The notes under the pieces were generated by a model. It saw only the letters and a list, made by a program, of their open reading frames with translations, ran no database searches and was not told the origin of the DNA. DNA of 64,000 bases from an uncultured Dehalococcoidia bacterium (GTDB lineage: Bacteria; Chloroflexota; Dehalococcoidia; SM23-28-2; RBG-16-64-32): positions 2,288-66,287 of the forward strand of contig CAZYOV010000002.1 of NCBI GenBank assembly GCA_964649215.1. The letters are read 5' to 3'. Of the stretch, positions 1 through 64,000 are shown in pieces (positions within the stretch are counted from its first letter, which is position 1; each line of letters starts with the position of its first letter). The translations under genes and the position numbers were made by a program.

Positions 1-363
1 GAGACAGAGGACGGAACTCGATGTCAGCCGTGCAGCGCCGACCTGATCCATCCTCATAGGATCACCTCTGCCGGCAGCGCTGCGGCGGAGCCCACGCGGA
101 TGCATGGTCGAGCCCGAAGCGGAATAGAGGCCCAAGCGGCCTCTGCGCTACAGGTTCGACGATCCTCCGCGGCTGTTCGAGGTGAGTTGGCGGGAGTAGC
201 CTTCACCCGCTAACAATAATCACACTTATTCTCACGTGAGGTGGTTCGGGAGCGCCCTATTCTTGGGAAACTCGGGGCTGTCAAGAGCCTCCCAACCGGC
301 GGTATCGCACTAACGGCACTTAGTCACCCCTTCTCCCTTCCTGCTGCCCTAATCTCTATGCTA

Positions 364-2544
364 CTAAACGTCGATCCCCAGCGTGAGCGTCGCGTCGTTG
401 CCTGTATTGAGGCGGTCCTGCCCGCCATCCGCTCCGGTGAGGCCGCAATCGTCACCCAGCGGGAACAGCGGTGGGAACAGCCCCAGGTTCGGGTCGGCCG
501 GGTGGCAGACGTCGACTTCGATGGTGAAATCGTCCGGGGGGCCCGGGGTGGGCGCCAAGCAACTCCAGAAGACTTTGATCCTTACCATGACGAACCCGAC
601 GGGGCCGGGCGTCACCTCGGCGGTTGCGAACGCCTCCAGCTCCAGGTCCTTAGCCAGGCTGCGCAGAGGCCCAGGCGGCCCGGGGTAGCGGCCGCTGTCG
701 TGGTTGATGAAGCCGACCCCGGCTTTGCTTACGACGCCCCCTGGCCCTATGAGGTCGAGCGACGTGATCGTAGCGGTGCAGCCGTCTATCAACCCCTGCG
801 GCTCCGTGTTGATGAGGAAGCCTATGCGGGCCGTATCTCCGCCGGTTATCACCCTGACCCTGTAGGGCCTTATCGCGTTGTTGGGAGGCGTGGGATCGCC
901 GAGGATTATAGGCGGGAAGAAGCGGAGGTCGTGGTCCGGCAGCTGGCATTTGCTGTCGGCCAGGTCGGTGCCTGGGCTGCTCGCGGGGTCGTTGTCGACG
1001 CCGTCGGCGCAGGTCCAGGGGAAGGCGATGTCCTCCACCTGTTCTGAGGCGTCGATGTCGTCCGGGTCGAGGACGGCGCCGGCGTTGCCGCACCAGCCGT
1101 CACCGTCCGTGTCCGTGCCTCCGATGCATACCGGCCCCTGGCCGAAGTCCCGGTGGGCGTGGCCATCGGAGATCGCGGTGTGGGGGTCGCACGCATCACC
1201 GATCCCGTCGGTCTGGGGGCCTATGTTTATGGCCGGGATCTCGGAGAACGCCTGGCTGGGGTTACCCACCAGCGGGCAGTTGTCCTGGCCGTTGGAGAAG
1301 AAGTCCCCGTCCTCGTCAAAGCTGCCGACAAAAGCGAACGGGTCGCAGCTGCTGGGGAGGTTGTCGTTATCTGGGTCCTCGGGCTGCGGGCCCGGCCCGC
1401 GTGGGTTGTAGCCGATGCCGCCGGGGGGGAACAGGAGCCCAGCGGGATCAAACGGCCGGTCGATGTCGAGAACGAGGTGGAGGTGGGAGTCCACGTGCAG
1501 GGGACACTTGTCCAGCTGGTTCTCGATACCGTCGTTGTCCGTGTCGCGGCCGGTAATCGCTGCGATTTTGAAGAGGTAGGAGTCCGCGGTGCTCGGGTTC
1601 TGCCGCAGGGGGAAACCGCACCCCTCATCGGGGCCGTTGACGCCGTTGTTGTCTAAACCGTCACAGATATCAGTTCCCGGGAAGGGAAGCCCTGACACTG
1701 GATCGATCTGTACTAAGCTGCCGCCAGCCGGTGGCAAGAATACGTTCGGGAACAGTACCGGTGCGCCCAACGACACACCGGAGATGGTCGTTGTGGTAAA
1801 GACCGCCGGGGCGGCTGCGGTGCAGACCATGCTGATGCCGCTAAGGGACGTCGGAGCAAGGGGGTCCTCGAGGATCGAGATGGTGGGGCTGCCCTTACTA
1901 GCCGGGTAATCTGGGATGCTTCCCGGCGCGAATGTCAGTAGCTCCAGATTCGTCGGCGAGGTCGGTGCAATGAGGATCTGGCCATGGTAGCGGGCGATTG
2001 GCACCGGCGGGGCGCCGCCCGGGTTCAAGTTAGCCAGATGCGCGTCGAGGAAGCGGGGCCACTTGGTCACCGCGTCAGGGAGACCGTCTAGTGGAGAGGC
2101 ATCGGCGTTGCCCGGCCAGATGGTGTCGGCGGGCGAGCCGCCGATGCCCACGGTGGTGTCGACGGTTGAGTCCACCATGGCGAAGGGCACCATCACCGGG
2201 ATGACGCAGGTGTTGATAGCGATCGTGTTGATGGCTATCTGCACGATCGAGGTCAGGGGCCCCACGACGGCGCCGTCAGGCACCTCCGCGTCGGTTGCGA
2301 TTCCCCAACCGTTGGGGGTGAAGCTGACCGTTCCCCCCCATGGGAAGGAGGCCGGCGCCGGCAGTTGCAAAAGGGTTGTGATGTCGGCGTTAGCGTTGGT
2401 GGCGGTGTTGGATACCGATGTGGGGTAGCTCACCACATTAGGAACGGCGCTGGCCGTCCCGTTGCCGGAAAAGAGGAAGACGAGCATAGCGAGAGCCGCT
2501 ATCAGTACTACAACTTTTGGTTTGCCAAGTCCGTGGGTAGTCAT
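364..2544 (-). CDS. secreted Ca-binding repeat protein with thrombospondin type 3 (TSP3) repeats
   Basis: 726-aa ORF. N-terminal signal peptide (KPKVVVLIAALAMLVFLFSG..ASA). Several TSP3-type motifs: DTDNDGIENQLDKCP, DEDGDFFSNGQDNCPLVGNPSQ, TDTDGDGWCGN. Confidence 0.7.
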   Translation of the reverse strand: MTTHGLGKPKVVVLIAALAMLVFLFSGNGTASAVPNVVSYPTSVSNTATNANADITTLLQLPAPASFPWGGTVSFTPNGWGIATDAEVPDGAVVGPLTSIVQIAINTIAINTCVIPVMVPFAMVDSTVDTTVGIGGSPADTIWPGNADASPLDGLPDAVTKWPRFLDAHLANLNPGGAPPVPIARYHGQILIAPTSPTNLELLTFAPGSIPDYPASKGSPTISILEDPLAPTSLSGISMVCTAAAPAVFTTTTISGVSLGAPVLFPNVFLPPAGGSLVQIDPVSGLPFPGTDICDGLDNNGVNGPDEGCGFPLRQNPSTADSYLFKIAAITGRDTDNDGIENQLDKCPLHVDSHLHLVLDIDRPFDPAGLLFPPGGIGYNPRGPGPQPEDPDNDNLPSSCDPFAFVGSFDEDGDFFSNGQDNCPLVGNPSQAFSEIPAINIGPQTDGIGDACDPHTAISDGHAHRDFGQGPVCIGGTDTDGDGWCGNAGAVLDPDDIDASEQVEDIAFPWTCADGVDNDPASSPGTDLADSKCQLPDHDLRFFPPIILGDPTPPNNAIRPYRVRVITGGDTARIGFLINTEPQGLIDGCTATITSLDLIGPGGVVSKAGVGFINHDSGRYPGPPGPLRSLAKDLELEAFATAEVTPGPVGFVMVRIKVFWSCLAPTPGPPDDFTIEVDVCHPADPNLGLFPPLFPLGDDCGLTGADGGQDRLNTGNDATLTLGIDV

Positions 2545-2887
2545 CTACAACCTCCCTCTGGGCTTACAAAATGCAGATAGCCCTCTGCCGCCGCAGGCGG
2601 GGGATGCGGAGCCGGCTGGTTGACAGAGTCGCACGAAGGGGCGAATTACTGAGCCGGGTTTCGATAGCACGCACCCCCATTTCATTTAGCGGTCAACCAC
2701 TGTGCGGTCGTGTAGTAACATAAGGAGAACCGTTTGTCAAACCCAGGCGCACAATCGCGGCGGCAGCCTAGTCTCCCTGTCGCCACATCACTTCGAACAG
2801 CCGCACCCCCATCCTAGTGTTACCATCTCAAACTGGCCTAAATTCATGTGTGCTAGACTAGCGGCACTAGACATAAGGAGGTTCACG

Positions 2888-3682
2888 ATGAATTTAGTGA
2901 CAGGAGCGGCTGTAGCATTCGCACTGGTGGTGGCTGCCGTGGTTGGCGGCGTGGTCTGGCAGCAGACGCGGGCCTCGGCGGTGCCGCTGCCCGACCCAGC
3001 GGAAGTTCGCATCACTCCGGCCACCATCAACATCCCAGAAGGCGCAACGGATACCGTTGAGTTGGGGGTGTTCGGGCTGGACGCCGATCAGAACCCGGAT
3101 GAGGGGTTCGACTTTGTGGTGAGCTACGACCCGGCCATCGTCGACGCTACCGGTTGTACCTTTGAGATATTGCCTGGCTCTTGTAACGCGACGTTCGAGA
3201 ACAACAACCTCGATCCCGACAAGGTACGGTCATCCGGATTTGGCGGTCCCCTCGGGACGGGTGACCTAACCCTGGCCGCCTTTGAGTTCCAGGCCTTGGT
3301 CGGCCAGGCGGGCAACTGCACCACTCTCACGGTGTCCCTGCACTTTCTCGGGATCTTCCCAATGGAAGATATTCCCCACGACACAGTAAACGGCCAGATC
3401 TGTGTCACGGCCGGGCCTCCCACGCCCAGCCCAACTCTTACCGGAGAACGGGGGTCGGCGGTGTTGACTGAGGTGATCAAGACGGACAAGGAGAACGCCA
3501 TCACTGGGTTCGTGACCTTCTCTCAGCTGCAGCCAGACACGGACTACACGGTAGTATTTGTGAGCACTGACGTACTGTGTCGAGGCCAGATGGTCACAGA
3601 CAAGACCACAGGCGGCTTTCGCGCCATCTGCGGTGGTGGCAATTTCAAGAGCGTTACTATCGACTGGCTCGTGATTCGCTAG
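2888..3682 (+). CDS. membrane-anchored cohesin-like domain protein
   Basis: ATG at 2888 preceded by AGGAGG at 2875-2880; the ORF track starts further upstream at 2702. N-terminal TM helix (AAVAFALVVAAVVGGVVW). Cohesin-like segments GFDFVVSYDPAIVDA and GDLTLAAFEFQALVGQAG. Confidence 0.5.
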   Translation: MNLVTGAAVAFALVVAAVVGGVVWQQTRASAVPLPDPAEVRITPATINIPEGATDTVELGVFGLDADQNPDEGFDFVVSYDPAIVDATGCTFEILPGSCNATFENNNLDPDKVRSSGFGGPLGTGDLTLAAFEFQALVGQAGNCTTLTVSLHFLGIFPMEDIPHDTVNGQICVTAGPPTPSPTLTGERGSAVLTEVIKTDKENAITGFVTFSQLQPDTDYTVVFVSTDVLCRGQMVTDKTTGGFRAICGGGNFKSVTIDWLVIR

Positions 3683-3696
3683 CGGTCGCTCTCACT

Positions 3697-3735
3697 CCGT
3701 TTGACACCCGCCCCGCCCAGGCGCATAACCGCGGC
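3697..3735 (+). repeat. motif-1 copy A: promoter-like repeat TTGACA(3701-3706)-N17-CATAAC(3724-3729); a perfect TATAAT also at 3753-3758
   Basis: ccgtttgacacccgccccgcccaggcgcataaccgcggc, 48 bp upstream of the collagen-like CDS. Confidence 0.6.
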
Positions 3736-3782
3736 CTGGCCGACAGCTAGGGTATAATCGGCGGCACGGAAGGGGGTGCGTT

Positions 3783-4340
3783 ATGCGCCGATGGTTCTCC
3801 AATCTCGCCTCGCAATTCTCTGCGTTTCCCCGCTGGTTATTGGTTCCAGCCTTCTTTCTCGGATGGCTCGCGGGGAGCTTTGGCGTAAGTTTCGCCACCG
3901 TTGAATGGCGGGCACCGGATGAAGCTCTAGTGCAAGACATACAGCAGCAGGTTGACGAGTTAGCCCTAGAGGTCGCGAAGGGGAAGCCTGGGCCTCCTGG
4001 ACCCGAAGGCCCACTAGGCCCAGATGGACCATCAGGACCAAGGGGACTCGTGGGGGAACCGGGGCCAGCAGGGCCTCCAGGACCAGCGGGGCCCCCAGGG
4101 CCGCAGGGGACACCGGGTACCGTTACGAACATCGATCAGTTCGTTCAAAAGGACATCCTGAGCCTAAAATCGACTCTAGACTTGGACGACCTTCAGAACT
4201 GCCTTAATGATCTCCAACGAGCCATTGACAAAATAGACCGGGCGCTACAGGACATAGACTTCGCTCTAAGCTTCGACAGTTTCTACATCGCACCAAGTAT
4301 ATTTACCCCGTTCAGCTGTGGTTCTGTCTCAGGCTTCTAG
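3783..4340 (+). CDS. collagen-like triple-helix repeat protein with N-terminal TM anchor
   Basis: 185 aa. TM segment ([18 protein letters not shown]), then about 25 uninterrupted G-X-Y triplets ([46 protein letters not shown]), then a C-terminal non-collagen domain. Confidence 0.65.
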
Positions 4341-4576
4341 CGGGCCGGGGCTGGTTGGGAGGAGCCTGGGGAGTATCGGAGCCTGCGAGCGACGCACGAC
4401 TAACCGCATCGGCTAGAAGGGCATGAGGCCAGCTACCCGCTCGGCATCTAGAATGACGGCTTCATCAGAAAAAAGGGCAGTAAATTCGCCGTCGCTAGGA
4501 GCACCCTAGCCGGGAGCCCAGGGCTCAGTCGTACGCATGAACACTAATCTGCCTTAGTGCTAGCCAAACATCTGGC

Positions 4577-5191
4577 CTATTTGATAGCCAGCGCGCACAA
4601 CGCACGCGGCCTGGTTCGCCTCATCTCCAGGTGGGCCTCTCGGAAGCCGGCCTGCGTCAACATCCCCACGATCTCCTCGCCGGTGTACAGCGCGTAGTAG
4701 TGGTCGGTAAAGCGCCAGCGTCCCAGCTCCTCTTTGGGCGACACCGTTATCGCGATCAGGCCACCCGGCTTCAGCACCCGCCGCAGCTCTTGCAGAACCG
4801 CGTCCGGCTCCGGCCAGAAGTAAATACCCTGGATCGCGCACGCCTTATCGAACCAGCTATCTTCGTATGGCAGATCCCGGGCTTCTCCCCACCGTAGTTC
4901 CGTCCGCCCCTCTCTGATCGCCGACGCGTTTTTTATCCGCGCCTGCTCGACCATCGTCTCAGAGTGATCGATTCCTGCGACGAACCCCGATGAAGCGAGC
5001 TGCGACATCCGTCTGATTGCCACCCCACTCCCGAAACCGACCTCCAGAACACGATCCTGGGGCCGTATATTCATCAATCGGGTAGTCCAGATGTTGATCG
5101 GACGGTTCACAAGCGCCATCCCGCGGCCCACCAACCTGCCCAACAGCCCCCTCGGTCGGCGCAGCTGTGAACCCATCATCCTCGAGATCAA
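4577..5191 (-). CDS. class I SAM-dependent methyltransferase
   Basis: Motif I VLEVGFGSGV and post-I LKPGGLIAITV; 204 aa. Confidence 0.7.
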   Translation of the reverse strand: MISRMMGSQLRRPRGLLGRLVGRGMALVNRPINIWTTRLMNIRPQDRVLEVGFGSGVAIRRMSQLASSGFVAGIDHSETMVEQARIKNASAIREGRTELRWGEARDLPYEDSWFDKACAIQGIYFWPEPDAVLQELRRVLKPGGLIAITVSPKEELGRWRFTDHYYALYTGEEIVGMLTQAGFREAHLEMRRTRPRALCALAIK

Positions 5192-5390
5192 GCGTTATCC
5201 CTCCTCACCCCAGCGAGCGATCGTCACTCCGTCCTCAGTCTTCATGTACTGGATGCGCGGCTCCACAGCGACCCTATTCTACGTCATCACCCGCATCTTG
5301 GCAGCGGCCGAACTCGCAGTATCGACGCTAACAACCCTTAGTGTCACCTGGCGATTCCCGGTAGGGCAGGCCTCGACATAACCTTAGTCC

Positions 5391-5639
5391 GTGATCCGCT
5401 GTGCCTTCTGTCGCCGCCGCGCCGCTGGCGTGTTCGCCGCCACCGTCCTTGATGGGCCCCGGGAGGACGAGGACTCGTGGCGACGCGGACTCGCTCCCAT
5501 GTGCAAACGATGCCAGCGCATGCTGGGCGAGGCCGGACCGGAGGGCCGTCGGCTGAGGGACTCTAAGCAGCGCTGGTGGCTGGGCCATGGAATCGGTAAG
5601 GTCGGCGGCCAGAAAGCTGGTCCTGGTTCTATGCTATAA
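5391..5639 (+). CDS. small four-cysteine zinc-ribbon protein (ZR family, copy 1)
   Basis: CAFC...CKRC pairs. Conserved PEGRRL and WW.GH motifs shared with the ORFs at 8031 and 21828. GTG start. Confidence 0.45.
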   Translation: MIRCAFCRRRAAGVFAATVLDGPREDEDSWRRGLAPMCKRCQRMLGEAGPEGRRLRDSKQRWWLGHGIGKVGGQKAGPGSML

Positions 5640-5788
5640 TCCCTGTCCGAGTTGAAGCCGGATAACGAGGTACGAATTCGACCGAGGCCCGGCCTTCGCG
5701 GCTGGGCGATCTGGGCAGCGGCCGTGGCGATAGTGCTGCGGCTCAACGGCACCCCCCCCTCTAGGCGGCGGCTCCTGTCTGCCCTCCT

Positions 5789-5840
5789 TTGACCCACCCC
5801 CCGTACGGCGCTATGCTTCCCCTACTGGGAGGGCTACCTC
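5789..5840 (+). promoter_or_regulatory. motif-2 promoter-like element TTGACC(5789-5794)-N17-TATGCT(5812-5817) followed by conserved tcccctactgggagggctacct
   Basis: A second copy with the same architecture occurs at 46293-46352. Confidence 0.4.
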
Positions 5841-5965
5841 ATGGAGCCCCGATTCGCTCTTCGCCATGTCCGGCGACTAGAGGAGGAGACCCAACGTGCA
5901 TTCGGTCGCACATCCGGGTAGCGAGCTTCGAGGGCAGGTCGAGGAGAATTAACCACTCCAGCTCC

Positions 5966-6003
5966 CCGTTGACACCCTCCCAGCCCAGGCGCACAATCGC
6001 GGC
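5966..6003 (+). repeat. motif-1 copy B: TTGACA(5969-5974)-N17-CACAAT(5992-5997)
   Basis: ccgttgacaccctcccagcccaggcgcacaatcgcggc, about 180 bp upstream of the 6180 CDS. Confidence 0.6.
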
Positions 6004-6179
6004 ATGGGCCGCAGGAAGGGCGTAACCATGAGAGGCTGGGCTGCCCTTGGTAACGAACATTAGGTACAAAAATACTCAGACCTCGCCATGCGGCGTTCGA
6101 AGCTCCTTGGCTATGATTGACGATCAGGGCGAGATGAGGCGGATGATCGCGCAGTAGTAGCCGCTCCGGATATACTAGC

Positions 6180-7556
6180 GTGAACACTGACTACGAAACG
6201 CTGACGGATCGGGAGCTCGCCGTGGCGGCGCGAGGGGGCGACCAGCGGGGGCTGGCGACGCTGTACGACCGCTACTTCCTGGGCCTGTACGACTTCGCCA
6301 TCCGCACTCTGCGCGACACCGACGCGGCGGCGGACGTCGTCCGGAAAACGTTCACGGAGGCGTCGCGGCAACTGGGCGAGGGGACGGTCCCGGAGAGCGT
6401 GAAGGCGTGGCTCTATGGCACCGCCCTCAGAGAGGCCACCACTGGGACGCGGCAGACCCCACCGCAGGAGGGCGGGCGTCGGCAACAGGCCGGGGCGCTC
6501 CCCTCGTTCGTCGAGATCGATTCGGCCCGCGCGCCTGACCCTCAGGCGCTCCAACGAGACGGGGATCTGAGGGAGCTTGTCTGGCAGTCCGCGACCGAGC
6601 TCAGCCCCAGGGAGTACGCTCTCCTCGACCTTCGGCACCGGCGCGAGCTGACCACCGCCGAACTGGCGGCGGCCGTGGGGATCGGCGGAGACACCGCCGA
6701 TGCCACCATCTCCGCGGTCAGCGACACACTGGAGCAGGCGGTGGTGACGGCGCTGCTCGTGCGACGGGGACGCCGTGACTGCCCCGAGCTGGCCGCGCTC
6801 CTGGATCGGACCTCCACCCCGGAGGTGCGACAGGCCGTCCTGGCGCACGCGCAGGAGTGCCCGCGCTGCCAGAGGACCCCAGCCGACTACCCATCGGCGC
6901 TCCAGATCCTGGCCGCCTTCGCGGCGGTGCCGGCGGCAGCCGGCCTGAAGGAGGTGATCTGGCTGGCCGTAGTGAGTACCGGGGCGCCAGCAGAGCCCGT
7001 TGCCGCCGCTCCTGCCGGGCGCGGGAGGCCGCTGCTCATAGCACTGCTCGCCGGGCTTGTGGCCCTAGCGATCGCCGTGGCCCTGATCCTCCTGCTCGAC
7101 TCCGGCGGCGACGATGGGCTGGGCAACCCGGACGACATCCGAAGCACCAGCCACGGGATCGGTGAGCCGTCGAGCGAAACGGTCGTGAGCTTGGTGTGGT
7201 CTCGGCAGGAGGGGGTCCTCGCCTACTCCGTGTCGTGGAGCGGCGACCGGTTCGAGCTTCCCGACGAGGTCGGCGACCTTTCCGGCGACGCAACGGACGC
7301 GATGAGCCCTCAGCTCACGCCCGGGGAGTGGTACTTCCACCTGCGGACCCAGCACGAGGATGGGACATGGACCAACACGGTCCACGTCGGGCCGTTCCAG
7401 ATCGTGGCCGAGGCAACCCCTACGGCCGAGCCTACGGCCGAGCCGACGCCCTCGCCGAGCCCGCAGCCGACACCCTCGCCGACCCCGGAGCCGAGCCCGA
7501 GCCCCACGCCGGAACCCACGCCCTCGCCGACGCCTGAGCCCACACCCACACCCTGA
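6180..7556 (+). CDS. ECF-type sigma factor fused to anti-sigma (zf-HC2-like), TM helix, extracytoplasmic domain and Pro/Thr-rich tail
   Basis: Sigma-70 region 2 (GDQRGLATLYDRYFLGLYDFAIRTLRDTDAAADVV) and region 4 HTH (LSPREYALLDLRHRRELTTAELAAAV). Cys pairs CPELAALL..HAQECPRCQ. TM segment LLIALLAGLVALAIAVALILLL. C-terminal PT-repeat tail (EPTPSPSPQPTPSPTPEPSP..). GTG start. Confidence 0.6.
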   Translation: MNTDYETLTDRELAVAARGGDQRGLATLYDRYFLGLYDFAIRTLRDTDAAADVVRKTFTEASRQLGEGTVPESVKAWLYGTALREATTGTRQTPPQEGGRRQQAGALPSFVEIDSARAPDPQALQRDGDLRELVWQSATELSPREYALLDLRHRRELTTAELAAAVGIGGDTADATISAVSDTLEQAVVTALLVRRGRRDCPELAALLDRTSTPEVRQAVLAHAQECPRCQRTPADYPSALQILAAFAAVPAAAGLKEVIWLAVVSTGAPAEPVAAAPAGRGRPLLIALLAGLVALAIAVALILLLDSGGDDGLGNPDDIRSTSHGIGEPSSETVVSLVWSRQEGVLAYSVSWSGDRFELPDEVGDLSGDATDAMSPQLTPGEWYFHLRTQHEDGTWTNTVHVGPFQIVAEATPTAEPTAEPTPSPSPQPTPSPTPEPSPSPTPEPTPSPTPEPTPTP

Positions 7557-7709
7557 GTGGCGCCAGGAGCTGTTCGCGGGCCTCATCACCCTCTGAGTAT
7601 GGGCGTGCGGCCCGCACTGTAGGCACGTAGGGGATTATTGTCAACAAGGAGGATTGCGTAGTGGGAGGGCGGCTGCGTGTCGCTGCTTGCCTCTGCCGCC
7701 ACCACTGGC

Positions 7710-7750
7710 CCGTTGACACCCGCCCACCCCAAGCGCACAATCGCGGCGGC
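7710..7750 (+). repeat. motif-1 copy C: TTGACA(7713-7718)-N17-CACAAT(7736-7741)
   Basis: ccgttgacacccgcccaccccaagcgcacaatcgcggcggcgggcagtg. Confidence 0.6.
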
Positions 7751-8030
7751 GGGCAGTGAGGTCGCCCCTCCTCAATGGTACCCCCTTGGGCAGCGCGGCT
7801 TTGCTGTCCGCCCGTCACTTGGCTGCTGTAACATCCCATCGTCAGTCGGTGTTTTACATAGTGGCGGAGGCACCACCACCAGGTGATGGTGCAGCGTTCC
7901 TCAACTGACGCGGGGGGTACGTGGTGCCTCTTCCCAAAGACACCCGTGGCACGACGGTGCCAGGCAGCCGAGACACTCACCAAGACACACCCATATCGGA
8001 CTTGAGCCGCGCTCCTCGCTACCCTGAGCG

Positions 8031-8304
8031 CATGCACGCCTGCCACTTCTGTGGTTCGCGCACTCCCAGCAAGTGGGCCGTCACAGCCCGCAACGGGGAC
8101 GCGCCAAACGACCGCTGGCGGCGGGAGATAGCGCCTATCTGCCCTCGCTGCAACAGGCTACTGGGCAAGGCTGTACCCGAAGGGCGCAGGCTGAAGACCA
8201 CAGGTGAGTGGTGGTACTCTGGGCACACCGTTGGACGGCACCTCGACTCGCCGGGCGCCAACGCGATGCAGGAGCACGCCGAGCGCGAACCGGAGAAAGA
8301 TTAG
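8031..8304 (+). CDS. small zinc-ribbon protein (ZR family, copy 2)
   Basis: MHACHFCGS...ICPRCNRLLGKAVPEGRRLKTTGEWWYSGH; about 85% identical to the ORF at 21562-21828. The ORF track starts at 7921 but the paralog supports M at 8031. Confidence 0.6.
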
Positions 8305-8309
8305 CGCCG

Positions 8310-8345
8310 CCGTTTACACCCGCCCAGCTCAGGCGCACAGCCAAA
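8310..8345 (+). repeat. motif-1 degenerate copy (TTTACA..CACAGC) immediately 3' of the ZR gene
   Basis: cgtttacacccgcccagctcaggcgcacagcc. Confidence 0.4.
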
Positions 8346-8988
8346 AATAAACGGGCGCAGCGGCCCTGTCGCGAAAACCGCTGCGCCATCCCTCAGCCAT
8401 GGAGCCGAGAGGCATGATTATACCACTCGAAGCCTTTTTGCAAACCTCTCAAAATATAGGGCCTTTTTGCGGCCCCCGGAATGTCCGGGGTGAAGCCTAG
8501 TATCTGTATAGGGAAACGCAGATCGGAGACCCGTCCCTGAGAGGCCCCTACCCCCTCCCCGCCCTGGCCCGTCCCTAGATAGCGCCTCACGCCCCGCCCT
8601 TAGGCATGGGAGGGTAGGACTCAAACCCCCATCGTGGGTGCCGGGGGCTGAATACAATCCTGTATTGCGTTGTCGCTAGATAGAGAGTCCTATCTACCTG
8701 TCGTGGGTGACGGCCCAAAGAGACGGCCACGGGGGGATGGTGCCTATCTGGGCCGGTTGCCCGTTTGGGGCCTGCCCGTGACGGGAGGGTTAACCCCTTT
8801 TAGGGCCGTGTGTGTGGGCCGGTTAACCCTCTCCTGTACCTAGAGAGAGGGAGGGGATGGTGCAGCTCCCCACATCCTCCACACACATTCGGTGACTAAC
8901 GCAAGGCCATCCCCTCCCCATGGAGAGACGGGCCGTTGGCAAGTATCGTTGCTGGCAGAGGGATGCCGGTATTCTTTGTCCCTACAGG

Positions 8989-9498
8989 CTAGGAGCTGGG
9001 GCTGTCCCCATCGTCCCTAACAACCTCCCCCTCTACAGTGTCGGAGTCCTCCAGGTTAGGGTTCTTCTGAGAGATAAAGTTGATCTGGATGCTCTGGGCG
9101 TTGAGGTTGGCGTTACCCGGCTTCCTATCGATCTCCAAAAGCTTCAACACCTTGTCCATGATGATGCCGGTTGTCACGGCTAGGGTTTGACCCTTGATGT
9201 TACCCGCCGCTAGTTCCTCTTCCAGCAGGTCGCTCGACAGCAGGGCTAGGTCTACGGCGCGGTTCTGTACGACCTCTTTCCTTTCACGTTGAAGTTCAGC
9301 GAATCGTTCCGGCTCTATACTCTTGGTCCAGCGCCAGATCAGGTCACGGCTAGGGGGACGGTCGGGATAGCGCTTGACCATCACACGGTAGGCGTCAGCG
9401 CAGTTGCCAGTAGCAAGGGCTACCGCTACGGCCTCAGCCTTGACCTCTAGCGGATATTCGTACTCGCTGCGGGGGATTACTTCGCGGTTACCACGCAT
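8989..9498 (-). CDS. small HTH protein, phage terminase small-subunit-like
   Basis: 169 aa. KAEAVAVALATGNCADAYRVMVKRYPDRPPSRDLIWRW. Clear paralog of the ORF at 26919-27458. Confidence 0.5.
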   Translation of the reverse strand: MRGNREVIPRSEYEYPLEVKAEAVAVALATGNCADAYRVMVKRYPDRPPSRDLIWRWTKSIEPERFAELQRERKEVVQNRAVDLALLSSDLLEEELAAGNIKGQTLAVTTGIIMDKVLKLLEIDRKPGNANLNAQSIQINFISQKNPNLEDSDTVEGEVVRDDGDSPSS

Positions 9499-9814
9499 GT
9501 CCTCAGTATAGCAGGAGGGTTACACGGTTACGTGTGAAGGTGGCCGGCGCCGGGTAAATCTCTCCCATCACATCATGGGAACGGTTAGGGGAGGCCAGTG
9601 ACACCGAGACAGGGATAGTCCAGAGGCGTACAATACCCCCACTATGGAGCCGCGTATCCAGTACGCCCAGACCAAGGACGGGAAGGCCGCACGCTAAGCG
9701 CGGTTATGCTAAGGCCCTGCGTGCTAGAATTTCTTAGAGCCTCGCATGACCCCTAGATTGCCGGGGCAAGTGTCACCCCCGGACATCTTGTCGCCCACGT
9801 TCTAAGGATACCTA

Positions 9815-10606
9815 GTGACTGATCGCCTCGCAGGTGTTAATGCGAAAATCGCACGGGCCAATAAGCACATCGACGACTTGGATGGTCGGCGTCAATCCTT
9901 TTTCGTAGAAGACCCGTACAAAGTCGGAGCCAAGCGCGACAAAAAGACCCGAAGACCAATCTATTACATCACCAGCGTTCAAGATGTCCCGCCCGACATT
10001 GCGGCCGTAGCCGGAGACGTTATCCAAAACCTCCGTAGTGCCCTTGACCATTTGGCTTATCAGCTTGTTCTGGTCGGCACGGGATTGCCGGGGCCGTTCG
10101 ATCATGTCTATTTCCCAATCTCTGACTCGGCCTCGAAGTACGAAGCCGGAAAGGCGAGACAGATAAAGGGCATGAGGCAGGACGCCATAGACGCGATCGA
10201 CGCGATCAAGCCATACAAGGGAGGGAATGACATACTTTGGCGACTCCATAGCCTCAACAAAATCGACAAGCACCGACTCCTTCTCACCGCTGGGTCTACC
10301 CTTGAAAGCGTAGACATTGCGGGTGACATGACTCGGTTGCTGGAGAAGGCGATGGGCAAGCCGCTTGACATGGCTTTCCCCGAATTGGCCCTCCGACCTG
10401 CCAACAGGCTCTTCCCCCTGAAAGCAGGCGACCATCTCTTTATCGGTGCCCCTGATGACGAAATCGACAAGAACAAGAAGTTCACCTTTGAGGTATCGCT
10501 CAATGAGCCTGGGATTATCGAGGGTGAACCTGTGCTCAAAGTGGTCAAGGACATGCTTGATCTTATCGAGAACCTTACTCCCAACTTCCGACCGTTGCTC
10601 AAGTAA
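9815..10606 (+). CDS. hypothetical protein in low-GC patch; possible HEPN-like (Rx4H) abortive-infection-type protein
   Basis: 263 aa. GTG start with AAGGA 8 nt upstream. Local GC about 50% against about 65% background. Motif NLRSALDHLAYQL. An equally long antisense ORF (9812-10624) makes the strand call uncertain. Confidence 0.4.
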   Translation: MTDRLAGVNAKIARANKHIDDLDGRRQSFFVEDPYKVGAKRDKKTRRPIYYITSVQDVPPDIAAVAGDVIQNLRSALDHLAYQLVLVGTGLPGPFDHVYFPISDSASKYEAGKARQIKGMRQDAIDAIDAIKPYKGGNDILWRLHSLNKIDKHRLLLTAGSTLESVDIAGDMTRLLEKAMGKPLDMAFPELALRPANRLFPLKAGDHLFIGAPDDEIDKNKKFTFEVSLNEPGIIEGEPVLKVVKDMLDLIENLTPNFRPLLK

Positions 10607-10715
10607 GGCCCGATCACCTTTCATGGCGAACCTTGTACAGTAAAGGGGCAGTTGCCAGACTTCTTAGTGTTCCCTCTCCGGGTGCAGACGTGAGGTTTCC
10701 TGGTATCGCGGCGTG

Positions 10716-11921
10716 TCACCGTGTCAACAGCCCGTCTACGTTCGCCACAGGCTTGCCTACGTCCATGCGGGATTGTTCGGGGATTTTGTTCCTTTCATTC
10801 ACTCCAACCATAGGGATATGGTTGGATGAAAGGATGAATGTATAATATCCCCGTCGTAGTTTGTGAATCTGTCCCGTCTGTACGAGGCCGTTGACGGCTC
10901 GTCGCACGGTGGTTTCGGAGAAGGGGCTGGCCTCCACGATATCCTTAAATTGCGCCCCTTTGAGCCTAGACGCTCCCCACTGCTTGAGCCATTCCTGGGC
11001 CCTGATCACCTCGCCGACGCCCTTATCCCCGGCCACCTCCGCAACCTCGAACTGGTCCTCTCCTCCCTTGAGTAGGAACAGCTTCTCGTTGCCGCCTAGC
11101 CATCGGTTCTTTGCCATGTCCAGCTTCACCGTGTCGCTGTCCACCGTCTCTAGGTTGAGGACGATATCGGCGCTCGCAGGACGGGCTGAGGCACCGCGTG
11201 CCTTATACACCTTCTTGGCAATTTCGCCCTTGCCGATCTGCTGAACCTGAATCACTGTGGCGCTCGTGAGGGTGATCAGGTCGCGGATGGCCCGAGCCTG
11301 GGCGTTGGCCTCAGCGTTGTCCTCCTCTCGCTCGGTTCGGAAGGCGGCTGATATCGTGTCGATGATCACCACGTCAAAGCTGTGCTCCTTGACGACCAAG
11401 GCCAGCTTGTGGATATCCTCCATGAAGTCGATGGCCGGAATGAACGCCAACCCCTCGGGGCGGTCACTGGTAGAGATGACGTTGAGCTTGGTGCGGCGGA
11501 GGTTGTCAGGCGTCTCTAAGTCGAGGTAGAGCACGCGCAGGGGTCGGGGGAAGGGAATCCCCACGAACTCCTTCCCACGGGCCGCATGGACGGCCCAGTT
11601 GTAGAGGAGCGTTGTCTTGCCGACGCCGGAGTCGCCGCTTACGAGGACGTTGCTTCCGGGGAAGATGAATGGTCCCCACAGGCTTTCCGTCTCGCTCTCA
11701 TCTAAAGGTTCCAGGTCCTTCGCCCACAATAGGGAAAGTTCCTTTCTTTCAACATTATCCTTAGGGATGGATGGATGGAAGGAACGTTCGTCGGGCGCGC
11801 CGCCGTTGCGCCCGATGCCGTCCGCCCGTGGATGGGGTTCCGTGGTCGGACCCGCGTATTCGCACACGTGGCATCGGCCGTCGTCTGCCAGCAGGTGATT
11901 CCTCTCGCAAGTGGCGTTCAT
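10716..11921 (-). CDS. RepA-like AAA_25 ATPase (replicative-helicase-like) with N-terminal Cys motif and C-terminal wHTH
   Basis: Walker A VLVSGDSGVGKTTLL. Walker B/DExx region VVIIDTISAAF. 401 aa. Confidence 0.7.
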   Translation of the reverse strand: MNATCERNHLLADDGRCHVCEYAGPTTEPHPRADGIGRNGGAPDERSFHPSIPKDNVERKELSLLWAKDLEPLDESETESLWGPFIFPGSNVLVSGDSGVGKTTLLYNWAVHAARGKEFVGIPFPRPLRVLYLDLETPDNLRRTKLNVISTSDRPEGLAFIPAIDFMEDIHKLALVVKEHSFDVVIIDTISAAFRTEREEDNAEANAQARAIRDLITLTSATVIQVQQIGKGEIAKKVYKARGASARPASADIVLNLETVDSDTVKLDMAKNRWLGGNEKLFLLKGGEDQFEVAEVAGDKGVGEVIRAQEWLKQWGASRLKGAQFKDIVEASPFSETTVRRAVNGLVQTGQIHKLRRGYYTFILSSNHIPMVGVNERNKIPEQSRMDVGKPVANVDGLLTR

Positions 11922-12096
11922 GGCCTGTCCTTCCCCTCCCCCTGCGGAAGCGCTGGAGCTGCCCTGTTAACGAAGACGCGCCTGCAGTGCTGGCAGATGG
12001 TGTGCCGAGGAGACAACGGACAGCACGGGGAGTCGCAGGGGTAGCCGCAACTTGGGCACGGCTCGCGTGTCGGCTCAAGGAAGTCAGGGGGAGCTC

Positions 12097-12354
12097 TCAT
12101 CGCACCTCCCGCCGCCTCCTCTGACGTACTTTGGCGCTCTGCAGTGCCATCCTTGAGAAGTGAAGCTTCTTGGCCGCTTCCGCCCTCCGCTGACGCTCTG
12201 CTGGTGGTAGAGTACCGTCAGGGTCAACCTGTTCCTCGAATTTCGAGAGGAATCTTGCCCTCGCTGCCGCCGTATATTCTCTGGAATCGCGCTTGGCGGA
12301 TAGGGCCAGGCCCCCAATGCGGGCACGAAGCGTCGAGAGGGTTTTGCCACTCAC
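12097..12354 (-). CDS. small basic hypothetical protein
   Basis: 85-aa ORF between the ATPase and the next gene; basic, possible DNA-binding protein; weak support. Confidence 0.25.
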   Translation of the reverse strand: MSGKTLSTLRARIGGLALSAKRDSREYTAAARARFLSKFEEQVDPDGTLPPAERQRRAEAAKKLHFSRMALQSAKVRQRRRREVR

Positions 12355-12401
12355 AGACCGAAGTCTACGGTGTGCTAGGGTCCGACAATTAGCGTGGAAA
12401 T

Positions 12402-13217
12402 TTAGCGTTGACGGCGCTTGGAGCGTCGCCAGCGCTCCCTGTCACGTGCTTGGCGACAGAGGTCGCAGAGGCGGTTGCGATGGCGCTTGGGAACAAACGG
12501 GAGCAGCCTTGTGCAGTCGGGGCACCGGCTAGGAAGAGTAGCGCTGCGTAGATCGTCGGCGATCTCTTGATAGCAGAGCGCCCACATGCTAAAGCAGACG
12601 GTGGTGTGGACAGGTAGGAACTCGTAGTTGTCCGGCTCATCGGAGCCGGACTTGGGCTCTCCCGTCCAGCGGTTCGTCTCACTGAGATCATCTACTGGCG
12701 GCTGCTCGCTTTCAAACTTGGTCCATACAGCCTTCTCAATGTCCAGTTCCACAACATCGTCCAACAACCTCTGCGTTAGCGCCTCGGTATCCCATGAGCC
12801 CCACGACTCCATCTTGTCACCGAAATAACGCAATGCCGACACCTCGTTATCGAGAATCTCCAGCGCCCCGTCGCTCATCAAATAACCGCGATGCCCCATC
12901 CTCGCGCCAACGAACAGACCGAACCACTGGGCCCATTTCCACGTCTCTAGAAGCGTGGTGTCGAATCGGCTCACTCTGTTGAAAATCTCAAGATAGAAGC
13001 GCTCTGGAGTTGGCAAGTAGGCACGCCCAGCTAGCGCCGTGCCGGTGGGATCGATCAGGATGATGGCAACCGTGCCGCTGTCAATATTGACATACGGTGT
13101 GTCAACTGAGCCGGGGGCAAACAGCCCGTATTTCATTGCACTGGCCTTGATCACACCCTTGTCGAGGGCGGTATCACCCAACACTTGCTGGAAGACCAGA
13201 ACGTGGCGGCCACGCAA
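12402..13217 (-). CDS. hypothetical protein with C-terminal CxxC..CxxC zinc finger
   Basis: 271 aa; ..RCPDCTRLLPFVPKRHRNRLCDLCRQ; no recognisable catalytic motif. Confidence 0.45.
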   Translation of the reverse strand: MRGRHVLVFQQVLGDTALDKGVIKASAMKYGLFAPGSVDTPYVNIDSGTVAIILIDPTGTALAGRAYLPTPERFYLEIFNRVSRFDTTLLETWKWAQWFGLFVGARMGHRGYLMSDGALEILDNEVSALRYFGDKMESWGSWDTEALTQRLLDDVVELDIEKAVWTKFESEQPPVDDLSETNRWTGEPKSGSDEPDNYEFLPVHTTVCFSMWALCYQEIADDLRSATLPSRCPDCTRLLPFVPKRHRNRLCDLCRQARDRERWRRSKRRQR

Positions 13218-13276
13218 TATTCAGTGCTCCTAGGTGGCCTTGGCTGAGGGGCGCTCCCGACACATGAGGGGCTGGA

Positions 13277-14221
13277 TCACAGCCTGTCCCCCAACCGCAG
13301 CCGCTTGTGGGCGGCCAGCGCTCTCTCTTGCCCCGTGCTGGCGGCGTAGCGTAGAACCATGTCCCGCGACCGCCAGCCCATGAGCCTCATCAGGTCGGAC
13401 TCGGCGCCGCCGGCTGCCAGCCACGCGTGGGCAGCGCTGTGTCGCAGTATGTGTGGATGTATTCTGCCCAGCCCCGCCTGCTCGCCGCGGCGGCGGATCG
13501 CCAGGCGCAGCCCTTGGTCGGTAAGCGGCCCCCTACGCCCCAGCCACAAGGCCGCGGAGTGGGCGTCACGATGGGCGGCCCGGAGGCGGAGGTACTTGTC
13601 CAGCGCCCGCCCCGTCTTTGACCCTAGAGAGACGACGCGCCAGCGCCGACCCTTTCCTAGAACGCGAACGACGCCCTGATCGAGGTCTACGTCGTGCTGC
13701 TCCTCGTCGTCGGGACACCAGCGCAGGCCCAGGACTTCGCCGATGCGACAGCCAGTGTCGATCATCAGTCGGATGATGGCCATATCGCGACGGTCCTCAA
13801 ACCACTGGCCTTCGCAGGCCCGAAGCAGCTTCCGCAGCTCACCCTCGCCCAGGACGTCCGGCGCTTCCTCTGGGATCTTGGGTACCTGCATCCGCGCCAT
13901 TGGCGACTCCTTGATCTCGCCGTCCTCCACCAGGAATTTGAAGAACTGCTGAAGCGAGCGGTAGCGGTTTGCGGCGGTGGTGGCCTTGAATCGCGTCAAC
14001 AGGTCGGCGATGAACTCCTCGAGGTGCTCGCGGGTGATTGCCGACACGTCGCGGGGCATTCCCCGGTCGGCAAGGAAGACGTCGAGCGCCTTCACAGCCT
14101 CGGTGTAGACCTCCACCGTCCTGGGGGCGCGGTTGCGCGCCTGGAGATACCGCCGGAAGGGGCCGAGGTTGACTTGTATGCCGCTCTCCGCGACACTGTG
14201 TGCATGGGCGGCTTGGCGCAT
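13277..14221 (-). CDS. tyrosine recombinase/integrase (XerC/D-like)
   Basis: R..HxLRH..Y catalytic signature ([22 protein letters not shown]). N-terminal SAM-like domain. GGAGA SD before the ATG at 14221. Adjacent to tRNA-Gln. Confidence 0.8.
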
Positions 14222-14308
14222 TGTTTATCTCCTTGCTGGGTAATCGGTTCACCTAATTATCTATGCAACGAGCGCTGTGCGTCAAGCCTCCCAGATATAA
14301 TTTATAGC

Positions 14309-14382
14309 TGCGGGATTGTGTAATGGTAGCACGGCTGATTCTGGATCAGTTAGTCTAGGTTCGAATCCTAGTCCCGCAGCCA
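14309..14382 (+). tRNA. tRNA-Gln (anticodon CTG)
   Basis: 74 nt with cloverleaf. Acceptor TGCGGGA/TCCCGCA. Anticodon stem GCTGA/TCAGT with loop TTCTGGA. T-arm CTAGG-TTCGAAT-CCTAG. Ends in CCA. Confidence 0.8.
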
Positions 14383-14387
14383 AGCGT

Positions 14388-14464
14388 GGCGCATTCGTCT
14401 AGTGGCCCAGGACACCGCCCTCTCAAGGCGGAGATCACGGGTTCGAATCCCGTATGCGCCACCA
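14388..14464 (+). tRNA. tRNA-Glu (anticodon CTC)
   Basis: Acceptor GGCGCAT/ATGCGCC. Anticodon stem CCGCC/GGCGG with loop CTCTCAA. T-arm ACGGG-TTCGAAT-CCCGT. CCA end. Very similar overall to canonical bacterial tRNA-Glu. Confidence 0.8.
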
Positions 14465-14481
14465 CATTTTCAATAGGGAAA

Positions 14482-14506
14482 CGCCCCCCGGAGGGGGCGT
14501 TTGTCG
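14482..14506 (+). terminator. rho-independent terminator hairpin after tRNA-Glu
   Basis: cgccccccggagggggcg followed by tttgtcgtcc. Confidence 0.55.
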
Positions 14507-14523
14507 TCCATTTGTCGTCCAAA
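14501..14523 (+). repeat. integrase arm-type tandem repeat ttgtcgtccatttgtcgtccaaa (attL side)
   Basis: 22 of 23 identical to 29349-29371; a related copy at 9787-9797. Confidence 0.55.
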
Positions 14524-14524
14524 C

Positions 14525-15670
14525 TCACGAGCCCGTCGCCGCCAGAACGCCGTCCAGCGCCGACGCCGCCTCCCGCTGCATGTCCGGCAGGACGTGGGAG
14601 TAGGTGTCTAGGGTGATACTCACCGTGGCGTGGCCCAACCGCTCGCTGACTATTTTCGGGTGGACGCCCGCCTGCAACATTAGGGTCGCGGCGGTGTGCC
14701 GCAGGTCATGCACCCTCAGCGGCCCCACGTCAGCCGCCTTGACGACGCCGTAGAACACGCGGCGAACAGTTGAGTCGTAGACGGGCCTCCCCAGCGCGTC
14801 GGCGAACACAAGACCGTTCTCCTCATAACCTGGCCCCACCTGCATACGCTGTTCCAGCTGCTCCCGGCGATGCTCCCTGAGAGCGGCCACCGTGTCGGGC
14901 GAGAGAGCGACGGGCCGCCGCGAGCGCTGCGTCTTCGGCTGGCTGAACACGATCCCCTGCCCCCTAGCGAACCGGGCCGTCCGCACGATCCTCAGCGTCC
15001 CCCCGTCTAGGTCGACATCCGACCACCGCAAGGCCAGCAGCTCGCCCGACCGCGCTCCGGTCTGTAATGCGAGGTAGAAAAAGGTGTAGTGCGGCGTGTC
15101 CGAAGCCGCCTCCAAGAACCGCTGCGCTCCCTCCGGCGAGAGGACGCGCATCTCCCTCCGCTGCGCCCTTGGGGCTGACACGGCGTCGGCAGGGTTTGCA
15201 GCCAGCAGTTGCCACTTCACCGCCCAGGACAGAGCCTCCCGCAAGATCGCGTGGTGCTCTTTGACCGTCTTGGCGCTTAGGGATTCGCCCCGCCCGTCGC
15301 GGCGTTGAAAGGACGAGTAAGCCGCCTGTATGTGGGCGGGCCGCAGGTCGCGCAGGCGAACCCGCCCCAGCGCCGGTGCCAGGTGGTGGCGGACGATGCC
15401 CTGATATCGTTGGAGGGTAGAGGCTGCGACCTGCTCGGTGGCATAATCCCGAAGCCAACGCTCCAAGAAGTCGCCGACCGTGATCTTATTGGGGGCGATG
15501 TCGATGCCGGTGTCCCGCTGGTGCAGCGCTTCGGAGAGGACGCGCTCGGCTTCCTTTTTCGTCCCCCTCACGGTAAGAAAGCGGCGCAGGCGTCGCCCCT
15601 GAGCGTCGCGCCCCAGGTCTATGGTGAGCCCCCAGCCATCTTTACCCCGTCTTCGGATGCTTCCGGCCAT
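14525..15670 (-). CDS. phage-type tyrosine integrase with N-terminal arm-binding domain
   Basis: 381 aa. HDLRHTAAT...LGHATVSITLDTYSH catalytic box. First gene next to the tRNA-Glu 3' end. Confidence 0.85.
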   Translation of the reverse strand: MAGSIRRRGKDGWGLTIDLGRDAQGRRLRRFLTVRGTKKEAERVLSEALHQRDTGIDIAPNKITVGDFLERWLRDYATEQVAASTLQRYQGIVRHHLAPALGRVRLRDLRPAHIQAAYSSFQRRDGRGESLSAKTVKEHHAILREALSWAVKWQLLAANPADAVSAPRAQRREMRVLSPEGAQRFLEAASDTPHYTFFYLALQTGARSGELLALRWSDVDLDGGTLRIVRTARFARGQGIVFSQPKTQRSRRPVALSPDTVAALREHRREQLEQRMQVGPGYEENGLVFADALGRPVYDSTVRRVFYGVVKAADVGPLRVHDLRHTAATLMLQAGVHPKIVSERLGHATVSITLDTYSHVLPDMQREAASALDGVLAATGS

Positions 15671-15822
15671 CGCCCTGCTCCTTTCGTCGCCTGCGAAACG
15701 CCTTTGCCTTACAAGCTGGACTGCAATACTTCTGAGAGTACGGTTGCAGAGGTTCGTACCTCTTGCCGCACACAGGACACTTAACTCTCATGCCGTAAGC
15801 GTAACGGCAGGCGTTACGATTG

Positions 15823-16053
15823 TCAAGCCTTTTCTTTGTTTAGCAGCGCCGGGGCGTCATCCCTGCCGCCCTCTGACGCACTGCACTGCTCTTCGATCCA
15901 CTGGTGCAACCGATGCCGGGGGAGGCGTATGATTCGGCCCAACCTGACATGCGGCAGCTCGCCGCGACGGATCAGTTCATACACGTGGTTAGGGTGGACG
16001 CGCAGCAGCTCGGCGGCTTCAGCGACGGTTAGCAAGGGGGCGCTATTGTCCAT
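15823..16053 (-). CDS. excisionase-family / AlpA-like HTH DNA-binding protein
   Basis: LLTVAEAAELLRVHPNHVYELIRRGELPHVRLGRIIRL; 76 aa, located just downstream of int. Confidence 0.6.
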   Translation of the reverse strand: MDNSAPLLTVAEAAELLRVHPNHVYELIRRGELPHVRLGRIIRLPRHRLHQWIEEQCSASEGGRDDAPALLNKEKA

Positions 16054-16502
16054 TTCCCTCCAGCCTTGGCTGATGGGCGGCGGGGAGGATGGGGCTCTCT
16101 TGCAGCTTGAGGTCGCCTACGGTGTCGCCTTCGCCGTCTTCGCCAAGCTCTCCCTTGACGATCTCGCAGATGCCCTCGCAGAGATGGAGAAGCTGTAGCT
16201 CGGCGCGGCTGAGATTGCGGGGCAAGTAGGGTGCCGCTCCGTGAAGGTTAAGGATACGGACAGCGGCCACGCGGATGTTTCTCAAGTCGTGCTGTCCGAG
16301 CAAGGGAAATCTCGCTTGTGCTACCCTAAACGTAGCCGTCGATTGCACGGCGTCCTCCAATATCTAGGCCCGCTCTCTGATTCGCGTCGGGGGCGGGTCT
16401 GGTGCTTTTCGTGAGCCCTCATAGCCGCCGAAGAGGGGAGGAACCACATGGATATGGCCCAGGGAAAGGAGAACCTGGAACCCCTTCGGCGACTGTGGCG
16501 GA

Positions 16503-18524
16503 TCACGAAGTCTCCCATGATCGGTCTAGCCTATGTTCGTCGCAGAATGGCTTGCCGTTAGGGGCGTAGTAGGTGGCCTCAGCCCCGCAGGTGAGGCAGG
16601 AATCGGGGCCGTCGTCAGGGCTCTCCATAGGCGGGGCTGACTCTTGGTGTTCCGTATCTGAGCCGTCTAAGGTGGGGTCGGTATTCTCTCCCCGCCTTAG
16701 GGCAGGGAGTTCCCACTTCCACTGTCCATCGGCCCCAAATCCAGACTTCACCGACCGCACGCCGAGCGCGTCCTTTGCCCCGCGAAGCGTTGCCTCTTTG
16801 ACCCCCGCCGCTGTCGCCGCCTTCCGTATTTCGGTCGGTGACACGGGGCCGCTAGAGAGCAAGTCTGTCAGAATCTCTTTGGCTTCGACTAGCGCGGTTC
16901 GCCCCTCGCCATCAGCCGGGGCCGCTAGTAGCTGGTGCGCCGTCAGATCGGACTTGCCCGCCCAGGTGAACCCCTGGCCGTCACTCCAGCGGTAAGTCAG
17001 CGTCTCAGCCGGTGCCGCCAGGTTGTTCTTTACAACGGCGAAATGGCGCAGCGTCGAATCGTCAGCGTCCTCGCCCACCAGCAAGACGCTACGGGGAGCT
17101 GCTGAGAAATCTATAGAGGCGAGAATCCGCTGGAAGGCGTTGCCCGCCAGCTTCTTGTTCAGGTGAATAATGCCCAGGACACTCACCTTAGTCTCTCCGG
17201 CCAGCCTTTGCAGGGGGGCCAGGACGCCGCGCACTTGGGCGGATACGTGGGTGTCCGTACCGCCGGTGAACGCTAGAACGGGGTCGATGATGATGAGCCG
17301 CGTCTCTGGGGTGAGGGCCTGTTCTAGCAACGGTAGGTGATCATGGAGATTAAAGGCTACCTCCCCCTCTGCCGTCCAGATCATCGTCAAGGCCGTAATC
17401 CGATTCACGTCGGCTCCGAGCGTGTCCAAGCGGGGACGAACAGTATCGTCTAGGTCGTCTTCGGCGGTGAGAAGTAGAACGTCCCCCTGCGGAGCGATCC
17501 CGCCGTCCGGCCAGGGGGAGCCGCGAGAAGTCCGAGCGGCGATGTCCAGGGACAGCATCGACTTCATTAACCCAGGGTCCCCGGCGATGATGGAGATTTT
17601 ACCCAGGGGAATACGCCCAGGCCAAAGCCACTGAACCTGACGGGGGGTTACGTCGCTCAGGCGCACCAGTACAGGGGCCTTCGGCGGGGCGTCCTCATTT
17701 TCGTGAACGCCGAACTGCGAGTCTGGAATATGAATGTTCCCGCCGGCGGGACGTTCTCTCTTGGGCTTGCTGGCAGGGTAGCGGGCGACACTGGCGGCGA
17801 TAGCCAGTACATCGCGGTTGGATAACGGGGGGTCGCAGCGGCCCGTGTTGGCGACCAGCAGGGCAGCAGCTATCTCAGCCTCCCCGAAGCCTCTGCGTCT
17901 CATCGTCCCCGCGAGGCTGGCGAGGGTACTGTTGCGCTCGCCGCTGGGGATGATCTCGCTAACCTCAGGGGCACGCTGCCCGTTCTGCATCAGCCTCTTG
18001 AACACGTCGGGCAGGGGGGCAGGCTTTAGATCACCAGGGGCGCACCCCACCTCCCATTCGTACCGACGCCCTGAGGCGTGCACGGAGGGCGGCGCTACGA
18101 TGTAGCCGCCCTTTGAGCGAACGTCTACGCCGGGCGCGATGCCCGCGCCGTTCCCGTAATCCTCATCGACGTGGTAGATAAGGTGACAGCCGCCGCCGCC
18201 GGTCAACGCGGTCACGGTATCGGGCAAGTCTCCCAGGTTGGCTACTGATTCGTCGCCGCCTGATCGGGGGTCAATGTCGATGGCGAGAAGGCCGTCGCCC
18301 ATGACTAACCCGATATTGGCCTGGGGCTGTTCGCCCCACCATTTCGTAATCGCCGCCACGTCAACCGTCGCGTCGCTCAGGCCATGCTCTGTCCTGGGAT
18401 GTTTGGCGGGGGAGCTACAGTCCCCTCGCTGACAGGAGCACTTGCCGTCAACGGCCCACTGTAGGGGGAAGACGGGCCGCCCCTGGGCCGCGTAGGAAAG
18501 GGCGGCGTCCAGCAGGGCGCTCAT
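16503..18524 (-). CDS. bifunctional primase-polymerase (Prim-Pol, PriCT) fused to RepA-like AAA_25 helicase ATPase
   Basis: Prim-Pol N-terminal domain (LLAIDIDPRSGG, GGGCHLIYHVD, SKGGYIVAPPSVH). ATPase segment KISIIAGDPGLMKS. The likely start is M at 18524, coupled by an ATGA overlap to the upstream small ORF. Confidence 0.75.
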   Translation of the reverse strand: MSALLDAALSYAAQGRPVFPLQWAVDGKCSCQRGDCSSPAKHPRTEHGLSDATVDVAAITKWWGEQPQANIGLVMGDGLLAIDIDPRSGGDESVANLGDLPDTVTALTGGGGCHLIYHVDEDYGNGAGIAPGVDVRSKGGYIVAPPSVHASGRRYEWEVGCAPGDLKPAPLPDVFKRLMQNGQRAPEVSEIIPSGERNSTLASLAGTMRRRGFGEAEIAAALLVANTGRCDPPLSNRDVLAIAASVARYPASKPKRERPAGGNIHIPDSQFGVHENEDAPPKAPVLVRLSDVTPRQVQWLWPGRIPLGKISIIAGDPGLMKSMLSLDIAARTSRGSPWPDGGIAPQGDVLLLTAEDDLDDTVRPRLDTLGADVNRITALTMIWTAEGEVAFNLHDHLPLLEQALTPETRLIIIDPVLAFTGGTDTHVSAQVRGVLAPLQRLAGETKVSVLGIIHLNKKLAGNAFQRILASIDFSAAPRSVLLVGEDADDSTLRHFAVVKNNLAAPAETLTYRWSDGQGFTWAGKSDLTAHQLLAAPADGEGRTALVEAKEILTDLLSSGPVSPTEIRKAATAAGVKEATLRGAKDALGVRSVKSGFGADGQWKWELPALRRGENTDPTLDGSDTEHQESAPPMESPDDGPDSCLTCGAEATYYAPNGKPFCDEHRLDRSWETS

Positions 18525-18739
18525 TGCATCAACCCAATTTCGAGCCGGGGGCACTCGGCTTCACGAAGCGCGGCTAGAAAATGATCTACGGCTTCGGGGA
18601 GCGCACGGCGGGCATCATCATCGCCGTAGACGGCCATCTCCGCGAGGCAGTCCAGCCAGGACGTGGCCTGTGTGGGCGTGCAGCAGGTCGGGGTGTGGCT
18701 AGGCCACCGAAAAGGTTGTGTGCTATGCTTGGAGTACAT
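18521..18739 (-). CDS. small hypothetical protein, translationally coupled to the primase gene
   Basis: 72-aa ORF whose stop overlaps the ATG of the prim-pol gene (ATGA). Confidence 0.35.
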   Translation of the reverse strand: MYSKHSTQPFRWPSHTPTCCTPTQATSWLDCLAEMAVYGDDDARRALPEAVDHFLAALREAECPRLEIGLMQ

Positions 18740-18796
18740 CGCGTTTCCTTTCGTCGGGCTACGCAGGCAAGCCGCCTTTCGGGGCGGCTTTGCTGT

Positions 18797-18979
18797 TTAC
18801 ACGGCTACTGATTCCCGTTCGTTCAGAATGCGCTCAACCTCGGATTCGGCGACGCGGTAGTGGCCGTTCGGCAACTTCTTCGCGTCGAGCTTGCCGTCAC
18901 GAATCCAATTCCACAGCGACCACCGAGTGAGACCTAGCTGCTGCTCAACCTCGATCAAGGGCAGCATCCGTTCGGGCAT
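18797..18979 (-). CDS. AlpA/excisionase-family HTH regulator
   Basis: 60 aa; LTRWSLWNWIRDGKLDAKKLPNGHYRV. Confidence 0.5.
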   Translation of the reverse strand: MPERMLPLIEVEQQLGLTRWSLWNWIRDGKLDAKKLPNGHYRVAESEVERILNERESVAV

Positions 18980-19091
18980 GGCCTTCTCCCTTCACACGAT
19001 CCATAACCTGAGTATCACGCGAGCAAGGGGAGTCTGAGAAGGAAGGGTTTTCCGAGTGGGGGTTGCCGCCCTTTAGATAGGGCGGCGGGGT

Positions 19092-19742
19092 CTAGTTCCT
19101 AGAGGGCGGCAACATTCGGGGCGGACTCTTTGCCGCCCCCACCAGGCCCCAGGCGCGAAGTTTATCGAGCCTGTATCGGAACGTCCTGTCAGCCATCCCA
19201 ACAAGGTCGGCGGCGGCATCGGCGCTTAACTGCCCACCACCTCCCTGACGCAAGTAGTGGACAGTGAGCGTGTCCAGGCTCTCATCCCAGTTCAGGAGAG
19301 AAAGGCGCGGCCTAAGCATCTGGGCTGCAAAGGCGACGTGAAGGGCGGCTTCCGCCTTCTGTAGCATTTCCCGCTCTGGGTCAGGAGTAGCTTCGAGAAG
19401 CGCAACGACTTCTGGCGTTGGCTCTACGGGAAACGGCTGCCCATCTTTGGCGAACGACTGACGGAGAACCTCACGGACAGCGGCTGAACTATCCTTGAAT
19501 TGATAGCTCGCGCCCTCTGGCGTTCCGGTCACATGAATGACCAACTCTTGCCGCCGCACGCAGGCAGGATCCCAATCATGGCGGTACGTCTCTCCTAGCA
19601 AGACAGACTGAAGGTGCTCCTCCATGCGGGGAGAGAAGTCCGAGTCTTCTGGAGCCGAGTACACGCGAAGCCCTTCCCTCAACTCAAGGAGCGCCTGCGC
19701 TCGATCCCTAACCAGGAGGCTCACGGGAATCCCGTGTATCAT
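19092..19742 (-). CDS. hypothetical regulator with C-terminal HTH
   Basis: 216 aa; C-terminal ..ADLVGMADRTFRYRLDKLRAWGLV; motif-1 copy D lies about 240 bp upstream in the correct orientation. Confidence 0.45.
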   Translation of the reverse strand: MIHGIPVSLLVRDRAQALLELREGLRVYSAPEDSDFSPRMEEHLQSVLLGETYRHDWDPACVRRQELVIHVTGTPEGASYQFKDSSAAVREVLRQSFAKDGQPFPVEPTPEVVALLEATPDPEREMLQKAEAALHVAFAAQMLRPRLSLLNWDESLDTLTVHYLRQGGGGQLSADAAADLVGMADRTFRYRLDKLRAWGLVGAAKSPPRMLPPSRN

Positions 19743-19985
19743 GCGTCCATGATATCGTCAATGGCGATGGATCGCAAGTAACTATACCAAGCGCCTACTC
19801 AGCTTAGCCCCTAGAAGCCAGTCAGAAGCCACCAGATGACCGAGAGACGCAGGCACCGCCCCAGCTCGTTGTATGGCTTGGCCGAACGCCACTCGCGGCC
19901 CACGGTACAATAGGAGACGCGGACGGCGAGCCTTCTGAGTTCCCAAGTCCTCCTAGCGATGGGGCTTGGCCCCTCAGACGCCCTG

Positions 19986-20026
19986 AGACGCGATTGTGCG
20001 CCTGGGGTGGGCGGCTGTCAACGGGG
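19986..20026 (-). repeat. motif-1 copy D (reverse orientation): TTGACA = rc of 20016-20021, CACAAT = rc of 19993-19998
   Basis: cgattgtgcgcctggggtgggcggctgtcaacgg. Confidence 0.6.
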
Positions 20027-20178
20027 CGTGTCGGGCTTAGCGTGTCACCCTCCAGGGGGGCTTGACAAACGATGGGGAAACGCTATCCTGTAATCCGTCA
20101 ACGAAATATAAAGCGACGGGCGGCGGTGGATGTCGTGGCCGAGATTCGGTCAAGAGGTAAAGGGAAGGGGGAGACGAG

Positions 20179-20598
20179 ATGATACGTCCGATCTTTGTTG
20201 TGGTGGGCCTAGCTGTCATTGCTGCATCTTTGATGGCCACCAACCATATTTCTCTCGTGCTTGATATCGACATCAAGCCGGGCAGCGACCCGAACTCGAT
20301 CAGGCCGCTCAATAATGGCCTCCTCCCGGTGGCCATTCTGGGCAGCGCCACTTTCGATGTCAACGACGTAGACGTGAGCACTCTGGCGTTCGGCCCCGAT
20401 GGCGCGGTGCCCGTTCACGACGAAGGGGGCCACTTGGAGGACGTGAACTCTGACGGCTTTACGGATCTGGTCTCTCACTATCGCATCCCGGAGACCGGCA
20501 TCGCGTTGGGCGATACAGAGGCCTGTGTCACCGGCGAGCTGCTCGACGCTACGCCCTTCGAAGCCTGCGACGACATCCGCACCGTGCCCGTGCCCTAG
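20179..20598 (+). CDS. small secreted protein with dockerin/EF-hand-like Ca-binding loop
   Basis: Signal peptide [34 protein letters not shown] resembles a dockerin repeat. GGAGA SD. Confidence 0.5.
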
Positions 20599-20630
20599 GC
20601 GAAGCTGGACTCCGGCGGCGACTCGCTGGT

Positions 20631-20672
20631 CGCCGAGATTGTGCGCCTGGGCCGGGCGGCTGTCGAAGGAGA
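20631..20672 (-). repeat. motif-1 copy E (reverse; -35 variant TCGACA)
   Basis: gagattgtgcgcctgggccgggcggctgtcgaagga, 33 bp after the stop of the 20179 gene. Confidence 0.5.
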
Positions 20673-20935
20673 CGCGAGGGTTCGGCTGGCAGCGGGGGCC
20701 CGCTCTCCACCGTGAGGCTGAGCTGGCGGGCCAAGTGTGGCTGGCCCTGGCCGCCGTGCTGGCGGGCGCGGCGCTCCTCTTCAAGCTGACCTAGGCGGAT
20801 CATGGTACGAAGGATCTCTCTCGTCTTCGGGACGGTGACCGGGCTGCTGCCCTGGCTGTTGGGCCTGGCAAGCTTTGCTCGTAGAGGCTACTATGAATCC
20901 ATGGAGGTCTTCGGGATGGGCACGGAGGGAGCGGC

Positions 20936-21313
20936 GTGACTTCGGCCAGGCTGCGTCGTATCGTGCTCGACCGGCCTATGCTAGCGGTCGGACTGGTCGC
21001 TGCTCTGACGGGGGCAGCGCTGGCCAGCGGGATCATGGCTTACGGCGCGATAGCGGACGGTACCAAGTACACAACGCTGTCCTGGGCGCTCATCGCCCCG
21101 GTCTGGGGTCTCCTGGCCCTGCTGTGGCTCCTCGTCCGTCGCTGGCCGCTGGCGGCGGCGGCTTCGATGGGCTGGCTGGCGATCTTCGCGGGTATCTACT
21201 ATGGCGATGTGTACGGCCAGTTTCCCGCCGCGCTCCTCTTCTTGCTGGGGACGGCGATAGTGTTCGTTCCCGACCGGGCGAAGGACGGCGGTACCCGCAC
21301 GATGCGAACGTAA
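20936..21313 (+). CDS. small integral membrane protein (about 4 TM helices)
   Basis: 125 aa; alternating hydrophobic stretches; GTG start with GGAGGGA upstream. Confidence 0.45.
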   Translation: MTSARLRRIVLDRPMLAVGLVAALTGAALASGIMAYGAIADGTKYTTLSWALIAPVWGLLALLWLLVRRWPLAAAASMGWLAIFAGIYYGDVYGQFPAALLFLLGTAIVFVPDRAKDGGTRTMRT

Positions 21314-21517
21314 CCGGCAAGCTACCTGTGGGGGCGTTGTCGGGCCGGAAGCCCTCGGCAGTGTGGTGGACGCCGCCCGGGAAGCGCCACCGCCTGTTGT
21401 TTTCAACACCAGCTCATTTGTGTGATCCGTAGGGAACGCGGATAGCGTCCCTGATAACCGCCTTGGGGGGGGGCTTCTGAGGTCACCCCTGGGCCACAAG
21501 GGCAGCGACCCAACTGC

Positions 21518-21558
21518 CGCCGCGATTGTGCGCCTGGGCTGGGCGGGTGTCAACGGGG
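21518..21558 (-). repeat. motif-1 copy F (reverse): tgtcaa 21548-21553, attgtg 21525-21530
   Basis: Immediately 3' of the ZR gene at 21562. Confidence 0.6.
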
Positions 21559-21561
21559 CCG

Positions 21562-21828
21562 CTAATCCCTCTCCGATTCGACGTGCTCCTGCATCGCGTT
21601 CGCGCCTGGCGAGTCGAAGTGCCGTCCAACGGTGTGCCCAGCGTACCACCACTCACGTGTAGACTTCAGTCTGCGCCCTTCGGGTCTGGCCTTGTCCAGT
21701 AGTCTATTGCAGCGTGGACAGATAGGCACTATCTCCCGCCGCCAGCGGTCGTTTGGCGCGTCCCGGTTGCGGGCAGTGACGGCCCACTGGCTGGGTGTGG
21801 GGGAACCGCAGAAGTGGCATGCGTGCAC
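21562..21828 (-). CDS. small zinc-ribbon protein (ZR family, copy 3)
   Basis: MHACHFCGSPTPSQWAVTARNRDAPNDRWRREIVPICPRCNRLLDKARPEGRRLKSTREWWYAGH; near-identical to the protein at 8031-8304. Confidence 0.6.
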   Translation of the reverse strand: MHACHFCGSPTPSQWAVTARNRDAPNDRWRREIVPICPRCNRLLDKARPEGRRLKSTREWWYAGHTVGRHFDSPGANAMQEHVESERD

Positions 21829-22084
21829 GGGGCTCAGGGTAACGAGCAGCGCGGTTCAAGTCCGATAAGGTTGTGTCGTGGTGATGGGGAAGAGGCACCA
21901 CGTACCCCCCGCGTCAGTTGCGGAACGCTGCACCATAACCTGGTGGTGGTGCCTCCTCCAGCAGTAAAACACCGACTGACGATGGGATGTTACAGCAGTC
22001 AAGCGACGCGAAGAGCGGACAGGAGTCGCTACCTGCATTGGGGGGCCAAACCATGGGAGGATTCTCATGGTGGAGCGACTTCCA

Positions 22085-22132
22085 CTGTCCGCCACCGCGA
22101 TTGTGCGCCTGGGCGGGGCGGGTGTCAACGGG
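22085..22132 (-). repeat. motif-1 copy G (reverse): tgtcaa 22123-22128, attgtg 22100-22105
   Basis: Upstream of the ZR copy 3 leader. Confidence 0.6.
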
Positions 22133-22235
22133 GGCTAGGCCGCTTCCCGCCACCTCAGCTCGTATAGCCGGACAGGGTCCTCGAAGCCACGCAACTCGGT
22201 CTCGCCCAGCCACGCATCGACTGTGGACAGCTCGC

Positions 22236-23156
22236 CTAGACCAGCTCCCTCATCTGCTCCATTCGCGAGAGGAAGCCCTCGACCGACTCACCATCCGGCG
22301 AGAAGGATGGATCGAAGAAAATCTCGGCGGCTCCAAGCTCCCTCGTGGCCTCGATGTCGGCCTTGATCTCATCCACCGAGCCGTAGAACGGATAGGGTCG
22401 CTGTTCGCCCACGGGTTCGTCGGTAATGTTGAAGTTCGCCCTGACGATCATCTCGATCTCATCCGGATTGCGGCCGGCCTCCTTTGCCATGCTCCGCAAC
22501 CCCTCGTACATCTGCTTCATGCCGTCGATGGGTATGGCGACGGGTGTCCAGCCGTTGGCCATCGTCGCAGCCCGCTTGAGCGCTCCGGGACTGAACGCCG
22601 CCAGGTATATGGGCGGGTGGGGCTTCTGCACCGGCTTCAGCTGGATGTTCGACTTCGGCAGGTGGTAGAACTCGCCGTGGAACTCCACAGGGTCCGTAGT
22701 CCAGATCGCCTTCAGGACGGTGATGAACTCGTCTGCCAGGCGGCCCAGCCCCTTCATCGGCCTGCCGACGGCGTCGAACTCGTCCTTGCACCAGCCCAGG
22801 CCCAGACCCACGCGCAATCGACCGCCCGAGAGGACGTCCAGCGTCGTAAGTCGGCGCGCCAGCAGTACCGGATTGTAGTAGGGCATATTCAGCACGCTGG
22901 TGCCCAATGCGACGCGGCTCGTGTGGGCTGCGGCGTATGTTAACGTCTCCAGGGGATCAAGAACCGTCTTGAACGCCTCCGGATAGGACCCATCCGGGCT
23001 GACTATGTAGGGAACTTGCGGGTTTACCGGGAACAGGAAACGCTCCCACACCCATAAGCTATCGTACCCCAGCTCCTCTGCCCGTCGAGCCACCGCGGCG
23101 ATAGATTCCGGACCTGCCGCTGCCCCGCTAATGGGCAAACCATAACCTATTCGCAT
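22236..23156 (-). CDS. LLM-class flavin/F420-dependent oxidoreductase (luciferase-like monooxygenase)
   Basis: 306 aa; typical LLM N-terminus MRIGYGLP..LGYDSLWVWERF and TIM-barrel signature; cargo gene inside the element. Confidence 0.75.
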   Translation of the reverse strand: MRIGYGLPISGAAAGPESIAAVARRAEELGYDSLWVWERFLFPVNPQVPYIVSPDGSYPEAFKTVLDPLETLTYAAAHTSRVALGTSVLNMPYYNPVLLARRLTTLDVLSGGRLRVGLGLGWCKDEFDAVGRPMKGLGRLADEFITVLKAIWTTDPVEFHGEFYHLPKSNIQLKPVQKPHPPIYLAAFSPGALKRAATMANGWTPVAIPIDGMKQMYEGLRSMAKEAGRNPDEIEMIVRANFNITDEPVGEQRPYPFYGSVDEIKADIEATRELGAAEIFFDPSFSPDGESVEGFLSRMEQMRELV

Positions 23157-23322
23157 CTCTTGCTGCTCCTTCTAGTACACGACTGACACATGGCGGGGAT
23201 ATTGTACGCCTCTGGACTATCCCTGTCTCGGTGTCACTGGCCGTCAGCAGGAAGCCTAGGCCGTATCCTCCAAAAGTACCTGAGCCGCCGCCCCTAGACC
23301 CTCCCCCTGATACCATCTAAGG

Positions 23323-23529
23323 GTGACCACCACTGTTTACTGCTACGTCTGCGACCAGCCCATAGGCGGCGACCGCTGGCAGGCCGCTATTCGCGATTCC
23401 TTAGATAGCGCAGGCTTGAATCTGAGGCGGTGGCGCTGGGTTTCGGTGTGTCGGGCCTGCCGCTGGGAGAGACCGCCCAGAAGACGTCCCGGCGTACCTA
23501 ATGAGATCGCTGGGGAGTGGCACCCGTAG
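23323..23529 (+). CDS. possible divergent zinc-ribbon protein (ZR-like, copy 4)
   Basis: CYVCDQ..DRW..RRWRWVSVCRACR; CxxC pairs and DRW/RRW motif echo the ZR family; GTG start; 145 bp upstream of fic. Confidence 0.3.
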   Translation: MTTTVYCYVCDQPIGGDRWQAAIRDSLDSAGLNLRRWRWVSVCRACRWERPPRRRPGVPNEIAGEWHP

Positions 23530-23673
23530 CAGACGTTGGCCGCCGACTGCGTGCACGCTGCCCCTGCTACAGCCGTCCGGCCTGGCACCGGTAGGGCCAT
23601 GGGTGTTGGTTAAGGGTCTTTCATCAAGATGTGCCTTGATTAAGTAATCGGCCATATGCTTAAATAAGAGCTG

Positions 23674-24921
23674 GTGAGTCACATGGAAAATGCTCGTGCT
23701 GGCATATACATCAAGCAGATAAGGGGCTACAGAGCCTTTATCCCTAGCCCCTTGCCACCAGACCCACCTCTGGTTATGGACAACGAGATGCTGGTCGCAC
23801 TGTCATCAGCTGATCGTGCCTTAGGAAGGCTAGATGGTGCGACAGAAGTCCTCCCAAACCCTGATCTCTTCATCGCGATGTACGTAAGGCGCGAATCAGT
23901 TCTTAGCTCGCAGATCGAGGGCACTCAAGCCTCCTTGACCGATGTACTCGAATACGAAGCTGACGCTGCCAGGAAGGGCCTCCCCGTCGATGTCACTGAA
24001 GTAGTGAACCACATTGATGCCCTGAGCTATGGCCTCCGGCGGTTGGACGAACTGCCTGTCTCCTTGCGACTCATTAGAGAGATTCATGAGCACCTCATGG
24101 CCGACGTTCGGGGTGGACAAATGTCTCCAGGCGAGTTTCGTACCACCCAAAATTGGATTGGCCCGCCGGGTTCCACGCTAACGAATGCTTTATTTATTCC
24201 GCCACCACCTTATGAGATGATGGGGGCCCTGGATGATCTTGAAAAATTCCTTCACGCTGCGGATCATCTACCAGTGCTCGTCAAGGCAGGGCTTGTTCAT
24301 GCTCAATTTGAAACGATACACCCTTTCTTGGACGGCAATGGCCGAATCGGACGGCTACTAATAACCTTTCTGCTATGCCAACAAGGGGTTCTGCGACGGC
24401 CCTTGCTCTATCTGAGTCACTATCTCAAGCTGCATCGGAGTGAGTACTACAGCCGACTTATGGCCGTTAGAGAGACCGGGGAGTGGGAAGGCTGGCTCAA
24501 GTTCTTCCTAGCAGGAGTCGCGAGCGTTGCCAACCAAGCCACGGACACCGGCAGGGAAATACTCCACCTGCGCGAAACGCATCGGCAGTTGCTTTCCAGT
24601 CGCATCCAAACTCTCAACGGGCCGCGGCTCTTGGACTATCTCTTTGAGCGACCGATCGTTAACGTATCCCTTGTCGCCAAGGCCCTGACGGTTAGTACTC
24701 CCACTGCCAACAGTCTCGTGAACCAATTCGAAGAGATCGGCCTGTTAACCGAGACCAGTGGCAGGCGGCGAAATCGCCTGTTCTCCTATCAGCCGTATCT
24801 GCAACTGTTCGAAGATCAGGCGCTACAGAAAGAGTCCGAGGAAGAGCCAAGTTCAGACCCTGACGCCGTTAGCGTCGAGGCCTATCCGTCTGAGGCACCG
24901 ACAGAGTTCGACAACGTGTGA
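23674..24921 (+). CDS. Fic family protein (class II, with intrinsic inhibitory helix) and C-terminal wHTH
   Basis: Fic motif HPFLDGNGRIGRLL. N-terminal inhibitory motif SSQIEGT (S/TxxxEG). An alternative ATG at 23683. Local GC is lower. Confidence 0.85.
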   Translation: MSHMENARAGIYIKQIRGYRAFIPSPLPPDPPLVMDNEMLVALSSADRALGRLDGATEVLPNPDLFIAMYVRRESVLSSQIEGTQASLTDVLEYEADAARKGLPVDVTEVVNHIDALSYGLRRLDELPVSLRLIREIHEHLMADVRGGQMSPGEFRTTQNWIGPPGSTLTNALFIPPPPYEMMGALDDLEKFLHAADHLPVLVKAGLVHAQFETIHPFLDGNGRIGRLLITFLLCQQGVLRRPLLYLSHYLKLHRSEYYSRLMAVRETGEWEGWLKFFLAGVASVANQATDTGREILHLRETHRQLLSSRIQTLNGPRLLDYLFERPIVNVSLVAKALTVSTPTANSLVNQFEEIGLLTETSGRRRNRLFSYQPYLQLFEDQALQKESEEEPSSDPDAVSVEAYPSEAPTEFDNV

Positions 24922-25044
24922 GTCGCTGACAAGAGCATCAGTTCCCAGCGCCCTGGGCGCCGAGTCAGCGCCTCGTTGGCAGCCACGTAAATGCGAGCAG
25001 TATCATGAGTTCGACAGAGGAAAGGGGAAAGGAGACTCTGATTC

Positions 25045-25509
25045 ATGGCGGACGCATACGATACGTACGTAGCTGTAGCAAGTGGCAAGCTTGATGCTGT
25101 GATGGATTCGGTTAGGTCGCTTGACGCGAAGTCCTTTCAATCCCTAGCAACGGGCACGATTGTCCTTGGGGTGGGTGCCAGCCTCGGCGGTTTTGAGGGT
25201 GCAGAGGCACCCTCATTAGTGTTTCTCAGTCTAGCCGCCATAGCGTTTGCTTGCCTCGCCGTTTTCACCTTTCGGGCGGCTAAAGTAAAAATGTGCAGCA
25301 ACCGCCCCGATCTGGCCACTCTCGATCAACATCTACACGACACAGCGGTTTCGTTCGATGAGCTTCGCCTCTGGACGGCTCGCGAATATGCGCTCTCTGC
25401 AAAAGAAAACGATCCCTCTCTGATCAGCAAAGGCAAGTACACCACGGCTTCGATAGTCGCTCTATCAATAGAGGTGCTCCTTCTATTGATGGGCGTAGTC
25501 CTAGCCTGA
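25045..25509 (+). CDS. hypothetical 3-TM membrane protein downstream of fic
   Basis: AAGGAG SD; three hydrophobic helices; 154 aa. Confidence 0.45.
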   Translation: MADAYDTYVAVASGKLDAVMDSVRSLDAKSFQSLATGTIVLGVGASLGGFEGAEAPSLVFLSLAAIAFACLAVFTFRAAKVKMCSNRPDLATLDQHLHDTAVSFDELRLWTAREYALSAKENDPSLISKGKYTTASIVALSIEVLLLLMGVVLA

Positions 25510-25877
25510 CACCCCGCTATTCCTTGCGTTCAGGAGGACCCTTCTGGGGTGGAGCCGGCGGGGGATGAGAGGGAGGAGTGGGAAAGTCCTTCGCGCCGGG
25601 AGTAGGGGCTTCCCTTGCAGGCAGATCGGGTCGCGGGCCTGGAGGAGGGGGATTTGGAGGAGTGGGCCTGGGCTCCTCCGCCCAAACTGAAACAGTCCTA
25701 GTCATGAGCGCCCCCAGTCATTTTATCTAACGCCGATAGGATACTCTCTTGGAGCCGCTTTGGAAACTGCCCCCTGTCCTGTAATGGACTTTTGGAGTAC
25801 TGGCCACTACGTCACCGCGCCCAGCACCATCCCCACCTCCAACACCACCAAGACGTGCACGCCGCATGGCCACAAAG

Positions 25878-26100
25878 AACGGGCGCAGCGGCCACCCGTG
25901 CTTGCGAGGACAACCGCCGCGCCATCTCTCAGCCCGCTCTACGCAATATCCCAGAGCCACACTATCGGGCCGAGAGGCATGATTATACCACCAGACGCCA
26001 TAGGAACAGGCGCAGCGGAGGAGGTTTCCAATCATCACCGCTGCGCCATCCCTCAGCCTCACACGGCGGGACGCCGAGAGGAGAGGGCATGATTATACCA
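25878..26100 (+). repeat. tandem pair of a hairpin-containing unit about 90 bp long (..gggcgcagcgg..ccgctgcgccatccctcagcc..gccgagaggcatgattataccac)
   Basis: Two tandem units here; a single unit at 8351-8425. Confidence 0.55.
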
Positions 26101-26197
26101 CCTTGAGTCATCCGGCGGGACGGTACTTGACAGAAGGTCTATAATGTGTCGCACGGGCGGTGGGATGCCCTACGGTTAGTAACTAGGAGGTATCCGA

Positions 26198-26437
26198 ATG
26201 AAGCGAAAGCTACTCACGATTATGTTTCTCCTAGCGTTCTCGATTTCGACATTTGCGGCGCTCGGAGTGAGCGGAGCGTCGGCGGGGCCAAGCCTCACGG
26301 TGGCGCTCCTGTCGCCTGACAGCACAATGGTAGTCGATGGACCAGATGCAGCGACCGGTGGTGCCGTCACAGCGTTCACCAACGTCACCAATGCCGGAGT
26401 GGAGATAGAGAACATTGACGTCGCGTTCGTCTGCTGA
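26198..26437 (+). CDS. small secreted peptide/protein (79 aa)
   Basis: Strong SD TAGGAGG 9 nt upstream. Signal peptide MKRKLLTIMFLLAFSISTFAALG. Gly/Ala/Thr-rich mature part ending in Cys. Confidence 0.45.
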   Translation: MKRKLLTIMFLLAFSISTFAALGVSGASAGPSLTVALLSPDSTMVVDGPDAATGGAVTAFTNVTNAGVEIENIDVAFVC

Positions 26438-26918
26438 CGTCTAACAACAACTGTTAACGGTCACTGACGAGTTGATTGCCAGGGCGTCCCGCCGCTGGGT
26501 AAGCCAGAATCGGCCCCTCTCACCGGGGGGCCTTTTCTGTTCTGGGGGACGGGCCTTTGGGGAATCTGCTGTGACGCGAAACGAACTTCCTAGACTGTAT
26601 ACAGAGAGGCCATCATGGAACCCGTGATCCCCTAGGCCAGGTAGGGGGAGGGGGCCAGGTAGCTACAGACTCGCCCCTGAGCTACAAATACCCCGCACCC
26701 ATGGGCATGGGCAGGGCGGGAAGAGAAACCCCATCGTGGGCATGGGGCAGGCTGGCGTGTCGGCAGTTGGTCGGCAACGGGCGGGCCCTCCTATCTGGGT
26801 CTAGATAGGCCGCATGCGGGATGACTGCTCGCGGGTGCCGTTTTGCCCCGTGCCGGTGACGGGAGGGGGAACCCCCTTTTAGGGCTGCGTGTGTGGGCGG
26901 GCTAACCCTTCCCCGTGC

Positions 26919-27458
26919 CTAGGCCCCTGTGTCCCCTTCCTCATCTAAGGGGGACGGGAAGGTATCGGGGATAATCACCTTGCCCTCAATGATGGCGTCT
27001 CTTTCAGGGACAGTGAGACCCGACAGGCGGTCGATAGCCTCAGCAAGCTCTCGCGTGGCCTCGGAGCCCCTAGAGCGTTGGGCGAGGTCGGCGATCTTCA
27101 CTACCTTATCGGAGGCGATGCCGTAGGTGATGGCTAAGTCCCTGCCTGTGATGGTACCCGCCTCTACCTCATCGTCCAGCTTGTCTGCCGACTGCAAGGC
27201 GAGATCGAGGCTACGAGTGTAGAGGCGTTCGCTTCTTTCCCGTTGCAGGGCGTTAAAGCGTTCGGGCTCTATGGTTTTGGCCCAGCGCCAGATCAGGTTA
27301 CGGGAGGGGTAGCGTTCGGGGTACCTCTTAGCCATCTCACGGGCGGCTTCGGCGCAGTTGCCGGTGGCCAGGACTATCGCTACCGCTTCCGCCTTGAAGT
27401 CCGCTGGGTACTCCCACTCGTCCCAGGGGATGACTTCGCGCTTGCCGTTGTCACTCAT
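26919..27458 (-). CDS. small HTH protein, terminase small-subunit-like (paralog of 8989-9498)
   Basis: KAEAVAIVLATGNCAEAAREMAKRYPERYPSRNLIWRW; 179 aa. Confidence 0.5.
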   Translation of the reverse strand: MSDNGKREVIPWDEWEYPADFKAEAVAIVLATGNCAEAAREMAKRYPERYPSRNLIWRWAKTIEPERFNALQRERSERLYTRSLDLALQSADKLDDEVEAGTITGRDLAITYGIASDKVVKIADLAQRSRGSEATRELAEAIDRLSGLTVPERDAIIEGKVIIPDTFPSPLDEEGDTGA

Positions 27459-27751
27459 GCCTTTACCTTCTCTCGGTAGATCGTCGTTGCCTCCCCCTTG
27501 GCGTCCACCACCAGGATGTGCATGTCATCGGCTATAACTACCCCTGGCGGGAAGTGGTGGGTAACGGGGGCGTACGTCATTCTCGCCCCGTCCTGCTCCC
27601 AGCGACCCAGCGTCATCGCCCCGGTCGCTGAGAGGGTGACGATATGTAGCGGCGGCTCAAAGCCTTGCTCCACCAAGTTGACTAGGTGAACGTGCAACTG
27701 CGCTGCCTGCTGCACGGCGGCGTCCGCTTCCGCTGCCTCTCCGAACTTCAT
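27455..27751 (-). CDS. hypothetical protein, translationally coupled upstream of the terS-like gene
   Basis: 98 aa; stop overlaps the start of the 26919-27458 gene. Confidence 0.4.
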   Translation of the reverse strand: MKFGEAAEADAAVQQAAQLHVHLVNLVEQGFEPPLHIVTLSATGAMTLGRWEQDGARMTYAPVTHHFPPGVVIADDMHILVVDAKGEATTIYREKVKA

Positions 27752-28018
27752 GGCCTCAGCCCATCACGAAATGGGCGTTATCGCCTACCTACTCGGAAGC
27801 CCGCAAAGCCGCCGCCTAGCGCCGCTAACGTGGCTACTGAGACGCTGAACAGCGTCCCGTTCACACCCTGGCTCAATGCGTAGAGGTCAAGTACCGTAAT
27901 GAGGAACGCAACCCACGCGAGGAAGATGAGCGCTGATACCCTCTTCACTTTAGGTGTATACTAGCGAAACGGTTCATCCGGTTAGAATCCAGCCAGCCAG
28001 TGCGAGGGAGCAACGACA

Positions 28019-28285
28019 TTGATACTATCCGATGACGCCTCGGCCATTAAGCTACTTCCGCCCTTGCTCAAAAAGTTTGCACTAGAGATAGAGGGCGGAA
28101 CTGGAATGAAGATGGGAAAGGTGCGAATCAGCCCCACAGCCGTAGCGTTCTTAATGGGGGGCCAAGGCACAGCGGCGCGCATTTCCGGAGCGCGGCAGCC
28201 GATAGCGAGCTTCATCTACGTGCTTCTCTCGGAAGACCCAGAACTCGCCAAAGACGTTGCAGGACGCGCAACCAAGCTGGCCTAA
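28019..28285 (+). CDS. hypothetical protein
   Basis: 88-aa ORF; no motif. Confidence 0.3.
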   Translation: MILSDDASAIKLLPPLLKKFALEIEGGTGMKMGKVRISPTAVAFLMGGQGTAARISGARQPIASFIYVLLSEDPELAKDVAGRATKLA

Positions 28286-28405
28286 CAGGGACACGAGCTA
28301 AGGGCCGACAATCCCACCACTCCCAATCATCCCACTTGATCTGATCAGGCGTGTCCATTACCTGCTCCGACGGGGATAATCACGTGCTCCAACGCCCTAC
28401 TCATC

Positions 28406-28789
28406 CTACTTGTGGCCCCTCCGTAGGTGCAGGTCGCGCCCATTCTCAGAATCAAAGAAGCGGTTGCAGTCTCCGTCCGTGCAATCAAAGCCACGCTGAA
28501 CGGGCGGCGGCGGCACTCGCGGGACATTGCCCTCACGTCGCATAGCGGCAAGGGCTAGGTCTTCCTGCTCTTGCCGTACCCTCTCCCGTCCCGCTGTCGC
28601 TACGCGGCCCTTGAATGTCTCCAAACACTCCAAGTTTCTATCAGCGGATTTACCGTCAATTGCGGTTATGGGGGTGTGGATTACCCTCCCGATGTTGTTC
28701 TCATCGGGAAGCGATGTCCAGCTGTCGCCCCGCTCAAGGCCACCACAGACGAAACAGCCCTTCTTCTTCTCCTCCGTAGCGATTGTCAA
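28406..28789 (-). CDS. hypothetical zinc-binding protein (CxxC and C..C..H..H motifs)
   Basis: 127 aa; CFVCGG and FDCTDGDCNRFFDSENGRDLHLRRGH. Confidence 0.4.
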   Translation of the reverse strand: MTIATEEKKKGCFVCGGLERGDSWTSLPDENNIGRVIHTPITAIDGKSADRNLECLETFKGRVATAGRERVRQEQEDLALAAMRREGNVPRVPPPPVQRGFDCTDGDCNRFFDSENGRDLHLRRGHK

Positions 28790-29181
28790 AATATCCCCAA
28801 TTCCTGCGCTTTGGAGGTTGAAATCTCGCCCTTGGCGTAGGCTGCGCGGGCCTTGTTTAGATCGACCTTCGGCTTCGGCGGCTTCTGACCTGACGGCGCG
28901 ACTGGCACGGCCCCGCCCTTAATGAACGTCTTGAACGTCTTGTACACGTCTGCGGCATCTTCGCTTTCGGGAAACTCGCTCATCTGGTCGAGTCGGCCTA
29001 GTAGCTCCCTGCCTGCGGCGCTGTCGGCCCCCTCTTGAACCGCCTCCATTACCTGTGTCTTGGCCAGGGCGATGCGCCCCTGGTAGTTAGCAGCCGCTAC
29101 GAGGTTCCCCTCTTTCATCTGAGAGTCGAGCGCTGCCTGTGACGGAGTGGCGTCGCTCTGCGTAAAGTCGTCGTCTGCCAT
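28786..29181 (-). CDS. hypothetical protein (overlapping stop/start with 28406 gene)
   Basis: 131 aa; acidic N-terminus, Lys/Pro-rich C-terminus. Confidence 0.4.
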   Translation of the reverse strand: MADDDFTQSDATPSQAALDSQMKEGNLVAAANYQGRIALAKTQVMEAVQEGADSAAGRELLGRLDQMSEFPESEDAADVYKTFKTFIKGGAVPVAPSGQKPPKPKVDLNKARAAYAKGEISTSKAQELGIF

Positions 29182-29348
29182 CGCGTCCTCCTTGTGTCAG
29201 TGATACGGGGCCTGACGCTTCTACAGCGAAAGGGCCTGACAACCGCTCAACTGCGGAGGTGTCAGGCCCCGTTCACCAGTATTGTAGCACGGGGGTAGAT
29301 GGGGTTAGCGGTTGGTGCAAACCTCGCGGCCAACCCCCCTTGGCCCCC

Positions 29349-29371
29349 CGGCGAATCTTGTCGCCCATTTG
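29349..29371 (+). repeat. arm-type repeat ttgtcgcccatttgtcgtccaaa (attR side)
   Basis: Direct repeat of 14501-14523. Preceded by ccccccggcg at 29331, which echoes the terminator half at 14485. Confidence 0.55.
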
Positions 29372-29494
29372 TCGTCCAAAAGCAAGTGAGAGGGAGTAAC
29401 GGGGAGTGACAGGGGGTGAAAAAGGGAGCCTTTCCAGACACGGAAAGTGGCTCAGGGTGAAAAGAATTGACTGGTTGTGACGGGTAGGCGGGAA

Positions 29495-29517
29495 TTCGAA
29501 TCCCGTATGCGCCACCA
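29495..29517 (+). repeat. displaced 3' fragment of tRNA-Glu (att core, ttcgaatcccgtatgcgccacca)
   Basis: Exact 23-nt copy of 14442-14464, followed by the hairpin at 29532-29558. Confidence 0.65.
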
Positions 29518-29574
29518 TAGCGCGAACGTGCAAGGCGAGGCAAAAGGCGCCTCGCCTTGCTGCATCCGGGGTGG

Positions 29575-30339
29575 TTACCCCTGACCCTCACGCACGGCAC
29601 GGATGTCCTCTCGCACGGCGCGCTCCATAGCGCTGTGATCGCCGGTGATTCGGACAAGCCGGAACCCCTCCTCGATGCGCCTCGCCGCGGCGACGGGGTT
29701 GGAGTGGACGCCGGGGACGACGCCATGCTTGTGGCAGCTCTCCACAACGCGCTTGCGGGCCTGCACGTACTCCTCCACCTCGCCGTCCTGCTCAGGCGTG
29801 ATCCCCATGGAGATCGTCAGGTCCATCGGCCCGATGTAGGCGACGTCGATGCCGGGTACGCTGAGGATGTCGTCCAGGTTCTCCATCGCCTCTACGGTCT
29901 CGATCTGGGGGATGCAGAGGATCTCGTCATTGGCGTGGGCGAGGTAGTCGAACCCGGCGTAGTAGGCGGCGCGCGTGGGCCCGTGGCTGCGTATGCCCCG
30001 CGGCGGGAAGCGGCAGGCCGCGGCGGCGGCCTCCGCTTGCGCGCGGTCGTTAACCAGCGGCACGATGATGCCGTAGGCGCCGGCGTCCAGCATCTTCATG
30101 ATCATGGCCGGCTCGCACCAGGGGACTCGAACGATTGGCGTGACGCCCGTGGCGGAGATCGTCTGTAGCATCGGCACGGCAGTGTCGTAGCCGATAACGC
30201 CGTGCTGCATGTCCAGGCACAGCCAATCCAGGTCCTGGGCGGCCATGACCTCGGCCGAAAAAGTGTTGCCGATCGAGAGCCAGCCTCCCAGCGCCGGCTT
30301 ATCTTCCTGCCATAGCCTCTTTACGGCGTTCTCACGCAT
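29575..30339 (-). CDS. HpcH/HpaI family 2-keto-3-deoxy-acid aldolase
   Basis: 254 aa; ..WLSIGNTFSAEVMA..DWLCLDMQHG..PIVRVP..GIIVPLV.. typical of the HpcH/HpaI TIM-barrel family. Confidence 0.8.
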   Translation of the reverse strand: MRENAVKRLWQEDKPALGGWLSIGNTFSAEVMAAQDLDWLCLDMQHGVIGYDTAVPMLQTISATGVTPIVRVPWCEPAMIMKMLDAGAYGIIVPLVNDRAQAEAAAAACRFPPRGIRSHGPTRAAYYAGFDYLAHANDEILCIPQIETVEAMENLDDILSVPGIDVAYIGPMDLTISMGITPEQDGEVEEYVQARKRVVESCHKHGVVPGVHSNPVAAARRIEEGFRLVRITGDHSAMERAVREDIRAVREGQG

Positions 30340-30465
30340 TCGAGTCCTCCATCACTGTCGGGGGGTGACGGCTCACCACTATCACGCCGCCGGGCGGCTG
30401 TCAACGCCGCCTCGTGCGCCTGGCGCGGCCTGTGGTATCCTTCCTCCCGAAGGGAGCGTCCCGCC

Positions 30466-32148
30466 ATGCCCAAGCTCACCGGCCGATACGCCTTTCTTGA
30501 CCAGCTCGTCGCCGACGGAGTGACGCATGTCTTCGGCAACCCGGGCACGACGGAAGAGGCGTTCCAGGACGCCCTGCAGGACTATCCTCAGATTAAGTAT
30601 ATCCTCGCCCTGCACGAGTCCGCTGCCGTGGGGATCGCGGACGGCTACGCGCGAGCCAGCGGGCGTCCGTCCTTTCTCCAGCTTCACATCAACCCCGGCC
30701 TGGGCAACGCCATGGGGATGCTGTACAACTCCTACCGCACCCGCACGCCGATGGTGGTCTACGCGGGCCAGCACCCCCAACGCGGCGGCTCCCAGGAGCC
30801 GATCCTGGCCGGTGACCTGGTGCGTATGGCGGGGCCGGTGACAAAGTGGGCGACGCAGGCTGAGGACGCCGCCGAGATCCCGATCATGTTGCGCCGCGCC
30901 TTCAAAGTGGCGATGGAGCCGCCAGCGGGGCCCGTTTTCCTCTCGATCCCGACTAACGTAATGGACGAGGAGGCGGAGGTTGAGATCGCCGCCACCGCCT
31001 ACACCAACACCCGCGTCCGGCCGGATCCGGAGGCGGTGGAGCGAGCGGCCGAGGTGCTGGCAGGTGCGCAATCGCCGGTCATTATCTGCGGCGCCGGCGT
31101 TGCCACGTCGGGCGCCGTGCCGGAGCTCGTGCAGATTGCGGAGGCGCTGGGAGCCCGCGTTCACGCCTCCTTCTCCGCCGAGCTACCGTTTCCGGAGGAT
31201 CACCCGCTATACGCCGGGCTGTTGAACGTCATCTCGGAGCCGGCGCTGAAAGGTCAGCTTTCGGCCGCAGATGTTATCCTGGCGGTGGGCACGCCGCTCC
31301 TCACGCTCCTGTTCCCCTTAAACGAGCCGCCCTTTCCTCCGCAGGCCACGACTATTCACATCGACCTTGATCCGTGGGAGATATCGAAGAGCTGGCCCGT
31401 TCAGCACGGCATAATGGCGGATCCGAAGATGGCCCTGACGGATCTCCTGGCCGCCCTTCAGAAGCAACTGTCACCCGCCCACCAGGAGGCGGCCCAGCGT
31501 CGCGCCCAGGCAACGCAGGCGATGGCCCAGCAGTTCGCGCAGGCGATGGACGCTTCCGCCCAGGCGAAGTGGGATAGCGTTCCGATAGCCCCGGCGCGTA
31601 TGGCCAAGGAGCTCGCCAACGCCATCGCTCCCGGCACCGTCCTGTTCGACGAGTCGATCACCGCCGGCGGCCATCTCATGCGCCACATGCGGATGTCGGA
31701 GCCGGGGACGCACTATCGCGCCACCGGCGGCGGTCTGGGCCCCGGCATGCCCAATCCGATAGGCATAAAGCTGGCGCGACCGGATCGTCCCGTGCTCTCA
31801 ATCATCGGTGACGGCGCCGCTCTGTACACGATCCAGGCGCTTTGGTCGGCTGCACACCACAAGGTACCGGTTACCTGGGTGATCGCCAACAACGCTTCCT
31901 ACCGCATCTTGAAGCTCAACATGCTGGAGTACCTTGGGGAAGGTGCCGCCGGCCGTAAGTTCGTCGCTATGGACCTCGCGGACCCGCCGCTGGACTTCTC
32001 GCATATCGCCGCCTCGTTCGGCGTCAAGGGCGTACGTATCGAACACCCGGACCAGATCGGCGATGCCGTGCGGGAGGCGCAGGCGGCCGATGAGCCCCGC
32101 CTGGTGGATATCGTCATTGACGGTGACATCCGTTCTCGCTGGCTGTAG
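30466..32148 (+). CDS. thiamine-pyrophosphate enzyme (acetolactate synthase / benzoylformate decarboxylase family)
   Basis: 560 aa; N-terminal Pyr domain (VFGNPGTTEE); C-terminal TPP-binding GDG..N motif (IIGDGAALYTIQALWSAAHHKVPVTWVIANN). Confidence 0.8.
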   Translation: MPKLTGRYAFLDQLVADGVTHVFGNPGTTEEAFQDALQDYPQIKYILALHESAAVGIADGYARASGRPSFLQLHINPGLGNAMGMLYNSYRTRTPMVVYAGQHPQRGGSQEPILAGDLVRMAGPVTKWATQAEDAAEIPIMLRRAFKVAMEPPAGPVFLSIPTNVMDEEAEVEIAATAYTNTRVRPDPEAVERAAEVLAGAQSPVIICGAGVATSGAVPELVQIAEALGARVHASFSAELPFPEDHPLYAGLLNVISEPALKGQLSAADVILAVGTPLLTLLFPLNEPPFPPQATTIHIDLDPWEISKSWPVQHGIMADPKMALTDLLAALQKQLSPAHQEAAQRRAQATQAMAQQFAQAMDASAQAKWDSVPIAPARMAKELANAIAPGTVLFDESITAGGHLMRHMRMSEPGTHYRATGGGLGPGMPNPIGIKLARPDRPVLSIIGDGAALYTIQALWSAAHHKVPVTWVIANNASYRILKLNMLEYLGEGAAGRKFVAMDLADPPLDFSHIAASFGVKGVRIEHPDQIGDAVREAQAADEPRLVDIVIDGDIRSRWL

Positions 32149-32529
32149 GCCCCCGGCATCGGATAGTAGGCAGGTTTGCTCATCCTACCGCTATCGCTCA
32201 ACGAAGCCGGCTCTTTCCGTGTAAGCGGGTAACCATTACTATGACAGAGTCGTTTTCACCAACGCCATGCAAGAGCTCAAACGGAGCTACCAGGACGCCT
32301 ATTCAGCCTGGCAGACCCAGCTTCAGTCCCTCCACCGCGTGCTTCTGGACGGGGAGCGGCTGGAGCCGCCGAAGCTCAAAGCGCTGCTCTACCGGGAGGC
32401 GCTTATGAAGGAACGCTACGACCGAGCGCGCCGGGCTCTGTTGGGCCTGGCAGAAGAAGAGTAAAACCTCGTGAATTCGGCCCGTATCTACAGTCGTTCG
32501 TCGCACGTTCTGTTAGTGGTTGTGCGGTC

Positions 32530-33153
32530 ATGTACATTCAGGCTTTGTCAGGACTAATGGATAAACCCCGGGATCTGCCGGCAGGCACAAAGGCCGCCAG
32601 CACCCCCAGCGACCACTTGCGGGAGTGGGAGCTGGTGCAACGTGCTCAGGCGCTGGACGATGTCGCCCTGGCCTCCCTCTACTCCACCTACTACCCAAAG
32701 ATTTACAACTACGCATTCCTGCAGTTGGGCGATATCCATGGGGCGGAGGATCTGGCCTCCGATGTCATGCTCAAGCTACTGGAGTCCATTAAGAAGTACC
32801 AGTTCAAGGGCACACCGTTCTCCGCCTGGGTGTTCCGAATCGCCCGCAACAGGCTGATCGATCTGCACCGCCGCCGTAAGCGGCGCGGCGAGGTCAACCT
32901 GACTGAGCCGCTGGTCGCCATGCAGATCGGGCCTCAGACTTTGGCCGAGCGGGCTCTCGATCGGGGGCAGCTCCAACTCGCCCTGAGGTACCTCACGGAC
33001 GAGCAGAGGCAGGTGATCGTCCTCAAATTCATCGAAGGATTCGACAACGCTGCTGTGGCCCGCGTCCTTGGCCGCAGTGAGGGCGCTATCAAGTCGCTAC
33101 AGCACCGGGCGCTGAACTCGCTTCGACGCGTCATGTCGGGGGAGTCTCGCTGA
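32530..33153 (+). CDS. ECF (sigma-24 type) RNA polymerase sigma factor
   Basis: Region 2 (..YNYAFLQLGDIHGAEDLASDV..FSAWVFRIARN) and region 4 (LTDEQRQVIVLKFIEGFDNAAVARVLGRSEGAIKSLQHRA). Confidence 0.75.
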   Translation: MYIQALSGLMDKPRDLPAGTKAASTPSDHLREWELVQRAQALDDVALASLYSTYYPKIYNYAFLQLGDIHGAEDLASDVMLKLLESIKKYQFKGTPFSAWVFRIARNRLIDLHRRRKRRGEVNLTEPLVAMQIGPQTLAERALDRGQLQLALRYLTDEQRQVIVLKFIEGFDNAAVARVLGRSEGAIKSLQHRALNSLRRVMSGESR

Positions 33154-34970
33154 TGGCGCGGGGATTCTCCGCTGCCCTGGACGAATGCTTGGCCGCCATG
33201 AGCGTGGGCGAGAGCCTGGAGGAGTGCCTGGCCCGCTATCCGCAGTATGCGGAAGAGTTGCGGACACACCTGCCGCTGGCACAGCGGCTGACCATGACGC
33301 CACGGCACGAGCCGCGGGCCGGTGTCCAGGAGGCAGCCTGGCAGCGCTTCCGCTCACGGGTGGAGGATATGCGCCTCGGGCGGAGGCCGCCGCTTTCATT
33401 CGCCTGGCTGCGTCCGCTGACGATCGCGGCCCTCTTGGTGCTGGCCATCGTGGGCGCTGCGGGCGGCACCGCATACGCATCGCAGGACGTTCTTCCCGAT
33501 AGTCCCCTCTATCGAGTCAAGCTGTTCACGGAGGATGCGCGGGTGTGGTTCACCTTCGACGATAGTCGGAAGGCGGAGTTGCTGCTCAACCAGTCCAACG
33601 AGCGCACGGACGAGGTCATGGCGATGCTGCGCGCCGGGAAGCCGATTCCGGGAAACGTCCTCAGCGCCCTCCGAGAGCGTAACGCACGGGCCGTGCGCAT
33701 CTTGGAGGACCACCCCGATGAGCTGGCCTTGCTGGCACGCGCACGCGAACAGTCGGCTGAGCAGGAGGACCTGTTGCTGGTGTTGTGGGGAGACCTCGCG
33801 GAGTCCGCACAGGACGACTACGCCGAGGTCGTAGCCACTCTTCACAACGTCCAACTGCGGACCAGTGGCACGCCGGGCTCCGTTAGGCCCGACGATCTCG
33901 CCGCTGGGGTCATCCACATAAGCGGATCGGCCGAGCTGGCGGCAGAGGGCGTGTGGCTGTTGGGCGGCGTTGAGGTCAGGATTGATCTTCGCACGCGAGG
34001 GGACAACGAGCTTGAGCCGGGTCAGATGGTCAGAGTTGTCGCCGCTAGGGGAAGCGATGGACGGCTACTCGCGCTTGAGGTTACGGCTGTCAGTGATGGA
34101 CTGCCCGATCAGCAGTACATCGTCTCCGGCACCTTGGAAGACGTGGGCGATGGCGAAGTGGTTATCGCTGGCCAGCGGATCGCCATCACCGCGAGGACTC
34201 TGCTCAAGCTCCGGCTGCAGCGGGGCCAGCGGGTGGAGATAAGAGTCGATGACATCGACGGGCAGGCCGTCGCTTCCAGCGTGGAGGGATCTGCGGGTGA
34301 TGTGGATGAGGCGGCATCCGCTCTTCTGGCCTACGAGGGAATCATTGAGGGCGCGGTCAGGACTGATGAAGTCAGCAACGATTTGGTGGTAGGCGGTCAG
34401 CAGTTCACCGTTACACCCAGCACCGAGATCGACGCCCGAGGCGGGGTGCTGGCAGAAGGCGCCCGCGCCCGCGTGGAGGCGGTAGTCGAAGACGGGGACG
34501 TGATCGCCAAGAGGGTGGTGATCCTGGCCGATGCGGACGGCGCGGACGAGGACATCGTCCGGATTGAAGGGGTGCTGGAAGCGGGGGACGATGAGAGCTG
34601 GACTGTCAGCGGCATAGAGGTAGTCGCTCCTGCCGAGGCGGAAACCCCGGAAGTCGGTAGCCTTGTCACCCTTGAAGGACGCCTGATAGACGAGCATCTC
34701 GTTCTGGAGAAGCTCGTCACCACCTTCACGCCCGGTCGCAGTGGGCTGGCGCTCATTCGCGGCACCATCAGGCGAATAGAAGAGAGCGGCGCCTGGCAGA
34801 TCGGCCTCCTCCGAGTCGAGATACCAGATGAGGCGGTTGTGCTTGGAGCGCCTCAGGAGGGGAGCCGGGTGTTCATCTGGGGAAGCCGTGACGACGAGGG
34901 TTCCTTGCAGGCTGTTTACGTCAACATCCTAAACCGGACGCCGGAGGTTCCACCGGCCTCGGAGGACTAA
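33153..34970 (+). CDS. anti-sigma-factor-like membrane protein with DUF5667-like N-domain and repeated DUF5666-like beta domains
   Basis: Start overlaps the sigma gene stop. N-terminal LDECLAAMSVGESLEECLARYPQYAEEL. One TM helix (LTIAALLVLAIVGAAGG). C-terminal repeats of the pattern G.LE.V.DGE.V.I.G..I.. Confidence 0.6.
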   Translation: MARGFSAALDECLAAMSVGESLEECLARYPQYAEELRTHLPLAQRLTMTPRHEPRAGVQEAAWQRFRSRVEDMRLGRRPPLSFAWLRPLTIAALLVLAIVGAAGGTAYASQDVLPDSPLYRVKLFTEDARVWFTFDDSRKAELLLNQSNERTDEVMAMLRAGKPIPGNVLSALRERNARAVRILEDHPDELALLARAREQSAEQEDLLLVLWGDLAESAQDDYAEVVATLHNVQLRTSGTPGSVRPDDLAAGVIHISGSAELAAEGVWLLGGVEVRIDLRTRGDNELEPGQMVRVVAARGSDGRLLALEVTAVSDGLPDQQYIVSGTLEDVGDGEVVIAGQRIAITARTLLKLRLQRGQRVEIRVDDIDGQAVASSVEGSAGDVDEAASALLAYEGIIEGAVRTDEVSNDLVVGGQQFTVTPSTEIDARGGVLAEGARARVEAVVEDGDVIAKRVVILADADGADEDIVRIEGVLEAGDDESWTVSGIEVVAPAEAETPEVGSLVTLEGRLIDEHLVLEKLVTTFTPGRSGLALIRGTIRRIEESGAWQIGLLRVEIPDEAVVLGAPQEGSRVFIWGSRDDEGSLQAVYVNILNRTPEVPPASED

Positions 34971-35053
34971 GAAGCTCAATCCTATCCGTCGGCTGACCGG
35001 CACTCGGCAGCATGCCACATCGTATTGACAAACGGTAGGCGGCTGCGTATGGT

Positions 35054-35071
35054 ATAGCGAGCGCTCGCTAT
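35054..35071. promoter_or_regulatory. perfect 18-bp palindromic operator ATAGCGAGCGCTCGCTAT upstream of tetR
   Basis: 18 bp before the TetR ATG. Confidence 0.6.
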
Positions 35072-35088
35072 GGCGCGCGGGAGCCAGT

Positions 35089-35757
35089 ATGCCGAAGCTG
35101 AAGCCGGAGGAGATCGAGAACCGAAGGCGGGAGATAGTCGTAGCCGCCCGCGCTTGTTTCCTGCGCAACGGCTTCCACCAGACCACCACAGATGAGATCT
35201 GCCACGAGGCGGCGATCACGCCCGGCGGCCTCTATCATTACTTCGGCAGCAAGGAAGAGATCATAAGCGCCGTTATCGAGGATACGACGCAGGCCACAGT
35301 TGCTGACCTGACGTCAACGGCCGAAGCGTCCGGGGACATGCGCTCCGCCGTTGAGGCCCTGTCTTCGCTCTTCTTCGAGTGGGCACGCAATCCCGAGATT
35401 GATAACATGACGCGGCTGAACGTGGAGATCTGGGCCGAAACGTTGCGAAATGAGAAGCTGGCCGAGATCACGCGGGGAAGCCGGTCCATGCGGCGCGAGT
35501 GGCTGGAATCTCTAATCCGGAAAGCGAAATCTGAGGGCGTATACGCGGAGCAGGTTGACCCCAGAGGACTGGCCGATCTTATCATGGCGATCTTCGACGG
35601 ATTACGCCTGGGTAGATTGCTGTGGAAGGACGACTTCGACGTGGAGGGTGCTCTCCAGTCGCTGCTCCTGATGCAGACCGGCCGTCTCACCGACGGAGCA
35701 AATGTCACCGTAGACCAGGAAGAGGCACGCTCAGCCGGACGCGCTAGAGCGCGCTAA
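35089..35757 (+). CDS. TetR/AcrR family transcriptional regulator
   Basis: N-terminal HTH RREIVVAARACFLRNGFHQTTTDEICHEAAITPGGLYHYFGSKEEI. Confidence 0.8.
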   Translation: MPKLKPEEIENRRREIVVAARACFLRNGFHQTTTDEICHEAAITPGGLYHYFGSKEEIISAVIEDTTQATVADLTSTAEASGDMRSAVEALSSLFFEWARNPEIDNMTRLNVEIWAETLRNEKLAEITRGSRSMRREWLESLIRKAKSEGVYAEQVDPRGLADLIMAIFDGLRLGRLLWKDDFDVEGALQSLLLMQTGRLTDGANVTVDQEEARSAGRARAR

Positions 35758-36068
35758 CGAACGAGAAAGGGGTCGCCCAGGCCGTCAGCTAACTCCCTCC
35801 CTTTGGGCGATGACGGCCCGGGCGCCGATATTGAGGCCGCCGTGGGATCACCCCCGGCGGCCTCTCACGTCTCGGGGGCAAGGCTGAGCGGGGGAGAGCA
35901 GCAACCCCTTATTCAAGACGCCGAAGTTGGAACCAGCCGCGGCCGGCAGGCAGGCCAAAACGAACGGCAGCGAGATGAACACCGGACGATTTAGGCCGGC
36001 CGAGGCTGGAAGCTGTTTGCCTGTTCTCGAAATCATTTCATCTATATCATGCAATTGAAATCATGAGT

Positions 36069-36096
36069 ATTGTAGGGTATGGACGGCGGCAGTCAA
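36069..36096 (-). promoter_or_regulatory. strong sigma70-type promoter on the minus strand: TTGACT (rc of 36091-36096) -N16- TACAAT (rc of 36069-36074)
   Basis: Sits in a low-GC intergenic patch, immediately adjacent to three operator-like sites. Confidence 0.45.
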
Positions 36097-36125
36097 GAGG
36101 TTTGAGGGGAAAAGCAAGCATTATA

Positions 36126-36186
36126 TAGCGAGCGCTCGTTATACTGAGCGAGCGCTCGTTATACCAAGAAAGCGCTCGCTATCGCT
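36126..36186. promoter_or_regulatory. three tandem operator-like sites (atagcgagcgctcgttat / gagcgagcgctcgttata / aagcgctcgctatcgc) related to the tetR palindrome
   Basis: Direct inspection; the sites lie 3' of gltX on the minus-strand side. Confidence 0.55.
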
Positions 36187-36189
36187 ACT

Positions 36190-37677
36190 CTACGCCGGTG
36201 ACTCCGCTTGAAGCCGCCGCAGCGCCGACTCCAGCCGCTCCAGGCTGCGTTCGCGGCCCAGGACGGCCATCGTTTCGAATAGCGGCGGCGCCGCTGTCCT
36301 GCCGGTCACCGCTACTCGGATGAGGCCAAACAGCTCGCCGGTTTTCATCCCCAATTCCTCGGCCTGAGGACGGATGGCACCCTCCAGCGCCTCGTGCTGC
36401 CAGTGTTCGAGACGGCTGATACGCTGTACGACTGCCTGCAGAGCCGTCGCGGCTACGGCGGGCGCGCCGGCCAGCTTCTTTCCCAGCAAGGTCTTCGTAT
36501 CGTATTCAAGCTCTCCTTCCCGGAAGAAGAAGTCAGCCATCTCCACGGTTTCGGTCAGCAGTTTGACGCGCTCACGGATAAGAGGGATGACAGGTTGTAG
36601 CAGGTTACGATCTATCGTCCGGCCGAGGTTCTTCTCCAAGAAGGGGGCCGTGCGCTCCGCCAGCTCCTCTTCGGGCAGGTCGCGGATGTAGACGCCGTTC
36701 ATCCAGGCCAGCTTATCGAAGTTGAACACCGCGGGGCTGGCCAACACGCGGTCCAGGCTGAAGTGGCGGACGAACGTCTCGCGGTCGATGATCTCCGTGT
36801 GGTCGTCGAGAGACCAGCCGAGAAGGCCGAGGAAGTTGAACAGCGCCTCCGGTAGGAAGCCGCGGTCGCGGAAGGCCAGGACGGAGGTATCGCCGTGGCG
36901 TTTGGAGAGCTTGGCCTTGTCGGGGCCCAAGATCATGGGCAGATGCGCGAAGGTGGGCAGCTCCCAGCCGAAAGCCTGGTAGAGGAGGACGTGCCGGGGA
37001 GTGCTGGAGAGCCACTCATCGCCGCGAAGGACGTGTGTGATCTCCATCAGGTTGTCGTCCACGATGTTGGCGAGGTGGTACACGGGAAACCCATCCGACT
37101 TCAGTAGCACGAAGTCGTCCAGGGTATCGTTTTCGAACACGATGTCGCCCCGGACGAGGTCGTTGAAGGCGGTCTGGCCGGTGAGGGGTGTCCTGAAGCG
37201 GACGACGCAGGGCAGCGCCTGGGATTCCAGCTTTTCGCGTTCGGTTCCCGGGAGGTCACGACAGTTACGGTCGTACTTGGGCGGGAGCTTGCGGCGCTGC
37301 AGGTCCTTGCGCACGTCAGCCAGACGCTCCGGCGTGCAGTAGCAGCGGTAGGCGTGGCCGGCCTCGATTAGCTGAGTGGCGTAGCGGTTGTACGTCTCCA
37401 CTCGGCGGGACTGCATGTACGGCCCGTAATCGCCGATGTCGCGGCTAGGGTCGGCGGGGTCCGGCCCCTCGTCGTAGTCCAGACCGAGCCAGGCCAGCGA
37501 GTCGAAGATCGCCTGCTCTGAGCCCTCGACGTAGCGGGCGCGGTCGGTGTCTTCCAGGCGAACGATGAAGGCGCCACCCTCGTGACGGGCGAACAGCCAG
37601 TTGAAGAGGGCGGCACGGATGTTGCCGACGTGGGGCACGCCGGTGGGGGAGGGGGCGTAGCGGACGCGGACGGCCAT
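36190..37677 (-). CDS. gltX: glutamate--tRNA ligase
   Basis: HIGH motif (PSPTGVPHVGNIRAALFNW) and KMSKS (KLSKRHG). The likely start is MAVRVRY at 37677; the ORF track extends to 37890. Confidence 0.85.
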   Translation of the reverse strand: MAVRVRYAPSPTGVPHVGNIRAALFNWLFARHEGGAFIVRLEDTDRARYVEGSEQAIFDSLAWLGLDYDEGPDPADPSRDIGDYGPYMQSRRVETYNRYATQLIEAGHAYRCYCTPERLADVRKDLQRRKLPPKYDRNCRDLPGTEREKLESQALPCVVRFRTPLTGQTAFNDLVRGDIVFENDTLDDFVLLKSDGFPVYHLANIVDDNLMEITHVLRGDEWLSSTPRHVLLYQAFGWELPTFAHLPMILGPDKAKLSKRHGDTSVLAFRDRGFLPEALFNFLGLLGWSLDDHTEIIDRETFVRHFSLDRVLASPAVFNFDKLAWMNGVYIRDLPEEELAERTAPFLEKNLGRTIDRNLLQPVIPLIRERVKLLTETVEMADFFFREGELEYDTKTLLGKKLAGAPAVAATALQAVVQRISRLEHWQHEALEGAIRPQAEELGMKTGELFGLIRVAVTGRTAAPPLFETMAVLGRERSLERLESALRRLQAESPA

Positions 37678-37774
37678 GGCGGGGCTCATTCTAGCAAGAA
37701 TGAGCGGCAGGGTCACAGCGCTACGAGCATGCCTCTTGAACCAACGCCGCGGAGCCGCTACCTTGAACCTCGGC

Positions 37775-38098
37775 ATGGACGGCGTGATCGAGGTCAATCC
37801 GGAGCGCATCGAGACGCTGTACACCAGCGGTATGGAGCTGCCGTACATAGAGTTCAGTCGTACGGAGCCAGCGCTAAAGCTACTACTCAATGGCGAGGAG
37901 CACTGGTACTACAAGACGCTGCCGCTGAAGGGATATGGGGCGGTTCTTGCCCGCTATGTACAGGAGCTGGGGGCGGACGGAAAGAAGCCGCTGCTGGCGC
38001 GGTTTCGCCCCGGAGAGAACTTTTCAACTTCCTCGCACTGGGACCGCATCTACATCTACGCGACCGGCGTGACGCCCATCGGCGCGGGCAAGAAGTAG
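37775..38098 (+). CDS. small conserved hypothetical protein
   Basis: ORF track 37676-38098; an internal M at 37775 is the more plausible start, because 37676 overlaps the gltX start at a CCATGG palindrome. Confidence 0.35.
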   Translation: MDGVIEVNPERIETLYTSGMELPYIEFSRTEPALKLLLNGEEHWYYKTLPLKGYGAVLARYVQELGADGKKPLLARFRPGENFSTSSHWDRIYIYATGVTPIGAGKK

Positions 38099-38100
38099 CG

Positions 38101-38997
38101 CTAGGGGCGAAGGCTCGCGAGCGCCTCACGCAGGTCCGGCGGCAAGGGCGACTCGAACTCCACTTGGCGGCCGCTGGACGGCAGGTCGAACGCCAGCCGC
38201 CAGGCGTGCAGGAATTGCCGCCCTACCAGGGGCGAGCGCTTTCCGTAGACTGTGTCGCCGACCACCGGATGGCCGATGGCGGCCAGGTGGACGCGGATCT
38301 GGTGGGTGCGGCCCGTGATGGGCTCCACCTCCAGCAGGACGAAACCGTCCAACGCTTCGCGCACTCGGTACTTCGTCTCTGCCTCGCGGCCGCCGGCGAC
38401 CACCGCCATCTTCTTCCGGTTCCTGGGGTGCCGGCCGATGGGCGCCTCGATAGTGCCCTGGGCGGGCTGCGGGACGCCGTGTACGAGCGCCAGGTAGGTC
38501 TTTCGCACCTCACGTTCCTTGAGCTGACGCGTCAGATCGGAGCGTGCTCGCTCGTTTTTGGCGACGACTAGCAGTCCAGAGGTGTCCTTGTCCAGACGAT
38601 GGACGATCCCCGGCCGTATGGTGTCGCGCAAAGACGCCAGTTCAGGTATTAGAGCCAGGAGCGCGTTGACCAGCGTCCCGCTGGGGTGCCCCGGCGCGGG
38701 GTGAACGGTAAGCCCGGCCGGCTTATCGACGACGATGATGTCATCGTCCTGATAGATGATCGTAAGTGGTATGCGCTCGGCCGCCGGTCTCCCTTCCTCA
38801 ACGGGCGGCACGGTGGCCACGACATGGGCGCCGGCGGCGAGACGATGCGACGGTCGCTCCTGCCGTCCGTCCACCGTGACCAGGCCATCCTCGATGAGGC
38901 GGCGGGCCTGGCTGCGGGAGAGTTCCACAGCAAGGCGGGCGAGAAGGACATCCAGCCTCTCGCCCGGCCTATCAGCCGTCAGCTTCAGCGTCTTCAC
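38101..38997 (-). CDS. rluD: RluA-family 23S rRNA pseudouridine synthase (RluD-like) with S4 domain
   Basis: VVDKPAGLTVHP, HRLDKDTSGLLVVAKN. Confidence 0.8.
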   Translation of the reverse strand: MKTLKLTADRPGERLDVLLARLAVELSRSQARRLIEDGLVTVDGRQERPSHRLAAGAHVVATVPPVEEGRPAAERIPLTIIYQDDDIIVVDKPAGLTVHPAPGHPSGTLVNALLALIPELASLRDTIRPGIVHRLDKDTSGLLVVAKNERARSDLTRQLKEREVRKTYLALVHGVPQPAQGTIEAPIGRHPRNRKKMAVVAGGREAETKYRVREALDGFVLLEVEPITGRTHQIRVHLAAIGHPVVGDTVYGKRSPLVGRQFLHAWRLAFDLPSSGRQVEFESPLPPDLREALASLRP

Positions 38998-39511
38998 GTT
39001 CGGCTTTAGGCGGCGGGCGCTCGGCGAACAGCACGTACCCCAGCAGCAGGACGGCGATGCCGATGGTAATAGAGGAGTCGGCGACGTTGAAGGAAGGCCA
39101 GAACGGAAAATCTATGAAGTCGGTGACTCTCCCCAGGCGAACGCGGTCCACCAGATTACCGATAGCGCCGCCCAGCATCATCCCAATTGCGATGGGCGCT
39201 ACCAGGTGATCGAAGGGCGGGTAGCGGTAGTACAGATAGATCGCGGCTAGGCCGATGATGGTGGTGACGATGAGGAAGCCGGTCTGATCCTTCAGTATGC
39301 CGAAGGCGGCGCCGGTGTTAGTGACATGATGTAACCGAATGGGCCATCCGTCCGGCCAGGTCTCGCCCCGGTCCATGAACGTACGCACCAGCCCCTTGGT
39401 GGCTTGGTCCAGCGCTACGACGATGAAGGCGGCGCCGAGGAATAGGGCGCGCGGCAACCAGGTGGCGGTAGACGTGGTGGTAGATGTGTTCATCGCCTCG
39501 GCAGTGCGCAT
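38972..39511 (-). CDS. lspA: lipoprotein signal peptidase II
   Basis: ..NTGAAFGIL.. and ..GNLVDRVRLGRVTDFIDF..; the start is probably an internal Met (39511 or 39493). Confidence 0.75.
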   Translation of the reverse strand: MRTAEAMNTSTTTSTATWLPRALFLGAAFIVVALDQATKGLVRTFMDRGETWPDGWPIRLHHVTNTGAAFGILKDQTGFLIVTTIIGLAAIYLYYRYPPFDHLVAPIAIGMMLGGAIGNLVDRVRLGRVTDFIDFPFWPSFNVADSSITIGIAVLLLGYVLFAERPPPKAEREDAEADG

Positions 39512-39553
39512 CGCTTCGATGATAGCACGGAGGACTTCTTCGACCGAGATAGG

Positions 39554-40240
39554 GTGCAGGTACGCATAGGTTTGACGCCAGCTATGGGCGGTTGCTATCC
39601 TCGATCTGACGGCCAACCTTTAGAAAGGCATCCGCAGTTGGCATTCGACCTGTTGTCTCGTCGCTCCAAAGACCGAGAGAAATATGGCGAGCGTCTGCCG
39701 CCGGGCCAAAAGGTGGTGGAGGACTGGCCTGTCCTTACCCACGGAGGCACGCCGCAGATAGACTTGCCCGCATGGCGGCTGCGCATCTCCGGTGCGGTCG
39801 AACGGGAGGTCGAGTTCAGCTGGGAGCAGCTCCGGGCGCTGCCCAGCGCCATCGTGACCTGCGACATACACTGCGTCACCTCCTGGAGTCGCATGGACAA
39901 CCGGTTTGAGGGCGTTCTCTTCCGTGAGCTGCTCAACCGATTCAAACCGCTTCCTTCCGCGAAGCAGGTGATGTTGCACTGCTACGGTGGCTACACCACC
40001 AACATCCCCCTCACCGATCTCATGCAGGAGAACGTCCTCCTCGCATATAAGCATGCCGGCGAGGAGCTGACGCCATCCCACGGCTGGCCGCTGCGCCTTG
40101 TGGTACCCCACCTCTACTTCTGGAAGAGCGCTAAGTGGGTGCGCCGACTGGACTTCATCGAGAAAGAAGAGCCGGGCTTCTGGGAATCGTACGGCTACCA
40201 CATCCGAGGCGACCCCTGGAAGGAGGAGCGTTACTCGTGA
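39554..40240 (+). CDS. sulfite-oxidase-family molybdopterin-binding oxidoreductase
   Basis: TCDIHCVTSWSRMDNRFEGV signature of the Moco-binding domain; start uncertain. Confidence 0.65.
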   Translation: MQVRIGLTPAMGGCYPRSDGQPLERHPQLAFDLLSRRSKDREKYGERLPPGQKVVEDWPVLTHGGTPQIDLPAWRLRISGAVEREVEFSWEQLRALPSAIVTCDIHCVTSWSRMDNRFEGVLFRELLNRFKPLPSAKQVMLHCYGGYTTNIPLTDLMQENVLLAYKHAGEELTPSHGWPLRLVVPHLYFWKSAKWVRRLDFIEKEEPGFWESYGYHIRGDPWKEERYS

Positions 40241-41373
40241 CGACCGCATCTGCGATCCCGGTGTCTCTTGACGACCCGGTGAACGTCGCCATCCTCGCCG
40301 TCTCCGAGGACAGACTGGAGGGGTTCCAGCGGGATCCGCTCGGCGAGATCTCAAAGCGGTCGGGCATCGACTTGGACGTGGTGATAGAGCGTATTCGGGC
40401 TCTTCTGAGGGCGGGCACCGTCCGACGAGTTCGCCAGACCCTGCTTTCGACGAACCTGGCCCAGGGCGCTTTGGTCGCCTGGCAGGTACCTTCGGACAGG
40501 CTGCAGGCCGCATTCGACTTCATGTTCCAGCAGGACCCGTTCAGCGGGCACGTTGTGATCCGCACTACAGACGCCGTCACGCCTGGGTCAAATTACAGGC
40601 TCTGGACGACGCTTAAGGTGCCTCAAGGGTATTCGATGGAGAAGCATGCTGACTACCTGGCGGCGCAGGTCGGGGCGGAAAGCTATCGCCTGATGCCGGC
40701 GAAGGCGCTATTCGTCCTCGGGGTCGGCCACACGCGACGCCGCGGTATGGAGCCGGGCAGCAAGTCTGACCCTCTCGCTGAGGTGACCTACACCGGGGTC
40801 ATTGAGCTGAGCGAGCTCGAGTGGCAGGCACTAATCGCCATGAAACGTGAGTTTTCGCCTGAAGAGATCGTGCCCGACATCTGGCAATCTCGCGCTCAGG
40901 AATCGGGGCTGTCGCTGTCTACGTTCTACGAGGTAGCCGAGTCGCTGAGCCAACGCAAGGCGATCGGGCGCTTCTCCACGTTTCTCGAGCACGTGAAGCC
41001 TGTCGCCGACGGGCAGCGAGTCACGCGCTACAACGTCCTGTTCCACTGGGCGGTGCCGCCTGGGCGGGAGGTGGAAGCGGGGCGTGAGGTGGGCCGACAC
41101 CACATTCTGACGCATTGCTACTGGCGTGAAGCGGGGGACGGGTTCCCGAACGTGAACTTAATGGCCGTGGCACATGGCACGGATAAAGCGCGGCTCATGG
41201 AGCACAAGGCGGCGATCGACGCGCACCTGAAGTCCGTAGGGATCCCGGTTAGCTATACGAACGTGTTTTGGGGAGGCCGCAGCGAGATCAAGCCCTCCGA
41301 GATCTCGCCCTTCGTGTACCGTGAGTGGTGTGAGAGAGCAGGGCTTGATTCCGAATCGATGCGCGCCACTTAG
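40237..41373 (+). CDS. tandem Lrp/AsnC-type domain protein (possibly siroheme-decarboxylase-like, AhbA/B or NirDL)
   Basis: GTG start with AGGAGG SD at 40221-40228. Stop/start overlap with the upstream gene. Two internally similar halves. Confidence 0.45.
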   Translation: MTTASAIPVSLDDPVNVAILAVSEDRLEGFQRDPLGEISKRSGIDLDVVIERIRALLRAGTVRRVRQTLLSTNLAQGALVAWQVPSDRLQAAFDFMFQQDPFSGHVVIRTTDAVTPGSNYRLWTTLKVPQGYSMEKHADYLAAQVGAESYRLMPAKALFVLGVGHTRRRGMEPGSKSDPLAEVTYTGVIELSELEWQALIAMKREFSPEEIVPDIWQSRAQESGLSLSTFYEVAESLSQRKAIGRFSTFLEHVKPVADGQRVTRYNVLFHWAVPPGREVEAGREVGRHHILTHCYWREAGDGFPNVNLMAVAHGTDKARLMEHKAAIDAHLKSVGIPVSYTNVFWGGRSEIKPSEISPFVYREWCERAGLDSESMRAT

Positions 41374-41379
41374 GCTGAG

Positions 41380-42489
41380 ATGAGCGGCTACGGTAAGGAC
41401 CGCCCCGCCGATGATACCCCCTACGAGCGGATGCGCTTCTACATCCGCGAGGTCGGCCAGGGGCCGAAGGCCTGCCGCGATCTGACGCGGGAGGAGGCGC
41501 GGGATGCGATGGAGATGGTCCTGCGCCGAGAGGCGACGCCGGCGCAGATAGGTGGCTTCCTCCTCGTCGAGCGGTTCAAGGGGGAGTCCGCGGAGGAGCT
41601 GCTGGGATTCGCCGATGCTATCCGCGTGCAGGCCCACCAGATCGCGCCCGGGGTGGACGGCCTGCTGGACATCGGCAGCCCTTACGATGGGCGTAAGCGC
41701 AGCCTCGTGGTCAGCCCGGCGGCGTCTATCGTCGCTTGCGCGGGCGGCGTCCCTGTGGTGATGCACGGCGAAAGGGAGATGGGGCCTAAGCGCGGCATCC
41801 CCGTGGGCGACGTGCTGGGGGCGCTGGGCGTGGACGTGGACGCCGGGCCGGAGGAGGTGCGGAGCAGCATCGAGGAGGACGGCTTCGGCTACATGCGCTC
41901 CGCCCGATTCGTCCCTAGTCTCTATGCGCTCAATGAGGTGCGCGACGAGATCGCCCTGCGAACCAACATTCACACCATCGAGAAGCTGTACAACCTGGCG
42001 GGGGCCTCCTATAGCCTCATCGGACTGACTCACCTGCCCTACATGGAGAAGATGCTGGGGGCGGTGAAGGAGATGGGCTTCCGACGCGTAATGCTGGTCC
42101 AGGGGATCGAAGGGAACGAGGACGCTCCGACTTCGCGCCCATGCCGCGTCTTCGAGTGGTCGGGCGGCGAGATGCGGGAGTTCCGCCTGAACCCGCAGGA
42201 GTACGACCTCGTGCCGGCCTCTCAGGAAGAGATGGCTGGTGGTGACGCCGCCTACAACGCGGATGTCTGTGTCAGGGTACTGGAAGGCACGCCCGGCCCT
42301 CACCGCGATCTCGTCTGCCTGAACGCCGGTCTCCGCATCTACCTGGCGGAGCGCGCGGCCGATATCGGCGAGGGCATCACCAAGGCGCGCGCAGCCATCG
42401 ACTCCGGGGCCGCGCGCGAGAAGCTGGAGACGCTGCGGAAGCGCGCGGGCACACAACGCCGTTTGACCCTCGCTGACGGCGCTCGGTAG
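41380..42489 (+). CDS. glycosyl-transferase family 3 protein (anthranilate phosphoribosyltransferase TrpD-like)
   Basis: 369 aa; ..GGFLLVERFKGESAEEL.., ..DIGSPYDGRKRS.. Confidence 0.7.
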   Translation: MSGYGKDRPADDTPYERMRFYIREVGQGPKACRDLTREEARDAMEMVLRREATPAQIGGFLLVERFKGESAEELLGFADAIRVQAHQIAPGVDGLLDIGSPYDGRKRSLVVSPAASIVACAGGVPVVMHGEREMGPKRGIPVGDVLGALGVDVDAGPEEVRSSIEEDGFGYMRSARFVPSLYALNEVRDEIALRTNIHTIEKLYNLAGASYSLIGLTHLPYMEKMLGAVKEMGFRRVMLVQGIEGNEDAPTSRPCRVFEWSGGEMREFRLNPQEYDLVPASQEEMAGGDAAYNADVCVRVLEGTPGPHRDLVCLNAGLRIYLAERAADIGEGITKARAAIDSGAAREKLETLRKRAGTQRRLTLADGAR

Positions 42490-42491
42490 AA

Positions 42492-42938
42492 TTGGTCTGC
42501 ATGGACGATTACGGACTTGACTTGGAGGAGGTCGCCCGCGTTATCGACGCCGCCGAAGTGCTGATTGTGCGCTTCGCAATCCTCGACAAGCGCCTACTCG
42601 TCGACGCCCGCACGAGCGAGAGCGAAGGCCCAATGGTCGCCGTTGTCCCCAAGGCGAACTCCGTGGAAGAACGGTTCAAATCGTTGAAGAAGCTGCGACC
42701 ACGGCTGCCCCTGCCCGACAAGATCATGTCCTTCATGTGGCCCCGTCAGATGGAGACGTTCCGCGCCTCCGGCCTGTGGGACAAGATCGAAGGTCGGATG
42801 GTGAGCATTGGCGGCGAGCAGATGCTTGAGGCCTGCAAGTCCGTGTTCGATGAGCTGGCGCAGGAGGAGAAGGCGGAGGTGATGGCCGCCATTCGCGGGG
42901 GCGAGACCTACCAGTCTCTCTGGGAACGCTCAGGCTAG
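42492..42938 (+). CDS. hypothetical protein
   Basis: 148 aa, immediately downstream in the same operon. Confidence 0.45.
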   Translation: MVCMDDYGLDLEEVARVIDAAEVLIVRFAILDKRLLVDARTSESEGPMVAVVPKANSVEERFKSLKKLRPRLPLPDKIMSFMWPRQMETFRASGLWDKIEGRMVSIGGEQMLEACKSVFDELAQEEKAEVMAAIRGGETYQSLWERSG

Positions 42939-42998
42939 ACGGAGGCGCAAGACGAAAATGGGGGCGCCGCGTCAGGCCGGCGCCCTTTTTGTTGAGCC

Positions 42999-44030
42999 AT
43001 GAAGATCATTGACCTCAGAAGTGATACCGTCACCCTGCCGCCGCCGGAGATGCGGAAAGCGATCGCGGAGGCGGAGCTGGGGGACGACGTGTTCGGGGAC
43101 GACCCCACGGTCAACCGGCTGGAGGCGCTGGCGGCGGAGGTGATGGGGAAGGAAGCGGCCCTCTTTACCATCAGCGGTACGCAGAGCAACCTGACGGCGA
43201 TGCTCTCCCATTGCCAACGCGGCAATGAGGTGATCCTGGGGGACGAGTCGCACATCGTGCACTACGAAGTGGGGGGAGCCTTCGCCTTGGGCGGGCTGGG
43301 TCTGCGCACCGTCCGCAACGACGAAAAGGGACGGCTGAAGCTGACCGAGGTCCGCCACGCCGTCCGCGGCCGCGATGTGCATTTCCCTCCCACGGGTCTC
43401 ATTTGCATCGAGAATACGCACAACCTCTGCGGCGGCAGCGTCCTGGATGAGGAAGATCTTGCCGCCGTCCGTGCCCTGGCCGACGAGCACGACCTACCAG
43501 TGCACCTGGACGGGGCGCGGCTGTTCAACGCCGCGCTGGCCCTGGGAGCGCCCCCATCTCAGCTGGCGCAGTACGCGGACTCCGTCGCCTTCAGCCTGTG
43601 CAAGGGGCTGGCCTGTCCCGTAGGCTCCGTCCTCTGCGGCAGCGAGGAGTTCATCCGTGAGGCGCGACGGTACCGCAAGATGCTGGGCGGCGGCATGCGG
43701 CAGGCCGGTATTATCGCCGCGGCGGGGGTGTACGCCCTGGAGAACATGACTGACCGGCTGGCCGAGGACCACGAGAACGCGCGTGTTCTGGCGGATGGCC
43801 TGTCCAGCGTCCCCGGCATCGCGCTGGCGCCGCCGCCGCAGAGCAACCTGGTCTACTTCACCGTGGAGGGGTGGTCTCTAGGCGAACTGGTTCGCCGCCT
43901 GGAAGAGAGGCGAGTTCTCTGCCTGGACGAAGGCGGCCGCATCCGCATGGTAACGCACTACGGCGTCGGTGGCGGTGATGTTGAGCAGGCGGTGGCGATC
44001 ATACGGTCGCTGATGGCAGCGGGAGCCTGA
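42999..44030 (+). CDS. ltaE: low-specificity L-threonine aldolase
   Basis: MKIIDLRSDTVTLPPPEMR..; PLP-fold-type I. Confidence 0.8.
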   Translation: MKIIDLRSDTVTLPPPEMRKAIAEAELGDDVFGDDPTVNRLEALAAEVMGKEAALFTISGTQSNLTAMLSHCQRGNEVILGDESHIVHYEVGGAFALGGLGLRTVRNDEKGRLKLTEVRHAVRGRDVHFPPTGLICIENTHNLCGGSVLDEEDLAAVRALADEHDLPVHLDGARLFNAALALGAPPSQLAQYADSVAFSLCKGLACPVGSVLCGSEEFIREARRYRKMLGGGMRQAGIIAAAGVYALENMTDRLAEDHENARVLADGLSSVPGIALAPPPQSNLVYFTVEGWSLGELVRRLEERRVLCLDEGGRIRMVTHYGVGGGDVEQAVAIIRSLMAAGA

Positions 44031-44755
44031 TGGCGTTGCGCGTGGGGCGGCTGTTCGTCGGTCTGACCCTGCTGGCGTTCGCGGTGGCTGCCTGTGAGTC
44101 GGAGACGGTTGTCCTGTCCGGCCAGACGGTCGTGTCGAACACTCCCTGGGAGGCACCAGAAGAGGCCCGCTATCGTCTCATGGATGGCGATGAGGTAAGG
44201 GGCAGCGCGATCCTCCGCATCGAATTCCGGGACGGGAAGGTCCGCTTCACACAGGAGTTCGAGAGTGAGGAGTTCAGCGATGAAGTGGAGGCGGTGGCGG
44301 ACAGCGAGACGATGCGGCCGCGCTCGATAGAGCGGGTTGTCGATGGGCCGGAGGGGGCGCGGCGTTGGCAGGTAGAGTACCAGGACGGCAGCGCGCTCGT
44401 GGTGCAGCGTACGGAGGACGATGACCGCCGTGACGAAATCACTGTGCCGACGCGCTCCTACGATAGCTGGACGGATGTCTTTCTGTGGCGGACTATCGAC
44501 TTTCGGGAGGGGTACGAGGCTACCTACGCGGACGTCCTCTCCGCTACGCTTGCGAAACCGCAGGTCATATTGCAGTCGCTGAAGGTGACGGGCAAGGAGA
44601 CGGTAGAGGTGCCGGCCGGTGCTTTCGAGGCCTGGCGACTGGAGATCCGTTCCCCTGATGGCACCCAGCGGGCGTGGTACGCGGATACGGAGACGCGCCC
44701 GCTGGTACGCTACGACAATGGGAGCCTGACTTTCGAACTGCTATCGCTAAGGTGA
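44030..44755 (+). CDS. lipoprotein (signal peptide with lipobox LTLLAFAVAAC)
   Basis: 241 aa; ATG overlaps the ltaE stop. Confidence 0.55.
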   Translation: MALRVGRLFVGLTLLAFAVAACESETVVLSGQTVVSNTPWEAPEEARYRLMDGDEVRGSAILRIEFRDGKVRFTQEFESEEFSDEVEAVADSETMRPRSIERVVDGPEGARRWQVEYQDGSALVVQRTEDDDRRDEITVPTRSYDSWTDVFLWRTIDFREGYEATYADVLSATLAKPQVILQSLKVTGKETVEVPAGAFEAWRLEIRSPDGTQRAWYADTETRPLVRYDNGSLTFELLSLR

Positions 44756-45053
44756 GCGGCCCGGCGGGCTCTGCGGTGGCCCCGGAGTCCTATCAGCTGG
44801 ACCCGGCGGGCTGGACTGAGGCTCCTCCGTGGGCAAGGGTGAAGCCATCGGTACGGCCGGGGGCGGTGATCGCTGCGGCTCGGCGCTGCCTCCAACATCG
44901 GCGATGAACTCGAAGAAGATGACGAAGGCCGTCAGTAGCAACAGGATTGGCCAAAGTACACGAAATTGAAGGATTCGCAATAGTCCAGACACAGCACGAC
45001 CTTGTCTTGCCGCTCGTGCTGAATATAATAGGCTAATTGAGTGCCTAAGCGCC

Positions 45054-45731
45054 ATGTCGAGTGTTCTGCTAGTCACACGTGATACCAGCACAGAGAGGCT
45101 GGCGGAGCATGCCCTCGCTTCCGTCGGTCACGAGGTCATCACGGCTGACAGTTGCGGAGCGGCCATCCGTAGCCTGTTTAACGTTTCTGTCGATGTAGTC
45201 ATCATGGACAGCGCTATCGGTGAGGCCGAGATGAAGGAGCTCTGCATGTGGCTCCGCAGCGGCAACGGCAGCTACCCAGTGGTGTTTTTAACCGTCGCCA
45301 GCGCCCGCTGGCTGGTGGACTCGCTTCCCATAGACAGAGATCGCGATGAGATCGTAACCAAGCCGTGTGAGGGGAACGATATCCGCCGCGCGGTGGCGAA
45401 GACTCTGGACTCGACCCAGCGGAAGGGCTCGGAAGTGTTGATGGTCGGCAACGCAGCCCTGAACAAGAGCTCGCACGAGCTTCGCGGAGATAGCGCATCA
45501 GTTCAGCTCACACCGACAGAGTTCCGCTTAATGTACTACCTGATCCAGCGGCGCGGCAGCATCGTCTCTACGGAGGAGCTGTTGGAGAAGGTGTGGGAGT
45601 TCTTCCCAGGCACTGGATCCTCGGAGTTGATCCGCTCGCACGTGAGGAACCTGCGGAGCAAGCTGCGTATCGCGACAGGCGGAGCAGAGCCGCTGCAGAC
45701 GGTGCCGCGAAGGGGTTACCGCCTGATCTAG
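45054..45731 (+). CDS. OmpR-family DNA-binding response regulator
   Basis: Receiver domain with a C-terminal winged helix (..LTPTEFRLMYYLIQRRGSIVSTEELLEKVWEF..). Confidence 0.7.
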   Translation: MSSVLLVTRDTSTERLAEHALASVGHEVITADSCGAAIRSLFNVSVDVVIMDSAIGEAEMKELCMWLRSGNGSYPVVFLTVASARWLVDSLPIDRDRDEIVTKPCEGNDIRRAVAKTLDSTQRKGSEVLMVGNAALNKSSHELRGDSASVQLTPTEFRLMYYLIQRRGSIVSTEELLEKVWEFFPGTGSSELIRSHVRNLRSKLRIATGGAEPLQTVPRRGYRLI

Positions 45732-45816
45732 AGTCAGCCGGGTGGCGTGCTCCGGAGGTCCTGGGTACTGCCTCGTGGTAAAAGCGGCCTCTGTCGTCCA
45801 TTTCAGCGGATCGCGA

Positions 45817-45862
45817 CCGTTGACACCCGCCCCGCCCGGGCGCACAATCGCGGCCGTGGGCA
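45817..45862 (+). repeat. motif-1 copy I: TTGACA(45820-45825)-N17-CACAAT(45843-45848); the arm-type-like 12-mer tgtcgtccattt lies at 45792-45803
   Basis: ccgttgacacccgccccgcccgggcgcacaatcgcggccgtgggcagtg. Confidence 0.6.
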
Positions 45863-45865
45863 GTG

Positions 45866-46240
45866 CTAGCCCGCCGCAGCGAGCGGGTCAGTCTTCGTCC
45901 AGCGGCTCTCACCCGGGAGACGGATGGACAGGTGAACGAAGCTGCTGTCCTCGGTGGCCCCGTGCCAGTGGAGCTCGTCCGCCGGGACGTGGACGATCAT
46001 TCCAGGCGTGACCGTGTTTCTGTCCCGCTCTGTCGCTAGGATGCCTGTGCCCTCTATACAGTGGAGCACCTGCACGACGTCGTGGGAGTGGAAGTAGGTA
46101 CGGGCACCGAGGCTAAAGCGAACGACGGCAACAGCAAGGCCGTCGGCGCCGCCTAGTATCGGCTGGATGTCCACCTGTCCAACAAAGTGTTCGTTCCCAC
46201 CCGGCCGGGCCGCGTCGCCAGCGACTTCGATTACTTTCAT
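45866..46240 (-). CDS. cupin-domain protein
   Basis: Start MKVIEV with GGAGG SD; cupin beta-barrel His residues (HSHDVVQVLHCIEG). Confidence 0.6.
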   Translation of the reverse strand: MKVIEVAGDAARPGGNEHFVGQVDIQPILGGADGLAVAVVRFSLGARTYFHSHDVVQVLHCIEGTGILATERDRNTVTPGMIVHVPADELHWHGATEDSSFVHLSIRLPGESRWTKTDPLAAAG

Positions 46241-46292
46241 TTGGTTACCTCCCAGTTGACTATACACGAGCCGGATGAGCGGTCGAACGCAC

Positions 46293-46352
46293 CCCATGTC
46301 CTTTGACGTCTACTCCCCCACGGCGCTATGCTTCTCCTGCTAGGAGGGCCAC
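46293..46352 (+). promoter_or_regulatory. motif-2 copy: TTGACG-N18-TATGCT plus conserved tctcctgctaggagggccacct, upstream of the LLM gene
   Basis: Same architecture as 5789-5840. Confidence 0.4.
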
Positions 46353-46400
46353 CTACTACCGTGCAGCGCAGGGCTGTAAAGTGTAGCAGTGAGGAGTGAG

Positions 46401-47240
46401 ATGACCCACTTCGGTCTCCAGATGTTTCCAACGGACTACTCCATCCAGCCGGTGGAGCTCGCAAGGGCGGCAGAGGAGCGCGGCTTCGAGTCGCTCTTCT
46501 TCCCGGAGCACACCCATATCCCAACCAGCCGGAAGACCCCCTACCCGGGCATGGGCGATCTCCCCAAGGAGTACTGGCACGCCCATGACCCGTTCGTGGC
46601 GCTGGCTGCCGCCGCCGCGGTCACGAGCCGCATCAAGCTGGCTACTGGCATCTGCCTCATCATCGAGCGCGACCCCATAACCACGGCGAAAGAGGTGGCG
46701 AGCCTCGATATGATCTCGGGAGGTCGCTTCATCTTCGGGGTCGGCGCCGGATGGAACGTCGAGGAGATGGAGAACCACGGGACCGCCCCCAGCAGTCGCT
46801 GGAAGCTGATGCGCGACCGCGTCATGGCAATGAAGGCGATTTGGGCTAACGACGATGCCGAGCACCACGGAGCGTTCGTGGACTTTGACCCGATCTGGTC
46901 ATGGCCGAAGCCCGTTCAGAAGCCCCATCCGCCCATACTGGTCGGCGGCTACGGCCCGCATACGCTCAATCGCGTCGTTGAGTACGGTGACGGTTGGCTT
47001 CCGTTGATGCCGCCCCCTGTGCTGTCCCAACAGATCCCCGAGCTCAACCGGCTCGCTGAAAAGGCCGGACGCGAACCCATCCCGGTCACGGCGTACGGAG
47101 TACGCGGGGAGAAGGAAGTGGTCGAGAAGTACCTGGAGGTCGGCGTCGAGCGGTGCGTCTTCTGGCTCGCTTCCGAGCCGCCCGAACAAACCCTCCCGAC
47201 CCTCGACCGCCTGGCTGGGATCGCGAAGTCGTTCGCCTGA
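46401..47240 (+). CDS. LLM-class F420-dependent oxidoreductase
   Basis: MTHFGLQMFPTDYS.. ; luciferase-like TIM barrel; the ORF track starts at a GTG at 46389. Confidence 0.75.
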   Translation: MTHFGLQMFPTDYSIQPVELARAAEERGFESLFFPEHTHIPTSRKTPYPGMGDLPKEYWHAHDPFVALAAAAAVTSRIKLATGICLIIERDPITTAKEVASLDMISGGRFIFGVGAGWNVEEMENHGTAPSSRWKLMRDRVMAMKAIWANDDAEHHGAFVDFDPIWSWPKPVQKPHPPILVGGYGPHTLNRVVEYGDGWLPLMPPPVLSQQIPELNRLAEKAGREPIPVTAYGVRGEKEVVEKYLEVGVERCVFWLASEPPEQTLPTLDRLAGIAKSFA

Positions 47241-47607
47241 CAGGCGGTCAACCCCGCCGCTCGACGTTAGACCCGGCGAGAAACTAGCGGCCCACTCGCG
47301 AAACGTCATGATCGTTTGCATGACCGTTCCGCGCGAGCGCGGCGAGGTATACGTCCATGGGCACCTGGGCGGTGTCGGAAGCGATGCTACGTCGTGGGTC
47401 GAGCGCGTCGACCCCGAATCGCTTGAGCCACTCAAGAAGTCGCCAGCGCTGCCGGCGGGACCTTTCTGGCCGGGCGGGGTCGCCGTCCACGCCAATGGCT
47501 CGCTCTACGTTACCTTCGGGCGTTACTGCCACGCCGACGATGGCTACCGCCACGATCAGCCCCGACGGCGAAGCCTTCCTATCAACGCTTATCGGAGCCG
47601 TCCGAGC

Positions 47608-48675
47608 TCATTGAACGTCGGGAAGCTCCGTCGGGCGTAGCTCGAGGGATACGCGCTGATCGCCGCGGAGTGCAAGAAGCACCAGGGAGTCCCCAATAGG
47701 GTGACCACCTAGAACCCGCTGGAGGTCATCCGGCGATGCGATCGGGAGGTCGCCGATCTGTACGATGATATCCCGTGGCATCAGGCCAGCCTCTGATGCC
47801 GCTGTGTCCTCGTGGATCTCTGTTACGAGAACACCTGTGTCGGTCGTAAGTCCATACTTAAGAACGTCGCGGCGATTCAGGTTCACCGTCTGTCCAGAGA
47901 CGCCAAGATAGGCCCTTCGTACTCGACCGTCGCGGATCAGTTGCGATATGACCCACTTTGCCGTGTTGACCGGAATAGCGAAGCAGATCCCTTGCGATCC
48001 TGCGATGATCGCCGTATTTATGCCGATCACATGGCCGCGGGAATCGACCAGTGGCCCGCCTGAGTTGCCGGGGTTGAGCGCAGCGTCGGTCTGGATCACG
48101 TTCTCGATCAATCGCCCGGTCTCGGCTCGAAGGGCACGGCCCAAGGCGCTGATGACCCCTGCAGTGACCGAGGCCTGGAAGCCGAGTGGGTTGCCGATGG
48201 CTATAACTAGCTGGCCAACACGGAGGGAGGAAGAGTCCCCCAGTGCGGCCGCTGGGAGGCCGGATTCCGGAACCTGTACAAGGGCCAAATCGCTGTGAGG
48301 GTCGTCGCCGAGGATCCGGCCGGCGAGGGTTTGTCCATCCTGGAGACGAACCTCAATTCGTTCGCCCGACCTGACCACATGGCTGTTCGTGAGAACATAG
48401 CCGTCTGGGGCGATGATCACGCCGCTCCCACCGCCTTGCAGTTCGGGATAGCCTCGGCGTCGTAGACGTTCCGGTGCCCGCCTCGCGACGCCTACGCTCA
48501 CCACGGTGGGTCCGACGCGCTCTTCCGCTCCGATCACGGATCGCGAGTAGGCATCGAGTGCGAGCTGATCGGCTGACTCCCGCCCATTACGGCCGTCTTG
48601 GTGACGCCTGTCGGTGTCGATGGGCTGCAATTCCACGCTGCGACCTCCCGGCCTAGTTGTTGGCTCCTCGCCCAC
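47608..48675 (-). CDS. HtrA/DegP-family trypsin-like serine protease with PDZ domain
   Basis: Catalytic-region motifs GSGVIIAPDGYVLTNSHVV and GNSGGPLVD. Confidence 0.75.
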   Translation of the reverse strand: MGEEPTTRPGGRSVELQPIDTDRRHQDGRNGRESADQLALDAYSRSVIGAEERVGPTVVSVGVARRAPERLRRRGYPELQGGGSGVIIAPDGYVLTNSHVVRSGERIEVRLQDGQTLAGRILGDDPHSDLALVQVPESGLPAAALGDSSSLRVGQLVIAIGNPLGFQASVTAGVISALGRALRAETGRLIENVIQTDAALNPGNSGGPLVDSRGHVIGINTAIIAGSQGICFAIPVNTAKWVISQLIRDGRVRRAYLGVSGQTVNLNRRDVLKYGLTTDTGVLVTEIHEDTAASEAGLMPRDIIVQIGDLPIASPDDLQRVLGGHPIGDSLVLLALRGDQRVSLELRPTELPDVQ

Positions 48676-48803
48676 TACCGTCCCGCTTTATCTCCACGGC
48701 CCGCATGAGCTGAGCGACCTTAGCCGCCGGACCTTCGATGCGAATCTCCTCCGGGCGCAGACGGCGTTCCATCTTCTTGGCCGTCCGAAGTATTGTCCAA
48801 GCC

Positions 48804-49211
48804 TCAGGCCCGTGTCGGCTCAATCGACTCGGGTTTGATGCCCAGCACAGTCAGGCCGTGGAGGACACGGGGGCGGGCTCTTTTCTCGTCATCTAGCTCG
48901 TGCTTGTATCCCCATTCAGCGATGGCCCGGAGGACAGGGATAAGCTCGTTACCCTTTTCCGTCAGGTGGTACTCGGCCCGCGGCGGATGGTCGCTGTAGA
49001 AGACACGCTCCACGATCCCGTGTTCCTCCAGCAGCTTGAGGCGCTGGGCCAGCAAGTTCGGGGAGATGCCCTGGAGAGACTCTAGGAGGTCCTTGAACTT
49101 GCCTCTACCCAGTATGAGGTCCCGCAGAACGAGCACTGTCCAGCGGTCCCCGATGACGTCCAGGGAGCGGGCGACGGGGCACGCCTCTTGGGTCTTGTAA
49201 GTGCGCTGCAA
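48804..49211 (-). CDS. HxlR-family transcriptional regulator
   Basis: CPVARSLDVIGDRWTVLVLRDL.. Confidence 0.75.
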   Translation of the reverse strand: MQRTYKTQEACPVARSLDVIGDRWTVLVLRDLILGRGKFKDLLESLQGISPNLLAQRLKLLEEHGIVERVFYSDHPPRAEYHLTEKGNELIPVLRAIAEWGYKHELDDEKRARPRVLHGLTVLGIKPESIEPTRA

Positions 49212-49367
49212 CTTCTCGCCTCCGTTGATTTCTTGAAACTTTACACTTCAAGAATAGGTACCCTCTTGACATTTGTCAAGCAACTAGTTATAAGAGAACC
49301 AAGTAACTATCGATTAACGTAGTTACTAGACGAAAGAGGACGGAGCACTCAGTAGGGAGGGCACCCA

Positions 49368-51719
49368 ATGTTCAGCCAAATCGGAAGTCTAGCGGTTCGA
49401 CTGCGCCTCGTCGTCATAGCGGCGGCTCTCGCAGTCGTCGTCCTGGGGCTGGGCTACGGCTCAGGCGTAACCGGCGACCTGGTAGCCGGCGGCTTCGATG
49501 ATCCCGCCAGCGACTCGGTCGAAGTGCAGGAGCGCCTGCTCGAGGATCTGGGGTTAGGCGAGGCCGACGTTGTCGCCGTGTTCGGCGGCGAGGTAACCTC
49601 CGTGGACGACCCCGTGTTCGCCACGGCCGTCAGGTCGAGCCTAGACGACGTCGCGCGGCACGAGCGGGTAGTCAACATCGACTCCTATTACAGCACCGAC
49701 AACGCGGCCTTTGTGTCTTTCGATCGTAGCCAGACCTTCGCTGCTATCAGTCTGGACGGCGACGATAACGAGAAGGCTAAGGCCTTGCCCGACATCGAAT
49801 CGGCCCTTCGCGAATCAACGGTGCCCGTACAGATCGGCGGCACTACCTTCACTTTCGAATTCGTCGCCGATCAGGTCGAAGAGGACCTGCGCAAGGCCGA
49901 GTTGCTCGCCTTTGGCATCGTCGCTGTGCTCCTGATCTTAATATTTGGCAGCCTGGTAGCTTCGTTGCTGCCCCTGATCATCGCCGCCTTATCGCTGTTC
50001 ACCACGTTCATACTGCTGCGGCTGGTAGCCCAAGTAACCGATATCAGCATCTTCGCCTTAAACACCGTGGTGCTGCTGGGCCTAGGCCTGGCGATCGACT
50101 ACTCGCTGCTGGTGGTGAACCGCTACCGAGAGGAGCTTGGCAACGGCCTCGAGTCGACCGCCGCGATCATTCGCACAATCTCTACGTCGGGTAAGGCGGT
50201 GGCGTTCTCGGGCGTGGCGGTGGCGGCTAGCATGCTGGGCCTTCTCTTCTTCCCGCAGGTGTTCCTTAGAAGTATGGCCATCGGCGGCGCCCTGGTTTCC
50301 ATCATTGCCGTGCTCTGGTCGCTTACGGTCCTACCCGCGTTGCTTGCTGTGCTTGGGCCGCGCGTGAATTCCCTGTCGATTAGCCGCGCCTGGGTCGAAG
50401 GGAACGGCTCTGCCTTCTGGTCGCGGCTCGCCAACTGGGTAATGCGCCGACCTCTGGTAGTGGGACTGGCGGTGGCCGCCGTCCTGATCGTTGTCGCTGT
50501 GCCGTTCCTGCGGGTTGAGTTCACGAGCCCCGATGCTCGCGTCATTGGCCAGGGCTCAGAGCCGCGCCAGGTGTTTGAGCTTCTGCGCGACGGTGAACGG
50601 TTCCCCGCCAACGAAACGACACCGGTGCAGATCCTCGTGGAGACCCCCAGCGACGCCCTGGACCCGGAGAACGTGGAAGCGCTCTTCGAATACGTCACCG
50701 CGGTTGAAGACGTCCCCGGAGTGGAGCGCGTTGACAGCATCGTCAACCTCGATCCTTCCCTCGGACCCGAGGAATATCAGACGCTCTACTCGCAGCCGCT
50801 CGACCAGCTCGACCCGTCGCTGGCTGGCTTCGCCGATCGTGTCACCGAAGGTGATGTGACCCTTGTATCCGCTGTATTGACCTCCGATCCCCTGTCTAGC
50901 GAAGCGCTGGACGCGACGGAGGCGATCCAGGAGATTGAGCCTGCTAGCGGGCTGCGTACTCTGGTGGGGGGAGAGAGCGCCAGTTTCCTCGACACCCAAT
51001 CGGCCATCTTTTCGCGGCTGCCCCTCGCCCTCGCCTTCATCGCGCTCGTGACCTTCGTGGCGCTGTTCCTGGCCTTCGGGTCCATAGTCATCCCGATCAA
51101 GGCCATGATCATGAACGTACTGTCGCTCGGCGCCGCCTATGGTGCGCTTGTCTTGATATTCCAGGACGGCAACCTGGAAGGGCTGCTTGGGTTCGACTCC
51201 GTGGGTGCGATTACCCTGTTTGTACCGGTATTCATGTTCGCTATCGTCTTCGGCCTCTCCATGGACTACGAAGTGTTCCTCCTCAGTCGCATCAAGGAGG
51301 AGTACGACGCTAGCGGTGATAACGAAGCGAGCGTGGCCCGTGGCCTGGAGCGGACGGGACGGATTATCACCAGCGCCGCCCTCCTTCTGGTGGTGGTGAC
51401 CGGCGCCTTCGCGACCAGCGAGGTCATCTTTATAAAGCAACTAGGCGTCGGCATCGCAATTGCCGTGGCCCTGGACGCCACTATCGTACGCGCCCTGCTG
51501 GTGCCCGCCACCATGCGGCTCATGGGCGGACTCAACTGGTGGGCGCCGGCACCCCTCCACCGTCTGTGGCTGAGGTTGGGCGTCGGCAACCTTGAGGGTC
51601 GCTCACCAGAGCCCGAGCCCGTGCGGGAGCCGCTGCAAGGGGAACAGGAGACCGCGCCCGAGCCGGTGCCAGAGTCGCTGCCAGTGGATCAGGAGCCCGC
51701 ACTTCGAGGACAGCCTTGA
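49368..51719 (+). CDS. MMPL-family (RND superfamily) membrane transporter
   Basis: 783 aa; two 6-TM bundles; GGAGG SD. Confidence 0.8.
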   Translation: MFSQIGSLAVRLRLVVIAAALAVVVLGLGYGSGVTGDLVAGGFDDPASDSVEVQERLLEDLGLGEADVVAVFGGEVTSVDDPVFATAVRSSLDDVARHERVVNIDSYYSTDNAAFVSFDRSQTFAAISLDGDDNEKAKALPDIESALRESTVPVQIGGTTFTFEFVADQVEEDLRKAELLAFGIVAVLLILIFGSLVASLLPLIIAALSLFTTFILLRLVAQVTDISIFALNTVVLLGLGLAIDYSLLVVNRYREELGNGLESTAAIIRTISTSGKAVAFSGVAVAASMLGLLFFPQVFLRSMAIGGALVSIIAVLWSLTVLPALLAVLGPRVNSLSISRAWVEGNGSAFWSRLANWVMRRPLVVGLAVAAVLIVVAVPFLRVEFTSPDARVIGQGSEPRQVFELLRDGERFPANETTPVQILVETPSDALDPENVEALFEYVTAVEDVPGVERVDSIVNLDPSLGPEEYQTLYSQPLDQLDPSLAGFADRVTEGDVTLVSAVLTSDPLSSEALDATEAIQEIEPASGLRTLVGGESASFLDTQSAIFSRLPLALAFIALVTFVALFLAFGSIVIPIKAMIMNVLSLGAAYGALVLIFQDGNLEGLLGFDSVGAITLFVPVFMFAIVFGLSMDYEVFLLSRIKEEYDASGDNEASVARGLERTGRIITSAALLLVVVTGAFATSEVIFIKQLGVGIAIAVALDATIVRALLVPATMRLMGGLNWWAPAPLHRLWLRLGVGNLEGRSPEPEPVREPLQGEQETAPEPVPESLPVDQEPALRGQP

Positions 51720-51871
51720 GATGAATACAAAGGCGGGCGCGGCCCTGGGTTGCCCGCAGTCAGCACGACTAAGCCGGCATGCTCCTGGTTGGGCGGAGCA
51801 CCTCCGCCGCGAAATCGGTGGGCCTCATCACCCAAGGTGATGCATGAGCTTGCCTCCAGAACGTTTTGGGT

Positions 51872-53582
51872 CTATCGCATCGCTGCTCCCGGCCGGCGCG
51901 CGACGGCCTCCGCCCAGGGGCGCTCCACGCGGGGGCCCGAGGCCTGAACGAGAGGCGTGATGGCGTCGGGGTCGGTCATGACGTTGACGCACGCTGGCCG
52001 GCCGCTGGCGAAGGCGCGCTCCACGGCCGGGATGATATCGGCTCCGTCCTCCACGAATTCGGCGTGGACCCCGAACGCCTCGGCCGCCCGCTCGTAGCGG
52101 GTAGGGCCCAGCTCCGTGCCCACGACGCGGTGCTTGCCCAGCCTCACAACTTGCTCGTGCTTGCACATCCCCCAGGCCTGATCGTTGTTGATGACGACTA
52201 CGATGGGCAGGTTGTGGCGCACCGCCGTATCGAACTCGCTGAAGTTGAGGCCCACGGAGCCATCGCCGGTGAGAACCAGCACCCGCTCCTCCGGGTGGGC
52301 CAGCTTGGCCGCCAGCCCGAAGGGGATGCCCGTCCCCAGGCAGCCCAGGTAGCCGTGGCCGAGGTAGCGCCCCGGTCTTCGCGCCGAGAAAGCGAGCTCC
52401 GCCCACACAAACGTTTCGCCACCGTCAGCCACCAACGCCCCGCCGTCGGCCACGAAAGCGCTGACCTCGTGGGCCAGCCGGTAGGGGTGAATGGGACGCC
52501 GGTCCGGGTCCAGGGCGTCGGCGAACATACCGCGAACGGTGGCCTGGGCGGAGCTTGTTCAACCACTCCTCGCGTGGGGGGAAGGAGCGCCCCCGGGCCT
52601 CTCGGATGAAGGCGCGCAGGGTCTCGCGGCAGTCCGCAACGATCCCCACGTCGATATCACGCGCTCGCCCGATCTCCTCCCCCTCGATGTCTACCTGGAT
52701 CACCTTCGCGCCGGCGGGGATGATGGACTGACGACCGCCCGTGAACAACCCCAGCCTTCCGCCCAGGAGCAGCACCGCGTCCGGAGAGCCGGCCAGGGCC
52801 AGCCCCCGGCCTGCGACCATGAAGCTCCCGAGCCCCAGCGGGCTGTCCTCCGGCACGGCGCCCCGCGTCATACCGTTCGCGCACACCGGGATGCCGCTGA
52901 GCTCGGCGAACCGCCGGAGCTCGTCGCTCCCGCCGGAGAACCAGACGCCGCGCCCGGCCAGGATGACCGGCCGCTCCGCCTCCGACAGGATGGCCAGTGC
53001 CTTTTCGACGGCTTCCGAGGGCGGGGCCGGCGCTGCTTCCGGGCGATAGCTCACTGGGAGGCGCACCTTCTCTTCCTCCACGCGGGCGGCCAGAACGTCT
53101 GCGGGTATCTCCAGGAAGACAGGCCCCGGTCGGCCGGTAGTGGCGTGGCGAAAGGCCATGCTCACGTACTCCGGGATGCGCTCCGGGTCGCGGACCAGGC
53201 GCGACCATTTGGTGATGGACTGCATAATGGGGACGCCGTGAAGCTCTTGGAGGGGCAGCAGCTCCTCTTCGGCGAGGCCGTGTCGCCCGCCGACGACCAG
53301 CATGGGCACGCAGTCGATGTAGGCGTTGGCGACGGCGGTGACAATATCGGTGACGCCGGGGCCTGCCGTCACCACCGCCACGCCAGGTCGGCCGGTGGTG
53401 CGGGTCCAGGCGTCGGCCATGTGGCCAGCGGCCTGCTCGTGGCGCGTGTCGATGATGCGGATGCTATGGTCAAGGCAGGCCTGAAAGATGGGATCGATGT
53501 GCCCACCGTGGAGGGCGAAGACGTTCTCCACCCCCTCACGTTCGAGCATCCTGGCGAACATCTCACCGCCGTCGATCTTCAT
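51872..53582 (-). pseudogene. TPP-dependent enzyme (acetolactate-synthase family) interrupted by a single frameshift near 52530-52545
   Basis: The N-terminal and middle domains (52425-53582) and the C-terminal TPP domain with GDGS..NN (51872-52528) are in different frames. Removing one C from the CCC run would give a continuous reading ..LNKLRQATVRGMFADALDPDRRPIHPY.. Confidence 0.55.
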
Positions 53583-53819
53583 GGCTGGCTCCATCCTAGT
53601 GCTCTCGACGTGTAGCGCCACGAGCGGGCTGCGCCGACAGTCAAGGGATTGGTCGGGTAGACCGCCCTACCTAGCGGCGGGCCTTCCTCGCCCGTCGCCG
53701 ACGCCAACCTCCAACAGGCCGTCATGGCCTAGGCGGCCGCCAGCGCCGATGATCATCGCGGCGTGGGTCACGCTGGGCATCCGCTGCTCGCTCACGCATC
53801 ACGAAGCGCTCTCCGGCTA

Positions 53820-54887
53820 TCAGCTGTTGCTTGGCGGGTCCAGGAACGCTTTGAGGAGGGGGTTCATCCGCTCGCGACGGTCGCCGAAGCCGGCCACCTT
53901 CAGCCGCTGCATGTACTCCTTGACCTGCTTGCGCCGGACGGCCATAGCCATCTGGAACCCGCGGTCCATGTTGCGCACGCCGCCTCCCATGAGGATCGCC
54001 AGGGCCTCTGTCAGGATGTCAGCCGCCGGGCTGTCGTCGAAGCTGAACACCCCTTCGGCCCGGTCCAAGTAGTAATGGATCTCTTCGCGGCGTTCGGGCT
54101 CCGCCTCCCCGAGGTACTTGAGATGCATCACCCCGTAAGCCACATGTCGGGATTCGTCCTGAGCGCACAGCCGGAAGATGCGCTTCTCAGCCTCGTTCTG
54201 TGCTATGTACTCGCCCATTCGAAACAGGGACTGGACGAACCCCTCGGCCAGAACATGCATCAGGGCCGACATCTCTGAGTAGTTCTTGGACTCTATGATG
54301 GCGCGCAGCCCCAGACCGGGCCCCTGGCTGAGAAGGCCGCCGCCGTTGACCAGCGCCCGTTTACGGAAGACGTCCAGGTGCCGGGCCTCGTCCATGATCT
54401 GGGTTAGCAGGAAGAGCTTCACTTCGTGGTACTCGCTGTTGACCTCAGGCAGCCACATAGCGGGCACGTCGCCGGCTATGAACTCGATCTCAGTCAGGAA
54501 TGTGCAGAGCTGGCACATGGCCCGCTCTAAGTCATCGGGCAAGGGCTTGACCTCATCCCAGGGCACATCAGTGGCCGAGGACCACTGACGCTGCACGCCC
54601 TCCTCGTACAGCATTGCGGCGTTGGCGGACCACACCTCCGCCTTCTCCGCGTACGGGTGGCCGACCCGCGGGACCGCGCGGCGAGCGGCAGCGCCACGAG
54701 GCCTCATCGTCTGGTTCTCGGTCTTGGACGGTACATCTCCGTAGGAGCCGATCTCGATCTCCTCCAACGTCAGTCCCCTGCGGCCCGGCTTAGCGCGGAC
54801 GCCCCAGGTGTTCTCCAAGTCCAGCCAGCTGAGATCCAGCTTCGGCGGATCGACGGTCTCCTTCGTCTCGCTCAAGTCAATGGCCAT
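53820..54887 (-). CDS. ferritin-like diiron-carboxylate protein (AurF / N-oxygenase-like)
   Basis: Two E..H motifs (IMDEARHLDVF, AQDESRHVAYG); AGGAGG SD before MAIDLSE. Confidence 0.55.
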   Translation of the reverse strand: MAIDLSETKETVDPPKLDLSWLDLENTWGVRAKPGRRGLTLEEIEIGSYGDVPSKTENQTMRPRGAAARRAVPRVGHPYAEKAEVWSANAAMLYEEGVQRQWSSATDVPWDEVKPLPDDLERAMCQLCTFLTEIEFIAGDVPAMWLPEVNSEYHEVKLFLLTQIMDEARHLDVFRKRALVNGGGLLSQGPGLGLRAIIESKNYSEMSALMHVLAEGFVQSLFRMGEYIAQNEAEKRIFRLCAQDESRHVAYGVMHLKYLGEAEPERREEIHYYLDRAEGVFSFDDSPAADILTEALAILMGGGVRNMDRGFQMAMAVRRKQVKEYMQRLKVAGFGDRRERMNPLLKAFLDPPSNS

Positions 54888-55395
54888 GGAATCCTCCTGC
54901 GCCACTCCGCGAAGAGCTCTACCGGGGGCGAAGATTGCCCGGCCTCAGTGTGGCCGCTAAGCTCCGGGGCTGTCTGTCAGGCAATTCCCCACCGACTGTA
55001 GGGCTATACCTGACAAGCAGATGGTCGTGGGGTCGCGCAAGGAAGATTACACGCCATCGTAGGTCGAACACTAGGCAAGACTTAGTGTGTGTTCTCAGAT
55101 AGGCTTGCTGAAGCTCGGTTGACAGGCCAGTCACTTTCGCGCACGATTGGCATGCTCTTCGAAGAGGCGGCGTAATGCGATGAATCGAACGCCCTTGCCC
55201 TTGACGAACTCGTAGTGTACCAGCGAGTCGCCGACGAAGATGACCGCACCAGGGGCGAGGCCATGGTGGCGCAGAATAGACTCGATCTGCTGGCCCTTGG
55301 CAGCTGACTTTAGTAAAATTGCGGCGCCAGTTCGTTTTCGCCTGGGATTCGAACTGGTTCACAGCAAGCAAGCCCCATTGTTAAGGAGGTAACTC

Positions 55396-56031
55396 ATGGC
55401 GATACGACTAGGCGATAAAGCCCCGGACTTCACACAGGATTCAACGGAAGGAAAGATCGCGTTCCACGATTGGATCGGTGACAGCTGGGCAGTCCTATTC
55501 TCACACCCAGCTGACTTTACCCCGGTGTGCACCACCGAATTGGGTCAGGTTGCGCACCTCAAGCAGGAGTTCGACAAGCGCAACGTGAAGGTGATCGGCC
55601 TCAGCGTGGACCCCGTAGAGTCTCACAAGGGCTGGGCGAGCGATATCGAAGAGACCCAGGGTGCGGCGCTCAACTTTCCGCTTCTGGCAGACGAGGACCG
55701 CAGCGTGTCGGAGCTCTATGACATGATTCACCCGAACGCCGAGGCGACGGCGACCGTACGCTCGGTGTTCATCATTGATCCGAAGAAGACGGTGCGTCTG
55801 ATGCTGACTTATCCGGCATCGACCGGACGTGACTTCGGCGAACTGCTGCGGGTCATCGACTCGCTGCAGCTCACGGAGTACGAGAAGGTGGCGACCCCGG
55901 CGAACTGGAAGTCTGGTGAAGACGTTGTGGTCTTGCCCGCCATCTCAAACGAGGAGGCTGACAAGCTCTTCCCTAAGGGTTACAAAGAGCTGAAGCCGTA
56001 CTTGCGCATTACGCCTCAACCCAATAAGTAG
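55396..56031 (+). CDS. 1-Cys peroxiredoxin (Prx6 family)
   Basis: FTPVCTTELG; AAGGAGG SD. Confidence 0.85.
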   Translation: MAIRLGDKAPDFTQDSTEGKIAFHDWIGDSWAVLFSHPADFTPVCTTELGQVAHLKQEFDKRNVKVIGLSVDPVESHKGWASDIEETQGAALNFPLLADEDRSVSELYDMIHPNAEATATVRSVFIIDPKKTVRLMLTYPASTGRDFGELLRVIDSLQLTEYEKVATPANWKSGEDVVVLPAISNEEADKLFPKGYKELKPYLRITPQPNK

Positions 56032-56155
56032 CCCAGCAGCGGTACACGGTCGGTCAGATTGCCGCGCCAGTGGCGAGATCGCCGGCCGCCCTGAGTCGAC
56101 TCTTCGAGGAGCCGGCGCGAGCGCTCGCCTGGAATGCCCTCATCGTAGCTAACAG

Positions 56156-57424
56156 ATGAGCGGTCTAGCGGACGAGAAAATCTCTCTGGGCCTGCGGGCG
56201 AACTGGCGCCAGTTCGCCCTCCTCGTGGCGGTCAACGCCTTCGTGGGCGGGATGATAGGGCTGGAGCGTACCATCCTGCCCCTGCTGGCAGAAGCGGACT
56301 TCGGCATCGCCTCAAAGACCGCGGCGGTGTCGTTCATCGCCGCCTTCGGCCTGACAAAGGCGATCACCAACCTGTTCGCGGGCCGGCTCTCCGATCGCTT
56401 CTCTCGTCGCAGCGTGCTCATAGCTGGTTGGCTCTTCGGCCTCCCGGTGCCCTTGATGCTGATCTTGGCGCCAAATTGGGGCTGGGTTATTGGAGCCAAC
56501 GTGCTGCTAGGCGTCAACCAGGGACTTGCCTGGTCGATGACTGTGAACATGAAGATGGACCTGGCTGGGCCAACCAGGCGCGGGTTAGCGCTGGGGCTGA
56601 ACGAGGCGGCGGGCTATCTCTCCCTGGCGGCCGCGGCTTACTTGACGGGCGTCATTGGTGAGCAGTACGGGCTCCGGCCGGAGCCGTTCTACCTCGGCAT
56701 CGCGTTCGCCGCCGCCGGTCTCGCGCTGAGCGCGCTCTTCGTCCGGGATACGGCCCCGTTCGTTGCCCTGGAATCGAGCGGGCTCACATCAAAGCCCGCG
56801 CCGAATTCGTTGACGCAAACCTTTGCCAAAGTCAGTTGGCGTCAGCCGCACCTGTTCGGCGTCTCCCAAGCGGGCTTCGTGAACAATCTAAACGACGGCC
56901 TTGCCTGGGGAATCTTCCCGCTGTTCTTCGTCAGCCGGGGGCTCGATCTCGACCGCGTCGGCATCCTGGCGGCGGCGTATCCCCTGATGTGGGGATCCTT
57001 ACAGCTTGGGACTGGATGGGCTAGCGACCTCATTGGTCGGAAGCCCATCATCGTGGGCGGCATGCTTATTCAGGCGGTGGCGATCGCTCTAGTAGGCGCG
57101 AGCGGTACATTCGGCGGCTGGCTGGCGGCGGTGATCTTGCTCGGCGTAGGGACGGCACTAGTGTATCCAACACTCCTCGCCGCCATTGGGGACGCGGTGC
57201 ATCCAGAGGAACGAGCCACGTCCTTAGGGGTCTATCGCTTCTGGCGCGACGCCGGGTTCATCGCCGGCGCACTCGCCGCCGGCGCACTCGCGGACCTTTT
57301 TGGATTCGGCATAGCTATACAAGCAGTTGCAGCGCTAACCGCCGCGTCCGGTATACTGGCAGCGATGAAGCTCCAAGGATCACAGCCGGGGGAGGCGTTG
57401 CCGCACGCGGAGGTGCTATCATGA
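56156..57424 (+). CDS. MFS transporter
   Basis: 12 TM segments; 422 aa. Confidence 0.8.
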   Translation: MSGLADEKISLGLRANWRQFALLVAVNAFVGGMIGLERTILPLLAEADFGIASKTAAVSFIAAFGLTKAITNLFAGRLSDRFSRRSVLIAGWLFGLPVPLMLILAPNWGWVIGANVLLGVNQGLAWSMTVNMKMDLAGPTRRGLALGLNEAAGYLSLAAAAYLTGVIGEQYGLRPEPFYLGIAFAAAGLALSALFVRDTAPFVALESSGLTSKPAPNSLTQTFAKVSWRQPHLFGVSQAGFVNNLNDGLAWGIFPLFFVSRGLDLDRVGILAAAYPLMWGSLQLGTGWASDLIGRKPIIVGGMLIQAVAIALVGASGTFGGWLAAVILLGVGTALVYPTLLAAIGDAVHPEERATSLGVYRFWRDAGFIAGALAAGALADLFGFGIAIQAVAALTAASGILAAMKLQGSQPGEALPHAEVLS

Positions 57425-58776
57425 CCGTCATTCCGTTTGTACACGAAGGGCTGGGCAACAGCTCATATCTTGTTGCCCTTGGCGGTGGCGAAGCCGCTCT
57501 CCTCGACCCGGACCGGAATGTGCGCCGGTACCTAGAAGCGGCCGAAGCGCGAGGCTTGCGCATCAGCTCAATCTTTGAAACACACCTCCACGCCGACTTC
57601 GTGTCAGGTGCGCGGGAGGCCGGACAGGCCACGGGCGCGCGCATCTTCGCGTCGGAAGGAGCGGAGTGCCGCTTCCCCCACCAAGCTGTGAAGGCCGGCG
57701 AACGGATCTCAAGTGGCCTTGGGGAGATCGAGGTCATCGCCTCGCCCGGCCACACGCCGGAGCACTTGAGCTACGCCTTTCGCTCGGAGCGAAGGCCGCC
57801 GGCGCTCTTCAGCGGCGGGTCGCTCATCGTCGGCGGGGCAGCCCGCACCGATCTCATCTCGCCCCAGCTGACGGACGAACTGACGCGCGCCCAGTATCAA
57901 ACCTTGATGGAGGCGTTCTCCTCATTTCCGGACGAAACGCTGCTCTACCCAACGCACGGCGGCGGATCTTTCTGCTCGGTGGGCGACGGAAGTGACCGCG
58001 TCTCGACCCTGGGCAGAGAGCGGGCCGCGAACCCGGTGCTGTCGTTCGAGCGGGAAGACGAGTTTGCCCGCTGGTTCCCCAGCACCTTCCCAGCAGTGCC
58101 TGCCTACTTCTCACGAATGCGACCCATCAATCAGCAGGGCCCACGCCACACCTATGAGATAGCACCGCCGCCCGCGCTCCCGCCCGCCGAGTTCGACCGC
58201 GCGCGTGAGCAGGCCACAATCATAGATGTGCGCCCCAATGAGACGTACGCGTCAGCCCACGTCCCCGGCTCGCTCAGCATCCCGTTCCGGGACTCTTACG
58301 CCACGTGGCTGGGCTGGCTGGTGCCGCCGGAGACGGCGCTGATCTTCGTGGCAGGAGACGTGCCTCTGGAACATGTCGTCGAAGAGTCGCTGCTGGTGGG
58401 CTATGAGCGGTTCGGCGGCTGGCTCGACGGCGGCATCGAAGCCTGGATGTCGGCGGGGAAGGCTGTGGAACAGTCCGCGTTGGTCGACGCGCACGAGGCC
58501 CGTAAGGCGATCCTCAGCGGCGCCGCCGTGCTTGACGTACGCGAGCCGACCGAGGTGCAATCGGGTCGCATTGAGGGCGCGATCCACGTGCCGCTAGGTG
58601 AGCTGGAAGCAAACCTAAACAAGCTAGCGAAGGACCGTCCCATCGTCACCTATTGCGGCCACGGCGAGCGCGCGGCGACTGCCGTGTCGATCCTTGAGCG
58701 CGCCGGCTTCGGGCCGCTGTTGAACCTGAACGGAGGCTTCGAGGCCTGGACGGAGGCAGGGTATCCAGCCGCGTGA
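57421..58776 (+). CDS. MBL-fold metallo-hydrolase (persulfide-dioxygenase-like) fused to rhodanese domains
   Basis: HxHxDH motif (ETHLHADFVSG); C-terminal rhodanese modules; ATGA overlap with the MFS gene. Confidence 0.7.
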   Translation: MTVIPFVHEGLGNSSYLVALGGGEAALLDPDRNVRRYLEAAEARGLRISSIFETHLHADFVSGAREAGQATGARIFASEGAECRFPHQAVKAGERISSGLGEIEVIASPGHTPEHLSYAFRSERRPPALFSGGSLIVGGAARTDLISPQLTDELTRAQYQTLMEAFSSFPDETLLYPTHGGGSFCSVGDGSDRVSTLGRERAANPVLSFEREDEFARWFPSTFPAVPAYFSRMRPINQQGPRHTYEIAPPPALPPAEFDRAREQATIIDVRPNETYASAHVPGSLSIPFRDSYATWLGWLVPPETALIFVAGDVPLEHVVEESLLVGYERFGGWLDGGIEAWMSAGKAVEQSALVDAHEARKAILSGAAVLDVREPTEVQSGRIEGAIHVPLGELEANLNKLAKDRPIVTYCGHGERAATAVSILERAGFGPLLNLNGGFEAWTEAGYPAA

Positions 58777-59129
58777 CACCAGGGTTCAGAGGCCGATGCC
58801 CGCACGCCGGCACACTGAGAAGTCTTAGTGTTGGTCGGAATCGCTCAATAGTTAGGTTATACGACGCTCCGCCGCCTCGACGAGCTGGCGACGACTTCTG
58901 TGGGAAGGTCATGTCGTCTCCCTCGCCATACTAGTCGTTCTTCTCGCGCGCGAAACAGTCGATGTTGAGGCTGCAGCCGACTTAGTGACCCCTGCCCTTC
59001 CCGGTGTAGGAGACAGGAGAAAAGTCTGGAGTCGATATCCGCCGCATCTCCTCCGAACACACTGGACTCCCTTCCGGTCCGGTTGCACACTATATATTCG
59101 GGCAGTGAGGGGGAGGAGGATGAAGAGGG

Positions 59130-61400
59130 ATGTCGAGACTGGCGTTCGGAGTGGCTGCGGCGGTCACGGTATTCATCGCAGCCGGATTCGTGACGCTCGC
59201 CTATCCGTTCATCTATCGCCAGCCTCTGGCTGAGTCGTTTCTGGAAGTAGATGGCGCCGAAGGGAAGGCATGGCTGGACACCCGGATAGTCATCGAGATT
59301 CGCGGCAGCCTCTCTGAGGATCAGGTTCGCGAGTCACTTGGCATTTATCCCCCTGTTCGGCTCGGGGAAGAAGATCTAAAGGTAGAACACATCGCGAAGC
59401 TCCCTTGGCACGAGCGGTTTCCCTGGGCCAAGACGAGGGTGAGCATCAATCCCCACAAAGCGCGGCTCTTCGAGCCCGAAACCGGCTACACCGTCGTCCT
59501 GAACGACAAAAGACTGACCTTCGAAACGATAACCCTACCGCGGGTAGTGGATGCTCGCGTTGACTCCATCCTCCACCACAATTTCATGTACGTCGCTCCA
59601 TCTAACCCGATCGTCCTTGCTTTCAACGAGGAGGTGGTCTGGCGGGACGAATACCTAGAGCTCGAGCCTCCTGTGGAGGTAACGACGGCCAGCAACAGAT
59701 CCGCCGACGGCGGCACTGAGGTTTGGGTCATCCCAGAAGGGCCGTGGGTAGACTCCACCACCTACACTCTGACGATCAGCGAAGGCGTGAAGGACATCTT
59801 CGGTCATGAGGGAGTCGAACGGTTCTCTCTGGACTTCACGATCCGACCCAGGCCGCAGATCATTGCGGCGAGTCTTGCCGGTGACCGCCTGCCGACTGAC
59901 CCCGTTGTGAGACTCAGGTTCGAGCGTCCGGTGGATCGAGAATCTGTCGAAGAGGCCTTCGAGGTCCAGCCGGATGTGGCGGGAAGCGTTCGGTGGGAAA
60001 GCGATCTGGTGCTTACCTGGACGCCGGACAACAACGTTGATTACTCAACGACATACACAGTGACGGCGGGCGGTACATCGATCGACGGCGACCTATTCGT
60101 TCCGAATGAATGGGCTTTCACCACTCCCGATCCGCCGGTCTACGTAACGATTGAAGGCAGCGACGAGAGCCCGACGCTGCTTCGCGCCGTGGTGAGCGGG
60201 GGCACCGGTGACTACTCTTATGAGTGGAGCAGCGGGGAGCCCAGCGAAGAAATCTCGGTGGACCTATGGTACGGCGAGACTCGAACCTTTGAGGTCACGG
60301 TTACCAGTGGCGACCAGCAAGCCAGCGCCCAGCTTCTGGTCCTTGGCCCGCCACCGCCCTGTCCCGAAGGCTGGCGTATCATCACGGAGGAGGTCTGCTA
60401 CAAGGAGGAGGTTCTACCCGGGCCCGTGCGCGTGTTCGTGACGCGCGTAGACGTTCAAGATCCCGATGTTCAACTAGACGCGGCGCCGGCGGCGGACTTT
60501 CTGGGAATCCCCAGCACGGTAAGCAGATCTGCCCGGGCGCGGGACACTCTCGTCTCTATCAACAGCGACTTCTTCAACCTGGCCCGCGGGGAGTATTTCA
60601 CTCGAGGCCCTATCGTTTCTGGCAGCAATTTCGTCTATACCCCGCGGCCGGCGGGGGTCGTCTTCGCTCTTGATCCAGATCTCAACTCCTGGGTCGGCCC
60701 GGCGGAGGAGTTCGCCGTCTACGTGAACCCCACGTCCGGCGAGACGAAGCGCCTGGAGACGATCAACAGCCCCCCCGGCGGGGACGGCCTTGCGCTCTTC
60801 AACGCCTACTGGGGGGAGCGGCTTTCGTTAGGCCTGGACGGCTGCTTCGCCCTGTTCGCCCCGACGGACCCAGCGATGAACGTGGCTTACCGATTTTCGT
60901 GCGGCGCAATAGAGGACATTCCTCTAGCGGCGGGGGAGTTCGTGCTGATAGCGAGGGGTGAATCAACCGAGTGGATGAAGCAGAATATCGAGCGCCCCAT
61001 CAGCTTCAGCACCTCATCTCCTCTCTCGGCTGTCGACTTCATGGTGGGTGGTTCTCACGTGCTGCTACAGAATGGCGAACCCAGCGACGGTACCTCTTTC
61101 GCCAGTGGCAGACACCCCAGGACCGCCATCGGCATCGATGAACAGTCGTTCGTATACGTCGTCGTGGTGGACGGACGGAGCGAGGCCTCGATAGGGATGA
61201 GCCTCGCCGAGCTTCGGAACTATCTGGGCGGGCTCGGGCTCGTCAGCGCGATAAACCTGGACGGAGGTGGCAGCAGCACGATGGTCCTGCAAGGATCCGT
61301 AGTGAACACCCCGTCGGATGGTAGAGAACGCTCGGTCGCTGGTGTAGTCGAGATCGCAGAACAGCATCCCACATGCTGGCACGAATTCGTTCGGTGCTAG
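59130..61400 (+). CDS. membrane-anchored phosphodiester glycosidase family protein (NAGPA/DUF2233 domain)
   Basis: N-terminal TM helix; C-terminal ..NSDFFN..GIDEQSFVYVVVVDGR..NLDGGGSSTM.. Confidence 0.6.
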   Translation: MSRLAFGVAAAVTVFIAAGFVTLAYPFIYRQPLAESFLEVDGAEGKAWLDTRIVIEIRGSLSEDQVRESLGIYPPVRLGEEDLKVEHIAKLPWHERFPWAKTRVSINPHKARLFEPETGYTVVLNDKRLTFETITLPRVVDARVDSILHHNFMYVAPSNPIVLAFNEEVVWRDEYLELEPPVEVTTASNRSADGGTEVWVIPEGPWVDSTTYTLTISEGVKDIFGHEGVERFSLDFTIRPRPQIIAASLAGDRLPTDPVVRLRFERPVDRESVEEAFEVQPDVAGSVRWESDLVLTWTPDNNVDYSTTYTVTAGGTSIDGDLFVPNEWAFTTPDPPVYVTIEGSDESPTLLRAVVSGGTGDYSYEWSSGEPSEEISVDLWYGETRTFEVTVTSGDQQASAQLLVLGPPPPCPEGWRIITEEVCYKEEVLPGPVRVFVTRVDVQDPDVQLDAAPAADFLGIPSTVSRSARARDTLVSINSDFFNLARGEYFTRGPIVSGSNFVYTPRPAGVVFALDPDLNSWVGPAEEFAVYVNPTSGETKRLETINSPPGGDGLALFNAYWGERLSLGLDGCFALFAPTDPAMNVAYRFSCGAIEDIPLAAGEFVLIARGESTEWMKQNIERPISFSTSSPLSAVDFMVGGSHVLLQNGEPSDGTSFASGRHPRTAIGIDEQSFVYVVVVDGRSEASIGMSLAELRNYLGGLGLVSAINLDGGGSSTMVLQGSVVNTPSDGRERSVAGVVEIAEQHPTCWHEFVRC

Positions 61401-61609
61401 CCCGGCGCGGTGAAACTGAAGCATGGCTGTGGCTCACACTTACGGCACTTAGTGTGCCCTTGTTCAGGGGGCCACGTGCGTCCGAGAGATCGCCTGCGTG
61501 GCCCGCAACAGTCCGCTATTAAATGACGCGTTGCGAAGGCTACCGGAAATGCCCAAGACGTGGAGATGTGTGTCGCTGCGGAGGGCCCGGCGTATTGCAC
61601 AGAGGCAGA

Positions 61610-63310
61610 TTACGGCCGCATCCCCCTGCTCTTCGGTCCGCGAGCTTCGGCTTCAACGATCTCGTAGGCGCGGCGGGCGAACTCGATCAACAGCGGACGG
61701 GTATCACGGGGATCGATGATCTCCTCGATGCCGAAGGCTTCTGCAGTGAGGATCGGGTCGCGCAGGGAAACGAGCTTGGCCTCCAGCTCCGCGCGGAGCT
61801 TGTCCGGATCATCGGCCTCCTGAAGCTGACGCTTGTAGGCAGCCTCCACCCCGCCCTCGATCGGCAATGAGCCCCACTCGCCGGACGGCCAGGCGTAGCG
61901 AGGGCTTGAGCGCGTGTGGTTCGAGTGGCCAGCCCCGGCAACGCCGAACGCCTTCCGCACGATGATGGAGCACCAAGGGGTCGTTGCCTGATAGACGGCC
62001 GCGAGCGCCCGGACACCTTTTCGGATCGTGCCCTGCTTCTCAGCGTCGAAACCGATGAGGAAGCCGGGGTTGTCCACGAAGTTCACCACCGGCAGGCGAA
62101 ACGTATCGCAGAGATCGACGAACCGCATCATCTTTTCAGCGGCGGCCGCGTCGATCGAGCCGGCCAAGAACGCCGGGTCGTTGGCCATCACTCCCACGGG
62201 AATGCCGTCCAGGCGGGCCAATCCCGTGATGAGCGAAGGGCCGAAGTGTCGCGCGACCTCGAAGAAGGAGCCAACATCCATGATGAGCTCGACGATTCTT
62301 CGCGGGCTGTAGACCTTTCGTCGATCTCGCGGCACGATAGAGATGAGCTCCTCCTCCCGGCGCTCCGGGTCGTCTAAGGCCTCGGTGAGCGGCGGCGCTT
62401 CCCAAACGGATGAAGGCAGATAGGAAAGGAAGCGCCGGATGTGGTCGAAGGCCGCTTCTTCACTTTCCACTTCGTTGTCGACAGCGCCGCTGCCGTGGGC
62501 ATGGATATGCGAGCCTCCAAGCTCTTCCTTCTCAACTTCGCGCCCGAACGCTCTGTACACGACGGGGGGGCCGGCTACAAAGAGCTGACTCAATCCTCGC
62601 ACCATCACAGAGAAGTGCGACGCTGCGACGCGCGCCGCTCCAAGCCCGGCGACCGGACCTAGCGCCGCCGCGACCACGGGTACCTGCGAAAGCAGACCAA
62701 CCGCGACGTCCCAGTCCGGATTCGCTGGTACGTACGAACGCCGGAGCGCCGCGGTGGTCTTGACGCTTCCACCGCCCCCGGTGCCGTCGACGAGACGCAC
62801 AACCGGCAGCCGTAGCTCCCTGGCCGTTCGTTCGCTCCAGCCCATCTTGTTGCCGACTGCGCCATCCGCTGCGCCACCTCGAACTGTGAAGTCGTCGCAT
62901 CCGATGATGACCGGCCGACCGTTGATCGTCCCCCGCCCTGTAATGAAGTTCGAAGGGGTGTAGTCCACTATGCGCCCCTTCTCGTCGTATTCGACCCTGC
63001 TAGCGAGCGAGCCGATCTCTCGGAACGAGCCAGCGTCCAGCAGCTGATCAATGCGGTCGCGCACCGGAGTCCGGCCCTGGGCAATGTGGCGCGCGACGCG
63101 TTCGGCGCCGCCCATCTCATCGGCCCGTTCGCGCCGACGGCGGATCTCTTCGAGCTCAGGTTCCCAGGTCATGCTACCAACAGTGATTATAGCTCGCCGC
63201 GGTTGCTCTAGGGCTTCCCATGACCAGCCTTGAGTGGATAGGGATGCTTCGACATCTTCCGGGTTCGACACCAGCCGGCCATGCTCTGCAAGCAGAAAGT
63301 ATGCCCTCAT
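61610..63310 (-). CDS. acyl-CoA carboxylase carboxyltransferase (beta) subunit (PccB/AccD5-like)
   Basis: 566 aa with two crotonase-like halves; typical carboxyltransferase length and motifs. Confidence 0.85.
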   Translation of the reverse strand: MRAYFLLAEHGRLVSNPEDVEASLSTQGWSWEALEQPRRAIITVGSMTWEPELEEIRRRRERADEMGGAERVARHIAQGRTPVRDRIDQLLDAGSFREIGSLASRVEYDEKGRIVDYTPSNFITGRGTINGRPVIIGCDDFTVRGGAADGAVGNKMGWSERTARELRLPVVRLVDGTGGGGSVKTTAALRRSYVPANPDWDVAVGLLSQVPVVAAALGPVAGLGAARVAASHFSVMVRGLSQLFVAGPPVVYRAFGREVEKEELGGSHIHAHGSGAVDNEVESEEAAFDHIRRFLSYLPSSVWEAPPLTEALDDPERREEELISIVPRDRRKVYSPRRIVELIMDVGSFFEVARHFGPSLITGLARLDGIPVGVMANDPAFLAGSIDAAAAEKMMRFVDLCDTFRLPVVNFVDNPGFLIGFDAEKQGTIRKGVRALAAVYQATTPWCSIIVRKAFGVAGAGHSNHTRSSPRYAWPSGEWGSLPIEGGVEAAYKRQLQEADDPDKLRAELEAKLVSLRDPILTAEAFGIEEIIDPRDTRPLLIEFARRAYEIVEAEARGPKSRGMRP

Positions 63311-63563
63311 GACCGGGCGGTGGCAAGAGGGCTAGGGAAGCATAGGGCCAAACCGCGCACTAACGGCACTCAGTCTGCCTACGACTCTTCGCGCCGAAAC
63401 AACCACGAACGCGTCAACATTACCCCGTCAATACTTTCGGTTGAAGGCGCTGACCGACTTGAGTTGGAGATCCTGTGAGAGAAGAACGCGAGAAGTAAAA
63501 GGCAAGGCTGGAAGTCGTGTCCAGACGTGTGGGAGGGCCTGCTGGCGCCACCCGGGAACGGGA

Positions 63564-64000
63564 CTAGCTATCGGTTTGCATGAACGAGTAGCGCAGGAAG
63601 AGGTGATCGCCCGCCCGTTTCGCGCCCACCAGCGTCCCCCAGCGCGGGTCGTCCGGCGCGAAACGCTTCCCCGAGACTAGTCCCGGTCGCTCGACGGAGC
63701 CGTCACGGCCCGCTACCTGAGGCGCCAGCGTGATGAACAGCTCATGCAGACGTCGCTCTGCGAAGAAGTCGCCCATCAGCATCGGCCCCCCTTCGACCAG
63801 GACGATTTTGCTGTGACGAGCTTCGTTAGTAGCATTCAGGATCGCCCCCGCGCCTACTGGTCCGTCTTTCTCTACCGCGATGACCTTGACGGACCGTGGC
63901 ATGGACAGCGCCTCGATCCTCTTGGTGCCGCTGGGTGTCGTAACTATGAGGACGGGGACCTCCTGCGACCGAAAGACCCGAAAGTTGGGGACGAGGTTCC
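63564..64000 (-). CDS. dihydrofolate-reductase-like (RibD C-terminal domain) protein, 5' end beyond the window
   Basis: The reading frame stays open upstream of the first Met to the window edge (..VLIVTTPSGTKRIEALSMPRSVKVIAVEKDG..). Confidence 0.55.
   Translation of the reverse strand, partial: NLVPNFRVFRSQEVPVLIVTTPSGTKRIEALSMPRSVKVIAVEKDGPVGAGAILNATNEARHSKIVLVEGGPMLMGDFFAERRLHELFITLAPQVAGRDGSVERPGLVSGKRFAPDDPRWGTLVGAKRAGDHLFLRYSFMQTDS

Follow-up and report, generated by a model that had tools for sequence, protein, structure and literature searches.

The window, a 64,000-nucleotide stretch of Dehalococcoidia DNA, carries a short repeat in nine copies, all of them found where the original prediction had placed them, among a collagen-like gene, a sigma/anti-sigma fusion gene, two zinc-ribbon genes (ZR1 and ZR2), a cupin gene and an integrated island (Table 1). 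The collagen-like gene matches the Pfam Collagen family, the cupin and both zinc-ribbon genes (the second at 21562-21828) were confirmed, and so was the fusion, whose ECF sigma and anti-sigma matches are only sub-threshold; the gene at 19092-19742, thought to encode an HTH regulator, matched no family. The 15-kb island (14467-29519) lies between direct repeats of 24 bp formed by the tRNA-Glu 3' end and is absent from related MAGs. It holds the four minus-strand copies, so that the repeat indeed occurs in both the chromosome and an integrated element. Copies were also said to follow gene stops directly: this holds for 8313 and 21525, but not for 20638, which has no preceding same-strand gene and faces the 3' end of a plus-strand gene, an arrangement also found in locus L010. 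Beyond the nine copies noted earlier, the window contains a partial tenth, two remnants, and hairpin modules behind copies 7713 and 22100.

Table 1. Repeat copies, hairpin modules and associated features in the window
Feature	Position	Strand	Remarks
Partial tenth copy	2732..2767	+	Spacer deletion (gTTTGTCAaaCCCAGGCGCACAATCGCGGCGGCAGC); upstream of gene 2888-3682
Repeat copy A	3696..3740	+	-10 decayed to CATAAC; 18 nt past stop of gene 2888-3682; 53 nt before ATG of collagen-like gene 3783-4340; remnant module 5' arm in 3' flank
Type-A module 3' half, without promoter	5748..5783	+	
Repeat copy B	5964..6008	+	182 nt upstream of ECF-like sigma/anti-sigma fusion 6180-7556
Repeat copy C (7713)	7708..7752	+	Points straight into module 7748-7812; upstream of ZR1 (7921/8032-8304)
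Hairpin RNA module (GGCGGGCAGUGAGGUCGC...GCGGCUUUGCUGUCCGCC)	7748..7812	+	First base ~7 nt past CACAAT; covariance-model match 44.7 bits
Small terminator-like hairpin, then TTTT	7837..7855	+	25 nt past module 7748..7812; conserved in paralogous copy
Degenerate copy D (8313)	8308..8341	+	TTTACA...CACAGC; 8 nt past ZR1 stop; no same-strand gene after
attL	14442..14466	+	tRNA-Glu 3' end; repeated at 29495-29519
Repeat copy (19993)	19982..20026	-	250 nt upstream of 216-aa gene 19742-19092; within 15-kb island
Repeat copy (20638)	20627..20671	-	-35 is TCGACA; converges on 3' end of plus-strand gene 20179-20598
Repeat copy (21525)	21514..21558	-	Perfect 38-mer; 8 nt past ZR2 stop; degenerate module start behind; converges on plus-strand gene 20936-21313
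Terminator-like hairpin, then TTTT	21966..21984	-	After module 22014..22093
Hairpin RNA module, type A	22014..22093	-	Covariance-model match 76 bits; fold -37.0 kcal/mol, z -4.4; in alignment A2
Repeat copy (22100)	22089..22133	-	Perfect 29-mer; points into module 22093-22014, upstream of ZR2
Orphan adenylate cyclase 3' fragment (...GFEDPVRLYELRWREAA*)	22135..22209	-	Attached to copy 22089..22133
attR of 15-kb island	29495..29519	+	
Repeat copy (45820)	45815..45859	+	88 nt past response-regulator gene 45054-45731; points into stop codon of cupin gene 45866-46240
Remnant, first half of a copy (GGTCAACCCCGCCGC)	47246..47260	+	Homology to L018 copy ends inside spacer

Anatomy of the repeat and constraint on its spacer

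The repeat follows the formula CCCCG-TTGACA-N17-CACAAT-CGCGGCGGCGG, that is, from 5' to 3', CCCCG, a -35 hexamer (TTGACA), a fixed G+C-rich spacer of 17 bp, a -10 hexamer (CACAAT) and a G+C-rich discriminator, CGCGGC. Conservation extends from about 5 bp on the 5' side (CCCCG) through about 11 bp on the 3' side (CGCGGCGGCGG), and the unit therefore measures about 45 bp. The -35 hexamer matches the consensus at 6/6 positions and the -10 at 4/6, including both key positions (A-11 and T-7), while the 17-bp spacing, exact in every copy as predicted, is the optimal one; an independent consensus promoter scan also called the repeat sites. The perfect TATAAT attributed to copy A is present at 3753-3758. 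With up to 2 mismatches, the hexamers alone (TTGACA-N17-CACAAT) gave 11 matches in the window versus 1.44 expected, 8 of which are the repeat, and the 38-mer CCGTTGACACCCGCCCNGCCCAGGCGCACAATCGCGGC with up to 3 mismatches gave 6 versus 0.00 expected (100 shuffles); the degenerate copy 8313 was picked up by a fuzzy search.

As had been noticed, flanks and spacer are conserved too. The spacer is kept as well as the hexamers, which are no better preserved across copies; the two variable positions are unlinked and common to several MAGs. L053, L061 and the window share a gene that is followed by the repeat: there, coding sequences are ~70% identical and the DNA between genes cannot be aligned, yet the repeat itself stays ~95% identical. 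Selection or gene conversion therefore acts on the whole block. A fixed spacer, and CACAAT rather than TATAAT, are not needed by a pure promoter, and our preferred guess is that the entire block from -40 to +5 is kept by protein contact, with a regulator or the polymerase itself, gene conversion contributing.

Taken further, this constraint could mean that spacer and flanks form the operator of one dedicated regulator (such as a repressor, or one of the zinc-ribbon or sigma proteins whose genes lie beside copies), the copies staying alike because all members of the regulon must answer to it. The preservation of the spacer even amid unalignable flanks would fit such a site, as would variable positions that act as free positions and not as subfamily markers, a cargo biased to small stress-type proteins, and the association with zinc-ribbon genes, which in the window have copies on both sides and in L016, L010 and L012 are followed by copies. 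Yet we saw neither a dyad nor evident half-site symmetry in the core, which does not fold (z -1.0), and wrongly spaced decayed copies point to descent by copying, which an operator does not require; we thus regard a regulon operator as unlikely. The two candidates put forward as dedicated regulators found no support. The sigma fusion is ECF-like by its sub-threshold matches, and ECF factors, whose promoters are of the GGAAC/CGTC type, are not known to read TTGACA/CACAAT. For the zinc-ribbon proteins we found no family, sequence or fold match, DNA-binding ones included; close relatives of the family number only 14, and it adjoins the repeat in only ~4 of 43 MAG loci.

Distribution and placement across genomes

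The exact pattern of the repeat was found in 13 of 185,579 species-level genomes, all but two of them Chloroflexota/Dehalococcoidia or unclassified MAGs, and in none of the viral contigs searched. The genome loci contain 101 copies in 311 kb; conservation estimates from them are inflated because the loci were chosen by that exact pattern, and the copies are not all independent, since several of the MAGs are closely related to the window (DNA 92-95% identical). Almost all copies (98/101) are intergenic. As judged from a home-made gene caller that missed small genes, the nearest downstream gene lies on the strand of the repeat for 65 of 95 copies (~68%, p = 4e-4). A Shine-Dalgarno sequence and the start codon of an ORF of at least 50 aa follow the -10 within 25-65 nt in 27/101 copies versus 4/101 in the reverse-direction control (p = 8e-6), and distances from the -10 to the start codon peak at 32-40 nt. 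Approximately 30% of the copies (28-30 of ~95) point towards the 3' end of a gene that converges on them, for 17 at a distance of 11-60 nt, and all four copies in L033 are antisense to called genes.

What follows the repeat is diverse. The 66 downstream ORFs fall into 54 clusters and include GYD, dodecin, YbjQ, PEBP, cupin, glyoxalase, carbonic anhydrase, Zincin_1 and adenylate cyclase genes. tRNA genes are preceded by the repeat as well, at 58 nt for tRNA-Gln/Glu in L002 and L032, and by a decayed copy for tRNA-Val in L021. The occurrence of copies at dozens of intergenic sites before unrelated genes, tRNAs and a hairpin RNA therefore argues for a real promoter and not for chance, and we propose, with a probability of roughly 0.7, that the repeat is a lineage-specific, reusable sigma-70-type promoter unit of uncultured marine-sediment Dehalococcoidia. 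Of the earlier proposal, a promoter-plus-operator module or the site of a dedicated regulator, the promoter character (phased start codons, orientation bias) and the travel among unrelated small genes (diverse ORFs, decayed copies, co-copied flanks) stood; the dedicated regulator found no support.

From the sequence we infer that the repeat is transcribed, where transcripts begin and which sigma factor is used: a housekeeping-type RNA polymerase holoenzyme would bind the unit and start ~7 nt after CACAAT, within GGCGG. The product would be set by the downstream DNA, namely (1) an mRNA whose 25-35-nt leader contains a Shine-Dalgarno sequence, (2) a tRNA precursor, or (3) a hairpin RNA of 65-89 nt (GGCGGRCAGUGAGGUCGC ... 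GCGGCnCUUGCUGUCCGCC), of which the first base would be the first base of the transcript.

A hairpin RNA module behind a subset of copies

In a subset of copies, including 7713 and 22100 in the window, the promoter is predicted to fire directly into this hairpin RNA, and the conserved 3' flank of the repeat is the start of the module. The latter always lies on the promoter strand and begins ~7 nt after the -10. The module at 7748..7812 folds at -39.3 kcal/mol (z -4.2), its sense strand being 12 kcal/mol more stable than the antisense; of 14 representatives, 11 have folding z-scores between -3.4 and -6.5, and the remaining three between -1.1 and -2.0. In the alignment, 94% of cells are paired and 48 show double changes versus 13 +/- 3 in shuffles (0/500 reach 48). 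In 31/46 modules folding favours the sense over the antisense strand (p = 0.003), which points to selection at the RNA level. The window module matched no Rfam family. Membership in Chloroflexi-1 RNA (RF01698) was rejected, as its 16.2 bits versus a gathering score of 80 are no better than those of microRNA hairpin models. The hairpin RNA is previously undescribed and supported by covariation.

These modules raise the possibility, which we hold only tentatively, that a small-RNA gene family came first: the ancestor would be a promoter plus hairpin, a multi-copy and sometimes tandem small RNA of ~70-115 nt whose unpaired C-runs would pair with G-rich Shine-Dalgarno sequences, and the promoter-only copies would be truncated derivatives now driving their neighbours. 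The module is always joined to the promoter in a single orientation, tandem promoter-hairpin units occur in L077 (periods of 118-139 nt) and several units in L069 and L096, and both window modules are followed 25 nt later by a hairpin and TTTT. The start of the 5' arm (CGCGGCGGCGG) survives in promoter-only copies, and copy A still has an arm, though a mutated one. C-runs of at least 5 are present in 32/46 modules, with their bases unpaired in 57% versus 27% for modules overall, and a GGGGG-type Shine-Dalgarno precedes 5/21 repeat-driven genes versus 11/246 others (p = 0.005). However, any part of the arm is found in only ~16 of the 101 copies, the module often runs directly into the next promoter without a U-tract terminator, and the position of the C-run varies between module types.

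Spread of the repeat and comparison with known systems

Several observations bear on how the reusable promoter unit spread. Some decayed copies have no -35, others have spacer deletions or a 1-nt insertion; an adenylate cyclase 3' fragment was co-copied with copy 22100, and the fragment, at its junction with the repeat, shows 88-95% nucleotide identity to this junction in over 10 other loci. Synteny between the window and L018 is lost precisely at copies; in one case the orientation is flipped, and in another the break falls within the spacer. The L018 copy beside the orthologous cupin gene is opposite in orientation to copy 45820. Together these comparisons show, at the sequence level, that the repeat descends by copying and recombination. 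It would have spread along with bits of flanking DNA and not by precise transposition, and copies would then serve as recombination breakpoints, which would leave the convergent ~30% pointing at the 3' ends of genes.

The dispersed and exclusively intergenic copies, those in the 'wrong' orientation, the decayed ones, and the ~18-bp inverted-repeat arms that flank a variable centre in the module could also be expected of a selfish REP/MITE-like repeat with incidental promoter-like hexamers. We consider this improbable, as the 45-bp core is neither palindromic nor folding, the orientation is biased and the start codons tightly phased, flanks are co-copied without precise junctions, and the sense-strand folding bias points to the RNA level. 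Inspection by eye showed no target-site duplication, and no transposase or RAYT gene was noticed beside copies, short of a systematic search. Where the original prediction had associated such a repeat with hundreds of copies lacking orientation bias, we found tens per MAG with the same-strand excess given above. Least probable is a cassette recombination site, comparable to integron attC or dif modules, that marks the borders of small cassettes. Same-orientation arrays with 250-900-bp spacing and one small gene per unit (L043, L036, L013/L026 and 19993-22128 in the window), copies often 6-25 nt past the previous stop codon, and the coincidence of synteny breaks with copies recall such sites, but the core has no inverted-repeat arms or hairpin, breakpoints are scattered, with some within the spacer or the flanks, both window integrases adjoin tRNA genes and have their own att repeat, and the start-codon phasing suits a promoter.

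Among known systems, the Correia repeat-enclosed elements of Neisseria are short dispersed intergenic repeats that give promoters to neighbouring genes and yield hairpin transcripts; they are bounded by terminal inverted repeats, duplicate a TA target and number in the hundreds. The repeat resembles them in dispersal, promoter supply and (predicted) hairpin transcripts, but it has its promoter beyond the inverted-repeat hairpin, showed no target duplication and occurs in tens of copies. LhrC of Listeria and RoxS/RsaE of Firmicutes are multi-copy, C-rich small hairpin RNAs, sometimes tandem, each with its own conserved promoter. The module is likewise a short predicted hairpin RNA, sometimes tandem, whose unpaired runs of C could base-pair with G-rich ribosome-binding sites, yet it has no sequence relationship to them and no canonical U-tract terminator directly after its hairpin. 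REP/REPIN elements share the intergenic location and the hairpin-forming inverted arms of the module, but not the unfolded core, the biased orientation and start-codon phasing, the low copy number or the lack of a visible RAYT. Like the module, Chloroflexi-1 RNA is a lineage-restricted candidate small RNA, confined to a Chloroflexi lineage (Chloroflexus aggregans) (Weinberg et al., 2010; PMC2864571).

Closest in kind are the putative mobile promoters (PMPs), very similar upstream sequences before non-homologous genes, in families in the tens of which some are common to several species; they were proposed to spread by recombination or as non-autonomous elements and to wire up acquired genes (Matus-Garcia, Nijveen and van Passel, 2012; PMC3488235). 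That study applied a 50-nt cut-off, and Chloroflexi are absent from its main text. The repeat shares with PMPs the similar sequences upstream of non-homologous genes and the tens of copies, here with four inside a 15-kb integrated island. It differs in that its conserved block (~45 bp) falls just below that cut-off, that it is nearly invariant, spacer included, across several species-level MAGs, that ~30% of its copies are not upstream of a gene, and that a subset carries a structured RNA.

A promoter-like block and its occurrence

The original prediction listed nine copies of a promoter-like repeat, TTGACA and CACAAT hexamers 17 bp apart, in the window, and all nine were recovered, with the predicted coordinates and strands, by searches with the hexamer pattern and a fuzzy 29-mer. 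With up to two mismatches, TTGACA-N17-CACAAT has 11 matches in the window versus 1.44 expected, and one common spacer is found in eight of them; the 29-mer search adds the degenerate copy at 8313. For a 38-mer including the flanks (up to three mismatches), six matches were found versus 0.00 expected (100 shuffles). The repeat is real and non-random. Comparison of 98 copies, from the window and from related genomes, delimits a sharp-edged conserved block of approximately 45 bp, from CCCCG, 5 bp before the -35 hexamer, to CGCGGCGGCGG, 11 bp past the -10. The TTGACA-17-CACAAT architecture is present in 8/9 window copies and in most of a set of 101 copies, collected with up to six mismatches from 43 genome loci plus the window (311 kb). 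Two incomplete copies and half of a hairpin module had been overlooked (Table).

Several window sites deserve separate mention. Copy A (3696-3740, +) has a decayed -10, with a perfect TATAAT 24 nt downstream, and would drive a gene (3783-4340, +) whose 185-aa product combines a hydrophobic segment at the N-terminus with a collagen triple-helix repeat (Pfam Collagen, 36.6 bits). At 55119-55147 (+), TTGACAGGCCAGTCACTTTCGCGCACGAT combines the repeat's hexamers and the GCG before the -10 with an unrelated spacer, upstream of a gene at 55396-56031, and may be an example of an ordinary promoter of this genome. The promoter-like GCGTTGACAGCCGCCCGGCGGCGTGATAGTGG (30364-30409, -), upstream of an HpcH/HpaI aldolase gene, matches the repeat over its first 16 bases and then diverges. 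It is identical in three genomes (the window, L002 at ~2944 and L032 at ~1132), and may be an old decayed copy or reflect a lineage preference for GCCGCCC after the -35.

An exact scan with TTGACANCCNCCCNNCCCNNGCGCACAAT of one genome per species (185,579 species) returned 43 stretches in 13 genomes. Ten of these are labeled as Chloroflexota, Chloroflexi or Dehalococcoidia MAGs and one as an unclassified "uncultured bacterium" MAG, the remaining two hosts being contigs binned as NC10 and Dadabacteria. Three repeat-bearing MAGs (B4T1B11, B8D1T2 and SRR22302374_concoct_75) share 92-95% DNA identity with parts of the window, whose source is therefore a close relative. A further 60 loci with the repeat came from metagenomes, many of them on SDBV, SDBS and SDBT contigs; the accession string SDBV01 occurs in a paper on Loki's Castle deep-sea sediment metagenomes (PMC6401483), which would suggest a sediment origin for these contigs. 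The MAG names had hinted at sponge symbionts, an origin that we do not propose. No copy was found in the viral contigs scanned. Literature searches found no paper containing the repeat sequence, and nothing relevant on repeat or promoter motifs in Chloroflexi.

Coordinates of features in the window and in related loci (L-numbers: repeat-carrying loci from other MAGs or metagenome contigs)
Feature	Position	Strand	Remark
Partial tenth copy	2732-2767		Spacer deletion; overlooked in the original prediction
Copy remnant	47246-47260		Overlooked in the original prediction
Convergent (wrong-way) copies	20638; 21525; 45820		Window
Half hairpin module	5748-5783		Overlooked in the original prediction
Hairpin module	7748-7812	+	Window
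Hairpin module	22093-22014	-	Window
Second promoter-like family	5788-5817; 46303-46332		Window; also in L014, L018, L027, L031, L092-L094
Genes ending ...GWYARRRWLR*	L031 6008-6067; L033 ~400-439; L018 3204-3250; L012 4581-4626; L019; L036		Converge on the repeat
Zinc-ribbon proteins	5391-5639; 7921/8032-8304 (ZR1); 21562-21828 (ZR2)		Window
tRNA-Gln and tRNA-Glu	14309-14464		Window
Tyrosine integrase	14525-15670		Integrated island
Prim-Pol/AAA_25, HTH_17, Fic, luciferase-like oxidoreductase			Further island genes

Placement, cargo and spacer of the probable promoter

Genes around the copies were called with a simple home-made caller based on codon usage. Almost all copies (98/101) are intergenic, and the nearest downstream gene lies on the same strand in 64-65 copies and on the opposite strand in 28-30 (~95 copies; binomial p = 4e-4 for 65/95). 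Such an orientation bias, whose absence among hundreds of copies genome-wide the original prediction held to indicate a REP/MITE-like repeat, is present. In 27 of the 101 copies, a Shine-Dalgarno sequence and the ATG or GTG of an ORF of at least 50 codons lie 25-65 nt past CACAAT, versus four on the other strand reading away from the -35 (Fisher p = 8e-6), and in 20/27 the distance from the -10 to the start codon is 32-40 nt. The genes served are unrelated (66 ORFs fall into 54 clusters), with Pfam-confirmed cargo comprising GYD, dodecin, YbjQ, PEBP, cupin, glyoxalase, carbonic anhydrase, an AsnC-type domain, Zincin_1 and adenylate cyclase. Copies are also found ahead of tRNA genes: L002 and L032 each have one 58 nt before tRNA-Gln/tRNA-Glu, in tandem with a proximal TTGCGA-N17-TACAAT-like site, and a decayed copy precedes tRNA-Val in L021. 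Promoters of group 1/2 sigma-70 factors have a -35 close to TTGACA, a -10 with A2 and T6 and a spacing of 16-18 bp, a description that the repeat matches; the copies lie upstream of genes, facing them at leader-length distance, with ~30% of copies as exceptions. Placement, phasing, unrelated cargo and tRNA sites together agree with a sigma-70 promoter of the housekeeping type that has a G+C-rich discriminator, and from which transcription would start ~7 nt past the -10, as judged from sequence. The short leaders of repeat-driven genes often carry a TAG shortly ahead of a ribosome-binding site rich in G (tagcaaggggg, tagaaggggg), for example at window 3760-3782 and in L025, L029, L034 and L041; a TAG within 20 nt of the start is found in 11/21 repeat-driven genes versus 60/246 others (p = 0.009).

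The constraint on the block extends well into the spacer. In copies not selected by exact pattern, conservation along the spacer equals or exceeds that of the hexamers, and only positions 6 and 13 vary freely. These two vary independently of each other, in proportions that are similar from MAG to MAG, and behave as free positions in an otherwise constrained block and not as subfamily markers. One gene is common to the window (2888-3682), L053 and L061, its coding DNA being ~70% identical; the stretches between its stop codon and the repeat (18, ~40 and ~66 nt, respectively) cannot be aligned, and the repeat itself is ~95% identical across the three loci. This degree of identity amid unalignable flanks implies that the entire block is maintained by selection, gene conversion or both. 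Spacer conservation of this kind goes beyond the function of a textbook promoter, and points to some contact or regulator.

The original prediction had raised the zinc-ribbon proteins or the fused sigma factor as a possible dedicated regulator, a proposal that found no support. The 458-aa product of the sigma fusion gene (6180-7556) matches ECF sigma models and an anti-sigma model, in each case below threshold. ECF sigma-dependent promoters have a GGAAC-like -35 and a CGTC-like -10; the repeat has TTGACA and CACAAT, whereas the sigma gene is ECF-like, and we discarded an ECF sigma-dependent promoter. A copy follows the stop codon of a zinc-ribbon gene in the window, L016, L010 and L012, which are few of the loci overall, and the promoter with its module precedes two zinc-ribbon genes. 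The zinc-ribbon family is small, with 14 close homologs that carry no annotation, one of them a protein of a named Dehalococcoidia MAG. The proteins matched nothing in Pfam, NCBIfam or PDB sequences, and an AlphaFold model (pLDDT 75.5) gave no PDB fold with E < 1. With so few homologs and no family, sequence or fold match, nothing identifies them as reading the repeat, and they were dropped as candidates. ZR2 shows an apparent frameshift at ~21829-21850 (-), one extra C in a C-run, where homologs such as P0009 have ...RYPEPVHACHFCG in a single frame; ZR2 could be a pseudogene or begin at a later GTG, or the extra C could be a sequencing error.

The exceptions in orientation, ~30% of copies, face a convergent gene at its 3' end, at a distance of 11-60 nt in 17 cases. 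A gene family whose products end in ...GWYARRRWLR* repeatedly converges on the repeat, with its stop codon only ~8 nt past CACAAT, so that RNA made from the repeat would be antisense to that gene throughout.

A probable hairpin RNA module downstream of the repeat

In some copies, conservation on the 3' side goes on as GGCGGRCAGTGAGGTCGC ... GCGGCnCTTGCTGTCCGCC, forming a module of 65-89 nt. We found 53 such sites, only two of which lack the promoter and are probably chance matches. The center of the module is wholly different among at least six sequence types, and yet a single long hairpin is predicted in 11/14 representatives (z -3.4 to -6.5), the other three folding marginally better than shuffles (z -1.1 to -2.0). 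A covariance model built on 20 sites gave 43 hits, all on the promoter strand except for three weaker reverse-strand matches (L061, L096, L046). In the alignment fitted to this model, 94% of cells pair, versus 36-56% in slid controls, and double changes occur in 10 pairs; the fitted alignment holds 48 double-change cells versus 13 ± 2.9 in shuffles, and none of 500 shuffles reaches 48. These figures carry the caveat that the model itself shaped the alignment. The promoter-strand RNA is more stable than its complement in 31/46 modules (mean -3.0 kcal/mol, p = 0.003), with 150 G-U pairs versus 81 in the complement. This strand bias argues for selection on an RNA transcribed from the repeat promoter. 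Rfam at gathering thresholds reported two tRNAs only and no family matching the modules; permissive thresholds added chance-level hits only, to Chloroflexi-1 and microRNA hairpins. Chloroflexi-1 RNA (RF01698) was rejected, the module scoring 16.2 bits (E 0.55-1.9) against a gathering threshold of 80 bits. We consider the module a candidate new RNA family with covariation support.

Modules occur as tandem units in L077 (periods of 118 and 139 nt), and several units are found in L069 and L096. Both window modules are followed 25 nt later by a small hairpin and TTTT; elsewhere, the module leads directly into another promoter copy or into a second conserved promoter-like family, cTTTGAC(G/C)-N17/18-TATGCTTcccctgctaggagRg. 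This second family often lies directly 3' of the module and ahead of alpha/beta-hydrolase-adenylate cyclase paralogs (MEPR.../MPQIRF...); one of its window copies precedes a 26-codon remnant and the other a luciferase-like gene (46401-47240). A strong terminator-like hairpin (8354-8387, -; a 14-bp stem, then TTTATTTT) lies just past the degenerate copy at 8313, and related sequence follows modules in L060 and L061.

C-runs in the modules are unpaired in 57% of cases versus 27% overall, and GGGGG-type ribosome-binding sites are enriched in repeat-driven genes (5/21 versus 11/246 others, p = 0.005), two observations that are suggestive only. It is conceivable, at rather long odds, that promoter and hairpin form one regulatory system, in which the same block would drive dozens of small stress-type genes and a family of hairpin RNAs, the unpaired C-runs would pair with the GGGGG-type ribosome-binding sites of those genes, and the fixed spacer would bind a putative master regulator. 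Such a portable regulon would be under joint transcriptional and translational control, and a newly acquired gene would enter it simply by receiving a 45-bp copy.

Spread of the repeat and comparison with known elements

The family includes decayed members: copies without the -35 (L018, L023, L042, L009), with spacer deletions (L021, window 2742) or with a 1-nt insertion (L010), which indicates descent by copying and not convergent evolution. Genes upstream of the copies mostly differ, though some copies have either the 3' end of an adenylate cyclase or a zinc-ribbon gene in common. Attached to copy 22100 are ~75 bp from the 3' terminus of an adenylate cyclase gene (...GFEDPVRLYELRWREAA*), without the gene itself, and this fragment is 88-95% identical to the junction of cyclase stop and repeat in more than 10 other loci. 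Synteny between the window and L018 stops exactly at copies: an orthologous cupin gene has a copy alongside in both, in opposite orientation and with different neighbors, and after an orthologous luciferase-like gene the homology breaks within the spacer. Recombination between dispersed copies, including inversion between inverted ones, can account both for the shuffling of small genes and for the wrongly oriented copies. Inspection by eye revealed no target-site duplications at the ends of the unit.

The repeat also occurs in recently acquired DNA. The final 24 bp of tRNA-Glu (14442-14466) are repeated at 29495-29519. L002 and L032 lack the island, their tRNAs directly adjoining the sequence found after 29495 in the window; 14467-29519 is thus an integrated 15-kb island. 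All four minus-strand window copies lie inside it, in agreement with the predicted presence of the repeat in both chromosome and integrated element, and this distribution fits the idea of a unit that wires up acquired genes. A second integrase (13277-14221) and an AAA_25 gene (10716-11921) on the other side of the tRNAs suggest a second element.

Collectively, the repeat is most plausibly a reusable promoter of the sigma-70 type, specific to one lineage and often coupled to a novel hairpin RNA, that spreads and reshuffles via recombination. To our knowledge, genetics is not possible in the uncultured Dehalococcoidia of marine sediments, and almost nothing is known of their transcription initiation. 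A near-invariant 45-bp unit before dozens of unrelated genes and tRNAs represents a ready-made, testable promoter for this lineage, of use in annotation, heterologous expression and the reading of metatranscriptomes. It is also a clean natural case of promoter reuse, including in a recently integrated island, and bears on how horizontally acquired genes are expressed. The unexplained spacer conservation and the hairpin RNA family are its most noteworthy parts.

Several classes of elements were considered for the block. The 45-bp core has no dyad, and its folding as single-stranded DNA does not surpass that of shuffled sequences (z -1.0 and -0.15), which rejects attC- or REP-like hairpins. REP, REPIN and MITE elements were judged unlikely on this ground, only the optional module forming a hairpin, with the promoter outside its arms. 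Integron attC sites are imperfect inverted repeats (R''-L''/L'-R') that fold as single-stranded DNA and are linked to an IntI integrase; a cassette site of this type was discarded, given a core without symmetry or fold and window integrases that are tRNA-linked with their own att repeat. The pattern CCCC-N7-CCC-N-CCC-NN-CCC is present when spacer position 6 is C, but a conserved G-quadruplex or i-motif (four runs of at least three C or G, loops of 1-7 nt, kept in all copies) was rejected because position 6 is non-C in 36/101 copies (G in 29), breaking one C-run in about a third of them.

Among described concepts, the putative mobile promoter comes nearest, defined as upstream sequences of 50-100 nt with at least 80% identity before non-homologous genes, in families of 2-93 members (Matus-Garcia et al., PMC3488235). 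Some of these families are common to several genera, and their spread has been proposed to occur through mobile elements, non-autonomous elements, recombination or horizontal transfer (PMC3488235). The repeat resembles them in its identity of more than 85% over ~45 bp, its non-homologous cargo and its recombination route, its length being borderline for the 50-nt cut-off and greater where the module is present. Three features set it apart from them: a 17-bp spacer that is invariant across species, the share of convergent copies and the structured RNA attached to it.

Follow-up and report, generated by a model that had tools for sequence, protein, structure and literature searches.

Knowledge of how satellites parasitize helper phages comes largely from Firmicutes and Proteobacteria, together with a few actinophages. 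The packaging sites of phages lambda (cos, consisting of cosQ, cosN, and cosB) and SPP1 (pac, consisting of pacL, pacC, and pacR) are located at the start of the terminase operon; they are composite, span a few hundred bp, and combine a partly symmetric cleavage region, repeats bound by the small terminase (TerS), and bent or A-tract DNA. In both phages, the site precedes terS or extends into its 5' end. Encoding a TerS of its own and imitating the pac or cos site of the helper are both established satellite strategies (10.1101/2024.04.22.590561). No paper centered on Chloroflexota phage satellites emerged from a full-text literature search. We analyzed a stretch of 64,000 nucleotides (hereafter, the window) in which a TerS-like gene followed by noncoding DNA occurs twice, and we consider, with slightly less than even confidence, that the gene and the DNA behind it are a TerS and pac/cos-type packaging module of a new family of small integrative, satellite-like elements.

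The right element (14442-29517, no strand assigned; 15.1 kb) is integrated in the 3' end of tRNA-Glu and is flanked by a 23-nt direct repeat of that 3' end (14442-14464 and 29495-29517), with housekeeping genes beyond 29.5 kb. It encodes a tyrosine integrase (14525-15670), a PrimPol-helicase with Prim-Pol, PriCT_1, and AAA_25 domains (16503-18554), a Fic protein, and the TerS-like module. The left module (8342-14221, no strand assigned; about 6 kb) comprises an integrase (13277-14221, minus strand), an AAA_25 helicase (10716-11921, minus strand), the TerS-like module, and a small-RNA-like unit; no att repeat of at least 8 nt was detected for it, and its borders are approximate. Both elements adjoin a tRNA pair. 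In keeping with a satellite, the right element is shorter than 20 kb and has both an integrase and att repeats, and each element has its own replication module, namely, the AAA_25 helicase on the left and the PrimPol-helicase on the right. No recognizable gene for capsid, tail, or large terminase (TerL) was found among the scanned ORFs of the 2 elements (Pfam and PHROGs), several of which lacked any match, and no helper prophage was found within the window.

The left TerS-like gene (8989-9498, minus strand) encodes a protein of 169 aa with a helix-turn-helix (HTH), a helical hairpin, and a disordered acidic tail, and the right gene (26919-27458, minus strand) encodes 179 aa; the 2 proteins are paralogs (60% identity over 124 aa, E = 2e-53). 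In the AlphaFold model of the left protein, helices span residues 17-30, 33-43, 51-61, 63-97, and 101-125, with a disordered tail from residue 129. Residues 17-61 form a three-helix unit (pLDDT 87-96), the N-terminal HTH expected of a TerS, and residues 63-125 form a predicted helical hairpin in this monomer model. The C-terminal strand is conserved (..NxQxIQINFISQ.. in the window and ..NVQFNLVTRE in phages). The family had no direct sequence or profile match in Pfam, PHROGs, or PDB, and its relatives matched DUF4817 (an HTH, weakly, in 10 of 27 relatives), HTH_Tnp_1, and HTH_23. Foldseek ranked the G20c and P74-26 small terminases top against PDB and returned several matches named "Terminase small subunit" against BFVD (best probability 0.98, E = 0.06), with all direct fold matches at E > 0.05 and TM-scores to solved small terminases of only 0.26-0.33. 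An intermediate profile of 70 distant relatives, homologous to the TerS-like family at an hhalign probability of 99.95%, matched PDB 2AO9 at E = 3.6e-4 and the Sf6 gp1 small terminase at E of about 0.1, and 2 of the 70 relatives matched PHROG small-terminase families. 2AO9 has been described as a putative nonameric TerS (PMC7672466). The protein connects to solved small terminases at the sequence level solely via this intermediate profile, and the label "terS-like," used in the original prediction, is retained because of the predicted architecture, the position before terL in phages, and this transitive link; the protein may have TerS activity. Direct searches of INPHARED phages and PLSDB plasmids with the protein gave no match, and protein-derived patterns run over GTDB genomes recovered no relative.

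The DNA downstream of both TerS-like genes is noncoding, as had been proposed, with at least 4 stops per frame in all 6 frames of both copies and a longest open stretch of 82 codons; a missed coding region was rejected on this basis. The proposed homology of 8311-9500 and 25830-27460 was borne out for the genes but not for a continuous 500-bp block. BLASTN of the left against the right block gave 1 solid match (8754-8843 and 26832-26922; 79% over 91 nt, E = 1e-15), apart from which only shorter similar islands occur, in the same order. The blocks are not collinear, as the right one contains an inserted 79-aa plus-strand ORF (26198-26437) and 2 tandem small units, and the left one has about 145 nt adjoining the stop codon that are missing from the right. 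Nor does 8311-9500 form a single block, since 8345-8430 and its counterpart 25870-26100 belong to small-RNA-like units outside the repeat-rich part. The left spacer (8845-8988, minus strand) has no counterpart in the right copy, is shared only with L004 (90%), a close relative of the left copy, and contains a perfect 12-bp inverted repeat (8849-8860 and 8907-8918).

Several motifs recur in order within the block. The best-conserved stretch between the window copies, M1, is present in both satellite and phage loci; on the left (8778-8843, minus strand), it reads GGTTAACC-GGCCC-N-CCTAAAAGG, then CCCTCCCGTCAC, and on the right (26856-26922, minus strand), it overlaps the stop codon of the TerS-like gene. 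An 11-bp inverted repeat around the left M1 is not kept in the right copy, in which no inverted repeats around M1 were found. The protein of L004 is 98% identical to that of the left copy, yet its M1 and repeats differ, so the variable motifs do not simply track the protein. An operator-like palindrome, TAGATAG-N6-CTATCTA (8677-8696, no strand), has additional single CTATCT/AGATAG half-sites nearby, and its 7-bp arms and 6-bp spacer recur with the arm order swapped in the right copy (CCTATCT-N6-AGATAGG, 26790-26809, no strand), L014, and L015/L016.

M4, the family-wide signature, is a block of ~65 nt centered on an AT-rich palindrome that varies in sequence but stays symmetric. The left M4 (8476-8541, minus strand) reads GGG-ACGGGTCT-CCGATCTGCG-TTTCCC-TATACAGATA-CTAGGCTTCACCCCGGACATTCCGG and departs from the family consensus at 4 of 24 positions, and the right M4 (26560-26632, minus strand) is diverged, reading GGGGATC-ACGGGTTC-CATGATGGCC-TCTCTGTATACAGT-CTAGG. 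Within M4, ACGGGT is unchanged across all 14 aligned loci, even in phages with a protein of just 33% identity. The left M4 is directly followed by 2 A-tract boxes, GCCTTTTTGC (8432-8441 and 8461-8470, plus-strand reading), as well as by a terminator-like hairpin (8458-8476, minus strand); L008-L013 likewise have paired AAAAAGGCC boxes past M4, at a spacing of 29-36 nt. A 12-nt match between the right M4 and the T-arm of tRNA-Glu (GATCACGGGTTC) was judged incidental. The block was also considered as attP and rejected, as M4 is intact inside the integrated elements and the right att core is the tRNA-Glu 3' end. The 79-aa ORF of the right copy, located between M4 and the small units, has a signal-peptide-like N-terminus and its own terminator (26512-26532), with no match in Pfam or PHROGs.

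The small-RNA-like units (8342-8444 and 25869-26101) are a feature separate from the noncoding block. The left unit (8342-8444, minus strand) consists of a predicted promoter (8444-8417; TTTGCA-16-TATAAT, agreeing with the consensus at 10 of 12 positions and with a TG preceding the -10), hairpin 1, and hairpin 2, the latter a predicted intrinsic terminator with a U-run, and folds at -38.4 kcal/mol (z = -3.3). Two tandem units are present on the right (25869-25991 and 26001-26101, both minus strand). Pairing analysis of 5 distinct copies identified with nhmmer showed 96.8% of cells paired versus 39-51% with the partners slid. There was no double compensatory change, and the 5 one-sided changes all kept the pair and all involved G-U, so the pairing holds only in minus-strand RNA.

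More than 20 metagenomic or MAG loci on different backbones share the layout of a TerS-like gene followed by 300-1000 nt in which no gene was called. The noncoding block comes directly after the gene in every locus, and the layout extends to metagenomic tailed-phage contigs of about 45 kb that carry M4 and a TerS-like homolog (33% identical). The view that gene and block are the conserved core of an element family thus stood. The protein family comprises 93 clusters at 90% identity, none given a functional name by any source, and its one match in the genome collections was an uncultured Chloroflexi MAG. In the phage contigs, the TerS-like homolog is the first gene of an operon with TerL (phrog_2, Terminase_3) and a likely portal of ~600 aa. 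In L001, L021, L023, and L024, it lies 0.9-1.6 kb upstream of TerL, at the start of the packaging operon, with an endolysin further upstream in L001 and L021. Two to five small ORFs separate the gene from terL, so the 2 are not immediately adjacent, and a 48-aa ORF overlapping the stop of the TerS-like gene was found in phages only. M1 and M4 occur in order directly downstream of the TerS-like gene in satellites and phages alike, the location and conservation expected of a pac or cos site. Some contigs also terminate close to M4: viral contig L029 begins about 20 nt upstream of it, after a poly-C artefact, and L005 and L020 end 70-75 nt past its start. These are weak hints of DNA ends, and mosaic junctions would explain them equally well. 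Looser M4 patterns applied to IMG/VR added mostly tRNA false positives.

The noncoding DNA is most likely a signal by which element genomes are packed into phage heads, and the elements would then be phage satellites dependent on a helper. The sharing of the TerS-like gene and M4 with the ~45-kb phage contigs bears on such dependence only indirectly. Counting against the packaging reading are the lack of direct sequence matches for the protein, the small ORFs between the gene and terL, the chance-level repeats of the window copies, the differing M1 and repeats of L004, the regulatory look of M3 and of phage M4 (see below), the absence of a helper prophage from the window, and the failure to find att repeats for the left module. 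The TerS-like gene would encode a small terminase whose N-terminal HTH binds DNA, whose helical hairpin oligomerizes, and whose conserved C-terminal strand contacts the large terminase of the helper phage. The ~450-560 bp downstream would work as double-stranded DNA and not as RNA, with M1, the CTATCT/AGATAG dyads, M4, and the 2 A-tract boxes as ordered protein-recognition motifs, together forming a pac or cos region on which the terminase assembles and makes the first cut. M4 may be kept in satellites and phages because helper-encoded machinery must use it, and the more variable parts of the block would set specificity. A bolder version of this proposal, possible but appreciably more tentative, is that the 2 elements are the first examples of a phage-satellite family in Chloroflexota, with at least 3 backbones built on one module of TerS plus composite site. 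M4 would be shared with the helpers, locus-specific repeats (GTTACAC or TGTCCCCAC) common to particular phages would set helper specificity, and the small units would be satellite regulators. The candidate backbones are an integrase with an AAA_25 helicase, an integrase with a PrimPol, and an integrase with only a Cro-like HTH.

An unlikely alternative, although the best of the remaining ones, is that the HTH protein acts as a RinA-, ArpU-, or Delta-type transcription activator and controls late genes. The block would then hold its binding sites, an activator-dependent promoter (M3), and M4 as the leader opening the phage structural operon, and satellites would have copied the block to follow the late programme of their helper. 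In relatives, M3 is a -10-like TATAGTGC box without a proper -35, and repeats abut it where the -35 would be, with the direct repeats (GTGTCCCC or GTTACAC) of L008, L011, L017, and L018 stopping at the expected -35 position. These abutting repeats point to regulation, as does M4 just before the ribosome-binding site in phages; M3 and the next ORF's ribosome-binding site flank M4 in L003, L019, L023, and L028. The terminator-like hairpin after the left M4, the match of one distant relative to a "transcriptional regulator" PHROG, and the transposase- or regulator-type HTH families matched by the protein are also consistent with this role. However, M3 is absent from both window copies, where the sole match within 3 mismatches (at 26127) is at chance level, and neither copy has a co-oriented protein gene after M4, which makes a plain promoter role less likely. 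Furthermore, the TTGAC-N7-TATAGT spacing is unsuited to a sigma-70 promoter, and profile and fold links to TerS outnumber those to regulators.

It is less probable still that the block is a replication origin, with iterons and AT-rich DNA serving the AAA_25 or PrimPol helicase and the HTH protein as an origin-binding accessory. The direct and inverted repeats on which the original prediction drew are present, including TCGTGGGTG at 8632 and 8701, GGGGATGGTGC at 8733 and 8853, and GGCCAGGTAG at 26635 and 26653, but the iteron-like argument built on them failed, as dinucleotide shuffling reached the exact 7-mer repeat statistics in 57% of shuffles for the left copy and 31% for the right, i.e., chance level. 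The window copies hold only two-copy direct repeats, short of the at least 3 direct repeats beyond chance, beside an AT-rich unwinding region, that mark an iteron origin. Some relatives (L011, L013, L015, and L018) do have significant direct-repeat arrays; the DNA after M4 is A-tract-bearing and AT-richer, and L010 shows the order rep, gene, noncoding DNA, like pri-rep-ori modules, with the gene order of the left module and the TerS-like gene overlapping the stop of the AAA_25 helicase gene. Against this, the L011 and L017 modules have no nearby replication gene, the PrimPol-helicase gene of the right element is 8 kb distant, and the phage block is inside the packaging operon beside terL, about 6-9 kb downstream of methyltransferase and RusA genes. 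The composition profile showed no clear skew switch at the block. Of the 2 roles first proposed, pac/cos would therefore fit the block better than ori. Apparent "iterons" in GC-rich DNA may thus be chance, and the truly constrained motif here is a nonrepeated block.

Searched against Rfam at gathering threshold, the window as a whole yielded only the 2 tRNAs, and a search of both copies at E up to 10 gave only noise; ARAGORN found no tRNA-like element in the block. RNAalifold on M4 from 14 loci gave zero consensus pairs and no covariation on either strand, and subsets (9 satellites and 7 phages) gave only weak, strand-symmetric pairs. A long structured noncoding RNA from the gene strand, either as a 3' UTR or as a separate transcript of ~500 nt, is very improbable given these null results, the lack in the right copy of the 11-bp inverted repeat that surrounds the left M1, and the conservation of dyads, palindromes, and A-tracts typical of double-stranded DNA sites. 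In its favor, large conserved noncoding regions of prophage-like elements are its classic setting, the block is closed by a terminator-like hairpin, and folding of the gene strand is slightly more stable than that of shuffles (z = -1.8; the other block z-score was -0.4).

If the packaging reading is true, satellite-helper parasitism would extend to a poorly studied phylum, the unannotated family of 93 clusters would gain a function, and M4 would provide a short DNA signature for finding satellites and their phages in metagenomes.

As a packaging module, the locus most closely recalls pac-type SaPIs and PICIs, which are likewise small integrative elements with an integrase and a replication module and no TerL or capsid gene. 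As in the third strategy of the work on such satellites (10.1101/2024.04.22.590561), a TerS homolog stands beside the element's own candidate packaging signal and would redirect the TerL of the helper. Unlike in those elements, the host lineage is apparently Chloroflexota, and the candidate site is long (about 500 bp), multi-block, and downstream of terS; its proteins could not be related by sequence to those of SaPIs, and no ppi- or cpm-like genes were recognized. The predicted protein resembles 2AO9 (from a Bacillus cereus prophage), Sf6 gp1, and the G20c and P74-26 TerS in its N-terminal HTH, helical core, flexible C-terminus, and length (140-180 aa), although none of these was found by the direct profile of the family. 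Like lambda cos and SPP1 pac, the block is composite, a few hundred bp long, and located at the start of the terminase operon, with a partly symmetric region and A-tracts; unlike them, it follows terS and precedes terL, and it has no sequence similarity to either site. Compared with P4, cos-type SaPIs, and PLE (14-bp pac mimicry), the window elements also keep a TerS-like gene, and their strategy would be mixed. They share with these systems a short motif, M4, that is nearly unchanged between small elements and full-size phages despite proteins at 33% identity, as expected if helper-encoded machinery must recognize it.

Two TerS-like (small terminase-like) genes were identified on the minus strand, the left ORF at 8989-9498 (169 aa) and the right ORF at 26919-27458 (179 aa), and the proteins they encode share 60% identity across 124 residues (E 2e-53). 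The original prediction had taken 8311-9500 and about 25830-27460 as homologous segments, each with a terS-like gene and repeat-rich noncoding DNA that might be an ori or pac site; its observation was confirmed in part and its interpretation supported in part. Homology is clear for the proteins, but the noncoding similarity is patchy and the copies are non-collinear, with one solid match (8754-8843 against 26832-26922, 79% over 91 nt, E 1e-15) and otherwise shorter islands. The right copy contains an inserted 79-aa ORF (26198-26437, plus strand) that has a terminator of its own, and about 145 nt adjoining the left-copy stop codon are common to only one close relative. Because each of the six frames downstream of the gene is interrupted by 4 or more stops in either copy, and no open stretch exceeds 82 codons, this DNA is noncoding as predicted, with no long ORF missed in both copies.

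In every fetched metagenomic or MAG locus, 300-1000 nt without called genes follow the TerS-like gene, whatever the backbone. The backbone of locus L010 (integrase ... AAA_25, then the gene) has the order of the left module, that of L011 and L017 comprises integrase, Xis-like, Cro-like HTH, and unknown genes ahead of the TerS-like gene, and other backbones exist too. When GTDB was scanned for exact patterns, with a single genome representing each species, the layout also turned up in L018, an uncultured Chloroflexi MAG that provides the sole indication of the lineage. This recurrence across different backbones bears out the proposal that the block is the conserved core of an element family.

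Read on the gene strand, a set of blocks recurs across loci in unchanged order. M1 (8778-8843 and 26856-26922, minus strand; ..GGTTAAC..CCC..N..CTAAAAGG..) is followed by a variable middle part, which carries repeat arrays in some loci. A CTATCT-N6-AGATAG dyad occurs in L014, L015, L016, and each of the window copies, the left one having the arms in swapped order. M3 (CTTACC/CTTGAC-N7-TATAGTGC) is present in some satellites and in the phages, and a search for it in the window copies found none. M4 (8476-8541 and 26560-26632, minus strand) reads GGG-ACGGGTTC-CCGATCCGCG-yyTCTC, then a 6-10-bp AT-rich palindrome and CTAGGCTTCACCCCAGACATTCCGG; the letters of the palindrome vary (CTGTATACAG, CTATATAG, GTTAAC, ATTAAT) with constant symmetry, and ACGGGT shows no variation among the 14 aligned loci, phages included. 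M4 is followed by a pair of A-tract boxes (AAAAAGGCC) at a distance of 29-36 nt from each other, with a terminator-like hairpin beside them in the left copy. Further, M3 in the form CTTGAC/CTTACC-N7-TATA(A/G)T was identified in L001, L003, L008, L011, L014, L017, L018, L019, L021, and L023; its 7-nt hexamer spacing is a misfit for sigma-70, and these elements may use it as an atypical kind of promoter. A chance-level M3-like match lies at 26127-26147 (plus strand), ahead of the 79-aa ORF, which looks secreted.

All repeats named in the original prediction were found in the window. Their iteron-like character did not stand, because dinucleotide shuffles reached the repeat content of the left copy in 57% and of the right copy in 31% of cases, and the iteron argument therefore fails for the window. 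Significant direct-repeat arrays were identified in the middle part of some relatives (CTGTTAC x4 in L015, TATGGAC x5 in L011, GTTACAC or TGTCCCC elsewhere), and the middle part of neither window copy has a significant array.

The TerS-like protein has no direct match in Pfam, PHROG, or PDB, and 10 of 27 relatives match the DUF4817 HTH weakly. Its family is small (27, then 93 clusters), and no source gave a functional name to any of the 93 clusters. The AlphaFold model has an overall pLDDT of 75, with block means of 87-96 across residues 11-70 and 82-90 across 71-120; it predicts a three-helix HTH at 17-61, a long helical hairpin at 63-125, and a disordered acidic tail. Foldseek placed the G20c and P74-26 small terminases at the top of its PDB matches, with E only about 1, and several top BFVD matches are named 'Terminase small subunit' (best probability 0.98, E 0.06). 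HMMER, run in full against 1.84 billion representative proteins, yielded 99 relatives; a profile from 70 of them is homologous to the TerS-like family (hhalign probability 99.95%) and matches PDB 2AO9 (E 3.6e-4) and the Sf6 gp1 small terminase (E about 0.1). PHROG assigned 2 of the 70 to TerS families and 1 to a regulator. The 2AO9 structure is a putative nonameric TerS from a Bacillus cereus prophage (PMC7672466). Since model, fold, and profile links agree with the position ahead of terL, the terS-like label given from sequence is likely correct, although the link is indirect and the assignment not proven. A C-terminal strand kept between satellite (IQINFISQ) and phage (NVQFNLVTRE) versions would fit a TerL-contacting tail.

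A 33%-identical homolog was identified in viral contigs of about 45 kb (L001-L003, L019, L021, L023, and L028), and the gene order was read in detail for L001, L021, and L023. An endolysin gene and, in L021 and L023, genes for a methyltransferase and RusA precede a run of small minus-strand genes; the TerS-like gene is then the first plus-strand gene, followed by about 300 nt of noncoding DNA, 2-5 small ORFs, TerL (phrog_2, Terminase_3), and a protein of about 600 aa, probably the portal. This TerL is distant kin of the D6E TerL and of Jersey- and Kagunavirus-type terminases (about 25% identity), whose phages package by headful (pac). As these TerL kin use headful packaging and the related contigs are alike in length yet broken at different points, we lean weakly toward pac over cos. 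In phages only, an ORF of about 48-60 aa (W.Q.LL...QG.Y....P..YDW..LW.L), which appears conserved at the amino-acid level, overlaps the TerS-like stop codon (L001 6371-6517; equivalents in L003, L021, L023, and L028) and ends within M1, its L001 stop codon sitting in GTTAAC. Phage arrays of TGTCCCCAC (L001, at about 6880-6950, and L021) or GTTAC(A/G) (L003, L019) lie after M4 in a region of small zinc-ribbon ORFs; both types recur ahead of M3/M4, in different satellites, a hint that satellites and helpers may form matched pairs.

We tentatively read the block as a pac- or cos-type packaging region that would be served by the adjacent TerS; the two window elements would be satellite-like parasites of L001-type phages, and M4 the signal that the helper-encoded TerL must use. 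This reading is favored because the site adjoins terS in all members, M4 has diverged less than the protein between satellites and phages, and neither window copy has a co-oriented protein gene after M4. Against it stand the indirect TerS link and the small ORFs between the gene and terL in phages. The L004 protein is 98% identical to that of the left copy, yet its M1 and repeats differ, and the repeat types GTTACAC and TGTCCCCAC are common to particular satellites and particular phages irrespective of protein clade, so the variable motifs are not simply that protein's own binding sites. Contig ends near M4, at about 20 nt before it after a poly-C artefact (L029) and 70-75 nt past its start (L005, L020), weakly suggest DNA ends or mosaic junctions. 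At 1-66 of its reverse complement, L029 (IMGVR_UViG_3300043256_000152) opens with a long poly-C run and then enters sequence about 20 nt upstream of M4, which reflects either an assembly artefact or a former physical end of the DNA.

A role as late promoter or leader is less likely but a serious rival, given that repeats abut M3 at the -35 position where M3 exists and M4 lies immediately ahead of a ribosome-binding site in phages; it could coexist with packaging, and in SPP1 the pac region overlaps promoters of the terminase operon. The replication origin offered in the original prediction is improbable, and pac/cos is the likelier half of that pairing: the order rep, gene, noncoding DNA in L010 would suit an origin, but the block sits inside the phage packaging operon and some satellites carry the module without a nearby replication gene. 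That the block is a long ncRNA is very improbable, with no positive support: checks of both copies gave no Rfam match (E up to 10), RNAalifold found zero M4 consensus pairs on either strand across 14 loci, and whole-block folding against shuffles was marginal (gene strand z -1.8, opposite strand z -0.4). Locus subsets gave only weak pairs of equal quality on either strand, a pattern that DNA palindromes produce, and a perfect 11-bp inverted repeat round M1 in the left copy is not preserved in the right. The conserved features of the block, namely dyads, AT-rich cores with symmetry, and A-tracts, are those usually found in double-stranded DNA that proteins recognise.

Separate from the M1-M4 block, a candidate small-RNA gene was identified at 8342-8444 (minus strand) with a TTTGCA-16-TATAAT promoter and TG ahead of the -10, with tandem copies at 26001-26101 and 25869-25991 (minus strand) and others in L012 (3028-3116), L013 (2606-2694), and L014 (2354-2447, inverted relative to the gene). 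Its hairpins, CUCUCGGCU / GGCUGAGGG and GGCGCAGCGG / CCGCUGCGCC, the second followed by a U-run, fold with z -3.3; tips range from 4 to about 35 nt over constant stem bases. Pairing holds in 96.8% of cells versus 39-51% with partners slid. Double compensatory changes were absent among the copies, and the five one-sided stem changes all keep a standard pair and involve G-U, so the pairing holds only in minus-strand RNA. The unit encodes no conserved peptide and has no Rfam match.

A 23-nt stretch of the tRNA-Glu 3' end, present as a direct repeat (14442-14464 and 29495-29517), marks both borders of the right element (15.1 kb). Within it lie genes for a tyrosine integrase, for a Prim-Pol/PriCT/AAA_25 protein, and for a Fic protein, along with the right module copy; past 29.5 kb it gives way to housekeeping genes. 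In the left module (about 6 kb), left of the tRNAs, the left copy is accompanied by genes for an AAA_25 helicase (10716-11921) and an integrase (13277-14221); a search for an att repeat of this module found none. Neither element has recognisable capsid, tail, or large-terminase genes, and several ORFs lack any match. The single tRNA-Gln/tRNA-Glu pair (14309-14464) is flanked by two different tyrosine integrase genes (13277-14221 and 14525-15670); with clean att repeats on the right element and none on the left module, which lies on the 5' side of tRNA-Gln, the latter may be decayed or use an unrecognised att site. A 458-aa ORF (6180-7556) weakly matches sigma-70 region 2 and zf-HC2 (anti-sigma), and 12-nt tandem repeats at 7419-7552 encode its Pro/Thr/Ser/Glu-rich C-terminal linker. 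A dispersed 35-60-nt repeat, CCGTTGACACCCGCCC..CCCAGGCGCACAATCGCGGC, reading TTGACA-17-CACAAT with conserved spacer, occurs on the plus strand at 3698-3746, 5966-6014, 7710-7758, 8305-8343, and 45817-45865 and on the minus strand at 19969-20030, 20614-20675, 21501-21562, and 22076-22137, these 4 within the right element, and L009-L017 have copies too; possible identities are a REP-like element or a strong promoter with operator used across the lineage.

Integrase and replication functions without structural genes argue for satellites, and the elements are probably of a satellite type with its own TerS and packaging site and a probable Chloroflexota host. This reading also draws on known systems, since satellites with their own TerS and satellites mimicking the helper pac/cos site are both established strategies (10.1101/2024.04.22.590561).

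Follow-up and report, generated by a model that had tools for sequence, protein, structure and literature searches.

The window analysed here, a 64,000-nucleotide stretch of DNA from an uncultured Dehalococcoidia bacterium, contains a pair of tRNA genes with an island carrying a tyrosine integrase gene on either side (Table 1). A preliminary description of this DNA had interpreted three similar sequences, at 9774, 14485–14523 and 29331–29371, as att sites bounding two tandemly inserted segments. All positions are counted from the first nucleotide of the window.

Table 1. Features of the tRNA-Gln/tRNA-Glu locus and the two adjoining islands
Feature	Position	Strand	Basis or remark
Possible remnant of a tRNA-Gln 5′ fragment (weak candidate)	7651..7675	+	20/25 to tRNA-Gln positions 5-29
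CxxC-protein module, ORF 7921-8304	7709..8339	+	Inverted paralogue of right-element 21527-22132
Conserved non-coding module	8340..8988	.	Common to right-element 25860-26925 and L009
169-aa gene of mosaic ancestry	8989..9498	-	Protein comparison
Promoter-like patch GAGACA-17-TACAAT, directed at ORF 9815-10606	9593..9646	+	94% identical, inverted, to right-element 23189-23242
Third copy of the repeat: one TTGTCGCCCA unit (9788-9797) after ATC and CCCCCGG	9771..9797	+	21/27 ungapped, 13-nt exact block
Cassette with ORF 9815-10606 (263 aa)	9802..10670	+	83% nucleotide identity to L093/L094
AAA_25 (RepA/DnaB-like) ATPase	10716..11921	-	PF13481, 1.7e-27; PHROG helicase/primase matches
271-aa hypothetical gene	12402..13217	-	Called in L001
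Xer-like tyrosine integrase, 314 aa (left integrase)	13277..14221	-	PF00589 plus SAM_4/SAM_1
Left-integrase promoter-like site TTGACG-18-GATAAT	14256..14285	-	GCTTGACGCACAGCG part also upstream of L005 integrase
tRNA-Gln(CTG); positions 1-38 (14309-14346) = att identity block of left-type elements	14309..14382	+	5′-half repeats in L003, L005
tRNA-Glu(CTC); last 23 nt (14442-14464) = attL core	14388..14464	+	Exact repeat
GC hairpin, terminator-like, between tRNA-Glu and arm sites	14485..14497	+	Hairpin at equivalent position in L008, L077, L071
Probable P′ arm, TTGTCGTCCA x2, period 11, directly after integrase stop codon	14501..14521	+	+37 nt from core
Integrase, 381 aa (right integrase)	14525..15670	-	PF00589 and SAM_3
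Excisionase-like HTH_17 protein	15823..16053	-	phrog_66 and others; PF12728 in L011
Prim-Pol / PriCT / AAA_25 replication protein	16503..18554	-	Domain search
Probable P arm, tandem TTGTCGCCCA and TTGTCGTCCA	29358..29378	+	137 nt before attR core
Four ~10-nt periodic repeats AGTGA/AGTAA/AGTGA/GGTGA between arm sites and core	29382..29420	+	Read from sequence
attR core, displaced 23-nt tRNA-Glu 3′ fragment	29495..29517	+	100% identical to 14442-14464

To the right of the tRNA pair lies a 15 kb element (14465–29517). The 3′ end of tRNA-Glu is repeated exactly and in direct orientation at its far end; this 23-nt sequence occurs only twice in the window, and a search of the window allowing up to three mismatches found no copy near 9.8 kb. 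With an intact tRNA gene, an exact displaced 3′ fragment and a tyrosine integrase next to the tRNA (stop codon 61 nt from tRNA-Glu), the element has the characteristics of a tRNA 3′-end integrative element. It probably entered the 3′ end of tRNA-Glu by recombining through the 23-bp core. The right integrase has an N-terminal extension of about 60 amino acids preceding the SAM_3 domain, which matches Arm-DNA-bind_4 weakly (E=0.1, 12.6 bits vs a cutoff of 22.3). Actinomycete elements of the pSAM2 type are small integrative replicative elements encoding Int, Xis and a primase-helicase. The right element can be likened to them by its gene content (Int, HTH_17 excisionase, Prim-Pol/AAA_25 protein and cargo) and by integration at a tRNA 3′ end, but, unlike in the pSAM2 type, no transfer gene (FtsK/Tra-like) was identified in it.

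The segment from 9.8 to 14.3 kb carries, as had been noted before, its own integrase and a RepA-like ATPase: a tyrosine recombinase gene adjoins tRNA-Gln and an AAA_25 ATPase gene is present. The product of the 271-aa gene had no match in protein family searches. In the left integrase the core-binding SAM-like domain begins at residue 22, without an arm-binding extension. The gene starts 88 nt from the 5′ end of tRNA-Gln, with the element upstream of the tRNA. In the family members L003, L005/L006, L008, L009, L010 and L012 a distance of 88–113 nt separates the integrase gene from the 5′ end of this tRNA-Gln, and GCTTGACGCACAGCG, part of the promoter-like site at 14256–14285, recurs upstream of the L005 integrase gene (9930–9944). 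Homologues of the left integrase adjoin tRNA genes, and their replication cargo varies (Prim-Pol, DUF3631 or AAA_25). Exact direct repeats of a tRNA 5′ half bound the relatives in L003 (39 nt, tRNA-Gln), L005 (37 nt, tRNA-Gln) and L015 (39 nt, tRNA-Pro); the element in L013 is bounded by a 43-nt repeat of a tRNA-Gly 5′ half with 95% identity. These 5′-half repeats end at the anticodon loop. The actinobacterial members have 3′-half repeats, which start at positions 28–36.

The repeats in the relatives indicate that crossover by the left-type integrase takes place at the anticodon loop, replacing the 5′ half of the tRNA, so that the element would lie upstream of tRNA-Gln and supply its promoter. 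The location of the tRNA genes between the two segments, left unexplained in the preliminary description, is accounted for by this use of tRNA 5′ halves as att. When a second 5′ fragment of tRNA-Gln was sought across the 64 kb window, none was found apart from the weak match at 7651–7675, the best non-self match to tRNA-Gln in the window and marginally above noise. Moreover, the block containing the left island is inverted relative to three relatives. Because of the missing distal 5′ fragment and the inversion, the island looks like a stranded or truncated member of the 5′-fragment class, an assignment that rests on the relatives. It probably runs leftwards from 14346 to approximately 7.7 kb, and at least to 9.8 kb, and would be immobile; candidates for its boundary are the sequence at 7651–7675 and position 9816, where L001 diverges.

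Displaced 5′ tDNA fragments mark a known minority of the islands in Islander (159/3919, ~4%; PMC4383910). As in these islands, the left element lies upstream of its tRNA, whose 5′ end the integrase faces, and the far ends in L003, L005, L013 and L015 are marked by an exact or near-exact 5′-half repeat. Unlike in them, the displaced fragment is missing from the window, and the host belongs to an uncultured Dehalococcoidia lineage.

To the left of 9.8 kb the DNA resembles the right element in patches (9593–9646, 9127–9498, 8340–8843 and 7709–8339), all of which neighbour the third copy of the repeat. The promoter-like site in the first of these was located by promoter scan at 9606–9634. The two CxxC modules are 79% identical over 654 nt, their proteins 86%. 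In the 169-aa protein the N-terminal 124 amino acids are 60% identical to the product of the right-element gene 26919–27458, whereas the C-terminal 65 amino acids are 40% identical to an HTH_23 protein that the left-type element of L009 encodes; judged from these alignments, the protein is a chimera between right-type and left-type relatives. ORF 9815–10606 belongs to a widespread uncharacterised family with more than 1500 homologues and without a Pfam assignment, and in L093/L094 the homologue of its cassette sits between genes for a ferredoxin and a 2-hydroxyacid dehydrogenase. The third copy lies in a short mosaic at 9499–9800 and abuts a separately acquired cassette; the mosaic is probably the product of recombination, either between elements resident together or between related ones.

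The sequences at 14501–14523 and 29358–29380, previously taken for att, lie inside the right element on both arms. Each contains a tandem pair of TTGTCGYCCA units distinct from the core. Including the third copy, there are five such units near the elements, all in direct orientation. The int-proximal arm was compared in five relatives of the right integrase, and the same order was found: tRNA 3′ end, GC hairpin, tandem pair (period 11) and integrase stop codon. A hairpin occupies the position equivalent to 14485–14497 in L008, L077 and L071. The tandem motif differs from relative to relative (TTGTGGCCAT in L008, TTGACGCC in L077, TTGCAAAC in L071/L082 and TTGCCACCC in L085). Because the integrase relatives keep the same layout, each with its own motif, the TTGTCGYCCA pairs are probably arm-type accessory sites of the right element; the description of the P arm comes from the window's own element.

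In attP sites of the lambda type, which are recombined by heterobivalent tyrosine integrases, the P and P′ arms carry arm-type sites distinct from the core. The right element has short direct repeats on both arms of its reconstructed attP, with a tandem pair beside int; its integrase is extended at the N-terminus, and a gene for an excisionase is close by. It differs from the lambda type in that the N-terminal domain of the integrase scores below the Pfam threshold and its DNA binding is a prediction, and in that the copy at 9788 stands alone as a half-site that belongs to no attP. The N-terminal extension is the most likely ligand of the arm pairs, but since its match to Arm-DNA-bind_4 is below threshold, the motif could instead be recognised by a different protein, such as the excisionase. 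The four periodic repeats at 29382–29420 might serve as excisionase or bending sites.

The third copy was described as CACCCCCGGACATCTTGTCGCCCACG at 9774–9799, and this sequence is indeed there, 18 nt before a lower-GC ORF (9815–10606), as reported. Its partner is at 29344–29369 instead of 29331–29358. The 22 of 26 matches claimed for the pair can be reached only in a gapped alignment (about 23 matches with 2–3 gaps); without gaps the 26-mer has 19 matches, and the best ungapped register pairs 9771–9797 with 29341–29367 (21/27). The two copies share the exact 13-nt core ATCTTGTCGCCCA (9785–9797 = 29355–29367) and CCCCCGG. The expected number per shuffled window is 0.06 for the 13-mer with at most one mismatch and 0.00 for a 23-nt pattern with at most three mismatches; the 10-mer TTGTCGYCCA was observed 6 times vs 0.22 expected. 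Of 400 27-mers drawn at random from the window as an empirical control, 13 had another match of at least 21/27, and for the third copy alone, a short similarity, p is about 0.03–0.06. The similarity between 9774–9799 and 29344–29369 goes beyond chance, though not overwhelmingly. The reported repeat is real, but weaker and with a partner elsewhere than stated, and its att identity does not hold.

The third copy lacks the second unit of a tandem pair and has no core beside it; it is the att site of neither element. The match stops at 9797, and the homology to the L093/L094 cassette begins at 9802. The single TTGTCGCCCA unit is not present upstream of the homologous ORF in L001 and L093. L001, the sole near-identical relative (99.96% identical), has a different sequence left of 9816, a junction that could be an assembly artefact. 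Because it is a single unit, cut off at 9797/9802, where the unrelated cassette begins, and surrounded by fragments resembling the right element, we read 9771–9797 as a truncated relic of the arm-type region from the P arm of a right-type element.

A fortuitous similarity between unrelated sequences would be compatible with the shortness of the match, with the 3% of random 27-mers that find an equally good second match, and with the occurrence of one TTGTCGTCCA inside the GluRS gene at 37052. We consider it unlikely, as the 13-nt block corresponds precisely to the functional unit with its three upstream bases and the CCCCCGG context, a further four patches with homology to the right element lie within 2 kb, and the copy is placed alike relative to the paralogous 169/179-aa genes. 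The unit at 9788 might also be a working operator, at which the integrase or excisionase of the right element modulates transcription from the 9606–9634 promoter into ORF 9815–10606. It does stand between this promoter-like site and the start of the ORF, and it shares a stretch of 13 identical nucleotides with the P-arm unit. However, the functional sites of the right-integrase family are tandem pairs, and homologous ORFs in L001 and L093 have no such unit upstream; a role as an operator is therefore very unlikely. We are similarly sceptical of the idea that exchange of arm DNA has placed a cargo ORF of the left island under the control of the right integrase or excisionase through this orphan unit, located as it is between the ORF start and a promoter-like patch copied from the right element; if true, it would amount to regulatory cross-talk between two co-resident, unrelated integrative elements.

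Three att sites of a single system, bounding two tandem insertions that excise separately or together, would fit the common direct orientation of the five units and the presence of two integrase genes. Against this, what is directly repeated at the two ends of the right element is the 3′ end of tRNA-Glu, present in just the two copies, and the motif pairs lie internal to this repeat at opposite distances (+37 nt and −137 nt). The copy at 9788 consists of one unit and has no core. In the tandem arrays of Islander all islands are found to one side of the tRNA gene, and each junction carries a fragment of that gene (PMC4383910); these fragments would share one orientation. The present locus resembles them in having more than one integrase-bearing island at one tRNA locus, but its islands flank a two-tRNA cluster, each with its own tRNA, its own tRNA half and an integrase unrelated to the other. 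The search allowing up to three mismatches found no tRNA-Glu 3′ fragment near 9.8 kb, and the left segment is 5′ of both tRNAs. Nor do the integrases appear suited to the same att: they share 26% identity over 219 aa, their N-terminal architectures differ, and the left relatives use 5′-half cores. Tandem insertion is thus hardly credible, and of the suggested second element left of the tRNAs what stands is an integrase-bearing island, probably a stranded remnant. That the left integrase is a housekeeping XerC or XerD and the DNA from 9.8 to 14.3 kb ordinary chromosome could be argued from its 314-aa length, its Xer-like domains and the thousands of equally long homologues annotated as XerD. 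This is extremely improbable, given that its scores fall far below the NCBIfam equivalog cutoffs (152.1 bits vs 335.15 for XerC, 138.4 vs 329.6 for XerD) and that its homologues adjoin tRNA genes, carry element cargo and are bounded by tRNA-half repeats.

We therefore favour, with good though not full confidence, a tRNA pair that serves as a hotspot with a different element on each side, in which the TTGTCGYCCA pairs would be arm sites of the right element and 9771–9797 a relic. In this reading the locus would be an ordinary tRNA integration hotspot.

The locus is an integration hotspot at a tRNA pair, and it holds two unrelated elements and one orphan fragment of a probable arm-type site. The elements belong to known kinds; the host is an uncultured Dehalococcoidia lineage. 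An Rfam search found only the two tRNAs. Comparison of the window with itself revealed a 23-nt exact direct repeat (TTCGAATCCCGTATGCGCCACCA), one copy of which is the 3′ end of tRNA-Glu (14442-14464), the other lying at 29495-29517. Integration into a tRNA 3′ end classically leaves such a repeat, and the attachment core of the 15-kb right element is the tRNA-Glu 3′ end. A third copy of the 23-mer was absent from the window even with three mismatches allowed, and there was none near 9.8 kb. The array of three att sites bounding two tandem insertions, proposed in the preliminary description, was thus not borne out: the core has two copies only. A scan of viral_contigs with the right integrase gave only distant matches (≤35%) and was uninformative. 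The SoFic-type Fic protein among the cargo of this element is a known anti-phage defence candidate.

Features of the locus (window positions)
Feature	Position	Strand	Remarks
Xer-like recombinase, 314 aa	13277-14221	-	left island
tRNA-Gln(CTG)	14309-14382	+	
tRNA-Glu(CTC)	14388-14464	+	
Right element	14465-29517		
Tyrosine integrase, 381 aa	14525-15670	-	right element
HTH_17 excisionase-like gene	15823-16053		right element
Prim-Pol/PriCT/AAA_25 protein	16503-18554		right element
Luciferase-like monooxygenase	22236-23156		right-element cargo, adjoins Fic gene
SoFic-type Fic protein	23674-24921		right-element cargo; PADLOC, 410 bits
TetR and GluRS genes	35.05-37.9 kb		
TTGTCGYCCA copies	9788, 14501, 14512, 29358, 29369, 37052	+	
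~40-nt promoter-like repeat	2742, 3701, 5964, 7709, 8310, 19989, 20631, 21516, 22091, 45817		also in the relatives' loci L002 (5 copies) and L009

The sequences previously described as att arms are internal to the right element. The segments 14501-14523 and 29358-29380 each consist of a tandem pair of the motif TTGTCGYCCA with a period of 11. The P′-arm pair lies on the integrase side, 37 nt past the core, and the P-arm pair on the far side, 137 nt ahead of the core; in the excised circle the two pairs would lie on either side of the core, in direct orientation. The motif has six copies in the window (0.22 expected), of which the one at 37052, within the GluRS gene, is probably due to chance. 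In relatives of the right integrase taken from metagenomes the order of tRNA 3′ end, GC hairpin, tandem pair (period 11) and integrase stop codon is constant, and the motif differs from locus to locus: TTGTGGCCAT in L008 and TTGACGCC in L077 (both targeting tRNA-Glu), TTGCAAAC in L071/L082 (tRNA-Arg) and TTGCCACCC in L085 (tRNA-Pro). Conserved position with co-varying sequence is expected of arm-type accessory sites. The TTGTCG repeats are not att cores but, probably, such accessory sites. About 60 residues precede the core-binding domain of the right integrase. Since this N-terminal extension matches Arm-DNA-bind_4 only below threshold (E=0.1), we can only infer which protein reads the arm motif. 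Between the P-arm pair and the attR core there are four periodic repeats of ~10 nt (29382-29420; AGTGA/AGTAA/AGTGA/GGTGA), which are candidate excisionase or DNA-bending sites.

The earlier proposal of a second island to the left of the tRNAs was right; the evidence offered for it and the mechanism were not. The left recombinase shares 26% identity with the right integrase. We considered that it might be a housekeeping Xer protein, and rejected this on synteny and on NCBIfam scores, which were 152 bits for XerC and 138 bits for XerD against equivalog cutoffs of 335 and 330 bits, respectively. Homologues were gathered by protein search and genome scans; the closest genome match was the MAG OY762959.1 (integrase identity 73%). 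In L003, L005/L006, L008, L009, L010 and L012 the homologue (61-92% identity) is found on the 5′ side of the same tRNA-Gln, 88-113 nt away. The replication cargo that follows varies (Prim-Pol, DUF3631, AAA_25 or DnaG zinc ribbon). On long contigs the left-type elements have the tRNA 5′ half as a direct repeat at their two ends: 39 nt, exact, in tRNA-Gln of L003 (tRNA positions 0-38); 37 nt, exact, in tRNA-Gln of L005 (1-37); 43 nt, 95% identical, in tRNA-Gly of L013; and 39 nt, exact, in tRNA-Pro of L015 (1-39). More distant actinobacterial members adjoin tRNA-Val, tRNA-Met or tRNA-Arg on the 3′ side, and their 3′-half repeats begin at positions 28-36. From the occurrence of both 5′-half and 3′-half repeats, crossover in the Xer-like family takes place at the anticodon loop, and an element can carry either half. 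Use of the 5′ half has precedents but is uncommon: in the Islander database, 159 islands have a 5′ fragment and 3760 a 3′ fragment (PMC4383910).

The position of the tRNAs between the two segments had been called atypical: they lie there because one island, using the uncommon polarity, inserted into tRNA-Gln at its 5′ side and the other into tRNA-Glu at its 3′ side. The same two integrase types stand back-to-back around the tRNA pair in L008, which comes from another metagenome. Two related loci showed other arrangements. In L002 (region 2560-2930) a left-integrase homologue of 82% identity has no adjoining tRNA-Gln; homology to the window ends ~8 nt short of the expected tRNA 5′ end, and a TIR-domain gene follows. 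In L003 tRNA-Gln and tRNA-Glu are separated by a 2.4-kb insert that has no integrase and is flanked by a 45-nt copy (96%) of the 3′ part of tRNA-Gln (7371-7415 and 9819-9863). Both halves of this one tRNA-Gln have been hit in that genome.

Searches of the 64 kb with the full 38-mer and two 20-mers (≤3 mismatches) detected the tRNA-Gln 5′ half nowhere but in the gene itself. The best candidate, a 20/25 match at 7651-7675 (scoring-scan hit 7647-7688), was barely above noise. In L003, L005 and L077 the TetR and GluRS genes lie just past the 5′ side of tRNA-Gln, in an orientation opposite to that in the window; from this position and orientation the block running from the left island through the tRNAs to the DUF5667 gene is inverted relative to these three loci, and the window lineage is rearranged. 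TetR is found there ~100 nt past the tRNA-Gln 5′ fragment; in the window the places concerned are the left island's left end and 34970-35052. The left island has probably lost its distal att site and become stranded. L077 was tried as an empty site for the left element and rejected: the tRNA-Gln 5′ end and its native upstream flank are duplicated around a 0.9-kb insert. The duplication (483-556 and 1438-1490) covers the first ~20 nt of tRNA-Gln and ~35 nt of the upstream flank with a TACAAT -10-like box, and the insert codes for a probable membrane protein. Look-ups aimed leftwards beyond the window found no exact-protein record for the 169-aa, HpcH and 726-aa proteins, and the ORFs 9815-10606, 12402-13217, 8989-9498 and 7921-8304 had no match in Pfam, PHROGs, NCBIfam or PADLOC.

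The repeat flagged as a third att-like copy (CACCCCCGGACATCTTGTCGCCCACG) was located at 9774-9799 as described; its partner, placed at 29331-29358, was found at 29344-29369 instead. The identity of about 22 of 26 fell to 19/26 without gaps, and ~23 matches were reached only with 2-3 gaps. The best ungapped register (9771-9797 with 29341-29367) gave 21/27, and the match centres on 13 consecutive identical nucleotides, ATCTTGTCGCCCA. Per shuffled window 0.06 occurrences of the 13-mer (≤1 mismatch) were expected, and 0.00 of a 23-nt pattern (≤3 mismatches). As a control, 13 of 400 random 27-mers drawn from the window had an equally good second match. By these registers and expectations the match is real and modestly non-random, but weaker than claimed and not placed as claimed.

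Between 7.7 and 9.8 kb, several pieces with homology to the right element form a patchwork. The segment 7709-8339 is 79% identical to 21527-22132 in inverted orientation (the encoded CxxC proteins are 86% identical), and 8340-8843 matches 25870-26922. The 169-aa protein (8989-9498) shares 60% identity over its N-terminal 124 residues with a 179-aa protein (26919-27458), whereas its C-terminus matches an HTH_23 protein of L009, not the paralogue in the right element. The stretch 9593-9646 is 94% identical to 23189-23242, inverted, and contains a promoter-like site facing ORF 9815-10606. L009, a left-type element with a 92% identical integrase, aligns collinearly with positions 10767 down to 8433 of the window. 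The right-element patches, this collinearity and the composite 169-aa protein indicate that modules have been exchanged between the left and right element types. A dispersed ~40-nt promoter-like repeat, CCCGTTGACACCCGCCC...GCGCACAATCGCGG (TTGACA-N17-CACAAT), is intergenic; its copies are found both within elements and in stretches of this lineage's DNA that look chromosomal.

Of the P-arm pair, the third copy corresponds to the first unit, with its three upstream bases and the CCCCCGG context, and lacks the second unit; the similarity ends at 9797. From 9802 onwards there is 83% identity to L093/L094, in which the equivalent of ORF 9815-10606 stands between ferredoxin and dehydrogenase genes and the upstream sequence is different. 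Conservation of the third copy was not found upstream of the ORF in the relatives compared. Because it has no core and no partner unit, is not conserved and adjoins an integrase without an arm-binding domain, the third copy is best read as a putative truncated relic, which recombination with a right-type element would have brought in. The cassette 9802-10670 is discrete, and in a related organism (L093, L094) its genomic surroundings are different. The ORF of the cassette, of lower GC content, is a member of an uncharacterised family, without Pfam domain, that comprises more than 1500 proteins of ~265 aa from several phyla.

Divergence from L001 (SRR8799000) had made 9816 a candidate island boundary. 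L001 is 99.96% identical to the window over 9816-14464, and left of 9816 it has a DUF3090 gene instead. We demoted this boundary since the L093/L094 cassette homology reaches 9802 and L009 is collinear from 10767 to 8433. The L001 junction may reflect heterogeneity between strains, a rearrangement or an artefact of assembly. At this junction (L001 4650-5250) the ORF start codon is joined directly to the DUF3090 gene, which does not occur in the window.

The results correct the map of the locus with respect to the core, the arm sites and the tRNA placement. For annotation pipelines they mean that arm-site repeats can pass for att sites and that a tRNA-adjacent Xer-like integrase can be mislabelled XerD. 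In the Xer-like family some members use the 5′ half (Gln, Gly, Pro) and others the 3′ half (Val, Met, Arg), with crossover always at the anticodon loop. No new kind of system is involved, and the question raised is incremental, but the family forms a convenient natural set for asking what decides which tRNA half is carried.
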